DNA of 64,000 nucleotides, taken from a virus. The stretch is taken from the IMG/VR virus record IMGVR_UViG_3300034374_004935, positions 19,639 to 83,638 of that record. The stretch is one strand, 5' to 3'. This document shows positions 1 to 64,000 of this stretch, one piece after another. The translations under genes were made by a program, and so were the position numbers. The notes beneath the pieces are model-generated. The model ran no database searches. It was not told the DNA's origin and was given only the letters and a program-made list of their open reading frames with translations. Each line of letters opens with the position of its first letter. The stretch's first letter is position 1.

Positions 1-36
1 TTAATGATTTTTAACTCAGGATACATGTCCCAGAAA

Positions 37-234
37 TTATTTTCGTATAGTGCTTTCATAATTTAATTTCTTAAGCTTTTCCCACATCTCGTTATAAGGA
101 ACTTCAGAATGATATTCTCTACTTCCTAAAATTATAATAGAACTTCCATTATGATGTTTAGCTAATGCATCTATTTTATAGAAAGTCACTAACATTAATT
201 TATTGTCTACAACTACTTCAAGTGTTAGATTCAT
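37..234 (-). CDS. hypothetical protein
   Basis: 65-aa ORF in a tightly overlapping minus-strand gene chain. Confidence 0.65.
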   Translation of the reverse strand: MNLTLEVVVDNKLMLVTFYKIDALAKHHNGSSIIILGSREYHSEVPYNEMWEKLKKLNYESTIRK

Positions 235-478
235 TTTGTTTCTTTTTTATGCAATAGTTTGCATGATTTATTTTTCTTTTATTAGGAACAAACTTTCCAA
301 AGTTATCTATGTGTATTATAGGAAACTTGTTCTCATCAAATAATCCTTCTGTCTTATGATCGCTACTAATTACCTCTGATATTTTAGAACCTAATAAGTT
401 CCATATTTCTTCTGCCTGGGAAACTTTTATACCGTGAGCAGCTGCTATCTTTTTTAAAATCTCTTTTTGTTTATTCAT
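218..478 (-). CDS. HU/IHF-like DNA-binding protein (likely start MNKQKE at 478)
   Basis: Helix-turn-helix 'EILKKIAAAHGIKVSQAEEI' followed by 'IHIDNFGKFVPNKRK', equivalent to the HU GFGxF motif; IHF-like genes are typical upstream of the crAss-like terminase. Confidence 0.75.
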   Translation of the reverse strand: MNKQKEILKKIAAAHGIKVSQAEEIWNLLGSKISEVISSDHKTEGLFDENKFPIIHIDNFGKFVPNKRKINHANYCIKKKQNESNT

Positions 479-1001
479 CAGGGATCTCGATAGTAAAATC
501 AAATTCTTGTTCTTCCACTACAGGTGCTTTAGAAGCATCATGTTTATATTCTTTAGGAGGCTTTACCTCTTCTTTCTTTTCTTTTTCTTTAATAACAGGC
601 TTTTCTTCTTTAGGAGGATTAGCAGTCATAACTAAATTCACTTCAATTCGATAGCCATCAGTATCAGGTTTATATCTCAGCTCAGGATGTAATATGTTTT
701 TATCGTCTATTAACGGCTTATTAAACATAGTCTTCTTTCTAAGCTTAGATATGATTACATTAAATTGTTTTTCAGCAATGCCCAAATCTTCTCTGATCTC
801 TTTACGTACATCAGTAGACAAAATAAACTTAGCTCGTTTCTCTTCAGGCAGTGCTTCGTATTCGTTATTTAAACTTATCAGTTCAGCTAATACATCTCGC
901 TCCTGGGGAGTAAGTCCAAGCATAAAATTCATAAACGCCAATATCTGACGATATATAATTTTATTATTTGTCGGTAATGATAGGACCTTTCGTTGCTTCA
1001 T
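471..1001 (-). CDS. winged-helix DNA-binding protein (likely start MKQRKV at 1001)
   Basis: 'LTPQERDVLAELI...VRKEIREDLGIAEKQFNVIISKLRKK' wHTH pattern with a charged tail. Confidence 0.6.
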   Translation of the reverse strand: MKQRKVLSLPTNNKIIYRQILAFMNFMLGLTPQERDVLAELISLNNEYEALPEEKRAKFILSTDVRKEIREDLGIAEKQFNVIISKLRKKTMFNKPLIDDKNILHPELRYKPDTDGYRIEVNLVMTANPPKEEKPVIKEKEKKEEVKPPKEYKHDASKAPVVEEQEFDFTIEIPDE

Positions 1002-1365
1002 GAATAATTGTTTTCTGCATTTCTTTATCAGTAGCAAGCATCTTAGCTACTTCATACCAAGTAATAAGCGCTCCCTGTGTAAGAGTAGCAAGTACTTCTA
1101 TAATTGCATGGTACTCCATAGTCTTTGCATCTATGTTATTTGGTCTAGGTAATCTAAACTGTTGTACAGTTCTTTCACCGTGACCGAGTTCAGCAACTAT
1201 GATGTCTACATGCCATGCTTTAAATATATGTTTTTCTTCTTTTATTTCTTCAGGATATGACTTATACTTAAACGTAAGTCCTGAAGCTGTAGATTTTTCT
1301 GATGCTACTACAAAAGCTGTAGCTAATAATTCTTTAGCTACTTTTAATTTCTCTGCTGTCTTCAT
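964..1365 (-). CDS. hypothetical protein
   Basis: 133-aa ORF overlapping both neighbours. Confidence 0.7.
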   Translation of the reverse strand: MKTAEKLKVAKELLATAFVVASEKSTASGLTFKYKSYPEEIKEEKHIFKAWHVDIIVAELGHGERTVQQFRLPRPNNIDAKTMEYHAIIEVLATLTQGALITWYEVAKMLATDKEMQKTIIHEATKGPIITDK

Positions 1366-1531
1366 TGTTTATTAAATAACATTTCATTATTACTTTGTCA
1401 GGGCCTAAGAATAATTTAGAATAAAAGAATTTATTCTGCTGTCTACAATAATCCTTAAATCTATCTTCTAAGACCCGTGACTTTTCTAATATTTCTCCCA
1501 GATCCTCTGACCTTAATTCTCCAATTTCCAT
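1334..1531 (-). CDS. hypothetical protein
   Basis: 65-aa ORF; its start overlaps the upstream stop (TGATG). Confidence 0.65.
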   Translation of the reverse strand: MEIGELRSEDLGEILEKSRVLEDRFKDYCRQQNKFFYSKLFLGPDKVIMKCYLINNEDSREIKSS

Positions 1532-1797
1532 CAGTAATCCTCTTTTAATTCATCTGATAATGTGTATTTGCCTCTTGATATCTTAACTAGCAGTTTTCTT
1601 TCAGTCAATGAGCTTAACATCTTTTCAAGAGCAGCTCTAGAGATATTCAACTCGTCACAGATCTCTTGTTTGTTTACACCGTCACTGTACCAAACCTCAT
1701 TAGGCATTTGTCGTATTATATAGAATAATGCATGGAAACTTCTGTCTTTAGACTTTAGAAGAATACTGTCATTAGTATCTAGGCTAACACATATCAT
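1531..1797 (-). CDS. winged-helix (RepL/MarR-like) DNA-binding protein
   Basis: 'KQEICDELNISRAALEKMLSSLTERKLLVKISRGKYTL' HTH plus wing. Confidence 0.75.
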   Translation of the reverse strand: MICVSLDTNDSILLKSKDRSFHALFYIIRQMPNEVWYSDGVNKQEICDELNISRAALEKMLSSLTERKLLVKISRGKYTLSDELKEDY

Positions 1798-1801
1798 AAC
1801 G

Positions 1802-1833
1802 CAAATATAATAATTTTATAATAACTTGTACAA
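1802..1833 (-). promoter_or_regulatory. Bacteroidota sigma-A type promoter (TTG -33 / TATATTTG -7), apparently leaderless
   Basis: Minus strand reads TTG-N21-TATATTTG-CGTT-ATG. Confidence 0.7.
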
Positions 1834-1854
1834 TATTATTAATTATTATAATAT

Positions 1855-2370
1855 TTATATAAAAGGATGAAATACATTAAATACTTCTTTATCGATGGTT
1901 TTTCTTTTTCTAGCTATGTATGGGTTTAACATGTAGATTACTCTAACCTCATCTCTAATTTTTCCTTTAAGCTGATAGATTACTCCTACTTTCATAAGCT
2001 TACTAAGTAACTTTAGAAACATAGCCTTAGAACTATAGTTTAAAAACTTCTGTAGTGACTTATTGCTATGAGGCTGTGAGCCATTCCACACTATATTTAG
2101 AGGCGTTTTAAGATCTGTAGCCATCATAAGCATAGAATTAATCTCTGTACGTGATAACTCATTAGATAAATACTTAACTGTTTTAGCATCTAGTACAATA
2201 TAATCGTCAGAAGTAATGACTACCATCTCTCCTTCTTCTGTTATATTAACTGACATCTTATCTTTACCAAGTTCTGATGATAATAATTCACCAGTCTCTG
2301 CGTTTACATACTTACCCACATCAAACTGTTGTTTCTTAGTACTGCGCTTCTTAATTATTCTGTTTCCCAT
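1855..2370 (-). CDS. RepL-like replication/DNA-binding protein
   Basis: N-terminal 'YVNAETGELL', HTH 'SKAMFLKLLSKLMKVGVI' and 'YMLNPYIARK', as in RepL-family proteins of crAss-like phages. Confidence 0.7.
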   Translation of the reverse strand: MGNRIIKKRSTKKQQFDVGKYVNAETGELLSSELGKDKMSVNITEEGEMVVITSDDYIVLDAKTVKYLSNELSRTEINSMLMMATDLKTPLNIVWNGSQPHSNKSLQKFLNYSSKAMFLKLLSKLMKVGVIYQLKGKIRDEVRVIYMLNPYIARKRKTIDKEVFNVFHPFI

Positions 2371-2374
2371 AATA

Positions 2375-2382
2375 CAAAGATA
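2375..2382 (-). promoter_or_regulatory. Bacteroidota -7 element TATCTTTG, 4 nt upstream of the RepL-like ATG
   Basis: Minus strand reads TATCTTTG-TATT-ATG. Confidence 0.6.
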
Positions 2383-2413
2383 TTATAAATATATTACAAT
2401 AACTAGTACAAAA

Positions 2414-2462
2414 GTACTATTTTTAGTACCTATAGGGCGTTTTAGGTACTATTTTTAGTACC
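2414..2462. repeat. two 17-bp palindromic direct repeats GTACTATTTTTAGTACC (2414-2430, 2446-2462); candidate operator or origin
   Basis: Exact repeats 32 bp apart in the divergent intergenic region next to the RepL-like gene. Confidence 0.85.
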
Positions 2463-2680
2463 ACCCTAAATCCTCTGTGTGTCAGTAGTAGTCTAGTCTA
2501 TAGCCTGATATTTTATTTTTTACACTTATTCTTATTTGGTAGTCTTTTTCTAATTGGTGAATATACCCCCCGTATTTTTATATGAGCTATAAAATTTTGT
2601 AAGAGTGGTAACTAGCACAGTCAACGACCTGGGTTGAAAGTGAGCGGGGGCAAACCATTCCCTACGTTCAATTTTCAATT

Positions 2681-2947
2681 ATGGCAAAAGCTAAAAAAGC
2701 AAAGATTAAATTCCAACGTTTTGTTGAATCCTCTAAGGGCACGCGAATGTTGATGTTCTCTAAAGTCACGGGAGATGAAGTCGTGGCTTCTCAATGTCTA
2801 ACGGGATTCGAGTTCGTCTTGGACGGTGTTACTCAAGCGAAAGCTGAGCAGTACGGCAAGTCCAAGGAGGATTGGAGCGACGAGTTGGACATCATCCCAC
2901 AGGAGTACGATGGTCGTGTCGTGGGCAAGGTGGTGCGTATCAAATGA
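2681..2947 (+). CDS. hypothetical protein, first gene of the + strand block (GC-rich)
   Basis: 88-aa ORF with an AT-rich leader; visibly more GC-rich than the rest of the window. Confidence 0.75.
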   Translation: MAKAKKAKIKFQRFVESSKGTRMLMFSKVTGDEVVASQCLTGFEFVLDGVTQAKAEQYGKSKEDWSDELDIIPQEYDGRVVGKVVRIK

Positions 2948-2994
2948 TGCGTACCACACGAGTGTTAGTTATCTGACACTCTTTTCTCTTTCTG

Positions 2995-3071
2995 TCTTCA
3001 TCATAATAGTAAGGATCTTCACGCAGGTGATAGCGCTGTGAACATCTAGAATGGATCTATTATGATGAAGA
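2995..3071 (+). other. long stem-loop (15-bp perfect inverted repeat TCTTCATCATAATAG / CTATTATGATGAAGA)
   Basis: Direct complementarity, with an inner hairpin TTCACGCAG/CTGTGAA. Confidence 0.75.
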
Positions 3072-3114
3072 AATAATCTTTTAGTTTAATAATAACATAA
3101 TTACTTATAACATT

Positions 3115-3183
3115 ATGTATCAGTTAGTCATTATTGATGGAGTTCTAACGGAGTTAGACAACATCGCCAACCCTAATGCTTAA
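3115..3183 (+). CDS. possible 22-aa peptide MYQLVIIDGVLTELDNIANPNA
   Basis: A-rich leader before ATG, followed by a hairpin at 3192-3223; below the ORF-track cutoff. Confidence 0.3.
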   Translation: MYQLVIIDGVLTELDNIANPNA

Positions 3184-3420
3184 AGCATTGATGAGCCATA
3201 GCGATTTATATTGTTATGGCTCAATTTTATAATTACCTGTAGTATCATAAGAATAGGGTCTAAAATCAGGAGACAATGCTATCTTATGTTTCGCTTTTGG
3301 CAATGAGCGACAAGTTAGGCATACTAAATATAGCTTCGGCTTTAGTATGTAGTATCCTATTGGTGGAGCTGACTAACCTAATCATTGCCTTTTTTATTTT
3401 ATAACTTAATACATATTATT

Positions 3421-3651
3421 ATGACTGTTTTCAATACAATAAAAAAAGCTGAACACTACGTTGATTATAAAAACAAAAGTAAAGGTGTTCGTAATCATAA
3501 TTGGTTCAGCGGATATATGTGGCAATATCTTGAGTATAAAATTGATTATGATAATAAACGTGTCATTAAAATGGGCGGATCTGATGGTTGTGGTTGTGGA
3601 TGTGATATGTATACTTTTCATTATCGTGAAGTAGTTGGTAGAATTAAATAA
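3421..3651 (+). CDS. hypothetical protein with CGCGC motif
   Basis: ORF 3385-3651; likely start ATG at 3421 after an AT-rich leader. Confidence 0.7.
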   Translation: MTVFNTIKKAEHYVDYKNKSKGVRNHNWFSGYMWQYLEYKIDYDNKRVIKMGGSDGCGCGCDMYTFHYREVVGRIK

Positions 3652-3661
3652 ATTAATAATT

Positions 3662-3778
3662 ATGAAAAAGATTGTAGTAACACAACAAGAAATTCAAGAG
3701 GCTTGCAAAAAGCAAGTCTATCGTGATAAGTCTAAGTACTATCGCAAGAAGAAGCATAAAAATGGCAGTACCACATAG
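3662..3778 (+). CDS. 38-aa basic peptide, ArfA/BrfA-like (MKKIVVTQQEIQEACKKQVYRDKSKYYRKKKHKNGSTT)
   Basis: Translated by hand; C-terminal YxRKxKH resembles ArfA 'SYMRKGKH'; A-rich leader. Confidence 0.6.
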   Translation: MKKIVVTQQEIQEACKKQVYRDKSKYYRKKKHKNGSTT

Positions 3779-3835
3779 GAATGATAGCTCTTATGATGGG
3801 TCTGGAATGTATAGGTTCGAATCCTATTACTGCCA
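3764..3835 (+). ncRNA. tRNA-like element 1 (acceptor stem and T-arm; D and anticodon arms replaced by one hairpin)
   Basis: GGCAGTA/TACTGCC-A acceptor stem; ATAGG-TTCGAAT-CCTAT T-arm; central CCA-CATAGGA...TCTTATG-A-TGG hairpin. Confidence 0.7.
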
Positions 3836-3865
3836 CTAAATCATTTACTGCTGAATGGTAAATGT

Positions 3866-4004
3866 ATAGTACACAAGAATGTTAAGAATTGAATTTCTTG
3901 TATCAATAGATCTGTAAATTAAGAAGCACACTCTATACTTATTTAATTAAGAATGATATCGACTCCAGATGAGCATGAATTCCTGGATAGTTCTTGTGTA
4001 CTAT
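3866..4004 (+). other. structured element closed by a 14-bp perfect inverted repeat
   Basis: ATAGTACACAAGAA (3866-3879) / TTCTTGTGTACTAT (3991-4004). Confidence 0.7.
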
Positions 4005-4037
4005 TAAACTGTAATTATAAATTAAAAATCATATATT

Positions 4038-4469
4038 ATGAACATTTTAAATCGAAAGTTTACATTAAGCATAACAACTTTTCCTATTATAGGATTAGCA
4101 ATTGGAAGAACTTCTTATAAAAAAGTAGATTCTACAAGAAAAGCAATTAAAACTACAACGTTTTTACTACACATTATATGTTTTAGTATAGAACTTAGTT
4201 CTAAAAAACTTATTGCTAGACAAGAAAACGAATTTATTCCTAAAAAGAAAACAAAGAAAAAGACATTTATAGCTAAATTGATAGCTATGATTACTTTATT
4301 TTGCGGTCTTATGGCAGGAACAGCTTTGTATGAAGCTGCTAGACCTAGTACCGATATTTATGGAGCAAATGCTTTGATAATGGTATCAGTATTATTTACA
4401 ACATTGTTTATAGTATTAGGAATATCTTATCTTTCTATGGATCCAAATGAAAAGTATAAATATGTTTAG
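4038..4469 (+). CDS. membrane protein, unknown function
   Basis: At least two hydrophobic helices in the C-terminal half. Confidence 0.7.
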   Translation: MNILNRKFTLSITTFPIIGLAIGRTSYKKVDSTRKAIKTTTFLLHIICFSIELSSKKLIARQENEFIPKKKTKKKTFIAKLIAMITLFCGLMAGTALYEAARPSTDIYGANALIMVSVLFTTLFIVLGISYLSMDPNEKYKYV

Positions 4470-4710
4470 AAAAGAACATAGGTTAGAGTATATAGTGGGA
4501 AGCATTTATTTGCTCCTTGTTATACTCTTAGCGAATGACCTGTATGTATTAAATAAAATACTAAATCTATTTTAAATCTAACTTCCGAGTTAGGCTCTGT
4601 AAAGTCAGGGGTATTAAGCAGACAAACAAGGTATGGTGTCATCATCGCATGAATAAAACCTACTAAGACATCTAGCGCACCTTGTTATTTTATTTATTTA
4701 AATCAAAATT

Positions 4711-4971
4711 ATGTTATTAAAATTAATCTTTACCCATTTATTGGGTCTAGGTATAGTCACGCCTATGAATGAGAAAAATGATGACCGCGATTTGTATTAT
4801 CTTTATGTAATAAAAGATAAAACAGCTGAAGTATTTGTCTATGAACATTGCTACGAAGAAGAAATATTATATTATATTCAAACTAATGGAAACTTCCAGT
4901 ATAATGAATGTTTTAGATTAGTAGATAATGAAGTTGTAGATGACTGTAGAATAGTAGCTAATACTGAATGA
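4711..4971 (+). CDS. hypothetical protein with hydrophobic N-terminus
   Basis: 86-aa ORF with ATGA overlap to the next gene. Confidence 0.65.
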   Translation: MLLKLIFTHLLGLGIVTPMNEKNDDRDLYYLYVIKDKTAEVFVYEHCYEEEILYYIQTNGNFQYNECFRLVDNEVVDDCRIVANTE

Positions 4972-5597
4972 TTATGAAAAATATATTGCTTATAGTAATG
5001 ATGGGAATAGGATTGATATCTTATTCCCAATCTTCCATTGATTGGGGAGAATACGAAAAATCAAAAATCAGTAAAGTATGTGCAAATGCTAAATGGCAGA
5101 CTACACAAAATGTAACTTATGATGGAAGCTATAGAATTATAGATTATCCTTGGGGAGATGTTCCTGAGAATATTGGTGTATGTACTGATGTAATTATTAG
5201 AGCTTTTAGAGCTGTTGGTATAGATTTACAAGAACACGTACATAAATCTGTAGTTAAAAATCATAAATATTATTATCCTAAACCTAAACCAGGATATGGA
5301 TTGAAACCTGATGCTAATATTGATCACAGACGTGTAAAAATATTACATAAATATTTTAAATTACATTTTCCTGAAGCTGAATTAGGACTATATGACACTT
5401 GGATGCCAGGTGATGTAATAATTTGGCAGGATTGGCATATTGGTATACTAATTGACGAAAAGGTTGAAGATACTGATAGATATTATTGTGTTCACAATAT
5501 GGGATTAGGACCTGTTAAAGAAGATTTATATTACGATGTAATTGTTCCTAGTGAATATAATATAAAAGTGTTTAGAGTTTTAAAATTTTATTTATGA
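4968..5597 (+). CDS. DUF1287/YijF-family NlpC/P60-like exported protein
   Basis: Signal peptide; 'YPWGDVP..GVCTDVIIRAFRAVGIDLQ', 'DANIDHRRV', 'PGDVIIW..HIGI', 'HNMGLGP'. Confidence 0.85.
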   Translation: MIMKNILLIVMMGIGLISYSQSSIDWGEYEKSKISKVCANAKWQTTQNVTYDGSYRIIDYPWGDVPENIGVCTDVIIRAFRAVGIDLQEHVHKSVVKNHKYYYPKPKPGYGLKPDANIDHRRVKILHKYFKLHFPEAELGLYDTWMPGDVIIWQDWHIGILIDEKVEDTDRYYCVHNMGLGPVKEDLYYDVIVPSEYNIKVFRVLKFYL

Positions 5598-5722
5598 TTG
5601 AAGAGAGAAGTTATTTGTATACGTACTATAGAAATGGAGAAGAATTTGTAACTACTAATAGAGATGTAGCTTACATTAGAACGGATGAGCCTGATAATAT
5701 TACTGCTCGTCTTATTGTTTAA
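5594..5722 (+). CDS. 42-aa hypothetical protein (MIEERSYLYTYYRNG...)
   Basis: ATGA overlap with the upstream stop; fills the gap; below the ORF-track cutoff. Confidence 0.55.
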   Translation: MIEERSYLYTYYRNGEEFVTTNRDVAYIRTDEPDNITARLIV

Positions 5723-5738
5723 TTTAAATTTTCGAAAA

Positions 5739-5906
5739 ATGAAAAATTTAGTTATGAAAAATCCAGCAGTTGTTGTTATTAGCTGGTTTGCAATTATATT
5801 TATAGTTGCAAGTTTATTGACATCGTGTGGTACAGGATATGTAACATGTGATGCATACGGTGACTCTGGGGAGAGTGTCACAGTATTGGAAGATGATAAC
5901 GTTTAA
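5739..5906 (+). CDS. small lipoprotein
   Basis: Hydrophobic stretch plus lipobox LLTS-C, then 'GTGYVTCDAYG'. Confidence 0.65.
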   Translation: MKNLVMKNPAVVVISWFAIIFIVASLLTSCGTGYVTCDAYGDSGESVTVLEDDNV

Positions 5907-5934
5907 TTTATTATCTTAGTACTTATAGTACAGA

Positions 5935-5966
5935 AAGACCTAGGAGTAAAATCCTAGGTCTTATTT
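5935..5966 (+). terminator. hairpin / probable terminator
   Basis: AAGACCTAGGA-GTAAAA-TCCTAGGTCTT followed by ATTT. Confidence 0.55.
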
Positions 5967-5980
5967 AAAAACTTGATACT

Positions 5981-6229
5981 ATGTTGATATATCAATATAA
6001 AATAACAGCAGTATTAGACGACTCCCACGTAATAATAGTAAATCTATTTACAGAATCGGATATGGAAAATAATATCCTAGAAAAAGAAAACTATATGATG
6101 AATCTATTAGACGAAGGTCTAATACCTGAAGAAATCGAATTTGAAAAAGTTGGAACCTTTGATAGTTCCAGTAAATATTTCCAGTTAGCATGCCAAGGAA
6201 TAATGCGTGCTGTTGAATACCCTAACTAA
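5981..6229 (+). CDS. hypothetical protein
   Basis: 82-aa acidic ORF. Confidence 0.65.
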   Translation: MLIYQYKITAVLDDSHVIIVNLFTESDMENNILEKENYMMNLLDEGLIPEEIEFEKVGTFDSSSKYFQLACQGIMRAVEYPN

Positions 6230-6257
6230 ATTTTTAAGTTTAAAGTTGAGGTAGGTA

Positions 6258-6348
6258 AGCCAAGTAGTTTAACGGTAAAACATATACACAAAAAATGGTA
6301 AATAAAGTTTTGTTGTATAAATTTTAGGTTCGAGTCCTAATTTGGCTT
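6258..6348 (+). ncRNA. tRNA-like element 2 (canonical acceptor, D and T arms; anticodon arm replaced by an extended stem-loop)
   Basis: AGCCAAG/TTTGGCT acceptor; TA; GTTT-AACGGTA-AAAC D-arm; TATACA-CAAAA...TTTTG-T-TGTATA; TTAGG-TTCGAGT-CCTAA T-arm; no encoded CCA. Confidence 0.75.
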
Positions 6349-6545
6349 CGATATACTTGAAAGACCATACATTGAATTGAGTCTTTAGTATAACATTTTA
6401 ATAAGCTATTGCTATTAGCATCGTCAAAAAAATAATAGTAGGCAATTGTATAAGTATGTGTGAACTTATACTCTTATGGACTTTATAAGTCTGATCTAAA
6501 ACACACAAAAATCTATATTTATTAATTATTAAAAACTATCCAAAA

Positions 6546-7061
6546 ATGGACAAGATTGTTTTAGAAAGCGCCAGAGGCGTAAGAAATGGAAAAGTACAAT
6601 TAACTTTTTCTCAAATTGTTAACACAGGAGTTGCTCCTAAAAATGTACTAGGTTTACTTAATGCATCAGATGACAGATTTAACCAACAAAAACCAAGATA
6701 TGCTTGGGTTACTGGTCAAAAGTCTGATATCGAAAAGCAGTTTGGTATTAGCCTAGAAGGATTAAGTGAGGGTGATACATTGGAAATAGGTCAAGTTGAT
6801 CCTCGTTTAGCAGCTCACCCTGATGTAGCTCTTAATATTCAAATTACAGAGTCTACTGAAGGTTCAGAATATGATGTGGCTAACTTTGAAACTCGTGCAA
6901 AACGAGCTGGAAAAGATGGTGACTTCATTATGTTTGACGGAATGTATATTTATGTAACGTCAAGTGTAGTTGCTGGTGAACCACAACACAAAGTTTATTC
7001 GGAAACTACTCGTAAAGCACCAAGTGCGGGTGCTGCAATTGCAGATGCACTTAACGGGTAA
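6546..7061 (+). CDS. hypothetical phage protein
   Basis: 171-aa ORF with an A-rich leader and a downstream terminator. Confidence 0.85.
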   Translation: MDKIVLESARGVRNGKVQLTFSQIVNTGVAPKNVLGLLNASDDRFNQQKPRYAWVTGQKSDIEKQFGISLEGLSEGDTLEIGQVDPRLAAHPDVALNIQITESTEGSEYDVANFETRAKRAGKDGDFIMFDGMYIYVTSSVVAGEPQHKVYSETTRKAPSAGAAIADALNG

Positions 7062-7085
7062 TAGCCTATAAACTATTTATTGGAC

Positions 7086-7119
7086 AAAGACAGAGTTCTC
7101 AGGAGCTCTGTCTTTTTTT
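7086..7119 (+). terminator. rho-independent terminator
   Basis: AAAGACAGAGTTC-TCAG-GAGCTCTGTCTTTTTTT. Confidence 0.85.
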
Positions 7120-7144
7120 GTTTTAAGTAAAAAATTTAACCTTA

Positions 7145-7342
7145 ATGTTTATGAATAAGAATAATAAAACCTCTCAAAAAATTGCTAATGATATTATCAC
7201 AGATTTAGCAGATATAGCAGAAATAATAGATGAAATCCAAGCTGAAATGGATAAAAATAAAGCTGATTTATATGATAAAATAAATCAAGTTGATGAAGAA
7301 CCAGATTATGAATGGCTAAGTGATGTAGCAAGAGGTAGATAA
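7145..7342 (+). CDS. hypothetical acidic coiled-coil protein
   Basis: 65-aa ORF. Confidence 0.65.
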   Translation: MFMNKNNKTSQKIANDIITDLADIAEIIDEIQAEMDKNKADLYDKINQVDEEPDYEWLSDVARGR

Positions 7343-7343
7343 T

Positions 7344-7559
7344 ATGGCAAGATATGAATATAAGTGTTCAGAATGTGAAGAAATAGAAGTGTTCGATGAA
7401 CATCCTAAAGCTCTTACAGAATGTATAGAGTGTAATGGAGAATTAAGATTACTATCTGTAGATAGTAGTTATCAATGGGAGTGCTCCGAATGTGGAGCTC
7501 CCGTTGATAAGATGAACGAAGTATGTAGTAATAACTGTTTTAAAGCAATGATGAGATGA
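7344..7559 (+). CDS. FmdB-like double zinc-ribbon protein
   Basis: 'YEYKCSEC...CIEC...CSEC...CSNNC'. Confidence 0.7.
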   Translation: MARYEYKCSECEEIEVFDEHPKALTECIECNGELRLLSVDSSYQWECSECGAPVDKMNEVCSNNCFKAMMR

Positions 7560-7807
7560 AAATAACAGATTTAAAAGTAGAAAAAATAGTAATACAAGCT
7601 CACATAAATACTTTAGTGAGCTATTACGAAAAAAGATTACCTGAAATAGAACAGGAATATGAAAAAGCAACAAAAGAAGGAGCATCAATAGCTGCTTCTA
7701 TAGGTAGTTTAGCAGGTTCTTATAAAGCTTGTAGTGAAGCTATGTTAATAGAATTAAAAGAAATTAAACAAAGATTAGAAAAACTAAATAAAGATGAAGT
7801 CGGATAA
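7556..7807 (+). CDS. hypothetical helical protein
   Basis: ATGA overlap; 83 aa. Confidence 0.7.
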   Translation: MKITDLKVEKIVIQAHINTLVSYYEKRLPEIEQEYEKATKEGASIAASIGSLAGSYKACSEAMLIELKEIKQRLEKLNKDEVG

Positions 7808-8243
7808 TTATAAATTAGAAGATATTATTAAAGAATTTCAAAAAATAAATACTTCTTCACGTTTACGTGAATTAGTAGATAAAAGATCTTACTTAATAGC
7901 ATTAATGTATTTTAAATTCGGATTAAAAGAAGAAAAAATAGCTAGTAAAGTAAATATTAGTCGTGCTAAAGTACAATATAATAAGCATTTACCTGCAAAA
8001 TATAAAGGTCAGCCTGATTATATGTATAATATAGAAAGTCTTGCATTAAAATATCCTTTTGAATTTCCTCCTTATAAAGTAAAAAAGAAGAAAAGAAATG
8101 GAGATTTTGTTAAAGTAAGATTTACTAATGATCAAAGAAATAAATTAGTAGAAATTCGTAAAGAATTAGAACATACTGATGTAGCTATAACAATCAGATA
8201 TTTAATAAGAAAAGCATTAAAAGATAAGATATGGGAAAAATGA
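7794..8243 (+). CDS. DNA-binding protein: DnaA-C-like HTH plus C-terminal ribbon-helix-helix
   Basis: 'SRLRELVDKRSYLIALM...KIASKVNISRAKVQY' and 'VKVRFTNDQRNKL...AITIRYLIRKAL'. Confidence 0.55.
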   Translation: MKSDNYKLEDIIKEFQKINTSSRLRELVDKRSYLIALMYFKFGLKEEKIASKVNISRAKVQYNKHLPAKYKGQPDYMYNIESLALKYPFEFPPYKVKKKKRNGDFVKVRFTNDQRNKLVEIRKELEHTDVAITIRYLIRKALKDKIWEK

Positions 8244-8473
8244 AAGATTTGCATATAGATATATGTAACGCAAATAATGGGGAAATACCTAAAAATTTAA
8301 CTTTAGATGATGCTGTATTAATGCGTAAATGGAATATATATAACTGGGAAGATTTTCAAGAAAAATGTAAAGAATATTCTTGTATGGGAGATTTTGTTAT
8401 AGAACAATATTTTGAAAAGTTTGATGTATATGAAGATTTGAGATCTTCAAAAGATGAGTTAGATAAATTTTAA
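8231..8473 (+). CDS. hypothetical protein
   Basis: 80-aa ORF starting MGKMKDL. Confidence 0.7.
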   Translation: MGKMKDLHIDICNANNGEIPKNLTLDDAVLMRKWNIYNWEDFQEKCKEYSCMGDFVIEQYFEKFDVYEDLRSSKDELDKF

Positions 8474-8603
8474 ACCAAAACGAAGATGAGTAAAGAAGAA
8501 TTAATAGAGTGGATTTATAATCTACCACTACAAACTTTAACTGATGAGTTAAAAGATGATATTGTAGAAAAGATTGATGATTTAAACCAAAACAAAGATG
8601 AGT
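8469..8603 (+). repeat. 23-bp gene-junction direct repeat TTTAAACCAAAAC(G/A)AAGATGAGT (8469-8491, 8581-8603)
   Basis: Two copies with one mismatch; each contains the ATG of the next gene. Confidence 0.85.
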
Positions 8604-8605
8604 GA
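8486..8605 (+). CDS. 39-aa protein between the junction repeats (MSKEELIEWIYNLP...LNQNKDE)
   Basis: Translated by hand; begins in repeat 1 and ends in repeat 2. Confidence 0.65.
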   Translation: MSKEELIEWIYNLPLQTLTDELKDDIVEKIDDLNQNKDE

Positions 8606-8789
8606 AGCGTATGAAAACTCCTATAAGTTATTGATGGGAGAAACAACGTATGATGAATTAGGTAGAGATGGGCCGTTCTTGTTACCAAAGAACCATGAAG
8701 ATCCTTTAGTTACACTGGAGTATTTTATAGATATAGAAGACTATGAAAAGTGTAGTAATATCAGAAATAAAATAAAAGAGAATGAATAA
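8598..8789 (+). CDS. small protein with UVR (UvrB/UvrC-type) motif
   Basis: 'LEYFIDIEDYEKCSNIRNKI' matches the ExYExAAxIRD-type motif. Confidence 0.6.
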   Translation: MSEAYENSYKLLMGETTYDELGRDGPFLLPKNHEDPLVTLEYFIDIEDYEKCSNIRNKIKENE

Positions 8790-9030
8790 ATTATTATTAG
8801 TAGCACTCTTATTAGTAGGGTGTGGAGAGAAAGGAAGATTAGAGCAGCATGAAAAAGATTGGTCAAATGCAAAACCTCTCAAGGTAGAAAGGTACATAGA
8901 TGAATCAAATTACCATGAAGCAAAAGTAAGTACGTTTATAATAGATGACCATAAGATTATTGTATATCATAGTAGTTATGGTGGTAGATTAGTAGCAATA
9001 CCCTTAAATAAAACAGAAATAAAAGAATAA
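8782..9030 (+). CDS. lipoprotein
   Basis: MNKLLLVALLLVG-C lipobox. Confidence 0.75.
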   Translation: MNKLLLVALLLVGCGEKGRLEQHEKDWSNAKPLKVERYIDESNYHEAKVSTFIIDDHKIIVYHSSYGGRLVAIPLNKTEIKE

Positions 9031-9033
9031 ATT

Positions 9034-9165
9034 ATGAAAAGAAGAATTAAACATGAACTCCACTGGAATTGGAGAAGAATTAAACTTTATGGAATATTTG
9101 CATGGGTTTTTTATGGATTAATGATTTTACGTTTAGTAGAAATAATTTTTAAGTTAGGCTTATGA
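9034..9165 (+). CDS. 43-aa single-TM protein (MKRRIKHELHWNW...)
   Basis: Translated by hand; ATGA overlap with the ORF at 9162. Confidence 0.6.
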   Translation: MKRRIKHELHWNWRRIKLYGIFAWVFYGLMILRLVEIIFKLGL

Positions 9166-9365
9166 GTGAAGATTTAAATAAACACAGACAGGTAAAAAGT
9201 GTAGATAGTAATCAACATGATTATGATCGTATAAAAGAAACTATAATGGAAAATAAGTTTACTCTCTGTCATTTAGGAGAATCAGTAATGGAATTACATG
9301 AAAAATATCCTAATGATACAGAGTTTGGTAAACAAGTTAGACAATTAATACTTTTAAAAAAATGA
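9162..9365 (+). CDS. hypothetical protein (YPNDxEFGxxVR motif)
   Basis: 67-aa ORF with overlaps on both sides. Confidence 0.7.
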   Translation: MSEDLNKHRQVKSVDSNQHDYDRIKETIMENKFTLCHLGESVMELHEKYPNDTEFGKQVRQLILLKK

Positions 9366-9607
9366 GTAGACACGTAATAGAAAAAAGCGATCAAGTTATA
9401 GCATATGGCTTTGATCATGCAGAAGGGTATTTCTTTCAATTAATGGATATAGACCCGAAAACAAATGAAGTAGAAGAATATGTTATTGATGAATCCAGTT
9501 TATTAACCAAAATGAGCAATGGAAAGATGCTTGAGCTTATGACTAAGTATAACTTGCCCAAATCTCATATACAAGCTGTAGCAATGGATTTACCAATTGA
9601 ACAATAA
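9362..9607 (+). CDS. hypothetical protein
   Basis: 81-aa ORF, 'AYGFDHAEGYFFQ'. Confidence 0.75.
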   Translation: MSRHVIEKSDQVIAYGFDHAEGYFFQLMDIDPKTNEVEEYVIDESSLLTKMSNGKMLELMTKYNLPKSHIQAVAMDLPIEQ

Positions 9608-9618
9608 ACCTTAAAATT

Positions 9619-9801
9619 ATGATAACATTATTAATAATATCGTGGCTATATATAGGAATATATGGCTATATTTACTGGATAAGTAAGCGTAATAGATACT
9701 ACCATAAAAGATGGAGAACAAGAGAAGTAAATGCTATCCCAATGATGGCAATATTCGGGCCTCTATGCTTTGCAGTAGGCTATATTTTATATAATGAATA
9801 G
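9619..9801 (+). CDS. small two-TM membrane protein
   Basis: Two hydrophobic segments. Confidence 0.65.
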   Translation: MITLLIISWLYIGIYGYIYWISKRNRYYHKRWRTREVNAIPMMAIFGPLCFAVGYILYNE

Positions 9802-9838
9802 ACAATTTATTGTCTGATTTAAGTTAACCTTATAATTT

Positions 9839-11848
9839 ATGATATATTTAGTAAGCAATCAGCAGAGTATGTTTAACTCTGCTGGTTATTCTATGTCTTC
9901 TATAGAGGAGTCACTAGAATATTTAGAAACATTAGACATAATCGGTTTTGACACCGAGACTATGGGTATGGATCCTTATACCTGTGAGCTGTTATCTATG
10001 CAGCTAGGCGATAATGACAAACAATATGTAATCGATTGTACTACTATTGACCCTAAAGAATATAAGGATATTCTTGAGAAGAAAGAACTAATAATGCATA
10101 ATGCTAAGTTTGACTTAAGATTTTTGTATTATCATGGAATAGTTCCGAAGAAAGTATATGATAGTTTTCTTGTAGAAAGAATATTATTTACTGGTATAGA
10201 TACAGTAAGAAAATCTCTTGATGCAGTGACTTATAAATACTGTAAAATAGAGCTTGATAAAACTGTACGAGGTTATATACACAAAGAAGGACTGAGCTCT
10301 AGAGTAATAAAATATGCAGCTGACGACGTAAAATATCTCCACGAGATAAGACGAAAGCAAATAGTAGCCCTAGAAGAGAAAGGGCTAAAAAGAACAGCAA
10401 GTTTAGACAATGAGTTTGTGAAAGTACTAGCTTATATAGAATTCTGTGGCTTTTATATGAATCCTGAAGATTGGCAAAACAAGTGTAATCAAGATTATAG
10501 CGATCTTATGGAAATAACAAGAAAGCTTAATCTATTTATACTAGAGAATCCTGAGACATATAGTGGCTTTATAGACTCACAGCTTGATTTATTTCAAGAC
10601 GGTGTTAAGTGTAATATAAACTGGTCTTCGTCTCAACAAGTTATACCTTTTATGCAATCTCTTGGTGTAGATACTAAGATTAAAGATAAAAAGTCAGGCT
10701 TGATGAAAGATTCTGTAGATAAGAAAGTTCTTGTTAAGCAAAAAGATAAACATCCTATTATTAGTACTTATTTAGAATACACTGAAAAACATAAAGTTGT
10801 AAGTACATATGGTGAAAATTGGTTTAATTATATAAATCCTATAACAGGAAGAATACATTCTAATTTTACACAAATAATGAATACGGGTCGTTTATCTTCT
10901 GGTCAAAAAGCTAATAAAAAATACAATCTTCCTCAAATGCCTAATATGCAAAATATACCTTCTGATACAAGAACAAGAAGTTGTTTTCAATCAGAGAAAG
11001 GTAATACATTAATAGTTAGTGACTATAGTGGTCAAGAGCAAATAGTATTAGCTAATAAATCTAAAGATACGGACTTATTAAATTTCTATGCTCAAGGCTT
11101 AGGTGATATGCATTCATTTGTAGCATCTAAGATATTTCCTGAGCTAGCTGATTTAGCTCTTAATGATATTAAAAGTGATCATAAAGAGAAAAGACAGATA
11201 GCAAAAGGTGCAGGCTTTGCAATTAACTATGGTGGTACAGGTATAACTATATCTCAAAATCTTAACATCTCTATGACTAGAGGCGAAGAAGTATATAAAG
11301 CATATTTTAAAGCTTTTCCTGGTCTTGCTAATTATTTTAAGCAAGAAAAGACTAAAGCATTAAAATCAGGTTATATACAATTTAATGAGGTAAGTGGTCG
11401 TAAGTGCTATATACCATTCTTTGAAGACTTTCAAAGATTAACTGCTGAGATAGAAGAAGATCCAGAGTTCTGGTCGGATTATAGAGACCATAAAGCAAGA
11501 AACACTGAGAAATTTAAAGAATATTATAAACCAAAAGTACGTCAATATTTTATTAAGAAAGGTGATATAGAAAGAATGTCACTTAATTATCCTATTCAAG
11601 GTTCATCTGCAGATATCACTAAACTAGCAGGTATATATTTCTTTAGGTATCTAGAAGAAAATGATTTAGTATTTAAAGTTAAAATGCCTAATGTAGTTCA
11701 TGACGAGTGGGTTGTAGAATGCAGTGAGGATATCAAGAATGAGATAAGTAAAGTACTTCAAGTATGTATGGAAAAAGCAGGTGATGTTTTCTGTAAAACA
11801 GTAAAACTAAAAGCTGAACCTGAAATAACAAAATATTGGCAACATTAA
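9839..11848 (+). CDS. polA: DNA polymerase family A with 3'-5' exonuclease (no 5'-3' exonuclease)
   Basis: ExoI 'FDTET', 'HNAKFD', 'TGRLSS', motif A 'SDYSGQE', motif B 'RQIAKGAGFAINYG', motif C 'VHDE'. Confidence 0.96.
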   Translation: MIYLVSNQQSMFNSAGYSMSSIEESLEYLETLDIIGFDTETMGMDPYTCELLSMQLGDNDKQYVIDCTTIDPKEYKDILEKKELIMHNAKFDLRFLYYHGIVPKKVYDSFLVERILFTGIDTVRKSLDAVTYKYCKIELDKTVRGYIHKEGLSSRVIKYAADDVKYLHEIRRKQIVALEEKGLKRTASLDNEFVKVLAYIEFCGFYMNPEDWQNKCNQDYSDLMEITRKLNLFILENPETYSGFIDSQLDLFQDGVKCNINWSSSQQVIPFMQSLGVDTKIKDKKSGLMKDSVDKKVLVKQKDKHPIISTYLEYTEKHKVVSTYGENWFNYINPITGRIHSNFTQIMNTGRLSSGQKANKKYNLPQMPNMQNIPSDTRTRSCFQSEKGNTLIVSDYSGQEQIVLANKSKDTDLLNFYAQGLGDMHSFVASKIFPELADLALNDIKSDHKEKRQIAKGAGFAINYGGTGITISQNLNISMTRGEEVYKAYFKAFPGLANYFKQEKTKALKSGYIQFNEVSGRKCYIPFFEDFQRLTAEIEEDPEFWSDYRDHKARNTEKFKEYYKPKVRQYFIKKGDIERMSLNYPIQGSSADITKLAGIYFFRYLEENDLVFKVKMPNVVHDEWVVECSEDIKNEISKVLQVCMEKAGDVFCKTVKLKAEPEITKYWQH

Positions 11849-12004
11849 TAATACCCAATGTCACTAATGTACATAGTTCTGGATTAGGTTGGCGAAAGCT
11901 AGAAAATGTTGGTGAAAATATCCGTAAAAATAATCGATCCTAGTACCTCAAATATCTGAAATATAGTTGGCGGGGCATAAAGTTAAGACATTGGGATATT
12001 ATTA
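11846..12004 (+). ncRNA. candidate structured RNA closed by a 17-bp stem
   Basis: TAATAATACCCAATGTC / GACATTGGG-A-TATTATTA; internal TGGC-GAAA-GCTA GNRA hairpin. Confidence 0.5.
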
Positions 12005-12022
12005 AAAATTAAAAACAATTAA

Positions 12023-13273
12023 ATGACAAGAACAGAAAGACAAATAGAAGTACTAAAAAAATGGCGAGCGAATAACTTTAGAGGTATATTCCAAGCTGCT
12101 ACAGGCTTCGGTAAAACCTATACTGCTATTATGGCTATTAAAGGTATGGTAGATAGAGCAGGTATAGAATCCTGTCTAGTTGTTGTGCCTACTATTACAT
12201 TAAAAGCACAATGGGAAGCAGAACTAGCTAAAAATAAAGTAAAGTTTGCCGATGTGTTAGTAATTAATACTGCTATAAAGCAACCTCGTAACTATGACAT
12301 GTTAGTTTTAGACGAATGTCATAGATATGCTGCTGATAGTTTCAAAAGAATATTTGAAGTAGCAGATTGTGAGTATGTATTAGGTCTAACAGCAACTTTA
12401 GAACGTGAAGACGGACTTCATGATATTATTCTAGATTATCTAGAAGTAATTGATGAAGTTACTGTAGATGATTGCTTAGAAGCAGGATGGATAGCACCGT
12501 ATACTGTGTACAATGTAGCTGTGCCTTTGCCTAAAGATGAGCAAGAATCATATGATAAAGCTAATAATACTTTTAAGCATTTTGCTGCAGTTTTAGGATT
12601 TGGTGGAGATGCATTTAGAAAAGCACAACAGCATCTTAAAAGCGGTACTAGTGAACAGAAAGGTAAAGCGGCTCAATATTATGCATCTATGAGAAAGCGT
12701 AAGACTATATGTTTAAATAATAGCAATAAAGCGCAAGCTACTCATGATATTATCCAAGCTGTAGGTAAACGTAACGGCCTTATATTTAGTGGCACTGTGG
12801 AATTTGCAGAATTGTTGCAAGAAAAGCTTGGTGATATATGTATGAGCTTTCACAGCAAAATAACCAAGAAACAACAGAAAGACATAGTAGCAAGGTTCAA
12901 AGACAAACGCACCAAGGTGCGATATATCAGCAGTGTACAAGCACTAAACGAGGGTTTCAACGTTCCTGATTGTTCGCTAGCAATTATAGCTGGTTCTAAT
13001 TCTACTAAACGTACTTTTATACAGCAATTAGGTAGAGTTGTCCGTATGCAACCTGATAAAGAAGCAATCATTGTAAACCTTTATTCTCCTGGGACTCAAG
13101 AAGAAGTTTGGATGAAAAAAAGGTTAGGTGATATAGATAAAAATAAGGTAATTATTTGTAACTTAGAAGACTTTTTAAATCAGTTAAATTATGGAAATAT
13201 CGATGAATCTGGAGTTGCTCCAGCGGTCATCCCTGACTCCGAATCAGCTAGTTCTACTACAACTTCTGTATAA
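12023..13273 (+). CDS. superfamily 2 (DExH, UvsW/XPB-like) helicase
   Basis: 'ATGFGKT', 'DECH', 'LTAT', 'EGFNVP', 'QQLGRVVR'. Confidence 0.93.
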   Translation: MTRTERQIEVLKKWRANNFRGIFQAATGFGKTYTAIMAIKGMVDRAGIESCLVVVPTITLKAQWEAELAKNKVKFADVLVINTAIKQPRNYDMLVLDECHRYAADSFKRIFEVADCEYVLGLTATLEREDGLHDIILDYLEVIDEVTVDDCLEAGWIAPYTVYNVAVPLPKDEQESYDKANNTFKHFAAVLGFGGDAFRKAQQHLKSGTSEQKGKAAQYYASMRKRKTICLNNSNKAQATHDIIQAVGKRNGLIFSGTVEFAELLQEKLGDICMSFHSKITKKQQKDIVARFKDKRTKVRYISSVQALNEGFNVPDCSLAIIAGSNSTKRTFIQQLGRVVRMQPDKEAIIVNLYSPGTQEEVWMKKRLGDIDKNKVIICNLEDFLNQLNYGNIDESGVAPAVIPDSESASSTTTSV

Positions 13274-13751
13274 TAAAGACTATACTAATATTGAGAAAAT
13301 TTTCGGTAAAGATCAAGCAATTGATATAAGAGAATCCTTAAAAGATACCCCATATATATTATCCCAAGGGGGTTTATTTATGGATACGATTATTTCTACA
13401 GACAAGATTGAAAAATTGTTTGGAATACGTGGAGATCAAATTAACTTTTGGGAATTTTATCAATGTTATCCTGTAAGAGTAGGAACCAGAGTGTTACGTG
13501 CCTCTGGTTCCATTGCTCAAGTTGCTAAGAAACATGAAAAGAAATATCTTGCTAGAGTCAAAAGAATTGCTCAACATGAATTAGCAATTAAAGCAACTGA
13601 AGCTTTTATAGCTCAACAAAAAAGAGCTAATAAACTTCAATACTTGCCTAACATGGAAACTGTTCTTAACAATTCTATGTGGGAACAATGGGAAGTCTTT
13701 ATACAACCTGAAGGAGTGGAAGAACAAGATTGGAATTCGGATCAAATTTAA
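13191..13751 (+). CDS. hypothetical replication-module protein (possible initiator or helicase loader)
   Basis: Lies between two helicases; 'FWEFYQCYP' resembles DnaD/replisome-organizer C-terminal motifs. Confidence 0.55.
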   Translation: MEISMNLELLQRSSLTPNQLVLLQLLYNKDYTNIEKIFGKDQAIDIRESLKDTPYILSQGGLFMDTIISTDKIEKLFGIRGDQINFWEFYQCYPVRVGTRVLRASGSIAQVAKKHEKKYLARVKRIAQHELAIKATEAFIAQQKRANKLQYLPNMETVLNNSMWEQWEVFIQPEGVEEQDWNSDQI

Positions 13752-13758
13752 ATATTAT

Positions 13759-14832
13759 ATGACAGCAAAAATTAAGTATTGGGATAAACTAAAAGAATCA
13801 ATAGAACGTGGTAAGAGAGGATTAAATACAGGTATACCTTTTCAAGGGTTTACAACCTTAAGTAATCATATAAAAAATATACAGCCAGGTAGATACGATT
13901 TAGTTTTCGCAGGTACAAGTGTCGGTAAAACGTCATTTGTAAATTCAACTTATGTTTATGGCGCTATAGATTTTTTGCAATCAAACCCTGGGTACATCCA
14001 TGACATAGAGATTATATATTATTCTCTAGAGATACCTCCGCCTCATCAGATAGCAAAACATATTGCTAATCTTATGTGGCGTGAACACGGAGTATTGACT
14101 AATTTAAATGAAATACTAAGTTTAGGTGGAGAAACACTACGTCCTGAAGTAGCAGAGCTAATACCACAATACGAAGATAGAATGAGACAAATACAAGATA
14201 AGTATTTGCACTATCGTAGTACACTTAGTCCAGAGTTTTTGTATAAAGATCTTATGGATTATGCAGAAAAACGTGGTAAAGTTATTAGAGATAACAATAA
14301 GCTTATTGTAGGCTATGAACCTAATAATCCTGGTTTAATTACTCTTGTAGTAATAGATCATATAGGTTTAATAAACTACAATAATTATAGCTCTCTAAAA
14401 GAAGCTATCGACAAAGCATCTAGAACTCTAGTGTTCTTTAGAAATATGTTCAACTTTAGTCCTGTGGTTATATCACAGATTAATCGTTCATCAGAAGCTA
14501 TGGACCGTAGAGAAAGAGATAATTGGATGCCTATGTTAAGTGACATCAAAAACACTGGTAATGTCTCAGAGGATGCTAATACTGTAATAGGTTTAGCAAG
14601 TCCGTTTTATTATGGTGTAGATAAGTGTCTCGGATTTGACATAACAAAATACAAAAATCGTTATAGACTAGCTAAGATTTGTAAGAACCGTGACGGTGAT
14701 GTAAATCTACTAGCAAGCTTCCTATTTGTAGGCGAGATAGGTGCTTATTATCAATTACCAAAAGCTAATGAAGTTTATGGTAAGCCTGAAGAACTTAAGA
14801 AAGTTCACGATTATTATTCTAAATTAAATTAA
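13759..14832 (+). CDS. DnaB-like replicative helicase
   Basis: 'AGTSVGKT', 'YSLE', 'VIDHIGL', 'ISQINR', 'SEDAN', 'KNRDG'. Confidence 0.92.
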   Translation: MTAKIKYWDKLKESIERGKRGLNTGIPFQGFTTLSNHIKNIQPGRYDLVFAGTSVGKTSFVNSTYVYGAIDFLQSNPGYIHDIEIIYYSLEIPPPHQIAKHIANLMWREHGVLTNLNEILSLGGETLRPEVAELIPQYEDRMRQIQDKYLHYRSTLSPEFLYKDLMDYAEKRGKVIRDNNKLIVGYEPNNPGLITLVVIDHIGLINYNNYSSLKEAIDKASRTLVFFRNMFNFSPVVISQINRSSEAMDRRERDNWMPMLSDIKNTGNVSEDANTVIGLASPFYYGVDKCLGFDITKYKNRYRLAKICKNRDGDVNLLASFLFVGEIGAYYQLPKANEVYGKPEELKKVHDYYSKLN

Positions 14833-14838
14833 TCAATT

Positions 14839-15294
14839 ATGCCAATTGTAAAAAAAGAAAAAGGAAGCATTAGTAAAGCTTTCGAAGAAGGTAAAATACT
14901 TCTATTAGTTAACAATATTAATTGTTCAAAAGAACCAGCTGAAGAAGAAAGGCCTGAGTTATCTAAAAAGTTGTATGAAAAGTTTGAAATTATAGAAGAA
15001 GTGCATAAAGCATTTCCTCTACCAGCTTTATATAAACTAGGAGATTATTCTGTTGCTAATATAGCACAGTCGGCTAGTGTATTAAACTTTTATACATCTT
15101 TAAAAAATAATGAATTTGAGTATTCTGCTTTAAAGTCTTGTCTTAAAAAATTATCTATGGAAGGCTTAAGCAATGGTCACTATATAGAGCTTGCTTTTTG
15201 TAAGAAAAATATAGGAGATGCTGAATGGAAAACAGTAGAGCAAATTCTACATTTTCAAGAGCAGTTATTAGTAACTGTGTATGATAAAATTTAA
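14839..15294 (+). CDS. degenerate macrodomain (TARG1/DarG-like) protein
   Basis: 'LVNNINC', 'KLGD', 'VLNFYT', 'YSALKSCLKKL', 'WKTVEQIL', 'VTVY' fit this fold, but the Gly-rich loops are missing. Confidence 0.6.
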   Translation: MPIVKKEKGSISKAFEEGKILLLVNNINCSKEPAEEERPELSKKLYEKFEIIEEVHKAFPLPALYKLGDYSVANIAQSASVLNFYTSLKNNEFEYSALKSCLKKLSMEGLSNGHYIELAFCKKNIGDAEWKTVEQILHFQEQLLVTVYDKI

Positions 15295-15426
15295 TCTAAT
15301 ATTAACCCTTTAAAAACAGAAAAACGTATGAAATAAATTAAGCAATTTTAACTCTCTATCCCTTGTAAATACAGGGAAAAATGACTATATTTACATAGTA
15401 GTAATTAATCAAAAAACAATAACTTT

Positions 15427-16101
15427 ATGGCACAATTAGTGTTCCTGGTTGGTAAATCAGGTATGGGTAAATCTACCTCATTACGTAAGCTAAATCCCGA
15501 AGAAACTGTAATAATTAACACCGATCAAAAGGCGTTACCTTTTAAACAGTTTAGCAAAAATTATAATGAGGAAAAGCGTAATTATCGCAAAACGTCTGAC
15601 ATTAGTATAGTATTAGCTACTTTGAAAAAAGTAAACGAACTAAAAAATGTTAAGACGGTAGTTATCGACACTTGGTCTCGTATTATGACTGATACAGTTA
15701 TGAGTCAAAAATTTAGATCCGAGAAAGGTTTCGATAAATGGTCAAAAATGGCTGCTAACCAATATGACCTAATCAATTTTATTAATGACTCTATGCGTGA
15801 TGATATCATAGTATATCTTATGGCGCATCCTGAAACACATTATGATGAATCAGGTTTTGCATCTGAACGTATTGGAGTTCAAGGTAAAATGTTAGAAAGA
15901 TTTGTTCCTGAGTCTTTTAGCACTATAGTTCTGTACACAGAGATTATTAAATCTCCTGGCAAGCCTAACAGGCATATATTTAGAACTGTATCATCAGGTT
16001 CCGACACTTGTAAAACACCTCTCGAAATGTTTGAAAACGATGAGATCGACAACGATCTCACTGTCGTTAACAATGCAATAAGAGAGTATTATTCAATTTA
16101 A
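15427..16101 (+). CDS. Sak4-like / AAA_24 P-loop ATPase (ssDNA annealing)
   Basis: 'GKSGMGKST', 'VVIDT', 'MAH', 'CKTP'. Confidence 0.85.
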   Translation: MAQLVFLVGKSGMGKSTSLRKLNPEETVIINTDQKALPFKQFSKNYNEEKRNYRKTSDISIVLATLKKVNELKNVKTVVIDTWSRIMTDTVMSQKFRSEKGFDKWSKMAANQYDLINFINDSMRDDIIVYLMAHPETHYDESGFASERIGVQGKMLERFVPESFSTIVLYTEIIKSPGKPNRHIFRTVSSGSDTCKTPLEMFENDEIDNDLTVVNNAIREYYSI

Positions 16102-16124
16102 TTTTTAATTTATAAACAACAGAA

Positions 16125-16649
16125 ATGGAAAATTTCGTATGGGATGCTGTGCCCTCACAAAGACAGCGAAAAGTAGAAAAGTATGATTATCCTGTAATGA
16201 CTATGGCAGCATTGTCAAAGCCTGGTGCAGGTAGAAAGTTTAGCTTTAATAAAGCTGCACAAGAATTACTAAATATTCAAGGAGAAGATAGAATTTCTTT
16301 TGGCTTTAATGCTGATAGAACTATTGTAGCTGTTCGTAAAGCAGACGGAGATGCAGGTTTTAAATTAACTAAAACTTGTACTCTTAGTGATAAGAAAACT
16401 TTTGAATTTATTTCTAAAATATTAAAATTATCTAATAATGTAGAAAATGAATTTAAAATTGTTTCTGATATTCCTGGCCTTAATACTTTAGTATTAATAA
16501 AAGAAGAAGCTTCTATAGAAAATTATCAAGAAAACAATTCTTCTACTGAAGAAATTTTAGATGATTCTACAGGTAATGTAAATTATCCAACTGTAGAAGA
16601 AGGATTAGAATTAACTCCTTCTGAAGATGTAAGTAATAATCAATGGTAA
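16125..16649 (+). CDS. hypothetical protein with acidic tail
   Basis: 174-aa ORF ending in an acidic tail and Trp. Confidence 0.8.
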   Translation: MENFVWDAVPSQRQRKVEKYDYPVMTMAALSKPGAGRKFSFNKAAQELLNIQGEDRISFGFNADRTIVAVRKADGDAGFKLTKTCTLSDKKTFEFISKILKLSNNVENEFKIVSDIPGLNTLVLIKEEASIENYQENNSSTEEILDDSTGNVNYPTVEEGLELTPSEDVSNNQW

Positions 16650-16668
16650 TAATTTTTAAAAACAATTT

Positions 16669-17271
16669 ATGTACGATTTAAATGACAGCGGTTTTGATGC
16701 CGCAACTGGAGGAAATGCCGTAATATTTAACGGTGGTGTAGCAGGTTTAGTAAACGATGTTAAAATGTCTGTTTACAAAAAGAAACCAGATGATAAGGAA
16801 AACGCTCCTGATTATAAAATCACTTTTACAGATGATAATGGTGGCGAGTGTTCTACTTCATATTGGTATGTTACTAAAGACACACAGTATAGTACTGTGG
16901 ATGAACAAGTAAAAAAGCAAGGTAAATCTATGAAGCACATTATACACGCTGTATATGGTGCTGACCATCAGATTGGCTTTAAGGCTAATAACCCTAAAGA
17001 ATTGCTTGACCAAGCTATGAAGTATATTAAAGACGGACTAGCTAATGCTGGTAAGTTTAGAGTTTTCGCTACTTATGGTACTGTAAATGCTCCTAAACAA
17101 TATATTCAGCCTCGTAGCTGGGTTCCATTTGTAGAATCTATGAGTGTTGATGTAAATCAAACACGTTTAAAACTAGCCGTCAGCATCGACGCTATGGATA
17201 GAATAGTGAAAGATGAAGTAGAAGTTGCAACTGCTAAAGCAGATGAGCTTCTAGAAGGCGACGACTGGTAG
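16669..17271 (+). CDS. putative single-stranded DNA-binding protein
   Basis: Follows the Sak4-like gene; beta-rich; acidic-aromatic C-terminus 'ELLEGDDW'. Confidence 0.6.
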   Translation: MYDLNDSGFDAATGGNAVIFNGGVAGLVNDVKMSVYKKKPDDKENAPDYKITFTDDNGGECSTSYWYVTKDTQYSTVDEQVKKQGKSMKHIIHAVYGADHQIGFKANNPKELLDQAMKYIKDGLANAGKFRVFATYGTVNAPKQYIQPRSWVPFVESMSVDVNQTRLKLAVSIDAMDRIVKDEVEVATAKADELLEGDDW

Positions 17272-17291
17272 ACTATCTAAACTATAAAAAC

Positions 17292-17320
17292 AGAGAGGGT
17301 GTAAAAGCCCTCTCTTTTTT
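17292..17320 (+). terminator. rho-independent terminator
   Basis: AGAGAGGGT-GTAAAA-GCCCTCTCT followed by a T-run. Confidence 0.8.
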
Positions 17321-17323
17321 ATT

Positions 17324-18325
17324 ATGGAAAACATAGATTTAAATTCAATAATATTTAATGATCTTATTACAAGAGATGATATCTTAAAACATGTTACGCA
17401 AGAACAGATATATAGTTTTTATATGGGAGAAAAAATAGATAGACTTGGTGTTTATCATTCACCTCTTCGTGAAGACAATATTCCTTCTTTTGCGTTATTT
17501 TTTCATCAAGCAAATAGAGATATACTAATGTTTAAAGATTTTGCTACAAGTGATTGTGGTGATTTTATCATGTTAGTTAGAAAATTATTTAGTTTAAATT
17601 ATTATGAAGCGCTAGAAAAAGTAGCATATGATATGGGGTTATCTAACTTTAATGTCAATGCTGTAAAACAGAATGTAGAATATACAAGGATAACACGTAA
17701 AGAATCTGTAGAATTAGGAATAAAGAAAAGACCTTGGTTAACAATAGATAAAAAATATTGGCAATCATTTGGTATTAAAAAAGCTACGTTAGAAAAGTTT
17801 AATGTGTTTCCTATTAGCCATGTATTTTATAATGACAATGCTGTTAAAACTGCTAATCATGCTTATGCATATGTCGAGCACAAAGACGGTAAAGTTACTT
17901 ATAAGATATATCAACCATTTGAGAATAAACTTAAAAAATGGATTAACAATGCTAATTATTCTGTACACCAAGGTTATAGGCAATTGCCTAAATCAGGTGA
18001 GCTGTTAGTAATTACTAAGTCTTTAAAAGATGTCATGAGCCTCCATGATGTAGTAGGTGTTCCTGCTATAGGCTTACAATCAGAATCTGTTATGATGAAA
18101 GATTCTGTAATGGACGAATATAAATCTAGATTTAAAAAAGTTGTATGTCTCTTTGACAACGACGACGCAGGTATGAAACTCGCTAAAGAGTTTTCTAAAA
18201 GATATGATGTGCCTAGTTTCATTGTATTGCCTTTAGGTGGATCTAAAGATTTCAGTGACTTAGTAAAAAATACTACTAAAGAATTTAGTGTAGAACATTT
18301 TAATAAAAAATTAGAAAAATTATGA
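17324..18325 (+). CDS. DNA primase (DnaG-like Toprim)
   Basis: 'SPLREDNIPSF...KDFATSDCGD' N-domain; 'ITKSLKDVM', 'LQSE', 'FDNDDAG', 'KDFSD'. Confidence 0.9.
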   Translation: MENIDLNSIIFNDLITRDDILKHVTQEQIYSFYMGEKIDRLGVYHSPLREDNIPSFALFFHQANRDILMFKDFATSDCGDFIMLVRKLFSLNYYEALEKVAYDMGLSNFNVNAVKQNVEYTRITRKESVELGIKKRPWLTIDKKYWQSFGIKKATLEKFNVFPISHVFYNDNAVKTANHAYAYVEHKDGKVTYKIYQPFENKLKKWINNANYSVHQGYRQLPKSGELLVITKSLKDVMSLHDVVGVPAIGLQSESVMMKDSVMDEYKSRFKKVVCLFDNDDAGMKLAKEFSKRYDVPSFIVLPLGGSKDFSDLVKNTTKEFSVEHFNKKLEKL

Positions 18326-19566
18326 CAAAACATGAATCTCTAAGTAAAATTAGCAAGAAGCTAATGTTAGAAGAACCGTTCTACGGTTTCTATCTATTAT
18401 CATTAAATAAAATATGGGATGTGCGAGTAGGCACAGCTGGTGTTTGTAAGAATGGAATCAACTATCAATTGATGATAAGCGAACCTTTTTGGGATACTCT
18501 AAGTGAGGACCATAAAACAGGTTTACTTAAACATGAATTATTACATATTGCTTTTGGCCATCTATTGACTTTTACTAAGTTCTCTGATAAAAAACTTGCT
18601 AACATAGCAATGGATATGGAAATCAATCAATATATAGATGAAAATCGATTGCCTGAAGGAGGTATAAATATCAATGATTATGGTGATCTTAATCTAAGAA
18701 GAAAAGCTGGTACTCAATATTATTATGAAGAGTTAGAAAAAGCTCAAAAGAAGAAAAAAGAACAAGGTAGTAGTGGAGATAGTAATATGGATAAACTTTT
18801 AGATGGTCTAGATCAAAGTCAAGAAGTTGTATTAATTGGACCAGCAGATAGTGATGACGGAGAAGGAGGATTAGGTTCAAAAAAAGAAGTTAAAATTCCT
18901 AAACATGATTGGGAAGAATTTGAAAACTTGCCTGAAGCAGAAAAACAATTGATAGATATGCAACTCCAACGTGTGTTGGAACAATGTAAAAAACAAACTG
19001 AAAAGAAACAAGGACATGTTCCTGGTGAGATGAAAGGTTTGATTAAGATTCAGGAAATAATTCCTCCTAAATTTAATTGGAAGAATTATCTCCGACGATT
19101 TACTGGCATTAGCACTAAAATATTTACTAAGAAAATTCGTAGAAAAGAAAACGTTAAGTTTCCTGATATGCCTGGTATGAAAGTTAAAATGAAACAAAAA
19201 CTTTTATTAGCCATAGACACATCTGGATCTGTACGTGATCATGAAGTAAAAGAGTTTATGAATGAAATGCACCATATATATAAAACTGGTGTAGATATAA
19301 CTCTTGTACAATGTGATACTTATATACGAGATGTTAGTGAATATACTGGTACCTATGAACTAAAGATACACGGACGCGGTGGTACTGACTTTACACCTGT
19401 AATAAAATATTTTAATGAGAATACTAGTTATACTAGTCTTATATATTTTACAGATGGTGAGGCACATACACACGTAAATCCTAGAGCTAGAGTTTTATGG
19501 GTTCACTCGGAAGAATCAGAAATTAATGAAGACCTACCTGGTCTTAAGATAAAATTAGAATTATAA
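18322..19566 (+). CDS. DUF2201-type metallopeptidase plus vWA domain protein
   Basis: 'KHELLH' HExxH; 'AIDTSGS' MIDAS; 'GGTDF'; 'YFTDGE'. Confidence 0.9.
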   Translation: MTKHESLSKISKKLMLEEPFYGFYLLSLNKIWDVRVGTAGVCKNGINYQLMISEPFWDTLSEDHKTGLLKHELLHIAFGHLLTFTKFSDKKLANIAMDMEINQYIDENRLPEGGININDYGDLNLRRKAGTQYYYEELEKAQKKKKEQGSSGDSNMDKLLDGLDQSQEVVLIGPADSDDGEGGLGSKKEVKIPKHDWEEFENLPEAEKQLIDMQLQRVLEQCKKQTEKKQGHVPGEMKGLIKIQEIIPPKFNWKNYLRRFTGISTKIFTKKIRRKENVKFPDMPGMKVKMKQKLLLAIDTSGSVRDHEVKEFMNEMHHIYKTGVDITLVQCDTYIRDVSEYTGTYELKIHGRGGTDFTPVIKYFNENTSYTSLIYFTDGEAHTHVNPRARVLWVHSEESEINEDLPGLKIKLEL

Positions 19567-19578
19567 AATTAAATACTA

Positions 19579-20748
19579 ATGAATCAATTACAATTAAACG
19601 TAGATGAATTAAAAGGATTCATCAAACATATGGTAAGCAATAACCAACATATACAGGAAGACGGTAAAGTTCCTGTTGCTGTAAATATTGAAGGTGAAGC
19701 TGGCCTTGGTAAAACTTCTGCTATTATGCAGTTAGGCAGTGAGCTTGACATGCAAGTAGTAAAGCTAAACTTAGCACAGCTAGAAGAGTTAGGCGATTTA
19801 GTAGGTTTTCCTGTTAAAGAATTCCAAGTTAAAAATAACGAGGGTAAGTCTTTATGGATTACTGAGCAAGAAATTGATACTGCTAACAAGAAAGGCTATA
19901 AAGTTGTAGATAAAAGAATGTCTCATGCTGCACCTGAATGGATTCAGGGTCGTGGTGAAGGCGGTTTCTTAGTTCTAGATGACTATACTCGTGCTGATCA
20001 TAGATTTATGCAAGCTTGTATGGAATTGATAGATAAACAAGAATATGTTAGCTGGCGACTTCCTAGAAACTGGCATGTTATCTTAACTACTAATCCTGAC
20101 AATGGTGATTATAATGTTACTAGTCTAGATAATGCGCAGAAAACTCGTTTCATATCTGTTGAGACTAAGTTTGATGCTAATGTATGGGCACGGTGGGCAG
20201 AGAATATGAGAATAGATGGTCGTTGTATTAATTTCTTATTAATGCATCCTGAAATAATAACTCAAGAAATTAATCCTAGGTCTATTACTACATTCTTTAA
20301 TTCTATTAGTTCTATTAAAGACTTTAGTAAAGAATTACCCCTTATACAAATGGTAGGCGAAGGTTCTATTGGTCCAGAAGCAGCAAGTTTATTTGTTATG
20401 TTTATTAATAATCAGCTAGATAAGATTCTTACTCCTCAAGAATTAATTCAAAAAGATGAGAAAGAGTTATTAGAAGCTCTTGATGATTGTGTCGGAGTTA
20501 ATGATACATATCGTGCTGACATAGCAAGTGTCTTGGCTACTAGATTAATTAATTATTGTTTGCGTACTGCTTCTGAAGGACATGTTCCTGAATCAATGAT
20601 TAATAGATTAATTAAGCTTACGACTAAATTCAACACTTTTACTGAAGATTTAAAATATTATATAGTAAAAGAATTATTAGGCGGTCATAAAGCTAAGTTT
20701 TCTAAGATGATGCTAGATCAAAATGTTTTACAAATGAGTACTAAATAA
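19579..20748 (+). CDS. MoxR/AAA_5-like ATPase (partner of the vWA protein)
   Basis: 'GEAGLGKT', 'LVLDDYTRA', 'TTNP', 'AQKTRF', 'NPRS'. Confidence 0.9.
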   Translation: MNQLQLNVDELKGFIKHMVSNNQHIQEDGKVPVAVNIEGEAGLGKTSAIMQLGSELDMQVVKLNLAQLEELGDLVGFPVKEFQVKNNEGKSLWITEQEIDTANKKGYKVVDKRMSHAAPEWIQGRGEGGFLVLDDYTRADHRFMQACMELIDKQEYVSWRLPRNWHVILTTNPDNGDYNVTSLDNAQKTRFISVETKFDANVWARWAENMRIDGRCINFLLMHPEIITQEINPRSITTFFNSISSIKDFSKELPLIQMVGEGSIGPEAASLFVMFINNQLDKILTPQELIQKDEKELLEALDDCVGVNDTYRADIASVLATRLINYCLRTASEGHVPESMINRLIKLTTKFNTFTEDLKYYIVKELLGGHKAKFSKMMLDQNVLQMSTK

Positions 20749-20754
20749 AAAAAA

Positions 20755-21936
20755 ATGACAAAAAAAATATTAGATTTATCAGATTGTTTTGATTCAAATA
20801 TGGATCATAGATCAGGAGAAGTAGATTATCTCTACTATAGTAGCAGACATAGCTATGTGTATATTTATGACAAAGAAGTATTAAGTAATGTTACAGATTC
20901 TATATCAAAAAATAGTTATACTCCAAATATTGGAGATGTTCTTTATATTGGTGCAGGTGCTAATGTTCCTAGAGTAAAATTAAAAAATCTTTTACTAGAT
21001 AATGCTTCTAAAACTACTAATAAGTTTAAAGATGCTACTCATATATTTGTAGATCCAAGTCTCGGTAAATTAAGAGATTATGAGTGGAAATATCATGTTA
21101 CTAAAGAACAAGTTGTGACTTTTGTAACTCAAGCTGAAGTTCATAATTATATAGACATAAAAGAACGAGATGAATTATTAAAACTTTTAGAGCCATATAA
21201 AGATGAAGACAATATAATCGTTAATTCTTATATATCTAGAATGATTAGTAATAGACCTAGTGGATTATATGGAGGTGTTCCTGTATCTAAAAATGTACAT
21301 ACATATCGAAGTTATAGTTATTATTTTATTAAAGAAGATTACGTAGAGTTATATGAATATATTTTAAATAATCTCGATAAAGTATATAATTATACAGAAT
21401 TGCTCCCTCATATTAACGGTGAAGAAACTATTACTATGGATGAAAATGTATATAAGCAAGTTCATAATATGTTTAATAGTGATGATACTGATAATCATGT
21501 ACTAGCTATGGAGATTATGGCTAATTGTAATTATAAAGAATCTATGATGTATCTTTTGTTGTTACTAAATGATTGGACCCATCAAATAGATAAAAATCCT
21601 ACTAAAAGACATGTTAATTTTAAATCTTTCTTAGGTTATTTTAATATGACTCCTAGTAATTTCTATTTAGACCACAATTCAATAATTAGTATGCTACTTG
21701 ATAGAAAAGTTTTAACTGTAGATATGTTGGATTATATTCTTAATAAATATAAAGACCAATTTGTATATCATAATGATCATTTTAAAGTTCAGAATATTAC
21801 TCTAAGTCCTGAGATAGCTGAAGCATTAAATATAGATTATGTGAGAGAAATTACTCCTAGATATACAGTTAAAGAAGTAGAAATAAAAGATGAAGTAGAA
21901 ACCGAAATACCTGACGAATTTCGTTGGATTGAATAA
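20755..21936 (+). CDS. hypothetical protein with possible BRCT-like segment
   Basis: 'LYIGAGANVPRVKLKNLL...KTTNKFKDATHIFV' resembles the BRCT beta-alpha-beta-beta pattern. Confidence 0.5.
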   Translation: MTKKILDLSDCFDSNMDHRSGEVDYLYYSSRHSYVYIYDKEVLSNVTDSISKNSYTPNIGDVLYIGAGANVPRVKLKNLLLDNASKTTNKFKDATHIFVDPSLGKLRDYEWKYHVTKEQVVTFVTQAEVHNYIDIKERDELLKLLEPYKDEDNIIVNSYISRMISNRPSGLYGGVPVSKNVHTYRSYSYYFIKEDYVELYEYILNNLDKVYNYTELLPHINGEETITMDENVYKQVHNMFNSDDTDNHVLAMEIMANCNYKESMMYLLLLLNDWTHQIDKNPTKRHVNFKSFLGYFNMTPSNFYLDHNSIISMLLDRKVLTVDMLDYILNKYKDQFVYHNDHFKVQNITLSPEIAEALNIDYVREITPRYTVKEVEIKDEVETEIPDEFRWIE

Positions 21937-21948
21937 AAACAAAACGCT

Positions 21949-22446
21949 ATGGTAAGTGAGATTAAATTAGAATTTCCTGAATTCATAACTCATATACCTG
22001 TTAGTAAGAAAAACTGGGTCAAGATTGGTTATAATAAGATTCATGCATCTGTGCACTATACAACTAGGGCAGCTCTTGTAGCTGCCATGCACGGATATAT
22101 TGAAAAACATATACCAGACAATCTAAGTATTGACACCCCCGTAGAAACAAAACTAACAGTATATGCGCCTATAAATTATGGAGTTATGAAAATGATAAAA
22201 GATAAAGAAACAGGAAAAAGAAAGACGAGTTGGAAACCAGCAGCCGATGATTACAAACCTAATTGGGATATAGGCAACCTAGCTCTCATATGGATTAAAT
22301 GTCTAGATGATGTGTTAATAAAGAAAGGTATATTACCTGATGACACTGTAGAATTCTTAAGACGTACTCAATATGAGTTTGTGCCTGTTAGAAATTTGAA
22401 GAACAGAAAATTAGTTTATAAAATTAAATCAATTAAAAGAAGATGA
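21949..22446 (+). CDS. RusA-like Holliday junction resolvase
   Basis: 'KPNWDIGN...IKCLDDVL...GILPDD'. Confidence 0.7.
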   Translation: MVSEIKLEFPEFITHIPVSKKNWVKIGYNKIHASVHYTTRAALVAAMHGYIEKHIPDNLSIDTPVETKLTVYAPINYGVMKMIKDKETGKRKTSWKPAADDYKPNWDIGNLALIWIKCLDDVLIKKGILPDDTVEFLRRTQYEFVPVRNLKNRKLVYKIKSIKRR

Positions 22447-23462
22447 TCGATTACCAAACAATAAGTGCTCTTAATCAAAGCACTCTAAAAAAGATTTTGA
22501 TTAGTCCACAAGAATATATTAAAGCTAAAGAAAGACAGCTAGCAAAAGATGAATCTACTGAGCAGCATTTTGTCTTTGGTTCTTTAGTAGACTCATTGCT
22601 TACAGAGACTAAACAAGATTTTGATAACAAGTATGCTGTGATTCCTGATACAACAGGAGTTACTGACACAATTAGTAGAATAGTGCAAGGTGTGTATCAA
22701 GATAGAGTAGCTACTGGGCTAGAAATTTTAGATCTAGAAGAATACTATGATGATATATTACAACATTGTCAATATGAGAATTATCAAAGTAATTGGAAAG
22801 AAGAGACTAGAGTTAATAAAATCATAGCTCAAGGTTCTAAATATTTTGAAATTCTTAAAGAGACAGATGGTAAAACTATTGTTACTGAGACTGACTATGC
22901 TAAAGCAGTTAATTGTGTTATGGCACTTCGATCAGACAAATTTACTGGACCTTATTGTCAAAAGAAATCTAGCGACGATCATATTGAAATCATAGATAAA
23001 CATGTTGTACAATTTAAGTATAGCGGTCTAGAATTCAAAGGTGAAATAGATAGAATTATTGTTGATCATAAAAATCAAACAATAACTCCAATTGACTTTA
23101 AGACTACAGGTAAATCTGTTCTTAATTTTGAAAATAGTTTCTGGCATTTTAGGTATGATTTTCAAGCAGCTGTTTATGACTTAGGTTTGCATTTAGACAA
23201 ATCTGAAAGATTGCAAAAATATTACCAAAACGGTTATTCTATAAATAGATTTCTATATATTGTTGTAGAAACACATTTAAATAATAATCCTATGGTATTT
23301 GAAATTACTAAAACTGTACTCGAAGTTGGCATCAAAGGCAACAAAGAGTATGAAGGTTTTAATAAAGCAATCGAAAGGTATAAATATGCTACAGAAAATG
23401 ATGCTTGGGATTACCCAATGGAATATTATAAACAAGGTAAAAATGTAATAAGCGTAGAGTAA
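22443..23462 (+). CDS. PD-(D/E)xK exonuclease (RecE/ExoVIII-like)
   Basis: 'FGSLVD', 'KGEIDRI', 'IDFKTT', 'YDFQAAVY'. Confidence 0.88.
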   Translation: MIDYQTISALNQSTLKKILISPQEYIKAKERQLAKDESTEQHFVFGSLVDSLLTETKQDFDNKYAVIPDTTGVTDTISRIVQGVYQDRVATGLEILDLEEYYDDILQHCQYENYQSNWKEETRVNKIIAQGSKYFEILKETDGKTIVTETDYAKAVNCVMALRSDKFTGPYCQKKSSDDHIEIIDKHVVQFKYSGLEFKGEIDRIIVDHKNQTITPIDFKTTGKSVLNFENSFWHFRYDFQAAVYDLGLHLDKSERLQKYYQNGYSINRFLYIVVETHLNNNPMVFEITKTVLEVGIKGNKEYEGFNKAIERYKYATENDAWDYPMEYYKQGKNVISVE

Positions 23463-23464
23463 TT

Positions 23465-24073
23465 ATGAAGTATACAAAAACTGCAACTTTTTTGTTCCCT
23501 CTTCTAAACGTACCAAAGTCTTTGTTTGATTGTCATATTACAGATAGCTGGGGTCGACTTAAACATAAGTCTCGATTCTTAAATGCTTTTCTAGCTAATA
23601 CTACAATTAGTAAATACAAAGAAGAAAATTATATACACGTATTAGTAAGAGGTTATAGAGATACAGATTTTGAAAAATTTCATAGTACTATTCAAGCTTT
23701 TCCAAACTTTATAGACGAGTATGATATTAAAGAATGCACTGTGTTTATCTTTAGTATACCTACTGATTATCAACGTGATTTTGATTTATTAATTAACGGT
23801 AAGTATTCAGAGATAACAGCCAATAGTAAGAAGCTAATTCTAGCTAATCACTATTTTTCTGGTAAGTCTTATACATTACCGTTAATATTAAACAAAGCAA
23901 TTGTTTTAAAAGAAAGTTGGGAAGAGCGCTTAAGTAACCCTACTTCTCCTGCATATTTATATGATCAAGAAGTATGGCCTATTATTAACTGCGCTAAAGA
24001 AATCTTAACAAATGAAGTAATTTCTAATTATACACAAAAAAACAAACTAACCCCGACGGGAGACTTCTTTTAG
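23465..24073 (+). CDS. hypothetical phage protein
   Basis: 202-aa ORF, 'NGKYSEI'. Confidence 0.8.
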   Translation: MKYTKTATFLFPLLNVPKSLFDCHITDSWGRLKHKSRFLNAFLANTTISKYKEENYIHVLVRGYRDTDFEKFHSTIQAFPNFIDEYDIKECTVFIFSIPTDYQRDFDLLINGKYSEITANSKKLILANHYFSGKSYTLPLILNKAIVLKESWEERLSNPTSPAYLYDQEVWPIINCAKEILTNEVISNYTQKNKLTPTGDFF

Positions 24074-24115
24074 TCTCCCATAGTGGTTATGCAGTTTAGA
24101 TTATATTAATCTGAT

Positions 24116-24141
24116 GGGGCTCTAGAAATAGGGCCCTTTTT
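24116..24141 (+). terminator. rho-independent terminator
   Basis: GGGCTCTA-GAAA-TAGGGCCC followed by TTTTT. Confidence 0.7.
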
Positions 24142-24153
24142 ATTTTTAATCCT

Positions 24154-25017
24154 ATGACAAAACTTATAAAGAAAATTAATAGAAAATCTATGTTGATTAG
24201 ACCTTCTGGTAGATCAACAGATTTTATTTCACCTAGCTTCGGCTATGGCTGCTTGTATGATTGCAGCTATTGCTACATGAAGCGTCATAAACCAAAAGGT
24301 TTAGACATTGCAGAAAATATAGAAGATATATTAACTGTTGTAAATAATCATGCATATTTTACACCTGTCGATAAACCTAATCAAACACATCCTGTGTTGA
24401 CTACTTATGACATCAGCTGTAACGAAGACTTCGCTCTGCATGCTAAGTTCTATGATTGGCAAAAGATATTTGAATTCTTTAAGAACCATCCTTTGGCTAT
24501 GGGTTCATTCGCTACTAAATATGTTAATCCTGACTTTATTAGTTATGATCCTAATAAGAAGATTAGAATTAGATATAGTCTTATGCCTCAACATATGAGC
24601 GATAAACATGAGCCTAATACATCTAAGATACTTGACAGGATTAAAGCTGTTGACGCATTTATAGATGCAGGTTATGAGGTACATCTTAATTTTAGTCCCG
24701 TGATTGTATACAAAGGTTGGCGTAAAGATTATAAAGAATTGTTTGAGATGGTAAATGAGTATATCGATTACAAGGACGAAGTACTCGCAGAAGTTATCTT
24801 TCTTACTCATAATAAAAAGAAACATTTGGCTAATCTTAAGAATCACGCTGAAGCAGAAAAAGATTTATGGATTCCCGAAATTCAGCAAAATAAAATATCG
24901 CAATATGGTGGCGAAAATCTAAGATATGAGTTATCTTTAAAGAAGAAATTCATAGAACAATTTACTGCTATCCACGACAGTATAATTCCTTGGAATAAAA
25001 TTAGGTACATCTTTTAA
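24154..25017 (+). CDS. spore photoproduct lyase-family radical SAM protein
   Basis: 'GCLYDCSYCY' CxxxCxxC; 'YDISCNED', 'FATKYVN', 'RIRYSLMP', 'GYEVHLNFSPVI', 'EVIFLTHN'. Confidence 0.88.
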   Translation: MTKLIKKINRKSMLIRPSGRSTDFISPSFGYGCLYDCSYCYMKRHKPKGLDIAENIEDILTVVNNHAYFTPVDKPNQTHPVLTTYDISCNEDFALHAKFYDWQKIFEFFKNHPLAMGSFATKYVNPDFISYDPNKKIRIRYSLMPQHMSDKHEPNTSKILDRIKAVDAFIDAGYEVHLNFSPVIVYKGWRKDYKELFEMVNEYIDYKDEVLAEVIFLTHNKKKHLANLKNHAEAEKDLWIPEIQQNKISQYGGENLRYELSLKKKFIEQFTAIHDSIIPWNKIRYIF

Positions 25018-25030
25018 AATTAAAAAACTC

Positions 25031-25321
25031 ATGACAGAAAACAGGAACGTTGAAGACACAAACATTGATCTCGTAATTAAAGGAGAAAACCATGAAAAAG
25101 ATTTTAATCTAGAACAGTTTTATAACAGCAAAAATAAACAGATTGCTGCTAAAGACGTTAATGCTGAAATTCAAAGATTAAAAAGTACTCTTACTGGTAA
25201 TCTTTTAGATGATGCAGAAATCCAACAACAAATCTATGCATTAAAATTAATTGTTAATCCTCAGATAGCATTTAAACCTGAGTTAGATGAAGATGATGAT
25301 TGCTTATATTGTGGATCATAA
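25031..25321 (+). CDS. small protein ending in acidic-CxxCGS (resembles the RNR alpha tail)
   Basis: C-terminus 'DEDDDCLYCGS'. Confidence 0.75.
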   Translation: MTENRNVEDTNIDLVIKGENHEKDFNLEQFYNSKNKQIAAKDVNAEIQRLKSTLTGNLLDDAEIQQQIYALKLIVNPQIAFKPELDEDDDCLYCGS

Positions 25322-25350
25322 AAGAAGGGGACTAATATGTCCCCTTTTTT
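25321..25350. terminator. bidirectional terminator at the convergent junction
   Basis: AAAGAAGGGGAC-TAATAT-GTCCCCTTTTTT between the last + and last - genes. Confidence 0.85.
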
Positions 25351-26194
25351 ATTTGTGTTTGTAGTGAATCTTTCCTCGGTAGATCACGAAGCCTTTCTGA
25401 GATTCTTTGACTTCTTGTCCCGATAAGTTGTAGTAATTAAAAGATTCTGGTTTGCGATAAACATACACAGGATACCAAGATTGTGTAGTGCCGTCTATAT
25501 CGGTTTCTTTAAGTTGATAGTAAGTAGTATTATATAAGATACTATTATCTATATATTCATATTCTTGCAAGCTTGTAGAAAAACCTGCAGCTGGTATATG
25601 AGCTATCTTATTCCAATTTGAAGTATCCATTGCTCTATATAACGAAAAATAATCAGAATTGTTTTCAGATGCTGTGGACCAAGTTAACTTTGTTCCGTCG
25701 TCTAATAACTCTGCTTTAAAATCTAAAAGTTCTACAGGCAATGGAGTTACGTTTAATATGTCAAAGAAATCTACATGTGCGTATTTATTCTTAAGACCTC
25801 CGTTACCGTACGTAAGTAAATCAAATGTTATACGAGTAACAGTATTAGGAATGGTAAGCTGATAAAGGCCGTTAAGATTAGTAATGTCATAGAAAGACCA
25901 AGCACCATCGAAAAGGTAGAGTCTAAACTCATCCCCGTTACGGATAGAACACTCCTGATACCAGAGTATATCCACTTGTCCATACGAAGTAAGATCGTAT
26001 ATAGGCGATTCAAAAATGTACCAAGTATCTGTGACATAAGTCCCACTAATATTATAACACAAAGAGCCACTATGCGAACCAGTATTACCGCCAGGGCTAG
26101 TCCACTCACCAGGCTGATCAAAGCTATCAAACGGTTCTGATATTTGGCCATAAGCTGTAAATGTAGATAATAATATAATTAATAACAACCTCAT
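25349..26194 (-). CDS. secreted T9SS-cargo-like protein (adhesin/MAM-like domain, PLPVEL module, short CTD-like tail)
   Basis: Signal peptide AYG|Q; 'ESPIYDLT'; 'PLPVELLDF...LTWSTASENNSDYF...YYQLKETDIDG'; 'YNLSGQEV'. Confidence 0.85.
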   Translation of the reverse strand: MRLLLIILLSTFTAYGQISEPFDSFDQPGEWTSPGGNTGSHSGSLCYNISGTYVTDTWYIFESPIYDLTSYGQVDILWYQECSIRNGDEFRLYLFDGAWSFYDITNLNGLYQLTIPNTVTRITFDLLTYGNGGLKNKYAHVDFFDILNVTPLPVELLDFKAELLDDGTKLTWSTASENNSDYFSLYRAMDTSNWNKIAHIPAAGFSTSLQEYEYIDNSILYNTTYYQLKETDIDGTTQSWYPVYVYRKPESFNYYNLSGQEVKESQKGFVIYRGKIHYKHK

Positions 26195-27081
26195 AATGGA
26201 AATTTACATGAATCTACTTGTCTGTCGTGTCTATCTATATTCTCTGCTCTAATTCTTTTATAATCTATAGTAAGAATTCTACCTCCTGTAGGTTTAACTG
26301 GAGCTCCTCTTTCTACATGCCACCCCTTGCTACCTGCTCCATATTCCTCTTTGTACGTGCCTGTGAGCATCATGTGAAGTTGTTTTTGACAATGTCTATA
26401 TACACTAGATCCTTGGACACAAACATCTCTTACATCATTCCTAGCTGCATTCTCATGTATATGACCCATAGTAAATACATCAAAGTCTTCATACATTTCT
26501 AAAGCTCTAGTAAGGTTAAGTGCTCCTTTAGTTACAACACCTCCTCCACCTGATCCGTGGAAATACTTTATCTTAATAGCTCTTGTAGAGTCTCTACCAT
26601 TTTCTTTTTTTCTAAGAGCTTGATTTATAATAAACCATCCACCATATCCTCCTGTCATTACATTGGTGTTATTCTTAAGATTAAGCATCTTAACAAATCT
26701 AGCTAATATGTCTGTTTCTTGCCATTTGATAATGGCAGTTTCATGATTTCCATAGCCTATTACTGTAAGAAGATGTGCATAAGGACTCCACCATTCTACA
26801 GCTGTCTCTACTATTGAATCTAAGTATTTAGCATTATTGTGTTCAGGGCGTATATCAGATTTGTTTCTTCTGTTATCTCCTCTACCTTGCATTAAACAAA
26901 AGAAATCCCCATTAACCATAATAGGGATTGAGTTGTCTAAGCAAAAGTCTAAATCATTTTTTAAAAGTTTCCAATCACATTTAGGATTATCCCAATGGAT
27001 GTCTGATAACATAGCAATTTTTGCCCTAGTACCATCGAGTTTTAACTCATGGATATTATCAGCATGTTTAATAAGTTTCAT
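26191..27081 (-). CDS. calcineurin-like metallophosphoesterase
   Basis: 'SDIH', 'NGD', 'GNHE', 'FHG', 'GHIH'. Confidence 0.9.
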   Translation of the reverse strand: MKLIKHADNIHELKLDGTRAKIAMLSDIHWDNPKCDWKLLKNDLDFCLDNSIPIMVNGDFFCLMQGRGDNRRNKSDIRPEHNNAKYLDSIVETAVEWWSPYAHLLTVIGYGNHETAIIKWQETDILARFVKMLNLKNNTNVMTGGYGGWFIINQALRKKENGRDSTRAIKIKYFHGSGGGGVVTKGALNLTRALEMYEDFDVFTMGHIHENAARNDVRDVCVQGSSVYRHCQKQLHMMLTGTYKEEYGAGSKGWHVERGAPVKPTGGRILTIDYKRIRAENIDRHDRQVDSCKFPL

Positions 27082-27141
27082 TGTGTTTTGTATTTATCGC
27101 GTCCCTAATATACGAAACTTTGTTTTAAGTAAAAAATTTGC

Positions 27142-30100
27142 CTAGTTCCACCCATTATACATGTCTTGTTCATTTTCTAGCTCTTCTATACCTTGTAATA
27201 GAATCTCCTCTCTTTCTCCTTCTGTATAAGCATCCCAATTTCTAACAGGAGACGGTCCTAAAGTTTGCTTTAACCATTTTATAAGAGAGTATTGCTTTTC
27301 AGGGTCATTAGAAAGAACGTTAGCAAAGAATCCATCACCTACTAATTGCTTGTAGAATTTGTTTTTCTCTCCAGGATATTGAAATTCATATATATTTTTC
27401 CATCCAAAAGGTATTTTCTTTTGAGCCCATTTAGATCTTCTAGATTGCCCTTCGTAAGGTCCACTTTCAATTGCTGTACCATCAAATAAATCTGTAAGGT
27501 CTGTCCAACCTTTAAGCATTTTTGTACCTACCACAGGCTCATCTATAAGGTCTGTAAGAGTTGCAGGACTCCAAGGAGCTGACTGTTCCATTAATACCCT
27601 GTTCATGATTAATGAAGTAAATTGTATAACAAATTGATCTTCATCATCTTCGTCTGCAAACTTCTGTGCTAATCCTGCTAAGAACGAGACTAGTATTGCA
27701 GCAAACATATCTATTACAGATTTTTTAACTCCTCTTCTTTGTGCTTTAGTCATTCCGTCATACACAGAATGTGCTGCCATAAGATCTCCTCCTTTCATAG
27801 CTTTAAAAACACTAGGAAGATATTGTCCAAAAAATGCTCTATAGTGTCCTATTTCTTCTTCACCTGTTATCCAACTTGTTTTTTGAGTCTGCATCTTAGC
27901 ATCGATTAAGTTAACGAACCAACCACGGTGCATTAAAAGGAAGTCTCCTGCAGAAGTTCTTGCTAGCTTACCTTTATCAGTAGCTCCTAGTAAACCGTCT
28001 ATATTATTACTAACATATTCTATCTTACCCTTTACTGCATTTAATAGTCCATCATTAATGTACTGTTTCATGCCTTTTTTTATCCTCAATTGATTGTTAA
28101 CAACTTCATAAGCATTGTATAGACTTTTTTCTCTAAGAGCTTCCCATTCTTTTTGTACAGATTTCTCATGGGCTTTGTCGGCTTTTCTAGATTTTCCGTA
28201 TTCTATTCCTTTTTTAGTAGCTGTTTTTCTTAAGAATTGTTCTTTAGTAATAAAATTGCCATCGTATAATCTGTAGTTATCATATACTCCTAAAGAGATT
28301 CTAGATTTTAATCCGTAATCTCCTGTAGCATATGTAACATACATTAAATCTCCGCTAGCTAATTTTTTTGTTAACCTAGATTTATCTGTCTCATATAACA
28401 TAGAATCTAAACTAACAACTCCCATATCCTGGTTAAGAAGATGCATCTTGCTACTTTGTTTATTAGACCCTATTTCTCCTATAACAGTTCCTATTTCTTT
28501 TAAGAATTCTATTCTTGACCAATTTTTACTTTCAGCAGTAATATATAAACCAGTAGAACCTTCTATAATAGAATCGATAGATCCTTTAATGTAACCTGCT
28601 AAAGATGTAGGCACATTAAATGCAAGGTTATTGTTTCTAATATATGAAGCTATACCTGATGTTAGTTTTGTAATACTTACAGTTTTATTTGTGCCTGGTA
28701 TAGTATACTCAGCAGTCTGCCTTTGTTGACCATAAACTAAACTGTCAATCATTTCTTTAACAGTAGCGTATTCCATACTTGCTTCAGATGCTACCTTTTC
28801 TTTTATGTTTCCTCTTCTAACACTATAGTATTCTTTATCTTTTAAAGAAAATAGTATGTTGTTTACATCAGGAGAAATTTTTGTCATCTGATAAAAATTC
28901 TCTGCCATCTCTGCAAACATTACAAAAGCTCTTCCGAAATCAGTAGTTAATTTAGAAGGGTCATCTAATTCTCTTGTAAAGTAAATTGGAACTGTTTCTT
29001 TATCAAGTTCTCTTAACTCACCGAATTGAGTATCATCTTGTTCAATCATTACTCCTTCTCTAGCAACTTCTTTTATTCTAGTAAGAATATTTCCGTCTGC
29101 TCTAAATAATCTATCTAAAGTACTCTTCATCATAGAAGGACGCATGTAAAGCAACTGATCCGTTTGAAATCCTGCAGGTAATTTTGCAAGAGCTTCTCTT
29201 TTTACTCTCATCAAAGTTTCATAATGAAGTCTGAATTTCTCATCTTTCATTAATTTTGCAAAATTCTTATTCTTATAACTATCGTTAGGAACTTGTTTAT
29301 ACTCTTGTCTGATATAATATCCTTGTTTTTTTTTCTCAGCTATATCACTTTCATTTACCCAAATAGGATCTCTATTTGAATTTCTAAGTTTCATTAATAC
29401 TTGAGTAGTTAAATTGCCTTCTTCATTTATTATATCTTTTTTAGCATCTACTTTAATACTAACAGCATTTTTAATATACCAACCTTCCCACATCTTAGCA
29501 TATGCGGCAGCTTGTTCTGCTGTAAAGAAATTTTTATTTATTAAACTAGGATCTCCTTCTCCAGTTTCTGGGTCTACGTAACCTAATTTCTCAGCTACTT
29601 TTTTTCTAAACTTTTCTCTTTCTTTATAAAATTTAGAATAGTTATAATCTGCTACCATATAATGGGTAGGCTTATTGCCGTCCATCTCTATGAGATCTTC
29701 TTGTTTATATTTACTTAAGAATAAAGTCTGGGAAGCTAATACATCTCTAGCAGTACTTACGGCAAATCTTTTAACATTATTATAAGCATCATAAATAAAT
29801 TTATGTACTGATCTAATAACAGCTGACTTAGCATTTTTAAAGTTACCTGTATAATATTTAAACCAATCAAAGAATTTTGTTTGCATAGCTTCAAAAGCAC
29901 TCTCTTCATCAAAATCTTTATCTATAACTTCACCATCAGGTGTTCTATTTATTTCTCTAAACTTTTCTTTATTTTTTTCTAATCTTAAAGGTTTTAATCT
30001 GGTTCTAGATTTAGTTATTAAATCTCTTAAACTAGCTACTGCTTCCTCTATATCTGCTCCTTCTTCTCTAGTAACAGTAGATACTCTTACATCTTCTATC

Positions 30101-31611
30101 AAAGTATTGATAAGAGAATTATAACTATCTAAGAATAGCTCATAATTATATAATGTTCGTCCACCTAAAGTAACGTCTCCTCTTTCTGCAGAATCTAATA
30201 CTTTAAATATTTCATATACTTCTTCTTTAGAAGAGTAAATCCATTTAGTAATACCAGTATTATACCTAGCATTTTCAAGGTCTCTTTGTAGACCTTCTAT
30301 CTCAGCTGTAACTGCAGCAATTGCTTTTTTACTTTTCTGACTTCTAGTATCTCTTTGAGCTTCTTTAAGTCTTTGTTTCTTCTTTAAAAGCTGCTGCTCT
30401 ACTTTTTTAAGAAACTTTTCTTTTTCAGTCAGTTTCCTTTCATCGCTTCTTTTTTCTTTTTGATATTTAATATCATCTTTTGTAAAAGGTCTTTTGCCTT
30501 CGTGTTTCTTCAGCTGTTTATAGGACTCAAACTTTTCATATTTTCCTACTTGCTCTTGATTTAATATATCTCTAGCCAAAGGAATAACAACATTTTCTAT
30601 ATCATTTCTACCTGCACTATCTATTCCTAGAGCCCAATCTAACCAGGCAGTAAAATCTTGCCATACTTTCTTAAGACTTTGCCAGAATCCTGATACATCT
30701 TCTTCAATAAATTGATCAGTCTGTTTAAACTGATTAACTATTTCAGCTGCTAATATCTTACCTAAAGCTTCTTTTCTAAAGTCTTCTTCATTCTCATAGA
30801 TATCTTTATACTCTTCTTTTACTTGTGCGTAAGTCTCAGTCTCTGTGACTTGTTCTAAAGCTTGTTTTATAGTAGTAGGACCTAAAATATAATTAGCCTC
30901 CCCTTGGCTCATCAACTGCATCTCAATAGCAAAGTGAGCGACTTCTTCTGCAAGAGTATCTATCTTAGCTCCATCAGCAATAGCGATAAGAGAATTCATA
31001 AAGTCAGCAACTCCTAAAGCATTTTCTTCAAATCTATTAGGGAATTTTTCCATCACAGATTTTAAAGACTCTATAGCTACTCCATGTTTTCTTGCCCAAG
31101 CTCCTAATATTCTATCTAATTTAGCATTTGCTTTTTCAGTATTCTTAACACTCATTTGTCTAAACATACCGTTAGCATATGGTGAGTAGTAAGTATCTTC
31201 TTTCTGGGCTACATTAGCATTTTTATAACCTGCTATATAATAAGTGCCATCAAACTTTTCTTTAAGTCTCCAAGGCTGATCCCCTATTCTATCAGAAATT
31301 TGTCTAAGCTTAGTATTAATTCTTCTGACATCATTTTCTGATAAATCTTTTTGATATACTTCATTAAAGAATATATCACGAGCTTCTTTTATAACAGCTC
31401 TAGCTCTAGAAGGACCTCCTTGATATAATACTTGTTTTTCTTGAGTATTTTGTATAGAAGTTAGACCTATTTGTTCTATAGTAGGAAAATCTTCTGTATT
31501 ATTTTGTTCCATCCATATACCAACTTTAGCAGCTACTATAAGAGGATTTACTTCTGTATCTAGTAACAGCTGTTTAAATTCAGGATGAGATTTATTTATA
31601 CATTTACTCAT
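27142..31611 (-). CDS. giant virion cargo/ejection protein (degenerate zincin 'EEVAH', C-terminal hydrophobic segment)
   Basis: 1489 aa, directly downstream of the vRNAP as in crAss-like phages. Confidence 0.8.
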   Translation of the reverse strand: MSKCINKSHPEFKQLLLDTEVNPLIVAAKVGIWMEQNNTEDFPTIEQIGLTSIQNTQEKQVLYQGGPSRARAVIKEARDIFFNEVYQKDLSENDVRRINTKLRQISDRIGDQPWRLKEKFDGTYYIAGYKNANVAQKEDTYYSPYANGMFRQMSVKNTEKANAKLDRILGAWARKHGVAIESLKSVMEKFPNRFEENALGVADFMNSLIAIADGAKIDTLAEEVAHFAIEMQLMSQGEANYILGPTTIKQALEQVTETETYAQVKEEYKDIYENEEDFRKEALGKILAAEIVNQFKQTDQFIEEDVSGFWQSLKKVWQDFTAWLDWALGIDSAGRNDIENVVIPLARDILNQEQVGKYEKFESYKQLKKHEGKRPFTKDDIKYQKEKRSDERKLTEKEKFLKKVEQQLLKKKQRLKEAQRDTRSQKSKKAIAAVTAEIEGLQRDLENARYNTGITKWIYSSKEEVYEIFKVLDSAERGDVTLGGRTLYNYELFLDSYNSLINTLIEDVRVSTVTREEGADIEEAVASLRDLITKSRTRLKPLRLEKNKEKFREINRTPDGEVIDKDFDEESAFEAMQTKFFDWFKYYTGNFKNAKSAVIRSVHKFIYDAYNNVKRFAVSTARDVLASQTLFLSKYKQEDLIEMDGNKPTHYMVADYNYSKFYKEREKFRKKVAEKLGYVDPETGEGDPSLINKNFFTAEQAAAYAKMWEGWYIKNAVSIKVDAKKDIINEEGNLTTQVLMKLRNSNRDPIWVNESDIAEKKKQGYYIRQEYKQVPNDSYKNKNFAKLMKDEKFRLHYETLMRVKREALAKLPAGFQTDQLLYMRPSMMKSTLDRLFRADGNILTRIKEVAREGVMIEQDDTQFGELRELDKETVPIYFTRELDDPSKLTTDFGRAFVMFAEMAENFYQMTKISPDVNNILFSLKDKEYYSVRRGNIKEKVASEASMEYATVKEMIDSLVYGQQRQTAEYTIPGTNKTVSITKLTSGIASYIRNNNLAFNVPTSLAGYIKGSIDSIIEGSTGLYITAESKNWSRIEFLKEIGTVIGEIGSNKQSSKMHLLNQDMGVVSLDSMLYETDKSRLTKKLASGDLMYVTYATGDYGLKSRISLGVYDNYRLYDGNFITKEQFLRKTATKKGIEYGKSRKADKAHEKSVQKEWEALREKSLYNAYEVVNNQLRIKKGMKQYINDGLLNAVKGKIEYVSNNIDGLLGATDKGKLARTSAGDFLLMHRGWFVNLIDAKMQTQKTSWITGEEEIGHYRAFFGQYLPSVFKAMKGGDLMAAHSVYDGMTKAQRRGVKKSVIDMFAAILVSFLAGLAQKFADEDDEDQFVIQFTSLIMNRVLMEQSAPWSPATLTDLIDEPVVGTKMLKGWTDLTDLFDGTAIESGPYEGQSRRSKWAQKKIPFGWKNIYEFQYPGEKNKFYKQLVGDGFFANVLSNDPEKQYSLIKWLKQTLGPSPVRNWDAYTEGEREEILLQGIEELENEQDMYNGWN

Positions 31612-34600
31612 TAGTTACATTTTATAACATTATATTTTTCTTCAGGAGAAAGAGTGTCCCATTCTTGTTGAGTCATTATATCTCTAGTAGATGTACCGTT
31701 AGCAGTTTTTATTCCATAAAGATAATTAGTTATACTTGGACCATTTTGATATATCTCTTCTACTATATAATTTTGGTTATCTCTTAACCATTTATCTCCT
31801 TCACTTATCTGTTCTCTTTCACGCTGTATCGTTTCTCTGTAATCCTTAGTTACATTTTCTACTATTGCGTTTATAAGTTCCATAGATTCTTCGTAAATTT
31901 CTTCTCCTCTACCTTTTTTAGGTACTTCATAAAATATCGAAGTTAACCAATCTATAAATTTTTGCCAAATACTTTTTGATTCTTGTGGAGCTCTTAAGCT
32001 TTTAACATGATTTGCAAAGTCAGGATTAGTAAAAATTTCTGCTACAAATTCAAATTCATCTGTAAAACCGTAAAGATCTTGCTTCGGAGATTCACTCTTT
32101 TTATCTAAATTTTTTGCTTCCTTAAATAAATTTGTTAGCTCAGTATTCTTTTGTCTTAACTCTTTGTCTATAATATCTTGAGTAACTCTTTTACCATCTT
32201 TTACAGTAGTTTGTTTTCCTTTAACAACTAAATCAATAGTAAAAGCATGGGTTACTTCATGGAGGAAAGCATATAAATAAAATGCTCCACTATCTACTTG
32301 TCGTATTGTTTCTTCATTTAAATATATTGTGTCATTATAGTAGAACATGTAAGTACCTCTACCTCTTGTTTGCTCTGCCCACTCTTCATTATTTAAAAAT
32401 TTAACTTCAAAATTAACTCTTCCTAGTTTAGTAACTAGCTGTGATATATTAGAGTCTTTTTCTAGATAAGGCCAAAAAGCTCTGAGTACATCTTGACTGC
32501 CTTTAATTTTTTCTGGATCAAAAAAGCTTCTATCAAAATTCACAGCTAATTGTTCCCAAGAAACACTATCATGATAATTGTCTACAAGCGTCTCTGAGAT
32601 ACCTGAAACCTTTAGCTTAAACATTTCGTAAAGTTCTTTAACCACTGGGTCATTTTCAGGAGTCTTATCTACAAACTTTTGCTCCATATTCTTAGCATTG
32701 AATATTTGGAATTTCCCATTCTTAATCTCTGCTATAAACTCAGCATCTTTATACTGAAGTCTATACATTTCTGTATCGGTAGAAAGATCTACTGGAGCTG
32801 TTTTCTTTGTTAAATCTACTTTAGGTTTAATTGTACTCGGTACTTCTCCCTCTGCTGATTTAATATTTTGTGTGATTTCATTATCGACTGCTTGGTCTGC
32901 TAATCTTTGAGCTTCTGTTTTGCCGTCTTTTATAGTGTCTGGTGCAGGAGATACAGAGTTTTCTATTGCTCCTAATGCATTAAATTCTAAAGCGACATTA
33001 CTAATCCCTAAATTAGGTACTCTATTATATTTATAAACAACAATTTCTTGGTTATTACTATTGTATTCTATAATTGTATCTGTTAATTTATAGATAGAAG
33101 TTGCATAATGATTATTTATTTTAGTATCATATGCTTTTATATACGGTACAGGTTCGTCGAATCTGTCTCTAAGATTAGTTGTAGCATAATTACCTATGAC
33201 AACTAAATTGCCTTTTAAGTCTTTTATTATATTAGCATCTGCTTCGTAGAAAGTTGATGTAATTCTTCCTGTAGGAGTCAGGTAATTCCCAGCATCTTCT
33301 TCTGATAATGTTCTATCTATTTTAGCAGTAGGAATAAAATTATGACGATTAGAATAGTTACGAATAAATTGTTCTATAAATCTTCCATTATACTCAGAAT
33401 CATAATTCTCTACCATTAATCTTTTCTGAAGAAGTTCGTTCATAGTAAGCTGTCCTCCTCCATCTTGTATCATTAAGTCTGGTTGAGTAGACTGATACTC
33501 ATTAGTAAAGAACATGACGGGAATAACATTAGCAAATGTATAAGGACCGAAATTAAATCCGTTAGCAAAGAACGAATACTTTATTAATTTTTTTGCTATC
33601 TCTCTAATTTCAGGATCAGGGTCTAATAACATTCTTTCCCAAGAATCTGATAATGCTTCTATATCTTCAGCAAACTTTCCTGTTTGATAGAATTGAATTC
33701 TGCTAATAGGAGAAGTTAAATCTGGACGTACTATATGAAGTTGGTCCATTAATGGTTTAAATGGAGAATTCTCAGGTAAGTTTCTTTTAAACGTTAAAAA
33801 TTCTCCAGGGAATTTCTTTAATATATCGTCTATCTGATCGTGGTGGAAAAACTTAAATTCACTAGCAATGTAATTTAAATAGTTACTATTAATTAATTGC
33901 GCTTCTTCTTCTCTTAAAACTCCTGTACCTTTAAACTCAGTAAACTTTTCTTTAATTAATCCTAAAGGAGAGAACTTAGTTTCTGTAGGATTATTTTCAT
34001 TTATATTACCAATAGTTGGAAACACCTTTTCGTAAATACCAATAGGCTTATATAAACCGTATGTTGTAAATGCGGGGCTTTGTTTTTGTTTAGGATTTTT
34101 ATATAAGAAAATTTCTTCTAAACCTGATATTTTATTAGCTCCTCTTTGATTGTCTACTAATATTCTTGTTTGATTGTTTAAGAATACATAGTCAGCTGCA
34201 CCAGTAGATCCGTAAGCAGTAACAGAATCTGTTTTAGAAGCTCGTATTCCTCTAGATAATTCTTCTGCTATAGTATCTAATTCTTCAAATAAAGCAAGTG
34301 CTGCTTTTTGGATAAAAGCATTTTTAACACCTTTCTTACCACTTAGAGTTTTTTCTAACATCTCAGTAGTTAAGTCTTTTATATTTACTGGTTTCACAGT
34401 AGTTCCACTAGGAATCTGTTCTTGAAGATTAGCTATAATCTCTTTCTTTATTTGAGAAACAAGATTTTGTTTACTCATAGACCCTTGTTCATTTTGAACT
34501 CTATTTGTTAGTTCTAATATTGCAGGCTGATTTAGTAAAGCAAACATAAAGGCTTCGTCGACACCAAGTCTATCTGCAAGTGCTACTACATTAGCAGTAA

Positions 34601-37600
34601 ACATGTTGAAGTTTAAGAATGCTGAAATAGGTTCTTTCGCATTATCCACAACAGCTGCTAATTTAGTCGCAAGTATTCTTGAAATTCTTTTACCAGTTCT
34701 ACTTCTAATTTGATTTAATGCTTGATAAGTTTGTTTATTAAATTCTAATTGGTCTACTAATTTAAGATTTGTATACTGAGCTTTAGCATGGTGAGTATTA
34801 TGATTCGCCATAATACCAATAAGATCGTTACCGTCCATGTTACGTCGGAATAACTCTAATTGAGTAGAAGGATAAGCAATGTTAAAGTCGGCATCATCAT
34901 CTAGTTTATCTGCAGCTGCTAATAATTCTTTTCCTTTTAAATTAGCTTCTTTAGTTTTGCCTGCTTTTAATAATCTAATTCTAGCACCTGCATATTTTAA
35001 AGAATCAAAGTTACCTGGATTAATAATTGCAGCAGCAGTATTTCTATTTTCTAGAATAGACTTCATAATATTTATTTTCATATTATCTCTAGCTGCTCTA
35101 GTATTGTAACTTGATATATTTATGCCAAGATTTTTAGCATCAAGAAGTGCACTAGCTATTACATCAATAATTACATTTTTACCTTCTTCTGCTTCTTGAA
35201 GCGCTATACTTTTTTCAACAAGCTCTTCGTCCCATTCTTGTCCATTTAAAATATTATAAAAAGAATCGATTGTTTCTTGAAGTTCTTTTTTTAGAGCTTT
35301 AGCATCTTCAGTATTTAATTGTTTAGACTTTTTTAATTCTCTTTCACTTTCTCTAATTTCTCTTTTAATATCTGAAAGGCTACGATTTTTATCTTTTGTG
35401 GCTAGAGCTACTTCTTGTATTGAAGTTTCTACTCTTTTTAAAAACTCTTCTCTTTCTTTTTCATTTTTTATAGTATCCTCTGCAAATTTTTTAATTAATA
35501 TTTTATTTCTATAAATATTTTCAGCAAGATCATTTGCTTGTTCTTGGTTATCTATAGTACTGTAGTATTGAGTTATTTTGGGAATATTATCTATAACTCT
35601 AAAATGTTTAGATAAGAAATACAATTTATCAATATCGAAGTCAAGACCTGCAATAGTAGTTACTTCAGGAGGCATTATAATAGTATTAGCCATAGACGGA
35701 GGAGTAAATCCTATAATTCTAATATTAAACATAGAGTATTTATCTTCCGTCGGAATCCTGTTAGCTATAATTTCTAATAGCTCAGAAGCATACATGTTTA
35801 TGTATTCAAAGTCAACTTCTCCGTCTTTAGTAGGAAAAAATTTCTTTGATGTATGAGGCATTAATACTTCCCAAATAATTTTACCATCTTCAATTTTTAA
35901 TTTAGGATGGTATCTTTCTCCTACAAGATCTGCATCTTCTTCTCTTTGAAGAGTACTTACACCGTAAGAAGGCGTGTTAATTACCCCTCCCCCTTTAATT
36001 TTTTGTTTAACTACATTGTTTTTAAAGATAGAATGCAAAAGAGTTTCTGTTTGATATAAAATTCTAGGATGGAATAAAGGCAAAGCTGTAGTAATTGTTT
36101 TTTTTGATCCTAATGATGCATCATTAACAGTGACTTCTACTGGAGAAATAGCTTGAAGATATTGGTCTCCCATATTTCTTTCAACAGCATGTTCTCTTAA
36201 TAAAGGAATCAGCTTTACATAATTAAGAGTACCGTCAGGATTTACCATATCTTTTTCTAATGACTCGAAAGATTCTTTTAAGTCGTCGAAAATAATATCT
36301 TGATATAATGAAACTACTTCATATCCTTTTAATGAAGTTCTAGTATCGCCTATAAATAAATCATAATCCTGGTCCATTGCTATATCACCAGTAATAAGAG
36401 TTCTTAGCTGTGATCCAAAATTACTTCTTTCATCAATATGGTGAGCAGGAGTTTCTTGCTGTTTTCTGTAATCAGATATATCTAAATTAAATACTTTAAC
36501 ACTATCATATCCTACAGAAGGTATGTAGCTTCCGTCAGCTTGCTTTTCATAGTGAGTAAACCTACTATCTTTTCCATTTGTTATTCCTCCTACTTTAACA
36601 GCTGATTCAAAAAGAGCTACTTCATATGCGCCTCTTTCCATATCTTCATATATTGCAGCAAGTTTAGGATAAACTAGATTACCTTGCTTATCTTTTTTAA
36701 GAGCAAAAGATTTAGTAAGTACTGTTTCAGAGTTCTTAATCTGCATAGGAACTCTTACACCATCAACATACATTTGTGTAAATGTAAATGGTTTTAATGG
36801 AGATGCAGGAGGATCTATAATTCTTAAATCTTCTATAGTTTCTTTTCCTTTTTTAATTCTATCATAGGCTTTATCATGGGCTTCTCCCCACTCTCCTAAA
36901 CCTTTTAATATTTTTTTACGGAAATCTAAAGATACAAAAGTACCACCATCTGATTCATTATTTTGATCTCCTACTTTTTTAGCATTAGCCTTTTCTTTCC
37001 ACATTATTTTCAATGCTTCTTTTTCTACAGGAGTCATATTAGACTTATCAATAATATCATTGATATGTTTTAGATTTTCTTTAGAGGTAGGAACCATCGA
37101 GTCTTCTAAAATAATAGCGCTATAACTTCCTGTTAAAGTAGTGTATGTACCAGGACTAAAGATTTGCTTAAAACGTTTTTGATAATCTGTAGTACCTTTA
37201 TAAAAACTAGGATCTCCTGCAAATAAAACATTTGTTTGAGCATTATAATAAAAAGTATTCATAAGGTAATCTATAAATACTTCGTTTTGTGCTTGAGTAG
37301 TTTCTAGACTTTTGTCTAAAATATTAGGATTAAATGTCATTAATCCTTCTGCTGTTTTTCCTTCAACAATTCCTGATTCTTTATATTTAAGATATTGTTG
37401 TCTAAAGAAAGTATCTTTTTCTAAATTAAACTCAAAGAATTTTTGAATTTCTTTTTTAATACCTTGTTTAGTTTTAAGATTTTTAGCAGGAACTTTATTT
37501 AAAAAAGTAAGTAATTGAAAGTTCTTTCCTCTTTTTACATAGTTCTTATTTAATAATAATGGATGAGGAACAGCATCTTTATTTTCTTTCTTTTCTTTTT

Positions 37601-40600
37601 TATACTGTTCTTCCAAGCCTTTGATAAACTTCATTCTTTCCATTTCTGCGATAGCAGTATCTGTAAGTTTATCTATAATTTCATCTTTACTAAGTCTCTT
37701 TACTTTTAAATAATGGGCAGTAGGAGAGTTTGAAGGTATACCTAATTTAATACCCACATTACCTTGTTGGTATTCTCTTTTACCTCTTCTATAATATAAA
37801 CCAAAAGAAGTTGCTTCTAATTCTATATCAGACATCTTACCATAAGTAACAGCTTTGTTTTGTCCTTTTCTAGTAAGTCCGTCTAATATAATAGATTTAA
37901 GATTATTTCTTAAACCGTCGTCATTTTTTAAATCTTGTAAGAAAGGCAAGTTACTTACTAATAAATCATTTCCTGCTACATTATCTATAAGCTTCTGAAG
38001 ACTATCTTCATCTTTAACTTCTTCTAACATTTTATTAATCTGTCCTGAAAGAATAATGTTATACTTAGTTTTACCTCCTATACCTCTAAAACTAGAAACT
38101 AATTCGGTGTCTAGTGCAGGCTCTATAGCTTCTGCTAATTGTTGTACTAAACTTTTTCCTGAAGCTTTACTTTTTCCGTACTGAATATCTGTTTCAGGAG
38201 TTAGTTTAGTAAATGGATTAACTCTTGCTTTTGCGTCTCTTTTATATTTAGGAGTCTTAACTGTTCTTTTCTTTCCGTCTTCGCCAACAACAGTTCGACT
38301 TTCCATCGCTGTTCTATCTGTTCCAACTAGTTTTTTACCTACCTCTTGGAGAACACGTAATAGATTTCCAATCTTTCCTCTTTTATATAAGAATTTTGCT
38401 CCTCCACTATTATAGATTTTATCTAATTGTTCAGGAGTTAAGAAAAGATTTACAGTAGCTAAGTGATCAGAAAGTAGTTTAAAGAATTTTCCGTTTTCAA
38501 AAAAGTCTACACTTTTTTCAGCTACTTTTTCATCAGCACTAACATCATTTTGTCTATATAAAAAATCTAATTTTAGTAAACCATCTAAGAAAGCTTTGGC
38601 TTTAGCTGCGTCTATATTATCTGTCCAAAGAGCATCTTGTTTACCTACTTTATATAATGAGTTAGTACTAGATAAGAAGTTAGCTATAAGATCTTCTGAA
38701 ATAATATCTTTGATAGTTTTAGAGTTAGAACTAAATACTCTAAATTCTCCATTTACTTCATAGACACTTTCAAACTCTGCAAAGTTTTTACTAGCAAAAT
38801 TGGCAAAGAACAATGTTCTTAGTCTTGGATTCTGAGCAAATAAATCTATAACATCTTGTTTCCAAGGTTTATTTAGAGTAGCTAGTTTTGCGTCAAAGTT
38901 TTCTAAAGTATAACTATTAGCTACTTTAGATACTAAAGCAGCAAATACTACATTAGAATCTTCTACATCTTGAATACCAAAAGGAGAAATTGCTTTTGAA
39001 CCATCAGAATTATATTTAGGAATATTAGCAAAGAAACTAATAAGCTGTTGCTTCATTCCCTGCTTAGGATTTCTTTCAATACTATTTATCTGTGCTACTC
39101 TATCTGGAGTATCTTCTCCTTCTTCAATAGCATTTATATAATCTTGTTCTGTAACTTGACCGTTAGTGCCTTCTTGAGGAGATCTACTCTCTGCTTCAAA
39201 TCCTCCATAACTAATTTCAATACCTTCATTACTTTTTAAGAATCTATTAAACTGTTCTAATAAATCAGAAGACTTCATAAATTCTATTCTACCTTTTGGA
39301 TTCTTCCTAACAATCTTTTGATTATTAGTTATGATTTTATAGAACTTACTAAAGTGATGAATTAAGTTTTTAAACTTAGCAACTTTTTTAGTATCTCCAG
39401 CTGCCTCTGCTTGTGCAAGAAGTTGTTTTGCGACTGCTATATCTCGAACAACATCAGTAATAGCATTACTAAATATAATATGAGGACCTGAGTTCTTAGA
39501 CTTCTTACCTACTAAATTTATTATTTCAGGTACAGATAATTTATTTTCTGGGTCTAATTGTTGGCGGAATCCTTCAATGGCTTTTTTAATCTTACTGTTA
39601 AAATATCTTAACGCCCATTTTTTCTCAACTGGATTTATATACTTTCTGTTAGGAGCAGTAGTTCTTACAGATTGTCCGATAGATTGTCTAATAGATCTTT
39701 TTAATACAGTGTTTTTAAATTTTATAGAATCCGCATACACTCCTAAGTTTATATTCTCAAATAAGTTATCTATGTTTAGAACTTTATTCTTTTTAAAGAA
39801 AACTCGTAACATTCTAGAAAGACCTTTAAAAAAAGCATTAGTCTCTTTAAAATTTTCTTTACCTGCTAATATATCTTTAGTTTTTTGTTGCCCCGTTCTT
39901 TTATCTTCAGGGACAGGTTGCTTGCTTACAGGCTTAAGCTTATCAACTTCTTGGCTTTGTTCATAAGCCATAAACTTATCTGCTAAGAATTCTTCTAACT
40001 CAATAAAAGTAGGTCTAACATATTGAACTTCTTTAGTACCGTCTTCTAGAGTAACTTCTTTTCTTGTTAAAGGAATCTCTTCTTGATACTTATAAAAGAT
40101 CTCATTTAAGATTTTAACTCTTTGTTCTATAGGCAGAACTAAATTAAAAATAACATGAAATGCTTCGTGAGCTTCTGTTCCTGCTGGAGCTAACTCTGAT
40201 ATTAATACTGCAGCAGTAGTAAATAATCCATATAACTCATCTCCGTTTTTTAATGCTTGTTGCAGCATCTCAAAAGATTCTTTAGGAAGGTAGTGGCGTA
40301 AAGAATCAAAATCTTTAATGACTCTAACAGTGCCTTTCTTTCCTGACTGTCTTTTAAAAGACTCTCCTAATATTCTTTTAAGAGTTTCTAATCCTTGTTC
40401 TCTAGCTTTCTTAGCATCTTCTTTAGCAAGTTCAGGGTCCATCTTAGGGCCCATTTTTGTTTTAAGATTACTATCTCCAAAAGGATCTCCTATTATATCA
40501 TCGCTAGAAGATACATCAGTATCTATATCGTCACCAGTCTCTGATTCTGAATCAAGAAGAGTACTTTCATTACTTCTAGTTTCTTCCATTGCTGCTACAC

Positions 40601-41954
40601 CTGCAGAGATGCCTTGTTCTTCTGCAGCTTTTATTATATCATCAAGATCTTGTGCAGATAATTCTTGGTCAGAGTCTATAATCTCTTCTCTTGTCGGAGC
40701 TCTTTCACCTGGCTCTTCTTTTTTTACTGGTTCTCCTTTTTGTTGTTTCTTTCCTTCTTCTGTAGCTTGTGCTGAAAGAAGTGCTAACTCTTCATCAAAC
40801 TCAAATTCAAAATCATCGGGAGGTATTTGATCATCAAAGTATTCTGCTTCGTCTTTCTTAGTACTAGTTTGATTAGGATTAGGCTCATAAGCTTCGTTAG
40901 ATGTAGGACCAAATTCCTCATTGAAATTTTTCTCATCACTTTTATCAAAGTCTAATACTTGCTGCTCATAAGCTTTTTTCTCAGACTCACTTAATTGATA
41001 AGTTTCTAAAAAGAAAGAACTTGAATGAAAGAAGTTACCGTCTTCATGAAATAAGTCAGTAGTAATAGCTCCGCTTTCTGCAACTTGTTGATTATAGTTT
41101 CCTTCGTTGATTCTAGCAAAATCTATTTTTCTAATTCTTTTTCCTAAAAAATCAATAGCTGCATCTATTTGATCTCCTGGAATTTTTATTTCTTGAGGGA
41201 CAATTACTTCTCCTTCTACTTCTGTCCACTTAAATTCGAAATAAGAATCTTTTTTAGTATTGCCTCTTTTGTATTCAATATTAAATCTATAAGTAATATC
41301 TTCAAGAACTTCTCTAATTTTTTTGATATCATCAATATTAGTAGCTTCTTGTAATTCTTTTAGTTTAGTTTTTACAGTGTCAAAATCATTTGTATCTGCT
41401 ATCTTATGGGTAAATAACTTAACAGGATATAAACCATATGCAGAAGGAACTAACATGTAAACATATCCAGGTTCTAAACTTTCACTGAGATTTACTTTAG
41501 AGTTTTCTAGTTTTTCTCTTAATGCTTTTGCTTTTTCTGACCCCGCTCTCCCTGTATGAATAGTACTCATGACTGTATCTCCTTGTCCATCTTGTCCAAT
41601 GTTAACACGATCAATAGTTTTAATAACTAATAGTAGTTCATTATTTTTATCGCCTCTAGCATCAGCTGCTTTTTTTAATAAAACAGCAGGATTATTTTTT
41701 AAAGGCTCTCCATTGTTTTGTGGATCTGTACCAACATTAAGATTTCTTTGAATCTTTCTTTTAATTCTAACTCTTACAGGAGCTTGCTGTACAGTTTCTT
41801 TAGGTTTGTTGATTATTTTAGTTTCATCTAACTGAAACTCTTTTAGAGAAATCGCTTCACCTCTTAATAGCTGATCTAATAAACCATTATTAAGAATAGA
41901 TTTAAACTCTTCCTCACTTCGCCAATTACCGTCGTACCAATACTTACAAGCCAT
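31611..41954 (-). CDS. virion-packaged single-chain two-barrel RNA polymerase with two zincin-like domains
   Basis: 3447 aa; catalytic 'AGLDFDIDK' (35628-35642) preceded by 'NRIPTE'; 'ESAVKVG', 'VDNAKEP'; HEAFH (40155-40169) and HEVTH (32247-32261). Confidence 0.93.
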   Translation of the reverse strand: MACKYWYDGNWRSEEEFKSILNNGLLDQLLRGEAISLKEFQLDETKIINKPKETVQQAPVRVRIKRKIQRNLNVGTDPQNNGEPLKNNPAVLLKKAADARGDKNNELLLVIKTIDRVNIGQDGQGDTVMSTIHTGRAGSEKAKALREKLENSKVNLSESLEPGYVYMLVPSAYGLYPVKLFTHKIADTNDFDTVKTKLKELQEATNIDDIKKIREVLEDITYRFNIEYKRGNTKKDSYFEFKWTEVEGEVIVPQEIKIPGDQIDAAIDFLGKRIRKIDFARINEGNYNQQVAESGAITTDLFHEDGNFFHSSSFFLETYQLSESEKKAYEQQVLDFDKSDEKNFNEEFGPTSNEAYEPNPNQTSTKKDEAEYFDDQIPPDDFEFEFDEELALLSAQATEEGKKQQKGEPVKKEEPGERAPTREEIIDSDQELSAQDLDDIIKAAEEQGISAGVAAMEETRSNESTLLDSESETGDDIDTDVSSSDDIIGDPFGDSNLKTKMGPKMDPELAKEDAKKAREQGLETLKRILGESFKRQSGKKGTVRVIKDFDSLRHYLPKESFEMLQQALKNGDELYGLFTTAAVLISELAPAGTEAHEAFHVIFNLVLPIEQRVKILNEIFYKYQEEIPLTRKEVTLEDGTKEVQYVRPTFIELEEFLADKFMAYEQSQEVDKLKPVSKQPVPEDKRTGQQKTKDILAGKENFKETNAFFKGLSRMLRVFFKKNKVLNIDNLFENINLGVYADSIKFKNTVLKRSIRQSIGQSVRTTAPNRKYINPVEKKWALRYFNSKIKKAIEGFRQQLDPENKLSVPEIINLVGKKSKNSGPHIIFSNAITDVVRDIAVAKQLLAQAEAAGDTKKVAKFKNLIHHFSKFYKIITNNQKIVRKNPKGRIEFMKSSDLLEQFNRFLKSNEGIEISYGGFEAESRSPQEGTNGQVTEQDYINAIEEGEDTPDRVAQINSIERNPKQGMKQQLISFFANIPKYNSDGSKAISPFGIQDVEDSNVVFAALVSKVANSYTLENFDAKLATLNKPWKQDVIDLFAQNPRLRTLFFANFASKNFAEFESVYEVNGEFRVFSSNSKTIKDIISEDLIANFLSSTNSLYKVGKQDALWTDNIDAAKAKAFLDGLLKLDFLYRQNDVSADEKVAEKSVDFFENGKFFKLLSDHLATVNLFLTPEQLDKIYNSGGAKFLYKRGKIGNLLRVLQEVGKKLVGTDRTAMESRTVVGEDGKKRTVKTPKYKRDAKARVNPFTKLTPETDIQYGKSKASGKSLVQQLAEAIEPALDTELVSSFRGIGGKTKYNIILSGQINKMLEEVKDEDSLQKLIDNVAGNDLLVSNLPFLQDLKNDDGLRNNLKSIILDGLTRKGQNKAVTYGKMSDIELEATSFGLYYRRGKREYQQGNVGIKLGIPSNSPTAHYLKVKRLSKDEIIDKLTDTAIAEMERMKFIKGLEEQYKKEKKENKDAVPHPLLLNKNYVKRGKNFQLLTFLNKVPAKNLKTKQGIKKEIQKFFEFNLEKDTFFRQQYLKYKESGIVEGKTAEGLMTFNPNILDKSLETTQAQNEVFIDYLMNTFYYNAQTNVLFAGDPSFYKGTTDYQKRFKQIFSPGTYTTLTGSYSAIILEDSMVPTSKENLKHINDIIDKSNMTPVEKEALKIMWKEKANAKKVGDQNNESDGGTFVSLDFRKKILKGLGEWGEAHDKAYDRIKKGKETIEDLRIIDPPASPLKPFTFTQMYVDGVRVPMQIKNSETVLTKSFALKKDKQGNLVYPKLAAIYEDMERGAYEVALFESAVKVGGITNGKDSRFTHYEKQADGSYIPSVGYDSVKVFNLDISDYRKQQETPAHHIDERSNFGSQLRTLITGDIAMDQDYDLFIGDTRTSLKGYEVVSLYQDIIFDDLKESFESLEKDMVNPDGTLNYVKLIPLLREHAVERNMGDQYLQAISPVEVTVNDASLGSKKTITTALPLFHPRILYQTETLLHSIFKNNVVKQKIKGGGVINTPSYGVSTLQREEDADLVGERYHPKLKIEDGKIIWEVLMPHTSKKFFPTKDGEVDFEYINMYASELLEIIANRIPTEDKYSMFNIRIIGFTPPSMANTIIMPPEVTTIAGLDFDIDKLYFLSKHFRVIDNIPKITQYYSTIDNQEQANDLAENIYRNKILIKKFAEDTIKNEKEREEFLKRVETSIQEVALATKDKNRSLSDIKREIRESERELKKSKQLNTEDAKALKKELQETIDSFYNILNGQEWDEELVEKSIALQEAEEGKNVIIDVIASALLDAKNLGINISSYNTRAARDNMKINIMKSILENRNTAAAIINPGNFDSLKYAGARIRLLKAGKTKEANLKGKELLAAADKLDDDADFNIAYPSTQLELFRRNMDGNDLIGIMANHNTHHAKAQYTNLKLVDQLEFNKQTYQALNQIRSRTGKRISRILATKLAAVVDNAKEPISAFLNFNMFTANVVALADRLGVDEAFMFALLNQPAILELTNRVQNEQGSMSKQNLVSQIKKEIIANLQEQIPSGTTVKPVNIKDLTTEMLEKTLSGKKGVKNAFIQKAALALFEELDTIAEELSRGIRASKTDSVTAYGSTGAADYVFLNNQTRILVDNQRGANKISGLEEIFLYKNPKQKQSPAFTTYGLYKPIGIYEKVFPTIGNINENNPTETKFSPLGLIKEKFTEFKGTGVLREEEAQLINSNYLNYIASEFKFFHHDQIDDILKKFPGEFLTFKRNLPENSPFKPLMDQLHIVRPDLTSPISRIQFYQTGKFAEDIEALSDSWERMLLDPDPEIREIAKKLIKYSFFANGFNFGPYTFANVIPVMFFTNEYQSTQPDLMIQDGGGQLTMNELLQKRLMVENYDSEYNGRFIEQFIRNYSNRHNFIPTAKIDRTLSEEDAGNYLTPTGRITSTFYEADANIIKDLKGNLVVIGNYATTNLRDRFDEPVPYIKAYDTKINNHYATSIYKLTDTIIEYNSNNQEIVVYKYNRVPNLGISNVALEFNALGAIENSVSPAPDTIKDGKTEAQRLADQAVDNEITQNIKSAEGEVPSTIKPKVDLTKKTAPVDLSTDTEMYRLQYKDAEFIAEIKNGKFQIFNAKNMEQKFVDKTPENDPVVKELYEMFKLKVSGISETLVDNYHDSVSWEQLAVNFDRSFFDPEKIKGSQDVLRAFWPYLEKDSNISQLVTKLGRVNFEVKFLNNEEWAEQTRGRGTYMFYYNDTIYLNEETIRQVDSGAFYLYAFLHEVTHAFTIDLVVKGKQTTVKDGKRVTQDIIDKELRQKNTELTNLFKEAKNLDKKSESPKQDLYGFTDEFEFVAEIFTNPDFANHVKSLRAPQESKSIWQKFIDWLTSIFYEVPKKGRGEEIYEESMELINAIVENVTKDYRETIQREREQISEGDKWLRDNQNYIVEEIYQNGPSITNYLYGIKTANGTSTRDIMTQQEWDTLSPEEKYNVIKCN

Positions 41955-41968
41955 GAATTAAAATTTAT

Positions 41969-41976
41969 CAAAGTTA
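41969..41976 (-). promoter_or_regulatory. TAACTTTG -7 element upstream of the vRNAP gene
   Basis: Matches TAnnTTTG; a near copy GTAACTTTAT lies at 53049-53058. Confidence 0.55.
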
Positions 41977-41986
41977 CGGATTTTTA

Positions 41987-44900
41987 CTAACATTGTTTTT
42001 CTCCTATATAGTTATTGCCGTCTAAGATATCAACGTACCCTTCACCGAATCTATTACTAAGCTGTTCAATTATATCATCGAAATTTTCTTCTATTACTTT
42101 TTCTCTAGCAGTCTGTTCTACTTCTGTTTCTGGCGAAGTAGTTTTTATTAGTTTACTATCTTCTAATGTACCTGTTTTTGAAATTCTTACTATTCCTCCT
42201 TCATCAGGAAATAAAATTTCTACTTGATCAAATCTAACACCGTTTGGATCTACAATAATATTAACTATTGTTCCTTTTCCAAATTTTGGATGTATAATAT
42301 TATCACCTTTTTTAAGTGTATCAAGTAATCCTAAATCAGATGCTATATCTACTGTAGTAGTTTGTTCTTGTTTGAAATATAATCCTTGTTTTATAGCCTC
42401 ATCTACAACAGCTCGTCCTAAAGGAGAAGAATAATTTCCTACTACTTTACCTGTTTCTAGATTAATTACTTCACCTTCCCCAAAAACTAAATCTACATTA
42501 GTAGAATATTTAACTCCTTTATACTCAACAATAATAGGAGGCAGATCTTTCTGTTCTACGTACTTTGATGTAGTAGTTTCTTTAGTTTCTGTTTTAAAAG
42601 CAACAGTAGCTTGATATCCTTCATAAGATTCTATAGAGTCTTTAGTTGTTGATGATATAAATCCTCCGTCAGTTTCTTTTGTAGAATTATATAAAGCCTC
42701 TCTTAAACCTTTTACACTAGGGTTTCTAGAAGTTGTTTGAAGTCTTCCTATAAAAGTATCTCCATGATATACATTAATACCGATGTTATCAGCATCATAT
42801 ACACTTTTATCTCCGTAAGAATTTCCGTTCTCATCTAACTCAGTAGCAAATTTAAATTCAGCTGTCTCTTCGTATTTTTCTAAATCTTCATTATTTAACC
42901 AATCAGGGCTATTAACTTTCTTCATGTCGTACCCATCTATTTCTGTTTGAGTAGTTGGTCTACCTTGACTATCTTCCCAAGGATAAGGTTTACCTGTTTG
43001 TGGATTTATTGGCGTTTTTATTAATTTGCCGTCTTCGTCAAATCTTAATTGCTTTTCGTTAATAGTAGGAATGTTACCACTAGTAGATTGTTCGACAGCT
43101 TCTTCGAACATGTCATCAATAGTAAAAGCTTCTTTCTTCTCGTCTTTAAACTCTGATGTACTTTGTACAGGTTCAGGAGTTACGTTTTCTTTCTTTGAAT
43201 TAGCAAAGTTAGTATTACGTTTAGAAATCTCTGAAACTATATCTTCATAGTTATTTAGAATAGTATTGAATGCATTTAAAAAACTAGTTTTAAAATCCTC
43301 GTTATCTTTAAAGTTATCTATATTATCTAATGAGTAATCTAATCCATTAGGAAGCTCGTCTCGGCTTTCCATAACTTCAAAAATATGTTCTACTAGATTA
43401 GCATTCTTTCCATCTTTTAATGCCTCAACTACTTCTTCATATGGAGCAGTTTCTGGGTCAGATAATTTTGATTTTACAGTATTTAATTGGCTTATAACAT
43501 TTTCAGAATGAGCAGGAACATCTTTTCCAAAAAGTTCTCTATAAGAATCAAGATTTGTTTTTACACTAGAACCATCTTGTTTTTTATTGACAGCTTCTTC
43601 TGCTCGTTTTTTTATGCCATCTATAAGCTCTTCAGCAAATTGTTTTTCAAAATCTTCTTTTAATTTAAACCAGGTATTGGCTCCTTTATTTGTAAAGAGA
43701 GTAGAATAGATTTCAGAAACTTTAGCTTGCTTAGTTTTAATTTGAAATATATCTTTAACAATACCTTCTATTTCAGATTTATTAAAGTTATATGATTCAA
43801 AATTATCTTCTTTTATTTGACCTAAGATCTCTTTAATAAAACTATCTAGTTTTTTCTTGCCTTCTTCTTGTGCAAAATAAATTACGTCTCCTTTTTCTAC
43901 AGCTGCTAGTACTTCTCTATAATTTTCATCTTTATATAAAACATCTAGATTACTATTAGGAGCTAATTCATTTAGTTTTTCTCTTAGTTCTTTTTCTCTT
44001 TCTTTTAGATTGTCTCTACTAGATAATAAATAAACAGCTTGTTTTTTAAGAGCGTTTTGTTTATTTCTTATAAAGTTTGCTTTTGCTCGCATATAATCCT
44101 GCTGATCCATTTCGAGCTCAGGATTCTTACTTGGGTCAAGTTCTTCTAATTGATCTAATCCTTTATAATTTTTAAGAAAGAATTTATCTATCCAGGTTTT
44201 TCTATCACTAGCTATAGAATCAAATGTATCTTGATTCTTAACAATTGTGTCAACTCTTTTACGAAGAGTTTCTAAATTCTTCTTTTTAGTTTCTTCTGTA
44301 AATTGAAGAGCTTCATCTTTGTGAGCAAACTGTTCGTTAAACTCTTCTAGAGACATATTCTCTAAAGCATCTATATCCTGGTACACTGTGTCCAGAATTC
44401 CATTGCTCATTCTGTTTTCTACAAAATTAAATAGCTCATCAAATTCTGCGTTCTTATATCCAAAGACATCTCCTTTAGCTAGAGCAAGATCTTTATCTTC
44501 TTGTATACTAACAGATTTTCTAAAAGCATCGAAATTATTTTTAAGGACTTCATTCATTTGAATTCCTTCATTATAATTTTTTATAGCAGCTTCTACTTCA
44601 GAAATCTTTTCTGATACTTCTCCTACTGCTTCATAAAAACCCCCGCTCCATCCAAGACCCATCTTACCACTTGCTTTAGGTTTTACCATAGGAATCCCTA
44701 AGAATCCCATTAAAAATCCTAAACTCATGGAATCAATTCCTTCTATAGATGTAGCATACTTTCTAGAAGCACTTGCCATAGCTTGTATAAAGCCTATAGA
44801 AGAGTCTCTAGCGCTTTTAGTATAAGGAGAAGCCCAATAGTCTGAATATCCTTTTTCTATAACACCTTGAGAAAATTCTTCAAATCCTTCAGTAATACCT

Positions 44901-46366
44901 ACTTTTAATGAAGGCATTGCATATTTAAATAAGAATTTTTCTAATTTAGTTGCACTTGCAAATTCTGAAACTAATTTTCCTGTAGCATCTCTAGTTGTTC
45001 CATAAAGGACTCCGCTTCTAGATAAAATCTTTTGATTGTTTCTAAAACCTGATCCAAATATTTTAGGGAACTGAATCATATAACTAGCACCTACTAATGG
45101 AATATTAGTAAGGAATGCTGCCGTACCTGCATTCTTAGAATTATGTTGCATCATTGCTAGTTCTCCTCTAGGAATTTTTCTAGCAATAGTTTCAATGATT
45201 TCTTCTTCTGAGATTTCTAGATTACCAAACTCATCTGTATTTTGGCGAACAAGTTCTTTATATTCCTCAAACAATTGAGGATCGTTCTTTATATATCCGT
45301 ATTTAGATTGTAATAAAGTACTGTCTTGAGTGTCTTTACCAATCATTGCTGATTCATAAGCAGCTGATCGATACATAGTTCCTATAGTACCCATACCTTT
45401 TTGTAAAGCATCGGTAGCTTTTACTATCTTTCTCATAGACTGTATGTCGTCTAATTTTTCTAAACCTCTAATAGCTCTGTAAGCTTTAGAAAATTTTTCT
45501 GTACCAATAGCGCCTGCACGAGCTATCGTTCTAGTGGGCCTTCCCATGGCTCCTTTTAATCCTACTTTTCCTAAAAGTATTTCTGCACCCACTGCCCCCA
45601 TAACAAAAGAGACTGTGGGAACAATATCGTCGTTAATAGATTTAAAAGGATGATCAGCTATTCTAGAAAAGAAAGTTTGTTTATCTCTGTTTTTAGCATA
45701 ATCGTATCCTCCGTAGATTACAAGACGTTGGTCTATGTATTCTTGGTTTTTATTAAACCACTCGCCTACATCATTATCAAAAACTTTAGTTCTATCCCAA
45801 TTCCATAATGCTGATCCTACTCCATATATAGGTGCTAAAATATTTGCTCCTATATTATTTAATGTAGAACCTGCTAATTTACCAGAAGTAGTTCCCAATG
45901 ATTCCCAAAAACCTTGATTTTCATCTAAATCATCTACAAACTTTTTTAATTGTTTGTAATAATTGTTTTGTCTAAATGCAGCATAATCTCCTATCTCTCT
46001 ATTAAATGTTATACCATAAGTATCAGGATCTAGTAGCCTAGTCATTTTACTGCCGTGCTGTCTAATATATTCTGCACGCTCATTAGGATCAGGAATTGCT
46101 TTAGCTAAATCAACAGAAGTAAATAATTCTTTAGCAGCGGGATCTACCATAAAGTTAGTTCCCTTAATAGTATCATTAGTTACTCCGTTAATACCTGCAT
46201 TTGCTAGATTATTTATAAAATCTTGTTGCTCTTTTCTAGGCTGTATATAAGCATCAGAAGATTGTATTTTTTCTTCTGCAGATTGTAGTATGGGATTTAT
46301 TTGAGGTTCTCCATCAGGATTACTAGTATCCATCCCTTTAAGATTGAGTTCTTTCTCGTCTGCCAT
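41987..46366 (-). CDS. giant virion cargo/ejection protein with C-terminal Tudor-like domain
   Basis: 1459 aa; Gly/Ala-rich hydrophobic segments, 'TEGFEEFSQ' motif; 'GDNIIHPKFGKGTIV' near the C-terminus. Confidence 0.8.
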   Translation of the reverse strand: MADEKELNLKGMDTSNPDGEPQINPILQSAEEKIQSSDAYIQPRKEQQDFINNLANAGINGVTNDTIKGTNFMVDPAAKELFTSVDLAKAIPDPNERAEYIRQHGSKMTRLLDPDTYGITFNREIGDYAAFRQNNYYKQLKKFVDDLDENQGFWESLGTTSGKLAGSTLNNIGANILAPIYGVGSALWNWDRTKVFDNDVGEWFNKNQEYIDQRLVIYGGYDYAKNRDKQTFFSRIADHPFKSINDDIVPTVSFVMGAVGAEILLGKVGLKGAMGRPTRTIARAGAIGTEKFSKAYRAIRGLEKLDDIQSMRKIVKATDALQKGMGTIGTMYRSAAYESAMIGKDTQDSTLLQSKYGYIKNDPQLFEEYKELVRQNTDEFGNLEISEEEIIETIARKIPRGELAMMQHNSKNAGTAAFLTNIPLVGASYMIQFPKIFGSGFRNNQKILSRSGVLYGTTRDATGKLVSEFASATKLEKFLFKYAMPSLKVGITEGFEEFSQGVIEKGYSDYWASPYTKSARDSSIGFIQAMASASRKYATSIEGIDSMSLGFLMGFLGIPMVKPKASGKMGLGWSGGFYEAVGEVSEKISEVEAAIKNYNEGIQMNEVLKNNFDAFRKSVSIQEDKDLALAKGDVFGYKNAEFDELFNFVENRMSNGILDTVYQDIDALENMSLEEFNEQFAHKDEALQFTEETKKKNLETLRKRVDTIVKNQDTFDSIASDRKTWIDKFFLKNYKGLDQLEELDPSKNPELEMDQQDYMRAKANFIRNKQNALKKQAVYLLSSRDNLKEREKELREKLNELAPNSNLDVLYKDENYREVLAAVEKGDVIYFAQEEGKKKLDSFIKEILGQIKEDNFESYNFNKSEIEGIVKDIFQIKTKQAKVSEIYSTLFTNKGANTWFKLKEDFEKQFAEELIDGIKKRAEEAVNKKQDGSSVKTNLDSYRELFGKDVPAHSENVISQLNTVKSKLSDPETAPYEEVVEALKDGKNANLVEHIFEVMESRDELPNGLDYSLDNIDNFKDNEDFKTSFLNAFNTILNNYEDIVSEISKRNTNFANSKKENVTPEPVQSTSEFKDEKKEAFTIDDMFEEAVEQSTSGNIPTINEKQLRFDEDGKLIKTPINPQTGKPYPWEDSQGRPTTQTEIDGYDMKKVNSPDWLNNEDLEKYEETAEFKFATELDENGNSYGDKSVYDADNIGINVYHGDTFIGRLQTTSRNPSVKGLREALYNSTKETDGGFISSTTKDSIESYEGYQATVAFKTETKETTTSKYVEQKDLPPIIVEYKGVKYSTNVDLVFGEGEVINLETGKVVGNYSSPLGRAVVDEAIKQGLYFKQEQTTTVDIASDLGLLDTLKKGDNIIHPKFGKGTIVNIIVDPNGVRFDQVEILFPDEGGIVRISKTGTLEDSKLIKTTSPETEVEQTAREKVIEENFDDIIEQLSNRFGEGYVDILDGNNYIGEKQC

Positions 46367-49300
46367 TATTTAATAATATTTTGCATTCTTCTAGGATCTC
46401 TATATACATCAGAGTCTACCATAAATGCTAATACTAAAGGTTGTCTTCTTCCTCCTTTAGCAGTGTATGTTAAATTTAAATCTGCACCTGTTCCAAAAGT
46501 TAAATCTAATTTTGCTAAAGCAGTAGGAAGATTTACTTGATTACTTATTGTAAGGGCAGGTAATTCATCAGTAGAGATAATATTATCGTAATTATTTGCG
46601 TCTCTAATTACTTCTGTATATTGAACTAGAATTTCTTTATCAGCTGTTGTTTGGAAAGTAGCTTGATATTCTTTTTGTACTTCTCTTCCTTGCGCGTCAG
46701 TATAAGGAGGGCTTTGTGCTGGCTTAGTTGCTCCTTGACTTATCGAAGACTCTATTCCATTATTTGCTCTATACTGAAGAGTATTAGCAAATTGATTATA
46801 TTCTCTAGCTGCTTTAGGATTAGAAGCCATATAGAAAGGAGCGTAGTTAGCTCTTTGTTTTTCTATGAATTCTATTCTATTATCAGGATTAGCAATAGCA
46901 TTAGCGCTTTCTATATAATCTACAAAGTTTTCTGTTACTGTTTCTATAGGCTTATAATCTAATCCTTCTGAACTTAAATATAAAACTTCAGGATTATTTT
47001 TTTGCATTGCTTCTAATTCCTGCTTACTGAATTTTACTCTAACGTCTTCGCCAGCTTCATATGCTTCAAGTCGTTTTTGAGTTGTTTCAGCTAAAGGTTG
47101 GATTCCTTTATCTATATAAGATTGCCAATCTTTTAAATTTTGATTTTGATCGGTTAATGCTGATTTTCTATAGAATGCCATAATAACATTACCATTTTGG
47201 TCTACTCCTGCAAATCTAGGAGTATCTGTACGATATGCATCTAAAGTATAAGAATGCTTAAGACCTCCTGGGTCCATTGCAATAGATTGTCTTGTAGAAG
47301 GATCCCATATTACTCTAGAATTTCTACTACCTCTTGCTACCATTCCGTCGTCTACTAAAGCTTTAAATTGCCCACTAGAGAATTTATCAGCGCCTTTGTC
47401 TACAATTATTTGAGGAATCTGATAGAATTGCTCGCTTCCTAAAGTTTTAGATTTTCTATACTCTTTATAAATTTTATTCAATAGTAGTTCACCAGGGGAA
47501 AAAACATTGTCGACCATATCAAGTGCACTGTCCATTTCTCCGTCAATAGCATTAAGTCTTTCAAAAATTCTTTGTCTCTCAGCCTTTACTTCTTCAGGAA
47601 TATTCTCATAACCTTCTTCTTGTTGATCCATTCTGCCGCTTACATAAAGTTCTAATTGTTCTTGTTCTGCTTCAGTTAACTCGCTAGTTTCTTTTCCCAT
47701 AAACTGTCTAGCAGCCTCGTCCATAAGATCTTTAAATTCGTTATCTAGATTTTTTACTAGTTCATTTTTTTCTTGTTTTCTAGTTCCTATTAAAGAATTT
47801 AATTCTTTATCTAAGAATTTAGGACTACTTACAGTATTAGCTTCGAAGTCTTCTTTTAATTTAGTTATGTCTTTTATAATATCTTCATCAGAAAGATTAA
47901 GATCTCCTGCTTGGTCTTTTATAATTTGAACTAGCTCTTCTTCTGATTTATCATTTATATATTCTGTTACTAAGAAATCAAGGTCTTTTAATTGTCCTAC
48001 TTTAGAATAAGTAGCTTGATATTTTTCTTTTCTAGCGTCTTTAATTTTAGCTTCTAATTCTGCTTCTTGTTCTTCTGTTAAAGTTGGGTCTAATAATTCA
48101 ACTTTATAAGCATTAATATCATCTGTTAAAGTAGCTATTCTTTGATCGTACATTTGCTCAAAACCAAGAGTAGTCTTAGACAATGCTTCGTTTTCTGCAT
48201 GAACAGTTAATATATAATCACTTGTTTGGGCATAGCTTACTGTTCCATCTCCTGTAGTATATTTAGAAACTCCACCTACAAATGGAGTAAGCACATCTAC
48301 ATTTTTTTGATACATTGCACCTATACTAGAAGAAGGCTCTATCTCTACTACTTTTTCATAAGTTTCTCCATCAGCTCCTGTAGCGCTTATAGTATACTCA
48401 ACTGGTTCAAGTTGTATATTTTCTTCTGCGTTAAAAGGAGAAGTACCTCCTGCTAAAGGAGTTTCTTTCATAACATTGACAGGATTTAACTGTGTAGCAA
48501 TATCTCCTACTTCATTTGCTTCTTTTATTTTAGTAGATTTCCTACCACTACCAGAGGAGCTAATCGCTCCCTCATTAATAAAGTCTACAATGTCAGCGCC
48601 TGCTAATGCTATCTTATCAAAGTATCCTAACTTATCTGCTACATAAATACCTGCAGCTTCTTGTTCTATAGCTTCAACATCATTGTTTTCTAACATAGTT
48701 TGGATGTCAGCCATTTTTTCTTCTGCTTCGGCTTGTATTTCTTTAGCTTTAGCTATATCCTCAGATGTAGCATTTGGATTAGCTATTACTTTAGTAACTT
48801 GATCGTGGAGCTCTTCTAATTCAGGAAGAGATTCGATTAAAACATTTCTAGAAAATTGATAAGGGTCTTTATCTTCAGTTAATCCTTGAAGAGCTGCTTT
48901 CTTAGTTCTATCGTTTAATTCGAAAAACTTCATCTGAGCATCTTCTTGTTTCCAATTTTTAAATCTTTCTCCTGTTGTAATAAAGTTTCTAATAGACCTA
49001 GCAGCATCTTCTTTTGTCCTATATTTAGTTAGTTGCTGTCTTATCTCTCCAGCATCTACAGCACTATTTATCCCCATAATAGCATTTACTTGTTGGTCTT
49101 CTTCCATAGCTGCTATCTTAAGAACTAAGTCTTCTATTTCTTTTTCTCTGTTTTCTGATTTAGGAGTAAAGTTTCCAGTACTATAATTACCTGTAGTAGG
49201 ATCGTAATTAGTTCCTGAGAATTTATTTCTAACATAATAATCCCAGGTTTCAAAGTCATCTTGAGTTATTTCTCTTTTTTCTAACTTCTTCTGCATTAAT

Positions 49301-49647
49301 GCATAATTCTTCTGATAATTATTATAGTTTTGCTTCATTCCTGCAAACTCAGGATTAGTATTAAACCATTCGTTTAAATCTTGAAGCTGTTGAGTAGCTA
49401 CTCTATAGTTACCTGATCGAGTTAAATTTTGAGAAAGTTCTTGAGTTTTTGCATCTAAATCTGCCAATAACTTTTTAGCTCTTTCATCGTCTTGACTCAT
49501 ACGTGATAAAGCGTACTTAGTTTTATCTATTTCAGATTTAGTTACATCAAACTTTTCTTTCATTTTAGACAAAGGCTCCGCAAAGGCTTCTAATCCAAGA
49601 GGCTTATATTCTGTAGTAAATGGAGTAGATAAAGGCGTTAAAGGCAT
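46366..49647 (-). CDS. virion cargo/ejection protein
   Basis: 1093 aa, helical, 'YKPLG' N-terminus, coupled to both neighbours. Confidence 0.75.
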   Translation of the reverse strand: MPLTPLSTPFTTEYKPLGLEAFAEPLSKMKEKFDVTKSEIDKTKYALSRMSQDDERAKKLLADLDAKTQELSQNLTRSGNYRVATQQLQDLNEWFNTNPEFAGMKQNYNNYQKNYALMQKKLEKREITQDDFETWDYYVRNKFSGTNYDPTTGNYSTGNFTPKSENREKEIEDLVLKIAAMEEDQQVNAIMGINSAVDAGEIRQQLTKYRTKEDAARSIRNFITTGERFKNWKQEDAQMKFFELNDRTKKAALQGLTEDKDPYQFSRNVLIESLPELEELHDQVTKVIANPNATSEDIAKAKEIQAEAEEKMADIQTMLENNDVEAIEQEAAGIYVADKLGYFDKIALAGADIVDFINEGAISSSGSGRKSTKIKEANEVGDIATQLNPVNVMKETPLAGGTSPFNAEENIQLEPVEYTISATGADGETYEKVVEIEPSSSIGAMYQKNVDVLTPFVGGVSKYTTGDGTVSYAQTSDYILTVHAENEALSKTTLGFEQMYDQRIATLTDDINAYKVELLDPTLTEEQEAELEAKIKDARKEKYQATYSKVGQLKDLDFLVTEYINDKSEEELVQIIKDQAGDLNLSDEDIIKDITKLKEDFEANTVSSPKFLDKELNSLIGTRKQEKNELVKNLDNEFKDLMDEAARQFMGKETSELTEAEQEQLELYVSGRMDQQEEGYENIPEEVKAERQRIFERLNAIDGEMDSALDMVDNVFSPGELLLNKIYKEYRKSKTLGSEQFYQIPQIIVDKGADKFSSGQFKALVDDGMVARGSRNSRVIWDPSTRQSIAMDPGGLKHSYTLDAYRTDTPRFAGVDQNGNVIMAFYRKSALTDQNQNLKDWQSYIDKGIQPLAETTQKRLEAYEAGEDVRVKFSKQELEAMQKNNPEVLYLSSEGLDYKPIETVTENFVDYIESANAIANPDNRIEFIEKQRANYAPFYMASNPKAAREYNQFANTLQYRANNGIESSISQGATKPAQSPPYTDAQGREVQKEYQATFQTTADKEILVQYTEVIRDANNYDNIISTDELPALTISNQVNLPTALAKLDLTFGTGADLNLTYTAKGGRRQPLVLAFMVDSDVYRDPRRMQNIIK

Positions 49648-52600
49648 TACTTTTTCTTTTTATTTTTATTTCTATTCTTTAACATCTCTGCAAATTGATC
49701 TGCTAAAGTTTTATATTCTACTGAACCAATGCCTTCACCTGCCATTGTAGCATAGTAAGCTGCTAATTCATTTGCTTGATTTGCTTCTACCATTTGTTTA
49801 GTTTGTTCAGCAGATGCTTGTAAAGATTTTCTTTTAGCTTCATCAAAAGTAAGCATCAATTGTTTCTTTATTCTCTCAAGCTTTTGCTTTTCTGCTTTAT
49901 TCAATTTCTCTGCTTCAAATTGTAGTTTAGCATTAATAGTGTCTACTTGCTGAATAGCTTGTGCTTCTAATTGAGCTCCTTTTTGCGCAGCTACTTGTAA
50001 ATTACCTGGGTTTCTTCCAAACTTTCTTAAGTCTTTTCTTAAACCTGCAGTAGATCTTCTAATAGCATTAACAGATTCTGTGTAATCTAATTTAGGAGCC
50101 TTAGTGGCTACAAACTCAGGTTCATATTTAGGATCGTATTTAGAAAATAATCCTGAATATAAGTTAGCTGCAATAGGCAATGCTTTAGCTGCAGCTTGCA
50201 TAGGAGTTTCTTTAAATTTAAAATCTCTATTAACATCTTCTTGATCGACATCTACATTTATTTCATTCTCTCCTTGAAAGAAATCTGCAATACTTGTAGG
50301 TTGCATATTATATGCATAATTAAAAGGTAATGTTGCTTGAGCAGGAGAACCAAATTGATTAGCAGGCATTAATGGTAGAGGCTCTATATTCATAGGATCA
50401 GTTGGATTAGTTAAACTTCCTCCCATTGGTTTTTGAGCAGCTTCTATTGCTTCATCGCTTGGGTAATCTTTATCTCCTGGTTTAGCAGGACGATAATTTT
50501 TTCCCATTCTTTCTTTCTTAGCTCGTATATTAGCCCAAAGACCTCCGCCATTTTTAAGATAGTTAGATCCCATACGACCTCCTGTTCCAAAAGGTAATTC
50601 TGGAGCTCCCATATCTATATCTGCCCAATTACCATACCCCATACCTTCACCAACTAGTCCTGTAGTGTCTGTTACAGTATCCGTTATAGCATCAGGAGCA
50701 ACTTCAGTAACAGTTGCTGCAGTATCTGCTGCTTCTCCAGGATTTATAAATTGACTTGCCATTCCTGCAGTTTGATTCCATACATTTTGAAATGTTTGAG
50801 CATTTTGTAAAGATTCATCATTTGCTCTAGCTTCCATTGCAGCTTTAACTTTTTTATGATCAGGATGATTTTTGTCAGCAAGAATTGCTTGTTTTTTTGC
50901 CATCTCTGCTTCTTTATCTTTTTTTGTTGCCTGATCTCCTATAGTTTGTATAAATTGTTCTGCACCAGGTACAAAAGTTCCTGCTGCTCCAGAACCTGCA
51001 TCAAAAGCAGCGTCTTTTAAAGTATATGCAGTATCAGTAGCTTTTGCTTCTCCTGCTCCTTTTAAAACATTTGCTCCTGCTTCTGCAACAGGAGCTACAA
51101 TTTGTCCTACTACAGGAATATATTTAGCAAAATCTGCAGCAGTATCTAAAATAGTTCCTGCAGTTTGCATACCTGCTCCATATTTATGTTGAACACCTGG
51201 TACGCTCATACGACCTCCGTAAGCATGCATCTTACCTCCACATCCGTAACATAATTTTCCTCCTCCTCTTCTCATTTGATCTTCTCCAAATCTACCTACC
51301 CATTTACTTTTATCTGGTACTCCAAGAAAAAGATTACTTAAAGCTCTAAGATTATTTCCTTGTGCATCTTGTGTTGCTCTAGGGTGTTTTACAGCAAAAC
51401 GCATATTACCACTATTTCTTATTCTATCGTTTTTTGGTCTAAACACATTAAGAGCTCTATTCATATGTGTATATCTACGACCTGCTGTATTTGGTTTTTG
51501 TCTAAAAGCTTTTATATTTTCTCGTTTGTCTACGAAATCATCTTTTACTTTTCCTACAAAATCTTTAAATTTTCTTGTACGTTCTTTATCAGGAAATTCT
51601 CCAATTCCTGTTCCGCCACCATAAGCAGGATCTGTGCTAGTACCAACAGCTCCTAAATTACTTATCATATTTTGACGAATATCTTGCATTATTCTATCAT
51701 CTTCAAAACCTGCTTCTTCTGTCCAAGATAAATGAGGACTAAAATTTTGAATAGCGCTGCCTGTATCTCTAGTTTTTATAGTTGAAGTAAATCCTGTTTC
51801 TTGTCCTGGACATGGAGGTAATGGAGGATCTCCACAAGGATTTGGATTTGCATTCATCATACCTGCATTAGCCATGTTCATTCCCATAAAACCTCCTGGT
51901 GCATATGAACGTGACATATAACCTCCGCCTCCAAAAGAACTTTTTCCGTCTCCTAAATATCCACCTAACTTTTCAGCTTCTGGCCATTCATCTTTACGAG
52001 TTGGACGATAAGGTTGCGGTGAATCCCACCATTTTAGATAGTCTTTAAATAAAGATTTTTCTCCTGCTAATGGTTCTCCTGTTACTAAAGCAGTTGGATT
52101 ATCAAATGCTAAATCTATATCATTTAACCTTTCTACATGATCTTTATAAGGTCCTTCATATATTTTTTGTCTTCTAGCTTCTTCTTCAGTCATAGGATAT
52201 ACTGGTCTTTTATAACCTAAACCAATGCTGTGTCTAGGATAAGGTCCTCCTAAATTACCTCCGTTATCATAATTTTTTACATACTCTTGTGCAGCTGCAT
52301 CAGACATATGAGATTTTGCTCTAGATAATAATACTGATTTAGGTATCTTACCTCCGCTTCTCATCATACCTTCTTGTTGGCCCATAGCCATATCTTGTTG
52401 CTGCTGCATCATAGCCATTTCTTCTGGAGATGGTTGTCCTTGTTCCGCCATCATTTGTTGTTCCATCATAGCTTGCTCATCCATAGGAGCTTCTTGCATT
52501 TGTCCTCCCATTGCTGGATCACCTTGAGATTGTCCTTGTCCCATCATAGCAGGAAGAACAGTAGGGTCTAATGCATCTATTTCTGCTAGTCTTTCTTCTA

Positions 52601-53033
52601 TTTCTTTTTGCTTGAAAGCTTCTTGAGCTTCCATAAGATTCATTAAGTCTGCATCGTTAGCAGCTTCTTCTATTTTATCTCCTTCTCTTCTAGATTTTTT
52701 ACGTCCAGCTAGTTTAGAAGCGTCTGCAAAAGTTTTACCTACCATCTTTGAATTAAGGTTAAAAGCTTTTGCTAATTCTTTATCTATTTTAAGAGTATCA
52801 GAAAAAATATAATTCTCAGCATTGAATTTAGTTTCTCCCTCTTCTACTAGATTCATTTGCCCTTGTTCATTCATACCTTGAGGAATTCCGCCTAAACCAT
52901 TTTCTTCATGGCGGCCTCCTTCGTTAAATTCTGTTAACTGATTCATAGCGCCTCCATTACTCATACGTTTGCCGTATCTCATATTTACACTGGAGGGAAA
53001 TGCAGAATATGAATTAGGAATTCTTTTTTTCAT
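49647..53033 (-). CDS. virion cargo protein with repeated xxxGG motifs
   Basis: 'GGRHEENGLGGIPQG...LVEEGET...YIFSD' crAss-like cargo N-domain; about 12 GG motifs; Met/Gln-rich linker. Confidence 0.8.
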   Translation of the reverse strand: MKKRIPNSYSAFPSSVNMRYGKRMSNGGAMNQLTEFNEGGRHEENGLGGIPQGMNEQGQMNLVEEGETKFNAENYIFSDTLKIDKELAKAFNLNSKMVGKTFADASKLAGRKKSRREGDKIEEAANDADLMNLMEAQEAFKQKEIEERLAEIDALDPTVLPAMMGQGQSQGDPAMGGQMQEAPMDEQAMMEQQMMAEQGQPSPEEMAMMQQQQDMAMGQQEGMMRSGGKIPKSVLLSRAKSHMSDAAAQEYVKNYDNGGNLGGPYPRHSIGLGYKRPVYPMTEEEARRQKIYEGPYKDHVERLNDIDLAFDNPTALVTGEPLAGEKSLFKDYLKWWDSPQPYRPTRKDEWPEAEKLGGYLGDGKSSFGGGGYMSRSYAPGGFMGMNMANAGMMNANPNPCGDPPLPPCPGQETGFTSTIKTRDTGSAIQNFSPHLSWTEEAGFEDDRIMQDIRQNMISNLGAVGTSTDPAYGGGTGIGEFPDKERTRKFKDFVGKVKDDFVDKRENIKAFRQKPNTAGRRYTHMNRALNVFRPKNDRIRNSGNMRFAVKHPRATQDAQGNNLRALSNLFLGVPDKSKWVGRFGEDQMRRGGGKLCYGCGGKMHAYGGRMSVPGVQHKYGAGMQTAGTILDTAADFAKYIPVVGQIVAPVAEAGANVLKGAGEAKATDTAYTLKDAAFDAGSGAAGTFVPGAEQFIQTIGDQATKKDKEAEMAKKQAILADKNHPDHKKVKAAMEARANDESLQNAQTFQNVWNQTAGMASQFINPGEAADTAATVTEVAPDAITDTVTDTTGLVGEGMGYGNWADIDMGAPELPFGTGGRMGSNYLKNGGGLWANIRAKKERMGKNYRPAKPGDKDYPSDEAIEAAQKPMGGSLTNPTDPMNIEPLPLMPANQFGSPAQATLPFNYAYNMQPTSIADFFQGENEINVDVDQEDVNRDFKFKETPMQAAAKALPIAANLYSGLFSKYDPKYEPEFVATKAPKLDYTESVNAIRRSTAGLRKDLRKFGRNPGNLQVAAQKGAQLEAQAIQQVDTINAKLQFEAEKLNKAEKQKLERIKKQLMLTFDEAKRKSLQASAEQTKQMVEANQANELAAYYATMAGEGIGSVEYKTLADQFAEMLKNRNKNKKKK

Positions 53034-53082
53034 TTTTCTTAAATTTTTATAAAGTTACTTATTTTTAAAATAATTTACTATA

Positions 53083-55149
53083 TTATCGGTTTCTGAATAA
53101 TTTTCTTTTTGTTTTAGCAGGCTCAGTATTAATTAACTTTGTAGGTCCTACAAAAGATAATTGTCCAGGTTTTTGTAATTCAAGTCTCTGAGGAAGATTA
53201 GCTTTTTTATAAGCTTCATATTGTTTTATTGGTGAGCTATCTTCTTCTAAACTTTTTAATTCTTCTTGTAATTTAGGTAAATTTCTTAAATACCTAAAAG
53301 CTGTCGATTGTTCAGGATCATATGTCCAAGGTCCTCGTTTTACTCCTTTATACCATTCAGAAGCATACCCTGCTTGAAAGTCATCATAGTTTTCCTGTTC
53401 TTCAGGAGTTATAGCAATTACATTATGATAAGTGCCTCCTGTAGGATAACCCATTCTCATCATGTCTCCTGGTTGTAGTTTAGCATCTTCTCCTAAATTT
53501 TCTATAGGATATAATCCCATACCTGCTAAGACATCAGGATTATCTACTGTACGGCTTCCTGTTATAACTCTCCAAGGATCTCCTGCTTGTACTCCTCTAT
53601 AATCTTGAGCAGCAGTTGCTCCTGCTTTACGACCAATTGCACAAGCAACTCCTTGACAAGAGTAAGGTATCATAGGTTCGCCTGTCTCTGGGTCGTTTAA
53701 TTTATGGAACCAAGAAGTTTCATCAGCCATAAAAGGTATACCTAAATACTCGTAATCTTCTTCATAAGGAGTTCCTGGCTCGCTTCTTTCTCTTGCAATC
53801 TCTGCCATTTTTTGTTGAACACCTGTTACGTATTCTTCTTCTTGAACGACTTTTTCTTGTTTTGCTCGTAAGAGATCTTGGTAATTAATAGCTGATTCTT
53901 TTAGTTTTTCTCCTTCTTCTGGAGAAAGACCCATGTAATAATTTTCCATCATTTGCTCAAAAAGACCTGGTATAGGACGTATAGGCCCTATGGGTCCTCC
54001 GTTACTCTTTTTTAAACTAGGATACTTGCTATAAACTGCTTGTTTTATACCTGAAGGATTAGGAGCATGGTGTGCTAGCTTTAACGCTGATCGCCCTCTT
54101 TCAATTGTATTAATAGGATAACTACCAGCTGGTGCTCCACCTGACGGTCCTGCAAAAGACTTTACATTAGGATATTTACCTACATTAGAACCTCCTGCTC
54201 TTTTCTTAGAAGCCCCAAATAGTTGCCCTTGACCGAACATAGACCCTTGTCCAAATGTAGGAGTATTAGAACTAGTCACAGGAGTAGCTAAATATTTTTC
54301 TAACTGTGCTTGTCGTTTTAATGCGGTTGCTTGTTTTTCTGCTTCTGCTTCTGCTTGTTCTTCACTAGGAACAAAAGTTTTAGCATCTGCTACATTATTT
54401 TCAGAAATGTAATTTCTTTTAATTGAAGTTGTATCTATATCTCCAAAAAGATCTTTAGGTTTAACTTGTTTAGAAGCAGCCATTTGTGACATAAAGGGAT
54501 ACATATTTCCTGTAGGAGTTTGACTAGCTGTTTCGTATTGTTGTAGTTCTTTTACGTAATCCTCTCCTGCATCATAAGCATCTTGTTCTTTTATCCAACC
54601 ATTTATATTTTCCTGATTGCCTCCTCTTTTTAACCTAGGTCTAATAGTAGACTTAACCATTTTACTTAGTTTGCTTACATAATTAGCATCTTCTGCATAA
54701 CCTGCAGCTTTAACTCTTGCAAAATGTTCTTCGGCATTTTTAGCTTTTAATACTCCTGCCTTTGCATATCTAGGATTTACATCAGGTAAAAAAAATTCTA
54801 CTTGAGCTTTAATACCTTCAAGAGGAGTTTTAAATTTTCTATAATGATATGTTTTACCTGTAAAAGGATCATTTTCTACAGTTTCTATTTCTCCTTTCCA
54901 AGCTTTACCTGCAGTTAATCCTCCAAAGTTATTTGTTCTTTCTGCTAAAGGAGATGCTCCCCAATTACTTTCTAAAATAATTTGAGTAGTAATACCTTCT
55001 GCATTTAAATCCATTCCTTCAGGAATTCTTCCAGATTGTTTTAATCTTGCAATATGAGCAATTACTTCATTATAAACTAAAGCTAGTCTATCATTTTTAT
55101 CAAGACTACTTAATTTAGGAGGATCCGTTAAATTAGTATACTCAACCAT
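53083..55149 (-). CDS. virion peptidoglycan hydrolase: GH73 glucosaminidase plus NlpC/P60(CHAP)-like domain
   Basis: 'QIILESNWG', 'NNFGGL', 'YRKF', 'GYAEDANY'; 'YSCQG', 'LQPGD', 'YHNVI'. Confidence 0.82.
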   Translation of the reverse strand: MVEYTNLTDPPKLSSLDKNDRLALVYNEVIAHIARLKQSGRIPEGMDLNAEGITTQIILESNWGASPLAERTNNFGGLTAGKAWKGEIETVENDPFTGKTYHYRKFKTPLEGIKAQVEFFLPDVNPRYAKAGVLKAKNAEEHFARVKAAGYAEDANYVSKLSKMVKSTIRPRLKRGGNQENINGWIKEQDAYDAGEDYVKELQQYETASQTPTGNMYPFMSQMAASKQVKPKDLFGDIDTTSIKRNYISENNVADAKTFVPSEEQAEAEAEKQATALKRQAQLEKYLATPVTSSNTPTFGQGSMFGQGQLFGASKKRAGGSNVGKYPNVKSFAGPSGGAPAGSYPINTIERGRSALKLAHHAPNPSGIKQAVYSKYPSLKKSNGGPIGPIRPIPGLFEQMMENYYMGLSPEEGEKLKESAINYQDLLRAKQEKVVQEEEYVTGVQQKMAEIARERSEPGTPYEEDYEYLGIPFMADETSWFHKLNDPETGEPMIPYSCQGVACAIGRKAGATAAQDYRGVQAGDPWRVITGSRTVDNPDVLAGMGLYPIENLGEDAKLQPGDMMRMGYPTGGTYHNVIAITPEEQENYDDFQAGYASEWYKGVKRGPWTYDPEQSTAFRYLRNLPKLQEELKSLEEDSSPIKQYEAYKKANLPQRLELQKPGQLSFVGPTKLINTEPAKTKRKLFRNR

Positions 55150-55152
55150 ATC

Positions 55153-57027
55153 TTATTCATTTGTATCATTTAGTAAATCCCATCCAGACATAAAGACTCC
55201 TTTTCTCGCTGCTTCATATAATTTAGGATCAATATTTAATTCTTGATTTTGATCTTCATTTCTTATTCCTGATGCCTTAACAACTTTAGTTCCTTTTCCA
55301 AAAGGTTTAGCAAATCTTTGAGCTCCTGCATATATAGGTTCTACAGCTGCTTCTGTTTCTTTAGCTAATATTCTCCATTGTGCAGGTAAATCTTTAACAG
55401 GATTATAATTTATATTAAATTGTTCTGTTCCTTTTGGAGCAGGGAAAGCTAATTTTGAAGGTAAAACGTATTCATGTCTAGAAGCAGGAGCACCTTTTAA
55501 TGCATGTTGCATTCCAGGATTATTTGTATATAGAGGATCTTTCCAATAGCTATGAGGTTTATTTACTAAACTCCATATTTCTTCTCTAGTAGGAATTATT
55601 TTAGATTTTGATTTAATAGGATACTGTTTAATATAAGCTTGCATTGCAGGATTGTCTGCAGAGCTTATACTTCTGCCTATAGCTGTAGTATAATCAAAAG
55701 GTATAGTCTTTCCGCTAGCAGCAGCTTTCTGCATTTCAGAAACATTATAAGGTTTTAAAGAAGCTTTAGTTCCTGTAACTTGTTTAAATAAAGGACTTTC
55801 TTTGTAATACTTTATTAAATCAGGATTCTTAGTAGACATATACCATCTACCTTCAAGTGGATCAATAGTCCTTGGAGAAGTAGAAGGAATATTTATTGCA
55901 GGCTTATCAAATCTATATAAAGTCTGACTTTTAAGCATGTCACTTATTTTAGCTTCTCCTTTCCTTACATTTTGAAGACCTGTTTTAAAGTCTTTAATTT
56001 GAGGAAGATTTTTAACAGCTCTAGCAGCGCCTGATCCTCTAGTTGCAAGCCATTTTGCTGCAGTAATACCAGTAGGCGCTCCTCCTAATATTGCAAATCC
56101 TGTATCTCCTACTGCTCCTGCAATGTTAGAAGCTGTAGGATTTTGGTAAGCTTTTCTTAAACTTTTTCTTGTATCGGAATCACTTCTACCTAATTCACTT
56201 GCCATATGATGAGCTCCATAAAATTCTAAAGCTGTTAATGGTGTTAACCATGAGGGAGCTCCTGAAAACATAGGAGCAGTAAGCGCTGCTTTAGTAGCTG
56301 ATCCAAGACCTGGTACAGAAAGAGATCCTGCTGCTGGAGCTAATGCAGCTGCTCCACCTAACATAGGAGCGGCAAGAGCAAATTTATTTACCATACTTGT
56401 AAACTCGTCCCAATCTTTACCCCAGGCTTCTCTAGCTCCTTTTGCACTGTATACTGCATCGGGACCTCTACCTTTAGCCATGTAAGGATCAAACTCTTTA
56501 GCAAAGTTATCATAGTATGTACGAAATCTATCTGTAGAAATTTTATCATTCTTTTGTAAAGAAAGAAGACTTTGATATCCTTGAGGTGTAAAAACATCTG
56601 CTAATTTTTTATCTCCCCAAGTATCAGGATAATGTTTCTGAAGATCTTGTAAAGCTATTTCTGCTTTTACATATCTTCCTTTCTCTTCTTCTAATAAATC
56701 TTTATAAGCTTGTACATTTTGTTTTAATCCCGATATTTCACTAGTAGGGTCTTGCTTTAAAAATATTCTTCCAAAGCCTCTGTCTTCATAATATTTTTGA
56801 GCAGCTCTTTTTAATTGATCTAATTTTTGACGAAGAGTACCTTGTAATTTTCTAGATTCTGGTGCGCCATAAACAGTAGTTTCTGGTAAATCAACTTGTT
56901 GTGTTCCATCAAGATTTAAATTACCTCCATTATCATGCGCTGTAGGAGGCGCATCAGTAGTATCTCTAAAGATTTTAGTGCCTTTAGATTTATAATATAT
57001 TGGAATATATGGATACCTTTTTGCCAT
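55153..57027 (-). CDS. virion cargo-type protein, possible ART-like C-terminal domain
   Basis: 624 aa; GG motif, 'LPETTV', Ala/Gly-rich hydrophobic middle; 'LYR...GRWYMS...HEYVL'. Confidence 0.6.
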   Translation of the reverse strand: MAKRYPYIPIYYKSKGTKIFRDTTDAPPTAHDNGGNLNLDGTQQVDLPETTVYGAPESRKLQGTLRQKLDQLKRAAQKYYEDRGFGRIFLKQDPTSEISGLKQNVQAYKDLLEEEKGRYVKAEIALQDLQKHYPDTWGDKKLADVFTPQGYQSLLSLQKNDKISTDRFRTYYDNFAKEFDPYMAKGRGPDAVYSAKGAREAWGKDWDEFTSMVNKFALAAPMLGGAAALAPAAGSLSVPGLGSATKAALTAPMFSGAPSWLTPLTALEFYGAHHMASELGRSDSDTRKSLRKAYQNPTASNIAGAVGDTGFAILGGAPTGITAAKWLATRGSGAARAVKNLPQIKDFKTGLQNVRKGEAKISDMLKSQTLYRFDKPAINIPSTSPRTIDPLEGRWYMSTKNPDLIKYYKESPLFKQVTGTKASLKPYNVSEMQKAAASGKTIPFDYTTAIGRSISSADNPAMQAYIKQYPIKSKSKIIPTREEIWSLVNKPHSYWKDPLYTNNPGMQHALKGAPASRHEYVLPSKLAFPAPKGTEQFNINYNPVKDLPAQWRILAKETEAAVEPIYAGAQRFAKPFGKGTKVVKASGIRNEDQNQELNIDPKLYEAARKGVFMSGWDLLNDTNE

Positions 57028-60000
57028 TAGAATATTTGTGGGTCATAAAAAGAAACTAATCTATTCATAATTAGTTCTTTATTATAAGTATTGTCGAAAT
57101 ATAAAGTTAATAAAAAATGTGTAGATCTAAACCTTCCTTTTTGACTAGTAGAATTAACATCTCTAGGAAGTTTAATTCTCCATTTATCAAAACGTCTTTT
57201 TATTCTTGTTAAAGATTCAGGAGTAGTTTCATAAATACTATCACTAGCTTGAGTTTCTGTAGTAATTTTAAATCCTGTAATAGTTTTAGTTCTATCTATT
57301 ACTTTGTCATCGTCACGAACTATGCTATTGAATTCTAAGAATCTAAGAACTTTATTTATATCTGCTTTAGGATTAATAACTAGTGTAAGTTCACATCCTG
57401 TTTGAGTCCCGTAAAACTCTCCCCAGTTTCCTATGTTGTGGGCCCACACGCTCACGCCCGTGTCTAATGTTGTAGTTAATAAAGTATTACCATTATTGAT
57501 CCATATTTTAGGAGTTATAGATAATCTAGTAGAGAACGTTCCTGTAAGTTCGTCAAATACTATAGATTTAAAATCAAAAAGATCAGCTAATGTAGAAGAT
57601 AAAAATGTAAAAATAATTTCATCATTAATTTCATCTACTCCAATATGAGCTCCTCTTGATAGTATAGGATTATCTCCTCCATCTTCTTTTCTTTTAAATA
57701 CTGCAGGACCTAACTCTTGTAAATAAGAATGCATTCCTTTTACTTCTGATAAAGGACTATTACTCATACCTGTTTTTGCTTGACCTAATTGAAATATTTT
57801 TCTATGAATAGCATCAAAGAAATAAATACCTCTGTCAGTTACAGCTACCGCCCATTGGTGTATAGATCCATTTTCTTTAGAAAAATATTGATGTTTACCC
57901 CAACCTTGAGATATCCCTAATTCTGTAGGAACTCCATCATCTGTTGTAGTAACCGCTTCTCTATTGATAGCATAAACTCCTGTTGCTTGATCTTGTAAGA
58001 AATAAACATTGTCTTTAAAGTTTACAATTTTATTTATAGGACCATGATCGTCTATATCATAAAAATCATTAATAGCAAACTTTGTCCAAGAATCTATATC
58101 TTCTCCATTTACTTTTACATCAGATAAAAAAGCTCGTACATCATTTGTTAATGAAGTATCAATTAAATTTTCAGGTAAAGTAAAAAATAATACTTTTTTA
58201 TTTATTGAGGAATATACTTCATTATAATTATACATTGTATATTGAGTTTCTCCTGGATTTAATAATCCATAATTTGAAAAACTATTATTATCTTCTTGTC
58301 TATAATACTCACTTTCTACTTCACTTGTTGCTATTGCTATTTTAAATTTAACACCAGTAGTAGTATTAGCTCCGTGATGTAAGCTAGCATTAACACAACT
58401 TTCTGTTACCAATAAATCTGTTCTTGTAAAAGGTTGTTCATATGTATTACTTGCTAAACCTGCATCATAAAATTCTGCATTAAATTCTACCATAGCTTTT
58501 TGTAAAGAATACATATTTATAAAAATATCTCCTCCAAAAACTATAGGACTATAACTAGTTGTAACTGATTCTGTTTTTATTATAGGAGAAGCTATTATAA
58601 AACTATTAGATTCTAATGCATTTTGCGTACTTCCTCCATATACTTCACTTTTTGGAATAATTAAATCTGCTATAGGAATAGCTTCATTTATAGTAAAATT
58701 TGCTCCTGCGTTTGTTAAAGATTGAATAGCAGGTTGTAAAGGTACGTGAGTAGTAGTACCTTGTACGAGAAAGTAATCTGTAGTAGCAGGATTTATAATA
58801 GCTGTTCCTGTTAAAGGATTATTTATATATTGTTTAGTTAATGCAGATATATTAGAACCTGCTCTAGCAAGTCCTGCTCCTGTTCCACTAGGATCATTTA
58901 ATGTAGAAGCGTTTACATAATAATTTCTCATATAGCTAGGGGTAGCAGGCATTTCTGGACTAGTTGCTCCTGAACCTCCATTGTTTGCTGTACTCCAAGA
59001 AGCTGTTTTAGTTCCTATACTTACATTCGTACTATCCCGCATATCAAAATAAGTAGCATTATCTAATCTTCTTATATTTTCTACACTGTTAAAAGTTACA
59101 GGAAGAGTTCTTCTAAACTTAACTCCTAAATCATATAATGTAGCATGATTTCCTAAATTTAATGCATCAGGTCCTGAAGAAGAAGATCTTTGGTCTTCAT
59201 AATCTCCACTAAGAACTGCGTGACTATAATGTCCTGTTATTAATAATCCAGGGTTATTTCCTAAATTAGTTCCTATATCTGAAATATTAGAATACTTATA
59301 AGAAATTTCAGGAGAATAGAAAGATAAATGTTGAGCTCTTATTGTGACATTTGGACCGCTAATAATATTTGCAAGAGGATCTTGTTCGTCTCTAAAAAAG
59401 GTTAAACTATCTTGTATTAAATTAGGACCTGTTATATTGGGACTAGCATTAAAATGATGAACTACGTTTTCATTTCCATCTACTCTAAAATCAAAATCGT
59501 TTGGTGTAGTGTTACCAGTTTCTTGATAGCCTAAAGGACTTAAAATACCTGTACATAATCTACGTTTATCTACTTCTTTTCTTTCAACTCTTACTATTTG
59601 AAATCCTGATATTTTATCTAATAAACTTTGACAAGTACTAAAGTCTACTGTAAATTTTATACCTAAATTAAAACCTGTTGCTATTTGACCAAAAAAACTT
59701 CCTACAGGAAATTCACTAGGCATTGTCGATATAGGGAAATAATTTCCTGAAAAATTAGGCGTACCGTCTGCTTCTGATATATCTGGAAATTTAATATCTC
59801 CTATGAATTCTACATAAGTAGCTTCTCCTTTTTTAGTATAAAATATAATCCCAAATCTATAAGTTTCTCCTCTTTTATATCCTCGAAGTAATCCTGAAAT
59901 ATTAGGAGAGGCGTTATTTGCAAAGCTAGGATTAGGATAAATTCCATAACCATCGTCTAAATCATGATTATTATCGTATCCATATTTTATATTTCCTCCA

Positions 60001-61334
60001 ATATTATGAAATTTAGCTTGTCCTTCTACATCAATAGTCATAGGTTCTAGATGAAAACTATATGAAATATTAGGCCCTGTACCTCCTAAAATAGTTCCGT
60101 TGTCTTGATATTTATATTGATTAACTGCATTATGCCAAGTAGGTTCCCAATGTTCGTCTTTATTAAAATCTGCATTAAAAGCATTATCTAATCTATCTTG
60201 AGGAGTTCCTACTCCGTTTGGAGTTTGTAATGAAGAATTATATCTAGCAGTTAAAGCACTAAAAGTATCTGCTCCTTCTAAAAGACTTTGAGCATTTATA
60301 GTAGAAGATTTTATATTTGCTCCTACTAAATAATTATCTTTTTGAGTAACTGTTTTAAAAGTTTTAAATGCAAAATTCTTAGAAGTAAATGTAAATAGCT
60401 CTACATCAAAAATAGTTCCTTCTGTTCCTGTATAAAGAAGTTCTGTAGAATTAGTAGTAATATTAATTTCTTCGATAGAAGTAGCTATTGGAGTAGCTGT
60501 AGGACTTTCATAATAAAGTGCTAAGAATTCTATTTTTTCAAATTTTCCTACATAATTAGTAGTATCTACAGTAATGGTAATACTTTTACCTGAATTTATT
60601 TTTTCAGGTTCTCCTACATATTTTGGAATTGAATCAAACTCTGCAGCTCTTGTAATATGAATCATATTACTTGGAGGAGAAACTAAAGTTTCTTTTCCGT
60701 CAGATGTAATTAATCTGTATGCTATTTGGTACATTCCTGAATTTAATTCTCCTCCTCCTGCAACTGTTTGTAAAATAGGCTGAGTATATTGAATCTCAGG
60801 AAATATATCTACATTTTCTACAGGAAATGTAACTAAATCAGGATCTACAATATTTAACGTTCTAAAAAAGTTATTATAATCTGTCCAATAGATTCTTTGA
60901 GTAGATACGTTTTCATAGCGACCTAATGCTTCTATTGGCCATTCTTTTTTAAAATTTAAATTGTCATTATAATAAACAGTTTTAGGATACCCAGGAAGTA
61001 TTTCTCTAGAAGCTGGATCATATTTTACTTCATATATCCAACCTTTAGTTCCTGTATTATCTGCTACAAATAATACAATAGAATTTCTAATTGTACCGTA
61101 TCCAATTATTTCAGGACTGTCAGATGTCCACGGATGAAAAGGATCACTAACTGCAGACTCATCTCTAATTTGAAAGATTTCTTGATTGCCTTTCATATTA
61201 GTAAAAGCTCCTTGCGACTCTCCTTTATCTGTACTAATTCTTATATCTATTGCATCAATATACATGTTCTGCTTAATGCTATCATAAGCAGTGTCTTTAT
61301 CCATGCCTCCATAAGTATTAACGTGTCCTTCCAT
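57027..61334 (-). CDS. tail stabilization / muzzle protein (P22 gp10-like)
   Basis: 1435 aa; 'GGMDKD', 'RIYWTD', 'GYKRGETYRFGIIFY', 'FGGDIFI', 'KRRFDKW'. Confidence 0.85.
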   Translation of the reverse strand: MEGHVNTYGGMDKDTAYDSIKQNMYIDAIDIRISTDKGESQGAFTNMKGNQEIFQIRDESAVSDPFHPWTSDSPEIIGYGTIRNSIVLFVADNTGTKGWIYEVKYDPASREILPGYPKTVYYNDNLNFKKEWPIEALGRYENVSTQRIYWTDYNNFFRTLNIVDPDLVTFPVENVDIFPEIQYTQPILQTVAGGGELNSGMYQIAYRLITSDGKETLVSPPSNMIHITRAAEFDSIPKYVGEPEKINSGKSITITVDTTNYVGKFEKIEFLALYYESPTATPIATSIEEINITTNSTELLYTGTEGTIFDVELFTFTSKNFAFKTFKTVTQKDNYLVGANIKSSTINAQSLLEGADTFSALTARYNSSLQTPNGVGTPQDRLDNAFNADFNKDEHWEPTWHNAVNQYKYQDNGTILGGTGPNISYSFHLEPMTIDVEGQAKFHNIGGNIKYGYDNNHDLDDGYGIYPNPSFANNASPNISGLLRGYKRGETYRFGIIFYTKKGEATYVEFIGDIKFPDISEADGTPNFSGNYFPISTMPSEFPVGSFFGQIATGFNLGIKFTVDFSTCQSLLDKISGFQIVRVERKEVDKRRLCTGILSPLGYQETGNTTPNDFDFRVDGNENVVHHFNASPNITGPNLIQDSLTFFRDEQDPLANIISGPNVTIRAQHLSFYSPEISYKYSNISDIGTNLGNNPGLLITGHYSHAVLSGDYEDQRSSSSGPDALNLGNHATLYDLGVKFRRTLPVTFNSVENIRRLDNATYFDMRDSTNVSIGTKTASWSTANNGGSGATSPEMPATPSYMRNYYVNASTLNDPSGTGAGLARAGSNISALTKQYINNPLTGTAIINPATTDYFLVQGTTTHVPLQPAIQSLTNAGANFTINEAIPIADLIIPKSEVYGGSTQNALESNSFIIASPIIKTESVTTSYSPIVFGGDIFINMYSLQKAMVEFNAEFYDAGLASNTYEQPFTRTDLLVTESCVNASLHHGANTTTGVKFKIAIATSEVESEYYRQEDNNSFSNYGLLNPGETQYTMYNYNEVYSSINKKVLFFTLPENLIDTSLTNDVRAFLSDVKVNGEDIDSWTKFAINDFYDIDDHGPINKIVNFKDNVYFLQDQATGVYAINREAVTTTDDGVPTELGISQGWGKHQYFSKENGSIHQWAVAVTDRGIYFFDAIHRKIFQLGQAKTGMSNSPLSEVKGMHSYLQELGPAVFKRKEDGGDNPILSRGAHIGVDEINDEIIFTFLSSTLADLFDFKSIVFDELTGTFSTRLSITPKIWINNGNTLLTTTLDTGVSVWAHNIGNWGEFYGTQTGCELTLVINPKADINKVLRFLEFNSIVRDDDKVIDRTKTITGFKITTETQASDSIYETTPESLTRIKRRFDKWRIKLPRDVNSTSQKGRFRSTHFLLTLYFDNTYNKELIMNRLVSFYDPQIF

Positions 61335-61343
61335 GAATTAAAT

Positions 61344-62168
61344 TTAAGAAGTTGCTGGATTAGGTCCTTGTACAGATGCGCTAACTATAGATATATCAGT
61401 AGTAGTTCTCGCTCCTGACTTAGGTCTAAAGTTTCTTTGTTCAGGCAGTTGCATATTAGCAAAGAAGCTTGCATGCGCTTGTACGTCAGGAATAGTTCTA
61501 AGAGTTGCATTTTGCATGCTTTCTGCTTCGTCGACTCCGTTCCATTGTTTAGCATGGTTAACAGCTTGTGCAAAGTACCAATCTCTATCTCTTTCTATAA
61601 TCTGGTATACATCTGGACGAAGTTGTCCTTGCATCCATAATTTTCTAGCTATCTTATGTCCTATATAATGTGATCCTGCTTCTAACCATTGTTGTTCTGC
61701 AGGTATTACAGGATACCCATCTTCATCTGTAGGGATAGCGTTATAGCTCATTGCTAAGTATCCTTCATTAAAAGATGTAAAAATAAATCCACCTTCTACA
61801 GTGTAAGTTTGTTCAGACTCTGATGTATAGTCTCTGTCGTCTAGATGATATCTTTTGTGGAAATAATCAGTTGCCCATCGCATAGGAAACATGCGACCCT
61901 TACCGCATTCTGCTTCTTCTACACTATTTACTGAAGTTAAATAAGATACTTGACCTATTTTATGTAAATCAAAAGGCAATTCTGCCCTACCATCACATAC
62001 TTTAATATATGCAATATTATTTTCTAGAACCATAGGCACGTTAGTATGTGCCATAAATTCAGCTAGCCATTCTAAGCCTTCTTCTTCATGAATGTCATAA
62101 TTAAATCCAAAGTCTCTAATGACTTTATCTAAAATGGCTTTATATGATACAGTTTTACCAGCATACAT
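61344..62168 (-). CDS. tail tubular / ring protein
   Basis: 'GFIFTSFNEGYLAMSYNAIPTDEDGYPVIP', 'WYFAQA'; adjacent to the muzzle gene. Confidence 0.8.
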   Translation of the reverse strand: MYAGKTVSYKAILDKVIRDFGFNYDIHEEEGLEWLAEFMAHTNVPMVLENNIAYIKVCDGRAELPFDLHKIGQVSYLTSVNSVEEAECGKGRMFPMRWATDYFHKRYHLDDRDYTSESEQTYTVEGGFIFTSFNEGYLAMSYNAIPTDEDGYPVIPAEQQWLEAGSHYIGHKIARKLWMQGQLRPDVYQIIERDRDWYFAQAVNHAKQWNGVDEAESMQNATLRTIPDVQAHASFFANMQLPEQRNFRPKSGARTTTDISIVSASVQGPNPATS

Positions 62169-62453
62169 TTACATTAATTTTTTAAGCGCTGCCTCTAATC
62201 TATTTGCTATGCCCTCAGAAGAATTATCCTTTAAAGGATCTTCTGTGGTTACAGACTTTTTATCTTCATAAGTCCATTCTCCGTTTTCTTTTTTTCGAGT
62301 ACAAACAGTTTTAATGTATCCGCCTTCAACTTCTTCTACTCGTATTTCTTCGTAGCCTCCGTCTTCAAATTCTTTACGATTAATTCTAACTGTTTTTTCG
62401 ACTTCTTTAGAAGATCCATTTGATTCTTCTACTTCAATTTCTATATTATCCAT
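62169..62453 (-). CDS. hypothetical acidic protein
   Basis: 94-aa ORF in the operon. Confidence 0.7.
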   Translation of the reverse strand: MDNIEIEVEESNGSSKEVEKTVRINRKEFEDGGYEEIRVEEVEGGYIKTVCTRKKENGEWTYEDKKSVTTEDPLKDNSSEGIANRLEAALKKLM

Positions 62454-62970
62454 AATAAAAAACTTTACGATTTGGGTCCTTAACTACTTTAGCAATTAAT
62501 CTTGAATATTGCCTTGATGGTTTAAAGACATAAAAACTTTTATATTTTAAGTTATTAGTAAACTTATCCCAAAAATGCTCATAAAATTCTCCACTGCTGT
62601 GATCATTCTCGTGATAGATTACTGACTTATTTTTTAAATCTATTATTTCTTCTCTCGATAAATCAGGATGTTTAGTATGCCAATAGTTCCAGGTTGCTTC
62701 CCAGTTGACTCTTAAACTTTTACATCTTTTACCGTTCTTATCAAAGAAGTGTAATTTTTTACTTCTAATTCTAAGCTTGCCTACTTTGTTTATTTTTAAC
62801 TCTAATCCTAATTCAACAATAGCATTAGAAAACGCACTAAGTAATTCTTTTACGAAACTATTATATAAAGGTTTACTAATAAGCTCCTCTCTAGCATTAG
62901 CTTTGTAGTGTGTATAAAAATCTTTCTTTTTTACGTTACCTAGTTGCTTACCTTTACCTCTTTTCATCAT
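62446..62970 (-). CDS. IHF-like protein (crAss-like tail-region type)
   Basis: 'LELKINKVGKLRIRSKK', 'VNWEAT', 'IYHENDHS', 'FKPSR'. Confidence 0.75.
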   Translation of the reverse strand: MMKRGKGKQLGNVKKKDFYTHYKANAREELISKPLYNSFVKELLSAFSNAIVELGLELKINKVGKLRIRSKKLHFFDKNGKRCKSLRVNWEATWNYWHTKHPDLSREEIIDLKNKSVIYHENDHSSGEFYEHFWDKFTNNLKYKSFYVFKPSRQYSRLIAKVVKDPNRKVFYYG

Positions 62971-63692
62971 TGCTGTTGTTGTTGCGCGGGAGCTGCTTGC
63001 CTCATACCTTGAGATCTAGCATCTTGAGCGTCGTTCATATCGTCAAACGGAGCTGCTCCTTTTTGCATTAGTTGTTGTAAAATAATAGGTTTAATATATG
63101 TCCACATCCATTGGTTAATAGGATATGGGTCTGATGAAGACCAACAAGTATTACCGTCTACGCAATTGACATAGTTTAATAATGTAGTTGGGTCCTCAAA
63201 TACTCCTCTAAGAGTCATATACTTAATATTCTTTACTATAGGGTCTTTACTAATTACGTACATATGATCGTCATATAGAAAAGTATAGATTGCTTTTTGT
63301 GTAGTTCTGCCGTGTCCAATAAATGGTACTCTAGAATAATCTATAACTACAAATCGTGGTTTAGTTATATCTGCAGGACCTACAGTGGCTATTCCTTTTT
63401 TAAAATAAAGCTCAATAGTATTAGGGATAGTTTGTTTAGTTCTTAAAACTTTACATGCATCTGGCACAGTAATACAGCAATCTATAGGATTTACTAATTC
63501 TAATTCTAAACAAGGGAGAGTCTGAATGACAAAAGGATCTATGCTACGATTCTTATTATATTCATTACGTAGCCATAGAGCTCTTTGTTCATTTATTAAA
63601 TCTGTATAGAAATCATAGGAATAAGACGACTCTATAGAATTAATAGCCAAAGACTCATCAAGTTGAGCTTGAAGATCTTCTAATGTTAACAT
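62967..63692 (-). CDS. tail ring / structural protein
   Basis: 'QRALWLR', 'QTLPCLELELV', 'GVFEDP', 'YPI'. Confidence 0.7.
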   Translation of the reverse strand: MLTLEDLQAQLDESLAINSIESSYSYDFYTDLINEQRALWLRNEYNKNRSIDPFVIQTLPCLELELVNPIDCCITVPDACKVLRTKQTIPNTIELYFKKGIATVGPADITKPRFVVIDYSRVPFIGHGRTTQKAIYTFLYDDHMYVISKDPIVKNIKYMTLRGVFEDPTTLLNYVNCVDGNTCWSSSDPYPINQWMWTYIKPIILQQLMQKGAAPFDDMNDAQDARSQGMRQAAPAQQQQQ

Positions 63693-63696
63693 AAGA

Positions 63697-63704
63697 CAAA
63701 TATA
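63697..63704 (-). promoter_or_regulatory. TATATTTG -7 element 4 nt upstream of ATG (apparently leaderless)
   Basis: Minus strand reads TATATTTG-TCTT-ATG. Confidence 0.65.
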
Positions 63705-63728
63705 TCAATTTTATTTGATAATCTGACT

Positions 63729-64000
63729 TTAAAGTTCTTTAGCGTTCTCTATTTGTTGTATCATTTCGAAATGAATCTTAGCGACTCTATCTCTACCTGA
63801 CTCACTCATGAGTATCTCGTGGCATTCTCTGTAGTTAGTCATGAAGAAATTTTCTGAGAGTATAGCAGGCATTGTAGTGTGTACTAATACATAAAAGTTA
63901 GCTTCTTTATCAGGATCTCCGTCGCGTGTATCTTTACGCATTTTTCTTTCAGGAAACGCAGCTTCTGCTTTTTCGTAAAGCACTGTAGCTATTTTATCAG
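63729..64000 (-). CDS. N-acetylmuramoyl-L-alanine amidase (Amidase_3), 3' part; gene starts beyond the window
   Basis: 'ANFYVLVHTTMPAILSENFFMTN'; frame stays open to the window edge. Confidence 0.88.
   Translation of the reverse strand, partial: DKIATVLYEKAEAAFPERKMRKDTRDGDPDKEANFYVLVHTTMPAILSENFFMTNYRECHEILMSESGRDRVAKIHFEMIQQIENAKEL

What the first reader, a model, noticed from the sequence alone, without database searches (positions are those of the whole stretch)
3662..3835. ArfA-like ribosome-rescue peptide whose stop codon lies inside a tRNA-like element
Seen: an ORF missing from the track encodes a basic 38-aa peptide with 'KSKYYRKKKHK'. The first base of a tRNA-like acceptor stem (G3764) falls exactly at the codon boundary after N34, and the stop (3776-3778) lies inside the tRNA-like fold. 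Known: ArfA carries YxRKxKH, and arfA/brfA are expressed from non-stop mRNAs (RNase III cleavage or an internal terminator), so protein accumulates only when tmRNA is limiting. RNase P recognises the acceptor stem and T-arm. Inference: RNase P cleavage at 3764 would create a non-stop mRNA that retains the full motif. This would be a phage-encoded, trans-translation-sensing rescue or ribosome-binding factor controlled by a tRNA mimic.
Basis: partly seen in the sequence, partly recalled or inferred. Interest (0 to 1): 0.78.

Follow-up and report, generated by a model that had tools for sequence, protein, structure and literature searches.

The report
Small phage gene overlapping tRNA-like RNA
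A real, conserved 38-codon phage gene for a very basic peptide ends 15 bases inside a conserved tRNA-shaped RNA, but most relatives of the gene have an ordinary stop codon, so a ribosome-rescue role controlled by cutting at the tRNA shape remains an untested idea.

Summary
ORF 3662-3778 encodes MKKIVVTQQEIQEACKKQVYRDKSKYYRKKKHKNGSTT. Codon 35 starts at G3764, the first base of a tRNA-like RNA (3764-3835), and the TAG stop (3776-3778) lies inside it.

- **The gene is real.** It belongs to Pfam DUF7230 and shows synonymous-site variation. Its core is 33 residues, and the tail after K33 varies freely.
- **The RNA is real but is not a decoding tRNA.** Covariation supports an acceptor stem, a T arm and one long hairpin.
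- **ArfA membership fails.** There is no PF03889 hit and no KGKGS motif. A weak, non-random resemblance remains: hhalign probability 11-21%, above every shuffle. The KH motif that ArfA and BrfA share is conserved.
- **Coupling is not consistent.** Only 7 of 119 homologous loci (4 tRNA-like, 3 internal terminators) lack a stop ahead of a 3'-end-forming structure. A close relative (L004) has its own stop and terminator. Two of 12 bacterial DUF7230 genes do carry an arfA/brfA-style internal terminator.
- **RNase P cleavage is plausible but was not testable.** No RNA data were listed.

My best reading is a tolerated overlap of two separate genes. The tmRNA-gated rescue-factor reading stays open at about 0.2. 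This scan has already flagged DUF7230/ArfA-like genes in at least 60 other genomes.

The parts
3662..3778 (+). Gene for a 38-aa small basic protein of family DUF7230. The conserved core is codons 1-33 (3662-3760); the tail NGSTT and the stop are unconserved.
   Evidence: PF23876, E 7.7e-6, 26.4 bits against a cut-off of 27; phrog_2701, phrog_6310; homologues; third-position bias; family conservation.
3776..3778 (+). TAG stop codon of the ORF, at positions 13-15 of the tRNA-like RNA, in the 5' strand of its long hairpin.
   Evidence: In L002 and L003 the A-to-G change at element position 14 keeps the pair as G-U and turns TAG into TGG, moving the stop to TGA in the loop.
3764..3835 (+). Conserved tRNA-like RNA. 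Acceptor stem 3764-3770 with 3828-3834; helix 3771-3773 with 3797-3799; hairpin 3774-3780 with 3789-3795; invariant 8-nt loop ATGATAGC 3781-3788; T arm 3811-3827; discriminator A3835. It has no canonical D or anticodon arm.
   Evidence: 100% paired, 5 compensatory pairs; in the ARAGORN cloverleaf, pair 25-37 is broken in 5 of 8 sequences; L012 copy: CCA/TGG becomes CTG/CAG.
3763..3764 (+). Inferred RNase P cleavage site, between U-1 and G+1 of the tRNA-like RNA and between codons 34 and 35.
   Evidence: Inference from the acceptor/T-arm structure. Position -1 is T in 8 of 12 copies. No experimental or RNA-seq evidence.
3421..3651 (+). Upstream 76-aa ORF (cluster c2), probably in the same transcript. 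It also lies upstream of the DUF7230 gene in L016.
   Evidence: no family hit; synteny; a terminator-like site at 3192-3223 and a promoter-like site at 3205-3233 lie upstream of it.
3842..4004 (+). Two stem-loops after the tRNA-like RNA: an 8-bp hairpin at 3842-3864 and a long closed hairpin at 3866-4004. Neither has a U tail.
   Evidence: MFE -37.2 kcal/mol, z -1.87, so only weakly better than shuffles.
4038..4469 (+). 143-aa ORF (cluster c10). This is the gene that most constantly follows the tRNA-like RNA in the window's clade (window, L002, L004, L030).
   Evidence: (only weak hits to membrane-protein families, all below their cut-offs).

Best explanation
Two separate, real genes are packed against each other.

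**The protein gene.** It encodes a DUF7230-family small basic protein. Its functional part is the 33-residue core MKxIxVTQxEIxxAxKxxV(Y/H)RNKKKY(Y/T)RKxKHK. The few residues after K33 are free to vary.

**The RNA gene.** It encodes a conserved tRNA-like RNA with an acceptor stem, a T arm, and one long hairpin in place of the D and anticodon arms. It begins three bases after codon 33.

**The overlap.** No stop codon lies between the two genes, so the reading frame runs 15 bases into the RNA gene and ends at a TAG that is part of the RNA's hairpin.

**How it would work (inferred, not shown).** Both genes are probably on one transcript. If host RNase P matures the 5' end of the tRNA-like RNA, every transcript cut before it is translated loses the stop. 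That message yields a 34-residue product that tmRNA would tag. Uncut transcripts yield the 38-residue protein.

**My reading.** This is a tolerated by-product of gene packing that may lower the peptide's yield. It is not a conserved control device. By analogy only, the peptide most likely acts by binding RNA or the ribosome through its Lys/Arg-rich tail carrying the KH motif.
For: - **Gene reality and free tail.**. Tails after H32 range from 1 to 65 residues, mostly 5-8.
- **The RNA is an independent unit.** It is nearly invariant where its flanks diverge completely. It occurs without an abutting DUF7230 gene in 8 of 12 contigs.
- **Its constant neighbour is a different gene.** In the window's clade that neighbour is downstream gene c10. 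The DUF7230 gene abuts the RNA in the window, L002 and L003. In L004 it lies 1.3 kb upstream with its own stop and a terminator-like hairpin plus T run. In L030 it is absent.
- **Ordinary stops dominate.** 112 of 119 homologous loci have no stop-removing structure.
- **The stop and the junction drift.** The stop sits at different places in the four overlapping cases, giving products of 38, 40, 40 and 52 aa. The junction is shifted by 4 nt in L016.
- **One transcript is likely.** No promoter-like or terminator-like site lies between the ORF and the RNA.
Against: - **The overlap recurs in a diverged lineage.** L016 is 67% identical in protein and its RNA has a different variable arm, yet it shares the upstream gene c2. 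The overlap may therefore be old and maintained.
- **Other stop-less designs occur in the family.** Three further phage loci (L029, L170, L179) and 2 of 12 bacterial DUF7230 genes (L197, L202) have a terminator starting right after KHK, ahead of the stop. That design is otherwise described for arfA and brfA (PMC8012679 and PMC6881298, passages). A stop-less design with a terminator should be costly if it were accidental.
- **The RNA and the gene travel together.** The tRNA-like RNA has a DUF7230 gene on the same contig in 10 of 12 contigs, in varying order. This hints at a functional link.
- **The ArfA resemblance is not pure composition.** hhalign against ArfA exceeds every shuffle.
Confidence: 0.5

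Rival explanations
1. [quoted passage not shown]
For: - KH motif in a basic C-terminal tail: H32 in 73 of 90 members and Y.R[KRH].KH in 71 of 90. The KH role in ArfA and BrfA comes from PMC8012679.
- hhalign against ArfA: probability 20.7%, P 1.1e-3 and probability 10.8%, P 2.9e-3. 0 of 200 column shuffles and 0 of 4x100 block shuffles reach the real score.
- Stop-removing structures begin right after KHK in 7 phage loci and 2 of 12 bacterial loci.
- The overlap recurs in L016.
- The cleaved message would keep the full core.
Against: - No PF03889 hit in any search, no ArfA chain in the PDB profile search, and no KGKGS motif.
- The hhalign probability fell when the ArfA profile was made more diverse.
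- Bacterial DUF7230 against ArfA gives 0.6%.
- 112 of 119 homologous loci have ordinary stops, including the close relative L004.
- No tmRNA or SmpB gene is present in the virus record, which is 64% complete.
Confidence: 0.2
2. The peptide and the tRNA-like RNA are functional partners in a small ribonucleoprotein. One version would resemble SmpB bound to the tRNA-like domain of tmRNA, with a basic-tailed protein standing in for the missing anticodon arm. Adjacency would serve co-expression.
For: - 10 of 12 contigs with the RNA also carry a DUF7230 gene.
- Nine of those genes lie within 1.3 kb on the same strand.
- The order varies: upstream in 6 contigs (window, L002, L003, L016, L031, L004) and downstream in 3 (L024, L012, L217).
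- The RNA lacks an anticodon arm but keeps an invariant 8-nt loop.
- The peptide is very basic.
Against: - About 100 DUF7230 loci have no such RNA within the fetched 1.5-3 kb flanks, so the peptide does not need it.
- All 12 contigs may be related phages in which both genes lie in one small early region of about 7 kb, so proximity is weak evidence.
- L030 and L035 have the RNA without the gene in 7.5 and 11 kb of fetched DNA.
- No binding evidence exists.
Confidence: 0.1
3. The tRNA-like RNA is a processing signal ('punctuation') for the early polycistronic transcript. RNase P and RNase Z cuts separate the upstream small genes from downstream gene c10 and set mRNA ends. The overlap with the DUF7230 stop is incidental to that role.
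For: - The element sits directly after an ORF end and directly before c10 or another ORF in most contigs.
- It has no decoding arm.
- A second altered tRNA-like RNA lies 2.4 kb downstream.
Against: - The invariant 8-nt loop and the long hairpin are conserved well beyond what a cleavage signal should need.
- There are no RNA end data.
Confidence: 0.12
4. The ORF is a chance open frame and only the RNA is real.
For: It is short (38 codons), has no Shine-Dalgarno sequence, and sits in AT-rich DNA.
Against: - 78 cluster representatives in a 1.84-billion-protein library at E<=1e-3.
- Strong third-position bias.
- A Pfam family and PHROG families match it.
- 0 of 25 long ORFs in the window have a Shine-Dalgarno sequence either.
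Confidence: 0.01

Closest known systems
DUF7230 (Pfam PF23876; PHROGs phrog_2701 and phrog_6310), an uncharacterised family of small basic proteins of phages and some bacteria
   Same: The same 33-residue core. The peptide scores E 7.7e-6, and near-identical homologues P0001-P0006 carry PF23876.2 in the precomputed table. 33 of 37 aligned relatives match it.
   Different: The peptide scores 26.4 bits, just under the cut-off of 27. Here the tail is supplied by a tRNA-like RNA gene rather than by a short hydrophilic tail with its own stop. Nothing is in print under this name (0 papers).
ArfA (YhdL, Pfam PF03889), the RF2-dependent alternative ribosome-rescue factor of beta- and gammaproteobacteria
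   Same: Small size and a basic C-terminal tail with Y-x-R-K-x-K-H, including the KH motif. A weak but non-random profile similarity. The possibility of synthesis from a stop-less message.
   Different: No HMM match. No KGKGS motif, although all 30 ArfA sequences I collected have it. The host is probably not a proteobacterium. Truncation would come from RNase P at a tRNA mimic rather than RNase III or a terminator. Stop-less design is not conserved in the family. Activity is untested.
BrfA (YqkK) of Bacillus subtilis (PMC6881298)
   Same: A small protein unrelated in sequence to ArfA that still shares a KH motif in the channel-binding tail and a 3'-end-forming element inside its ORF (passages). 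This shows that such factors arise by convergence.
   Different: BrfA uses an intrinsic terminator. It is about 62-71 residues long and restricted to Bacillus. I did not compare sequences, because I held no BrfA sequence.
tRNA genes and tRNA-like RNase P substrates co-transcribed with mRNAs. Examples from recall, not from any call: mitochondrial tRNA punctuation with incomplete stop codons, and MALAT1 mascRNA.
   Same: An acceptor/T-arm fold placed at the end of a coding region, where its excision would define the mRNA 3' end.
   Different: This RNA is not a decoding tRNA: Rfam gives 25 bits against a gathering score of 29, and it has no anticodon arm. No poly(A)-type completion of a stop is known in bacteria, so a cut message would be truly stop-less.
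tmRNA tRNA-like domain with SmpB
   Same: A tRNA-shaped RNA without an anticodon, found next to a gene for a small protein with a basic tail.
   Different: There is no mRNA-like domain, and neither a tmRNA nor an SmpB match. A partnership is pure conjecture.

Membership tests
ArfA (PF03889) | Match to the family HMM at or above its cut-off (25.5 bits) | tested here: not met
   No PF03889 hit at E<=10 for the peptide, for 37 family members, or for the whole virus record. E. coli ArfA scores 89.7 bits as a positive control.
ArfA (PF03889) | KGKGS(Y/F)xR motif that lies in the mRNA channel (PMC6299226, passages) | tested here: not met
   The peptide has DKSKYYRKKKH. All 30 diverse ArfA sequences I collected carry KGKGS. 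Only Y-x-R is shared by every one of them.
ArfA (PF03889) | KH motif in a Lys/Arg-rich C-terminal tail (shared by ArfA and BrfA; PMC8012679) | tested here: met
   K31-H32 are present. In the family K31 occurs in 82 of 90 members and H32 in 73 of 90.
ArfA (PF03889) | Profile-profile homology | tested here: inconclusive
   hhalign probability 20.7% (16 enterobacterial ArfA) and 10.8% (30 diverse ArfA). Every shuffle scores lower. Bacterial DUF7230 against ArfA gives 0.6%.
ArfA (PF03889) | RF2 recruitment through a beta-strand and a hydrophobic residue (F25), and RF2-dependent peptidyl-tRNA hydrolysis on non-stop ribosomes | not testable with these tools
Y/H20 could correspond to F25, but that is only an alignment guess.
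arfA/brfA-type gene design (stop-less message) | A 3'-end-forming element inside the ORF, ahead of the stop, and conserved among homologues | tested here: not met
   The geometry is present here (element start 3764, stop 3776). It is found in only 7 of 119 homologous phage loci and 2 of 12 bacterial ones. Actual cleavage is not testable.
DUF7230 (PF23876) | Match to the family HMM | tested here: met
   E 7.7e-6 and 26.4 bits against a cut-off of 27, so formally 0.6 bits short. Homologues 86-97% identical carry PF23876.2, and 33 of 37 relatives match.
tRNA (Rfam RF00005) | Score at or above the gathering threshold, and a cloverleaf with D arm and anticodon arm | tested here: not met
   25.0 bits against 29. 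In the ARAGORN anticodon stem, pair 25-37 is unpaired in 5 of 8 sequences. The competing hairpin 11-17/26-32 has 2 compensatory pairs.
tRNA (Rfam RF00005) | 7-bp acceptor stem and 5-bp T stem with a GGTTCGAATCC-type loop | tested here: met
   All cells are paired. There are 2 compensatory pairs in the acceptor stem and 1 in the T stem.
RNase P substrate | Cleavage at the 5' end of the acceptor stem | not testable with these tools
   No RNA run was listed. The structure and U-1 (8 of 12 copies) are compatible.

The most novel reading that the evidence does not exclude
[quoted passage not shown] In this phage lineage the stop-less message that gates such factors is made in a new way: RNase P cuts at a non-decoding tRNA mimic that starts right after the KHK codons. 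A bolder version holds that the tRNA mimic, which travels with the gene in 10 of 12 contigs, is the peptide's RNA partner in a minimal SmpB/tmRNA-like pair.
Probability: 0.2. Interest if true: 0.8.

Novelty: new variant of a known kind. Interest (0 to 1): 0.55.

Why it matters
**If the rescue reading is right.** Phages would carry their own back-up ribosome-rescue or channel-binding factor. A tRNA mimic plus RNase P would be a third way, after RNase III and internal terminators, of making a self-limiting stop-less message. That would tie phage tRNA regions to translation quality control. It would also give DUF7230, a family with 78 cluster representatives at 50% identity in the library search and no literature, a testable function.

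**If the packing reading is right.** The locus still yields two solid annotations. One is a conserved small gene that is easily missed. The other is a new covariation-supported tRNA-like RNA that tRNA finders mislabel as tRNA-His(AUG).

Tried and rejected
- **Cloverleaf reading.** I rejected ARAGORN's tRNA-His(AUG) cloverleaf. Its anticodon-stem pair 25-37 is broken in 5 of 8 sequences. There is no G-1/C73 pairing of the kind I recall as the tRNA-His identity feature: position -1 is T and the discriminator is A.
- **Chance ORF.** Rejected.
- **ArfT.** I considered it and dropped it. Its tail is KKGGSTNKK (PMC6299226, passages), and NCBIfam gives no name to the bacterial DUF7230 proteins.
- **PDB.** A profile search at E<=10 found only two irrelevant hits.
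- **Named phages.** A search of named phage genomes found one 72-nt match to an unannotated 635-kb phage.
- **Protein Atlas.** It returned only unnamed clusters and DUF7230.
- **Host phylum.** Pfam found nothing at E<=0.01 in the 280-aa protein that another note calls a type IX secretion cargo. The host phylum therefore rests only on 0 of 25 long ORFs having a Shine-Dalgarno motif.
- **RNA evidence.** No RNA holder was listed. Read laying was not used, because DNA contigs cannot show RNA ends.
- **Wasted scan.** My genome-contig scan for diverse ArfA returned only Enterobacteriaceae. I obtained diversity through the genome search instead.
- **P0027 lead.** Its tail reads like a translated T arm, suggesting an ORF running into a true tRNA. 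I found no such arrangement in 52 related loci and could not fetch its own contig.
- **Parser gaps.** The first parser for bacterial loci failed. A later one recovered 12 of 14 loci; L199 and L205 were not recovered.
- **Loci left out.** Eight near-duplicate loci of the first set (L008, L010, L011, L018, L020, L026, L027, L028) were left out of the terminator scan. Two broken ORFs (L159, L182) were dropped.
- **Same-contig duplicates.** Six of the 119 counted entries lie on the same contigs as other entries (L149/L007, L150/L012, L225/L153, L234/L167, L240/L166, L242/L173). They therefore represent 113 distinct places.
- **Supplements.** Supplementary files of the papers were not opened. The ArfA/ArfT/BrfA alignments there (for example Supplementary Fig. 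2 of PMC6881298) might bear on the motif comparison.

Full report
**What is there.**
- The window is part of an 83.6-kb IMG/VR virus record estimated 64% complete. GC content is about 31%.
- It carries a replication module on the + strand and giant virion proteins on the - strand.
- None of 25 long ORFs has a Shine-Dalgarno motif. From general knowledge this fits a host such as Bacteroidota, but the host is not shown.
- ORF 3662-3778 reads MKKIVVTQQEIQEACKKQVYRDKSKYYRKKKHKNGSTT. Codon 34 ends at 3763, and TAG is at 3776-3778.
- ARAGORN calls a tRNA at 3764-3836. Rfam's tRNA model gives 25.0 bits, below its gathering score of 29.

**The ORF is a real gene of family DUF7230.**
- It hits Pfam PF23876 (E 7.7e-6, 26.4 bits, cut-off 27) and two PHROGs of unknown function.
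- A word-indexed search found 14 close homologues. An exhaustive profile search found 78 cluster representatives at E<=1e-3.
- Differences from relatives fall mostly on third codon positions. Against L024 there are 13 synonymous and 2 non-synonymous codons; against L021, 13 and 5.
- The family consensus is MKTIEVTQQEIQEATKPNVYRNKKKYTRKKKHK. Conservation is T7 in 86 of 90 members, E10 in 85, A14 in 80, Y26 in 89, R28 in 87, K29 in 85, K31 in 82 and H32 in 73.
- After K33 nothing is conserved. Tails after H32 range from 1 to 65 residues and are mostly 5-8.
- The name DUF7230 occurs in no paper of the searched library.

**The tRNA-like element is a real structured RNA but not a decoding tRNA.**
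- I found it in 12 viral contigs: window, L002, L003, L004, L024, L016, L030, L031, L035, L012, L215 and L217.
- It is almost invariant even where the flanks are unrelated.
- On eight distinct sequences, a structure of acceptor stem, 7-bp hairpin (positions 11-17 with 26-32, 8-nt loop ATGATAGC) and T arm pairs in all 152 cells. Five pairs change on both sides, and 0 of 500 shuffles reach this.
- The L012 copy adds two more compensatory changes, CCA/TGG to CTG/CAG, which extend the hairpin.
- ARAGORN's cloverleaf fails: its anticodon-stem pair 25-37 is unpaired in 5 of 8 sequences.
- Two copies (L016, L035) carry an extra small hairpin in the variable region.
- The acceptor/T-arm stack is what bacterial RNase P needs in minimal substrates (recalled knowledge). 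Position -1 is T in 8 of 12 copies.
- No sigma-70-type or TAnnTTTG promoter motif and no terminator lies between the ORF start and the element. Co-transcription is therefore likely, and cleavage at 3763/3764 is plausible. Both are inferences.
- No RNA run was listed for this DNA.

**Is the peptide ArfA-like?**

Membership fails:
- There is no PF03889 hit for the peptide, for 37 relatives, or for the virus record at E<=10.
- No ArfA chain appears in a PDB profile search at E<=10.
- The KGKGS motif, present in all 30 diverse ArfA sequences I collected from 301 genomes, is absent.

A resemblance remains:
- hhalign of 37 family members against 16 enterobacterial ArfA gives probability 20.7% and P 1.1e-3 over 40 columns.
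- Against the 30 diverse ArfA it gives 10.8% and P 2.9e-3 over 23 columns of the basic tail.
- The real scores exceed all 200 column shuffles and all 4x100 local block shuffles. Lysine richness alone therefore does not explain the match.

Three cautions apply:
- The probability fell with a richer ArfA profile.
- hhalign is erratic at this length. It gives only 3.1% between phage and bacterial DUF7230, which Pfam unites, and 0.6% between bacterial DUF7230 and ArfA.

From the literature:
- The only outstanding similarity between ArfA and the unrelated BrfA is a KH motif that sits in a pocket of the mRNA entry channel (review PMC8012679, passages).
- The authors of PMC6881298 state that such adapters arose independently several times (passages).
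- The conserved K31-H32 in a basic tail is therefore a fair functional lead, not proof.

**Is the coupling conserved?** The stop lies inside the tRNA-like RNA in four loci:
- The window, L002 and L003 are near-identical. In L002 and L003, TAG has become TGG and the stop is the TGA in the loop.
- L016 has a protein 67% identical. There the element starts at the third base of codon 33, and the frame reads through to 52 aa.

Elsewhere the RNA and the gene are separate:

| Locus | Arrangement |
|---|---|
| L004 | Gene with its own stop and terminator-like hairpin; RNA 1.3 kb downstream |
| L031 | RNA 0.25 kb downstream of the gene |
| L024, L012, L217 | RNA 0.2-1.1 kb upstream of the gene |
| L215/L015 | Same contig, farther apart |
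| L030, L035 | RNA present, no gene in the fetched DNA |

In the window's clade the RNA's constant neighbour is the downstream 143-aa gene, not the DUF7230 gene.

Across all homologous loci I examined the counts are:

| Set | Loci examined | Stop inside tRNA-like RNA | Internal terminator ahead of stop | Terminator overlapping stop |
|---|---|---|---|---|
| Overlap cases | 4 | 4 | 0 | 0 |
| | 63 | 0 | 3 (L029, L170, L179) | 2 |
| | 52 | 0 | 0 | 1 |
| Total | 119 (113 distinct places) | 4 | 3 | 3 |

No ORF runs into a true tRNA, although several lie in tRNA clusters.

**A lead from earlier notes of this scan.**
- The scan has flagged DUF7230/ArfA-like genes in at least 60 other genomes. Some of those notes describe internal terminators or ORFs running into tRNAs. 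These are unchecked AI notes, so I tested what I could.
- DUF7230 occurs in 2 of 401 sampled Pseudomonadota genomes and in 13 of 251 genomes of one order.
- Of 12 bacterial genes I could parse, two (L197, L202) have a canonical GC-rich terminator that begins at the K after KH and ends well ahead of the stop. The other ten showed none by my strict pattern.
- The arfA/brfA-like design therefore does occur in the family, but as a minority trait in my samples.

**Verdict.**
- The anatomy is confirmed and both parts are real.
- The simplest account is two independent genes pushed together, with an unconstrained peptide tail absorbing the overlap. RNase P processing, if it occurs, would make part of the messages stop-less as a side effect.
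- The rescue-factor reading is not excluded. It gains some weight from the KH tail, the shuffle-tested ArfA resemblance, the recurrence of the overlap in L016, and the stop-less designs elsewhere in the family.
- It is weakened by failed membership, by ordinary stops in 112 of 119 relatives, and by the close relative L004.
- I put the packing reading at 0.5, selected gating of an ArfA-like factor at 0.2, a processing-signal role of the RNA at 0.12, and a peptide-RNA partnership at 0.1.

Noticed in passing
window 6258-6349: A second altered tRNA-like RNA. Rfam tRNA gives 47.3 bits with a 27-nt stretch where the 7-nt anticodon loop should be. ARAGORN calls it tRNA-Leu(CAA), or tRNA-Lys(UUU) with an 18-nt intron when introns are allowed. 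A counterpart exists in L002 at 5951-6033 (Rfam 41.8 bits; ARAGORN 'tRNA-???').
   Followed up: partly
12 viral contigs (window; L002, L003, L004, L012, L016, L024, L030, L031, L035, L215, L217): The tRNA-like RNA travels with a DUF7230 gene on the same contig in 10 of 12 contigs, but in varying order and distance. This could be shared location in a small early-gene region or a functional link.
   Followed up: partly
L197 1480-1710 and L202 (unnamed Pseudomonadota genomes): Bacterial DUF7230 genes (consensus NPVAKHAxxFNKAxVHxDKKKxxKRGYxKHKG) with a GC-rich intrinsic terminator that starts at the K after KH, inside the ORF. The frame then runs on through an unconserved hydrophobic tail. In L202 the frame stays open for 316 codons.
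   Followed up: partly
L201, L206 (bacterial DUF7230); L132, L133, L139, L140, L142, L145-L148 (ArfA): Many full-length ArfA proteins and some bacterial DUF7230 proteins end in ...AA, like the end of the ssrA tag as I recall it. This may mark read-through products for degradation.
   Followed up: no
P0053, P0061, P0085 (N-terminal extensions); P0027 and P0018 (tails): Gene callers extended some DUF7230 ORFs through sequence that reads like a translated T arm (RGSNPLSRS, MQVRILP). In those phages the gene probably starts right after, or runs into, a tRNA gene. I could not fetch the DNA.
   Followed up: partly
window 3866-4004: A long hairpin closed by a 15-bp stem directly after the tRNA-like RNA. 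Its folding energy is only weakly better than shuffles (z -1.87).
   Followed up: partly
window, 25 ORFs of 200 aa or more: None has a Shine-Dalgarno-like motif in the 20 nt before the start. Leaders are A/T-rich.
   Followed up: yes
L005 3446-3478: A DUF805b RNA motif (Rfam RF02914, 42.8 bits, above its gathering score) lies about 330 nt downstream of a DUF7230 gene in a related viral contig.
   Followed up: no
window 4968-5597: A 209-aa protein with a strong DUF1287 match (E 2.4e-41) in the early small-gene region.
   Followed up: no

What the first reader, a model, noticed from the sequence alone, without database searches (positions are those of the whole stretch)
27142..46366. Three giant virion proteins have cysteines only at their adjoining ends: a possible head-to-tail linked ejection chain
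Seen: reading the 1459-aa, 3447-aa (vRNAP) and 1489-aa proteins (about 6400 aa), I find only four Cys. All are at facing termini: ...GEKQC-stop (41990-41992) | MAC... (41946-41948), and ...VIKCN-stop (31617-31619) | MSKC... (31600-31602). The outer termini and the upstream 1093-aa protein have none. Known: ejected proteins such as N4 vRNAP are Cys-free, which is attributed to passage through the periplasm. Inference: strong purging of Cys with retention at exactly the two junctions suggests short terminal docking modules (e.g. 'QQEWDTLSPEEKYNVIKC' with 'MSKCINKSHPEFKQLL'). These could join the proteins by disulfides, or by metal, in gene order, giving fixed stoichiometry and ordered threading through the tail, with release on reduction in the cytoplasm.
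Basis: partly seen in the sequence, partly recalled or inferred. Interest (0 to 1): 0.85.

Follow-up and report, generated by a model that had tools for sequence, protein, structure and literature searches.

The report
Cysteine clasps chain crAss cargo proteins
Three giant proteins that this crAss-like phage packs for injection, its RNA polymerase in the middle, have cysteines only at the ends that face each other; relatives lose such a pair where genes fuse and gain one where a gene splits, which suggests an untested end-to-end tie into one long thread.

Summary
The 1459-, 3447- and 1489-aa proteins (A, B, C; 6395 aa) hold four Cys: A1459 (last residue), B3, B3446 and C4. About 47 would be expected from the window's other ORFs.

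They are the Crassvirales RNA-polymerase cargo block, equivalent to crAss001 gp47/gp50/gp49 and phi14:2 gp67/gp66/gp65. Those phages show the same terminal Cys.

The rule holds in Steigviridae, Suoliviridae and Intestiviridae, and in the non-crAss Cellulophaga phage phi17:2. It also holds in two IMG/VR samples, for example 52 of 53 abutting giant-gene pairs.

Where genes are fused, both junction Cys are absent. Where a GIY-YIG nuclease cassette splits gene C, a new Cys-ended tail and a Met-Ala-Cys head appear at the break. The head resembles this window's B N-terminus.

The closest precedent is the cryo-EM disulfide Cys1715(gp27)-Cys5(gp26) in cyanophage A4 (PMC12002296). I found no report for Crassvirales.

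Pairing of the Cys is strongly supported. This scan has already noted the same pattern on many other genomes.

The parts
41987..46366 (-). Gene A, 1459 aa, equivalent to crAss001 gp47 and phi14:2 gp67. First link of the chain; its single Cys is the last residue.
   Evidence: Homology is linked through shared hits: phi17:2 gp039 and P0188 hit both window A and crAss001 gp47. 24 of 24 database homologues have exactly one Cys, at the last or next-to-last residue.
41990..42076 (-). A tail module (last 29 residues, DIIEQL...NNYIGEKQC) with the Cys1459 codon at 41990-41992.
   Evidence: translation. C1459 is invariant in alignment A5 of 20 sequences.
41955..41986 (-). 32-nt spacer between the A stop and the B start. 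Relatives L002, L003 and L010 carry a ~160-aa ferritin-like gene here.
31611..41954 (-). Gene B, 3447 aa, the virion RNA polymerase (equivalent to crAss001 gp50 and phi14:2 gp66). Middle link; Cys only at residues 3 and 3446.
   Evidence: Invariant D2105, D2107 and D2109.
41889..41954 (-). B head module MACKYWYDGNWRSEEEFKSILN with the Cys3 codon at 41946-41948. It resembles the Met-Ala-Cys heads that follow GIY-YIG cassettes in relatives.
   Evidence: M1, A2, C3 and Y5 are invariant in A2 of 31 sequences. Heads are compared.
40155..40169 (-). HEAFH (zincin-type HExxH) motif, B residues 596-600.
   Evidence: H596, E597, A598, F599 and H600 are invariant in A2.
35628..35642 (-). DFDID catalytic motif of the vRNAP, B residues 2105-2109.
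   Evidence: Invariant in A1 and A2.
31614..31703 (-). B tail module (last 30 residues, ...QQEWDTLSPEEKYNVIKCN) with the Cys3446 codon at 31617-31619.
   Evidence: C3446 is invariant in A2.
27142..31611 (-). Gene C, 1489 aa, equivalent to crAss001 gp49 and phi14:2 gp65. Last link; its single Cys is residue 4. The start overlaps the B stop (TAATG).
   Evidence: phrog_37651 'virion structural protein' matches residues 946-1419. 64 of 68 database hits have Cys at residue 3-4.
31564..31611 (-). C head module MSKCINKSHPEFKQLL with the Cys4 codon at 31600-31602.
   Evidence: C4, N6, P10 and L15 are invariant in A3 of 36 sequences. C4 is the only invariant column of A4.
46366..49647 (-). Upstream 1093-aa Cys-free protein. 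By position it is the gp46-like cargo protein; this was not tested by sequence against gp46. It lies outside the chain: neither its C-terminus nor A's N-terminus has a Cys.
   Evidence: Same position in relatives.

Best explanation
A, B (the virion RNA polymerase) and C are the three RNA-polymerase-associated cargo proteins of a crAss-like phage. Each gene break in this block is bridged after translation by a two-piece 'clasp'. One piece is a short tail ending in Cys on the upstream protein. The other is a short head with Cys at residue 3-7 on the downstream protein.

The two pieces dock, and the two thiols most likely form an inter-protein disulfide once the particle is assembled or released. 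The result is a linear A-B-C chain that keeps N-to-C polarity. It is topologically equivalent to the single fused polyprotein that other lineages encode.

The near-total purge of internal Cys in this lineage would prevent wrong cross-links that would branch or knot the thread.

Shown: the Cys positions, their conservation, and their gain and loss with gene fission and fusion.

Inferred: docking, disulfide chemistry, fixed 1:1:1 stoichiometry, co-packaging, exit through the tail as one partly unfolded thread, and release by reduction in the host cytoplasm.
For: (1) Positions and depletion in the window.

(2) Conservation.
- B homologues: 116 of 120 have Cys within the first 7 residues and 117 of 120 within the last 10. 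The misses are the fusions P0034, P0042, P0043 and P0115, plus P0096.
- A homologues: 24 of 24. C homologues: 64 of 68.
- First sample of 80 IMG/VR loci (not dereplicated): A C-terminus 52 of 52. B N-terminus 61 of 66, where the 5 misses are 2 undetected A+B fusions and 3 downstream pieces of interrupted B genes. B C-terminus 66 of 69, where the 3 misses are the upstream pieces. C N-terminus 68 of 71, where the 3 misses are 2 wrong start calls and 1 frameshift. The outward ends carry none: A N-terminus 0 of 7 and C C-terminus 0 of 70.
- Second sample: 52 of 53 abutting pairs of ORFs of at least 1000 aa carry both Cys.
- C3 and C3446 are as conserved as the catalytic Asp residues in 16 sequences of 19-43% identity.

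(3) This is not a nucleotide effect. In crAss001, DAC15, IAS and cr116 the A gene lies on the opposite strand yet keeps its C-terminal Cys. Both TGT and TGC are used at all four positions.

(4) Loss on fusion.
- A+B fusions have no N-terminal Cys but keep the C-terminal one: Suoliviridae cr118, cr6, cr113, cr56 and cr1; P0042/43; L013, L017, L019, L027, L028, L034, L040, L041 and L079.
- B+C fusions start Met-x-Cys and have no C-terminal Cys: Intestiviridae CrAss ZA, crAss002 and cr11_1; P0034.
- P0115 (5547 aa) has 0 Cys. BLAST shows B and C regions plus a 135-residue hit to the C-terminal part of crAss001 gp47.
- On a B-core tree, 5 of 5 B+C-fused rows lack the C-terminal Cys (3 changes). 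9 of 9 A+B-fused rows lack the N-terminal Cys (3 changes), while 54 of 54 unfused rows have it.
- P0034 has lost the C head and about 400 residues of the B tail region.

(5) Gain on fission. L175 and L111 share 93.8% identity over 1716 residues, and L169 and L141 share 95.4% over 1725. Each pair differs by a cassette in gene C. The cassette adds a tail of about 29 aa ending Cys-x, a GIY-YIG nuclease gene, and a Met-Ala-Cys head of about 24 aa. 7 loci have this arrangement, at two or more insertion sites. 6 of 6 nuclease ORFs tested match PF01541 above its cut-off.

(6) Precedent. A4 gp27 (1717 aa, sole Cys 1715) and gp26 (1114 aa, sole Cys 5) form a disulfide in the cryo-EM structure of the pre-ejectosome (PMC12002296, passages).

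(7) crAss001 virions do contain inter-subunit disulfides, and gp47, gp49 and gp50 are in virions by mass spectrometry (PMC10172136, passages and section 11).
Against: No biochemical or structural datum exists for any Crassvirales cargo junction. crAss001 cargo gave no ordered density.

Assembly takes place in a reducing cytoplasm, and many hosts are strict anaerobes, so the oxidant is unknown. No thioredoxin-fold or sulfhydryl-oxidase family is among the 25 of 32 Pfam families shown for the window's other ORFs.

Two Cys could also bind a metal.

The 'Cys only at the termini' picture is lineage-specific. crAss001 gp50 has an internal Cys, and its C-terminal Cys is 8 residues from the end. Some homologues have 10-23 Cys, so the mispairing argument cannot be general.

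Unresolved exceptions:
- P0096 has neither terminal Cys.
- P0167, P0172 and P0176 are C-like proteins without the head. They are probably truncated gene calls, but their contigs could not be fetched.
- L051 has a split B without Cys. The two pieces lie in different reading frames; this may be a frameshift or a sequencing error.

Independent contrasts are few: 2-3 and 3 pairs. All go the predicted way, but the sign test cannot reach significance.

The phi14:2 preprint supposes that fused forms are cleaved into parts. If they are, a permanent link is not essential.
Confidence: 0.65

Rival explanations
1. The same clasp acts as a static staple. The Cys pair locks neighbouring cargo proteins into an ordered core or co-packaging unit inside the capsid, as described for the A4 pre-ejectosome. 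It fixes stoichiometry and retention. The proteins are not threaded as one chain, and the link may have to open before exit.
For: In A4 the disulfide 'further stabilizes' a helix of gp27 inserted into a cleft of gp26, within a pentameric ring on the portal. Nothing in my data speaks to the order of exit.
Against: The Cys lie 0-9 residues from the very ends, and N-to-C polarity is always kept. A static staple would not need either. Fused polyproteins are accepted alternatives, which argues that linear continuity is what matters.
Confidence: 0.25
2. The facing Cys bind a shared metal ion (Zn, Fe or Cu), possibly with neighbouring His or carboxylates. The link then holds under reducing conditions and does not need oxidation.
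For: Assembly occurs in a reducing cytoplasm and many hosts are anaerobes. The C head has a nearly invariant His9. Ferritin-like genes sit in these junctions in some relatives.
Against: There is only one Cys per partner. His9 is absent from distant heads such as MGCVNKSSKEF and MAKKCAIIPQ. The solved precedent is a disulfide. crAss001 virions hold disulfides.
Confidence: 0.1
3. The terminal Cys do not pair with each other. Each one binds a third partner (portal, capsid or membrane), carries a modification, or acts as a nucleophile in self-processing, as in a split intein.
For: Fibre-like proteins downstream of C in some relatives also start Met-x(1-3)-Cys without a Cys-ended upstream partner, so an N-terminal Cys alone is not proof of a clasp. 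The cassette layout, with a nuclease gene between two gene halves, recalls fractured genes with split inteins (recalled, not checked).
Against: Both Cys of a junction are lost or gained together, while the other junction is untouched. Single-Cys giant proteins exist (4631 aa with 1 Cys), which rules out intramolecular pairing. The tail and head are only about 29 and 24 aa, and no Hint or intein family matches A, B or C. [quoted passage not shown]
Confidence: 0.05
4. The pattern is a by-product. Cys is merely tolerated at disordered termini, or the TGT codons serve translational coupling at gene junctions.
For: Junction 2 is a TAATG overlap in an AT-rich genome.
Against: The Cys are invariant in alignments of 19-43% identity. 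The outward termini never carry Cys: 0 of 7 and 0 of 70. The pattern persists when A is on the other strand or when a gene lies in the gap. Both Cys codons are used.
Confidence: 0.01

Closest known systems
Cyanopodophage A4 (Anabaena phage A-4L, Saffermanviridae) ejection proteins gp27 and gp26: Cys1715-Cys5 disulfide in the pre-ejectosome (PNAS 2025, PMC12002296; passages read)
   Same: The upstream giant protein has a single Cys 2 residues from its C-terminus. The next gene's product has a single Cys at residue 5 (MSKHC). The genes are adjacent and co-oriented, and both proteins are packed for ejection. The bond is seen by cryo-EM.
   Different: No sequence similarity to window A, B or C: BLAST E > 0.1, profile search of PDB, hhalign probability 0.1%. 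A4 has one link, not two. It has no RNA polymerase in the chain. The paper treats the bond as a structural detail and draws no general rule.
RNA-polymerase cargo block of Crassvirales: crAss001 gp47/gp50/gp49 (Nature 2023, PMC10172136) and phi14:2 gp67/gp66/gp65 (bioRxiv 10.1101/2020.03.07.982082)
   Same: Homologous proteins with the same catalytic DFDID motif and the same terminal Cys: gp47 -2; gp50 5 and -8; gp49 5; gp67 last residue; gp66 3 and 2179 of 2180; gp65 3. The proteins are found in virions, and fused polyprotein forms are known.
   Different: Neither text mentions these cysteines: 'cysteine' occurs 0 times in both, and 'disulfide' only for tail and capsid proteins. The journal version of the phi14:2 paper was not held. 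In crAss001 the A gene is on the other strand and B has one internal Cys.
Cys-free ejection proteins of Schitoviridae (N4 gp50, DEV gp71-73; PMC11445570)
   Same: A giant virion RNA polymerase that must pass a narrow tail, with strong suppression of Cys.
   Different: There the polymerase is one chain and has no Cys at all, not even at its ends. Here the chain is cut into three genes and Cys is kept exactly at the cuts.
Fractured genes with split inteins and a free-standing homing endonuclease between the halves
   Same: A homing nuclease gene sits between two halves of a host gene, and the element brings sequences that would restore continuity of the product.
   Different: The tail and head are about 29 and 24 aa, with no Hint fold. 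[quoted passage not shown] Continuity would be restored by a side-chain bond, not a peptide bond.

Membership tests
Crassvirales RNA-polymerase cargo block (gp47/gp50/gp49 type) | Giant protein with the two-barrel RNAP catalytic DxDxD motif, homologous to crAss001 gp50 and phi14:2 gp66 | tested here: met
   tblastn hits to 'putative RNA polymerase' of crAss001 and relatives, E down to 8e-76. DFDID at B residues 2105-2109 is invariant.
Crassvirales RNA-polymerase cargo block (gp47/gp50/gp49 type) | Flanking homologues of gp47/gp67 and gp49/gp65 | tested here: met
   C hits phi14:2 g065, DAC15 and IAS subunits. A is linked to gp47 through P0188 and phi17:2 gp039, which hit both. A direct A-versus-gp47 comparison was not run.
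Crassvirales RNA-polymerase cargo block (gp47/gp50/gp49 type) | Crassvirus virion module in the same genome (muzzle and ring proteins) | tested here: met
   Pfam crAss_MUZ E 3e-144, CrAss_Ring_1 E 2e-51 and CrAss_Ring_2 E 2e-31 among the window's other 43 ORFs.
Crassvirales RNA-polymerase cargo block (gp47/gp50/gp49 type) | Proteins present in the virion and ejected | not testable with these tools
   Known by mass spectrometry only for crAss001 and phi14:2.
Head-to-tail disulfide-linked ejection proteins (A4 gp27-gp26 type) | Cys near the C-terminus of one packed protein facing a Cys near the N-terminus of the next, with few or no other Cys | tested here: met
   for the window; for A-4L.
Head-to-tail disulfide-linked ejection proteins (A4 gp27-gp26 type) | The two Cys form a disulfide in the particle | not testable with these tools
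No wet data exist.
Head-to-tail disulfide-linked ejection proteins (A4 gp27-gp26 type) | Sequence homology to gp27/gp26 | tested here: not met
   The resemblance is one of mechanism, not of family.
Split intein / fractured gene | Hint-fold intein halves with a nucleophile at the start of the N-intein and Asn plus a nucleophile at the C-intein/extein border | tested here: not met
   No Pfam family matches A, B or C. Cassette tails and heads are only about 29 and 24 aa, with the Cys at the tail's end.
Cys-free ejection proteins (Schitoviridae type) | No Cys anywhere in the ejected proteins | tested here: not met
   Internal Cys count is 0, but four terminal Cys are kept.

The most novel reading that the evidence does not exclude
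The clasp is a portable device. GIY-YIG homing-nuclease cassettes carry, on either side of the nuclease gene, a Cys-ended tail and a Met-Ala-Cys head. These re-join the two halves of the cargo gene that the cassette has split, through a side-chain bond.

This would be a third way for a mobile element to make its insertion harmless, beside self-splicing introns (RNA level) and inteins (peptide level). The window's A|B junction has a MACKYWYDG head and no nuclease left. It would be a fossil of such an event in an ancestral fused gene. The three-gene layout of crAss cargo would then be a product of repeated invasion and repair.
Probability: 0.35. Interest if true: 0.9.

Novelty: new variant of a known kind. 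Interest (0 to 1): 0.8.

Why it matters
How podophages pass megadalton cargo, including a whole RNA polymerase, through a tail only a few nanometres wide is an open question. So is the order in which the cargo leaves. It is raised in both the crAss001 and the N4 papers.

A rule that every gene break in the cargo block is bridged by a Cys pair makes this directly testable in two cultured phages. It predicts a DTT-sensitive species of about 0.7 MDa and defined cross-linked peptides.

The rule would also explain why Cys is purged from these proteins. It would explain why the same proteins occur as one, two or three genes in different families, and why gene order can change without loss of function.

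It offers an annotation aid for giant viral ORFs: true starts and ends can be recognised by Met-x(1-5)-Cys and by a Cys within the last ten residues.

If the cassette reading holds, it describes a new kind of self-neutralising mobile element and a small natural two-piece protein clasp.

Tried and rejected
Family searches gave little.
- PHROGs found only phrog_37651 on C.
- Pfam found nothing on A, B, C or the upstream protein.
- megablast against the phage collection found nothing.

The nucleotide-level explanation is rejected. The intein reading is rejected. Intramolecular B3-B3446 pairing is rejected, because fusions leave single-Cys giants.

Other sequence comparisons were negative.
- Homology of the B head with the C head: hhalign probability 2.4%.
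- Homology of the A tail with the B tail: 0.1%. Neither is supported.
- Homology of C with A4 gp26 is not supported. The A alignment (A5) was built, but A versus gp27 was compared only by BLAST.

Labelling of A and C regions spread by BLAST hits among 415 proteins was contaminated by shared mobile domains and by fused proteins, so I dropped it. The tree test instead used:
- C-core labels;
- 11 hand-checked names of A+B fusions, of which 9 were rows of the tree;
- 'unfused' only where a separate A gene lies in the same locus.

Of 104 B-core rows, 101 distinct ones were used. 101 of the 120 database B proteins were left out to limit redundancy. 38 rows had no A+B label.

The metagenome scan for P0172 did not return its own contig, only 50% relatives that obey the rule. 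Supplementary files of the papers were closed and not requested. Extended Data Table 2 and the mass-spectrometry tables of PMC10172136 may bear on cargo disulfides.

Full report
**What is in the window.** Three abutting minus-strand genes encode proteins of 1459 aa (A, 41987-46366), 3447 aa (B, 31611-41954) and 1489 aa (C, 27142-31611). Together they hold four cysteines: A1459 (the last residue), B3, B3446 (next to last) and C4. The upstream 1093-aa protein has none, and the outward ends of A and C have none.

The other 32 ORFs of at least 100 aa in the window hold 81 Cys in 11,006 residues. About 47 would therefore be expected in A+B+C. The Poisson P of 4 or fewer is 8e-16, and the placement has a chance of about 9e-12.

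**What the proteins are.**
- B is a distant homologue (about 25% identity) of the virion RNA polymerase of crAss-like phages: crAss001 gp50 and phi14:2 gp66. Its DFDID motif is at residues 2105-2109 and is invariant in 16 and in 31 homologues.
- C matches phi14:2 g065 and the 'RNA-polymerase subunit' of IAS virus and others.
- A is tied to crAss001 gp47 through proteins that hit both.
- The window also encodes a crassvirus muzzle protein and ring proteins 1 and 2.

So A-B-C is the RNA-polymerase-associated cargo block. In crAss001 and phi14:2 these proteins are found in virions (passages of PMC10172136 and of the phi14:2 preprint).

**The pattern is general.** In cultured phages:
- crAss001: gp47 (2341 aa) has its only Cys at 2339. 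gp50 has Cys 5, 1334 and 2404 of 2412. gp49 (1349 aa) has its only Cys at 5.
- phi14:2: gp67 (1797 aa) has its only Cys as the last residue. gp66 has Cys 3 and 2179 of 2180. gp65 has its only Cys at 3.
- DAC15 follows the same rule.

In the 5.8-billion-protein collection:
- 116 of 120 B homologues have Cys within the first 7 residues, and 117 of 120 within the last 10.
- 24 of 24 A homologues have one Cys, at the last or next-to-last residue.
- 64 of 68 hits to C have Cys at residue 3-4.

In 80 IMG/VR loci found with a B alignment (not dereplicated; many are crAss001-like):
- A C-termini carry a Cys in 52 of 52.
- B N-termini carry one in 61 of 66, and B C-termini in 66 of 69.
- C N-termini carry one in 68 of 71.
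- The outward ends carry one in 0 of 7 (A N-terminus) and 0 of 70 (C C-terminus).

The misses were examined. Two are A+B fusions whose A part BLAST did not detect. Six are the two pieces of three B genes that are interrupted: in L043 inside the IGYR/IPTEDKYSM motif, in L070 by an inserted ORF, and in L051 by a frameshift. Two are wrong start calls, where an inner Met gives MAKSC or MAKKC. One is a frameshifted C whose first piece starts MGNC.

A second sample of 80 loci was drawn with a different query. It gave 52 of 53 directly abutting pairs of ORFs of at least 1000 aa with both Cys. The exception is the boundary between the Cys-free upstream protein and a giant of more than 5544 aa with no Cys, that is, the start of the chain.

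In the window's own clade the purge is extreme. There are 8 internal Cys in 132,761 residues of B homologues, 9 in 93,782 of C, and 0 in 40,493 of A. Control ORFs of at least 400 aa in the first sample had an N-terminal Cys in 0 of 56. They had a C-terminal Cys in 13 of 80; the several I looked at share one Cys-rich, WVH/WIH-type C-terminus.

**It is a protein-level feature.** In crAss001, DAC15, IAS virus and cr116_1 the A gene lies on the opposite strand, convergent with C, and still ends in Cys. In several relatives another gene lies inside a junction. Both Cys codons occur at each of the four positions, for example 45 TGT and 7 TGC at the A C-terminus.

**Natural experiments, loss.** Wherever two of the genes are fused, both Cys of that junction are missing and the other junction is untouched.
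- A+B fusions lack an N-terminal Cys, keep a Cys 0-4 residues from the end, and are followed by a C with Cys at 3-7. They comprise the Suoliviridae cr118_1, cr6_1, cr113_1, cr56_1 and cr1_1, the proteins P0042/P0043, and nine IMG/VR loci.
- B+C fusions start Met-Ser-Cys or Met-Ala-Cys, have no C-terminal Cys, and follow a protein of about 2000 aa that ends Cys-x. They comprise the Intestiviridae CrAss ZA, crAss002 and cr11_1, and P0034 within the window's own clade.
- For ZA and crAss002 the annotated starts lie upstream of an in-frame Met-Ser-Cys, which I take as the true start.
- P0034 has lost the C head (the first 32 residues) and about 400 residues of the B tail region.
- P0115 (5547 aa) holds B and C regions and a short match to the end of gp47, and has no Cys at all.

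On a FastTree of the B core (101 rows), B+C fusion needs 3 changes and all 5 fused rows lack the C-terminal Cys. A+B fusion needs 3 changes and all 9 fused rows lack the N-terminal Cys, against 54 of 54 unfused rows that have it. Independent contrasts number 2-3 and 3, all in the predicted direction, which is too few for a sign test.

**Natural experiments, gain.** In seven loci of the second sample (L164, L165, L169, L170, L171, L175, L179) gene C is cut in two by a cassette. The upstream piece has just two Cys, one at 3-7 and one next to last. An ORF of 161-261 aa follows. The six I tested of the seven all match the GIY-YIG catalytic domain above Pfam's cut-off, several with NUMOD3 or HTH domains. 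The downstream piece then starts Met-Ala-Cys; it has a single Cys in six of the seven loci, and in L165 a second, internal one.

Near-isogenic comparisons show what was added:
- L175 piece 2, residues 24-1739, is 93.8% identical to residues 388-2150 of the unsplit, single-Cys C of L111.
- L169 piece 2, residues 32-1762, is 95.4% identical to residues 453-2307 of the unsplit C of L141.
- The tail of about 29 residues (...KNGLLKIKCD) and the head of about 24 residues (MACKYTYNGQTYTKDEFY...) have no counterpart in the unsplit gene.
- The cassette sits at two or more different sites of the same host domain.

So the tail and head travel with the nuclease gene.

The heads (MACKYIYKGTTYSSKEEF and the like) resemble the N-terminus of this window's B (MACKYWYDGNWRSEEEF). 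The match is short, and convergence cannot be excluded.

**Beyond Crassvirales.** Cellulophaga phage phi17:2 (Lightbulbvirus, 145 kb) has an A-like gp039 (1957 aa) whose only Cys is the last residue. It also has a 517-aa gp038 with Cys at 4 and at 516, and a C-like gp036 (1914 aa) whose only Cys is at 3. A 119-aa gene lies between gp038 and gp036.

Anabaena phage A-4L shows no sequence similarity. Yet it has gp27 (1717 aa, only Cys 1715) followed by gp26 (1114 aa, only Cys 5). Its cryo-EM structure shows exactly this pair as a disulfide in the pre-ejectosome (PMC12002296, passages). I reached that paper through earlier notes of this scan and checked it myself.

**Mechanism proposed.** Each gene break is bridged by docking of a short tail and a short head. 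The link most likely involves oxidation of the two thiols to a disulfide. This gives a linear chain of about 6400 residues with stubs of at most 3 residues at the junctions in this window. The chain is equivalent to the fused polyproteins of other lineages.

Disulfides between virion proteins are established for crAss001, so the chemistry is plausible there. The inferences beyond that are fixed stoichiometry, co-packaging, passage as one partly unfolded thread and reductive release.

Against a universal 'no internal Cys' logic, many lineages tolerate 4-23 Cys. The conserved feature is therefore the terminal pair, and the purge is a trait of some clades.

**Literature.** I found no mention of these cysteines.
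- Full-text searches.
- Term look-ups inside the crAss001 paper and the phi14:2 preprint returned 0 occurrences of 'cysteine'.
- The N4 2026 paper asks how the three crass proteins relate to the three parts of the single-chain N4 polymerase.
- Cys suppression in Schitoviridae ejection proteins is published.
- The journal version of the phi14:2 paper and all supplements were not seen.

**Earlier notes of this scan.** The scan itself has recorded the same pattern on many other genomes: 144 notes in at least 129 genomes. My results agree with those notes. They add the near-isogenic cassette comparison and the link between the cassette head and this window's B head.

**Limits.**
- No fold or complex could be computed.
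- Contigs of the database proteins could not be fetched.
- Four exceptions therefore stay open: P0096, P0167, P0172 and P0176. The last three begin inside a region that is internal in longer homologues and that follows the head in cassette-split genes. They are therefore probably truncated gene calls.
- The samples are not dereplicated.

**Verdict.** Pairing of the junction Cys is strongly supported by comparison. The disulfide chemistry and the role in threading are plausible and untested. I rate it a new variant of a known kind, the A4-type head-to-tail disulfide. It is extended here to a multi-link chain that includes the polymerase, to a whole phage order, and to a mobile clasp cassette.

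Noticed in passing
L003 9516-9989, L010 9507-9989, L002 9502-9984, L103 380-886 (A|B junction); L019 17093-17584, L147 9213-9701 (B|C junction): Genes of about 160 aa sit exactly inside Cys-tipped cargo junctions in several relatives. The four I tested (L003, L010, L019, L147) match Pfam Ferritin, E 1e-10 to 5e-20, with weaker Rubrerythrin hits. The window has only a 32-nt spacer at this position. Either junctions are merely permissive insertion sites, or an iron/oxygen enzyme is tied to thiol chemistry.
   Followed up: partly
window 40155-40169 (-): B carries an invariant HEAFH (zincin-type HExxH) motif at residues 596-600. In phi14:2 the zincin-like domain is ascribed to gp65, and in p-crAssphage-like phages to the upstream protein, so the protease module moves between the three cargo proteins.
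   Followed up: partly
L043 12367-12583; L070 12493-13418; L092 (cr116_1) 20505-21346: B genes are interrupted inside or next to catalytic motifs (IGYR/IPTEDKYSM; after DFD). In L070 and cr116_1 an ORF lies in the gap. No Cys pair marks these breaks. They look like introns whose continuity is restored at the RNA level, in contrast to the GIY-YIG clasp cassettes.
   Followed up: partly
L096 (Cellulophaga phage phi17:2) 3239-16743: A non-crAss 145-kb phage has the same chain logic with a short 517-aa middle link: gp039 ends in Cys, gp038 has Cys 4 and 516, and gp036 has Cys 3.
   Followed up: partly
L111 16437-20351, L126 16088-18607, L164 17474-20299: Proteins downstream of C in some relatives also start Met-x(1-3)-Cys but have 4-10 Cys and no Cys-ended upstream partner. 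One has collagen triple-helix repeats (E 9e-24), so they look like fibres. Their N-terminal Cys may serve tail disulfides of the kind seen in crAss001.
   Followed up: partly
P0001 (database protein, 72% identical to B): The closest named relative of the window's polymerase is labelled by NCBI as a protein of a 'Candidatus Lokiarchaeia archaeon' MAG. This is most likely a phage contig binned into an archaeal genome.
   Followed up: no
P0007, P0012, P0021, P0027, P0030, P0032, P0097-P0120: B homologues carry varied extra domains: DUF1768 (PF08719, which one source record, for P0027, names a predicted ADP-ribosyltransferase); PF18760; PF12694; and helicase families (PF13604, PF05970). The chain is thus also a carrier of changeable injected enzymes.
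   Followed up: no
L093-L095 (cr6_1, cr113_1, cr56_1); L074: Annotated Suoliviridae cargo genes contain 26-73 in-frame stops under table 11. One IMG/VR locus reads open only with TAG=Q. This is consistent with the stop-codon reassignment known in crAss-like phages.
   Followed up: no
window 26191-27081 (-); L005 14365-15243: The 296-aa, Cys-rich (6 Cys) protein just downstream of C has a weak calcineurin-like phosphoesterase match (E 9e-4, below the cut-off). It is conserved in the same position in the closest IMG/VR relative.
   Followed up: no
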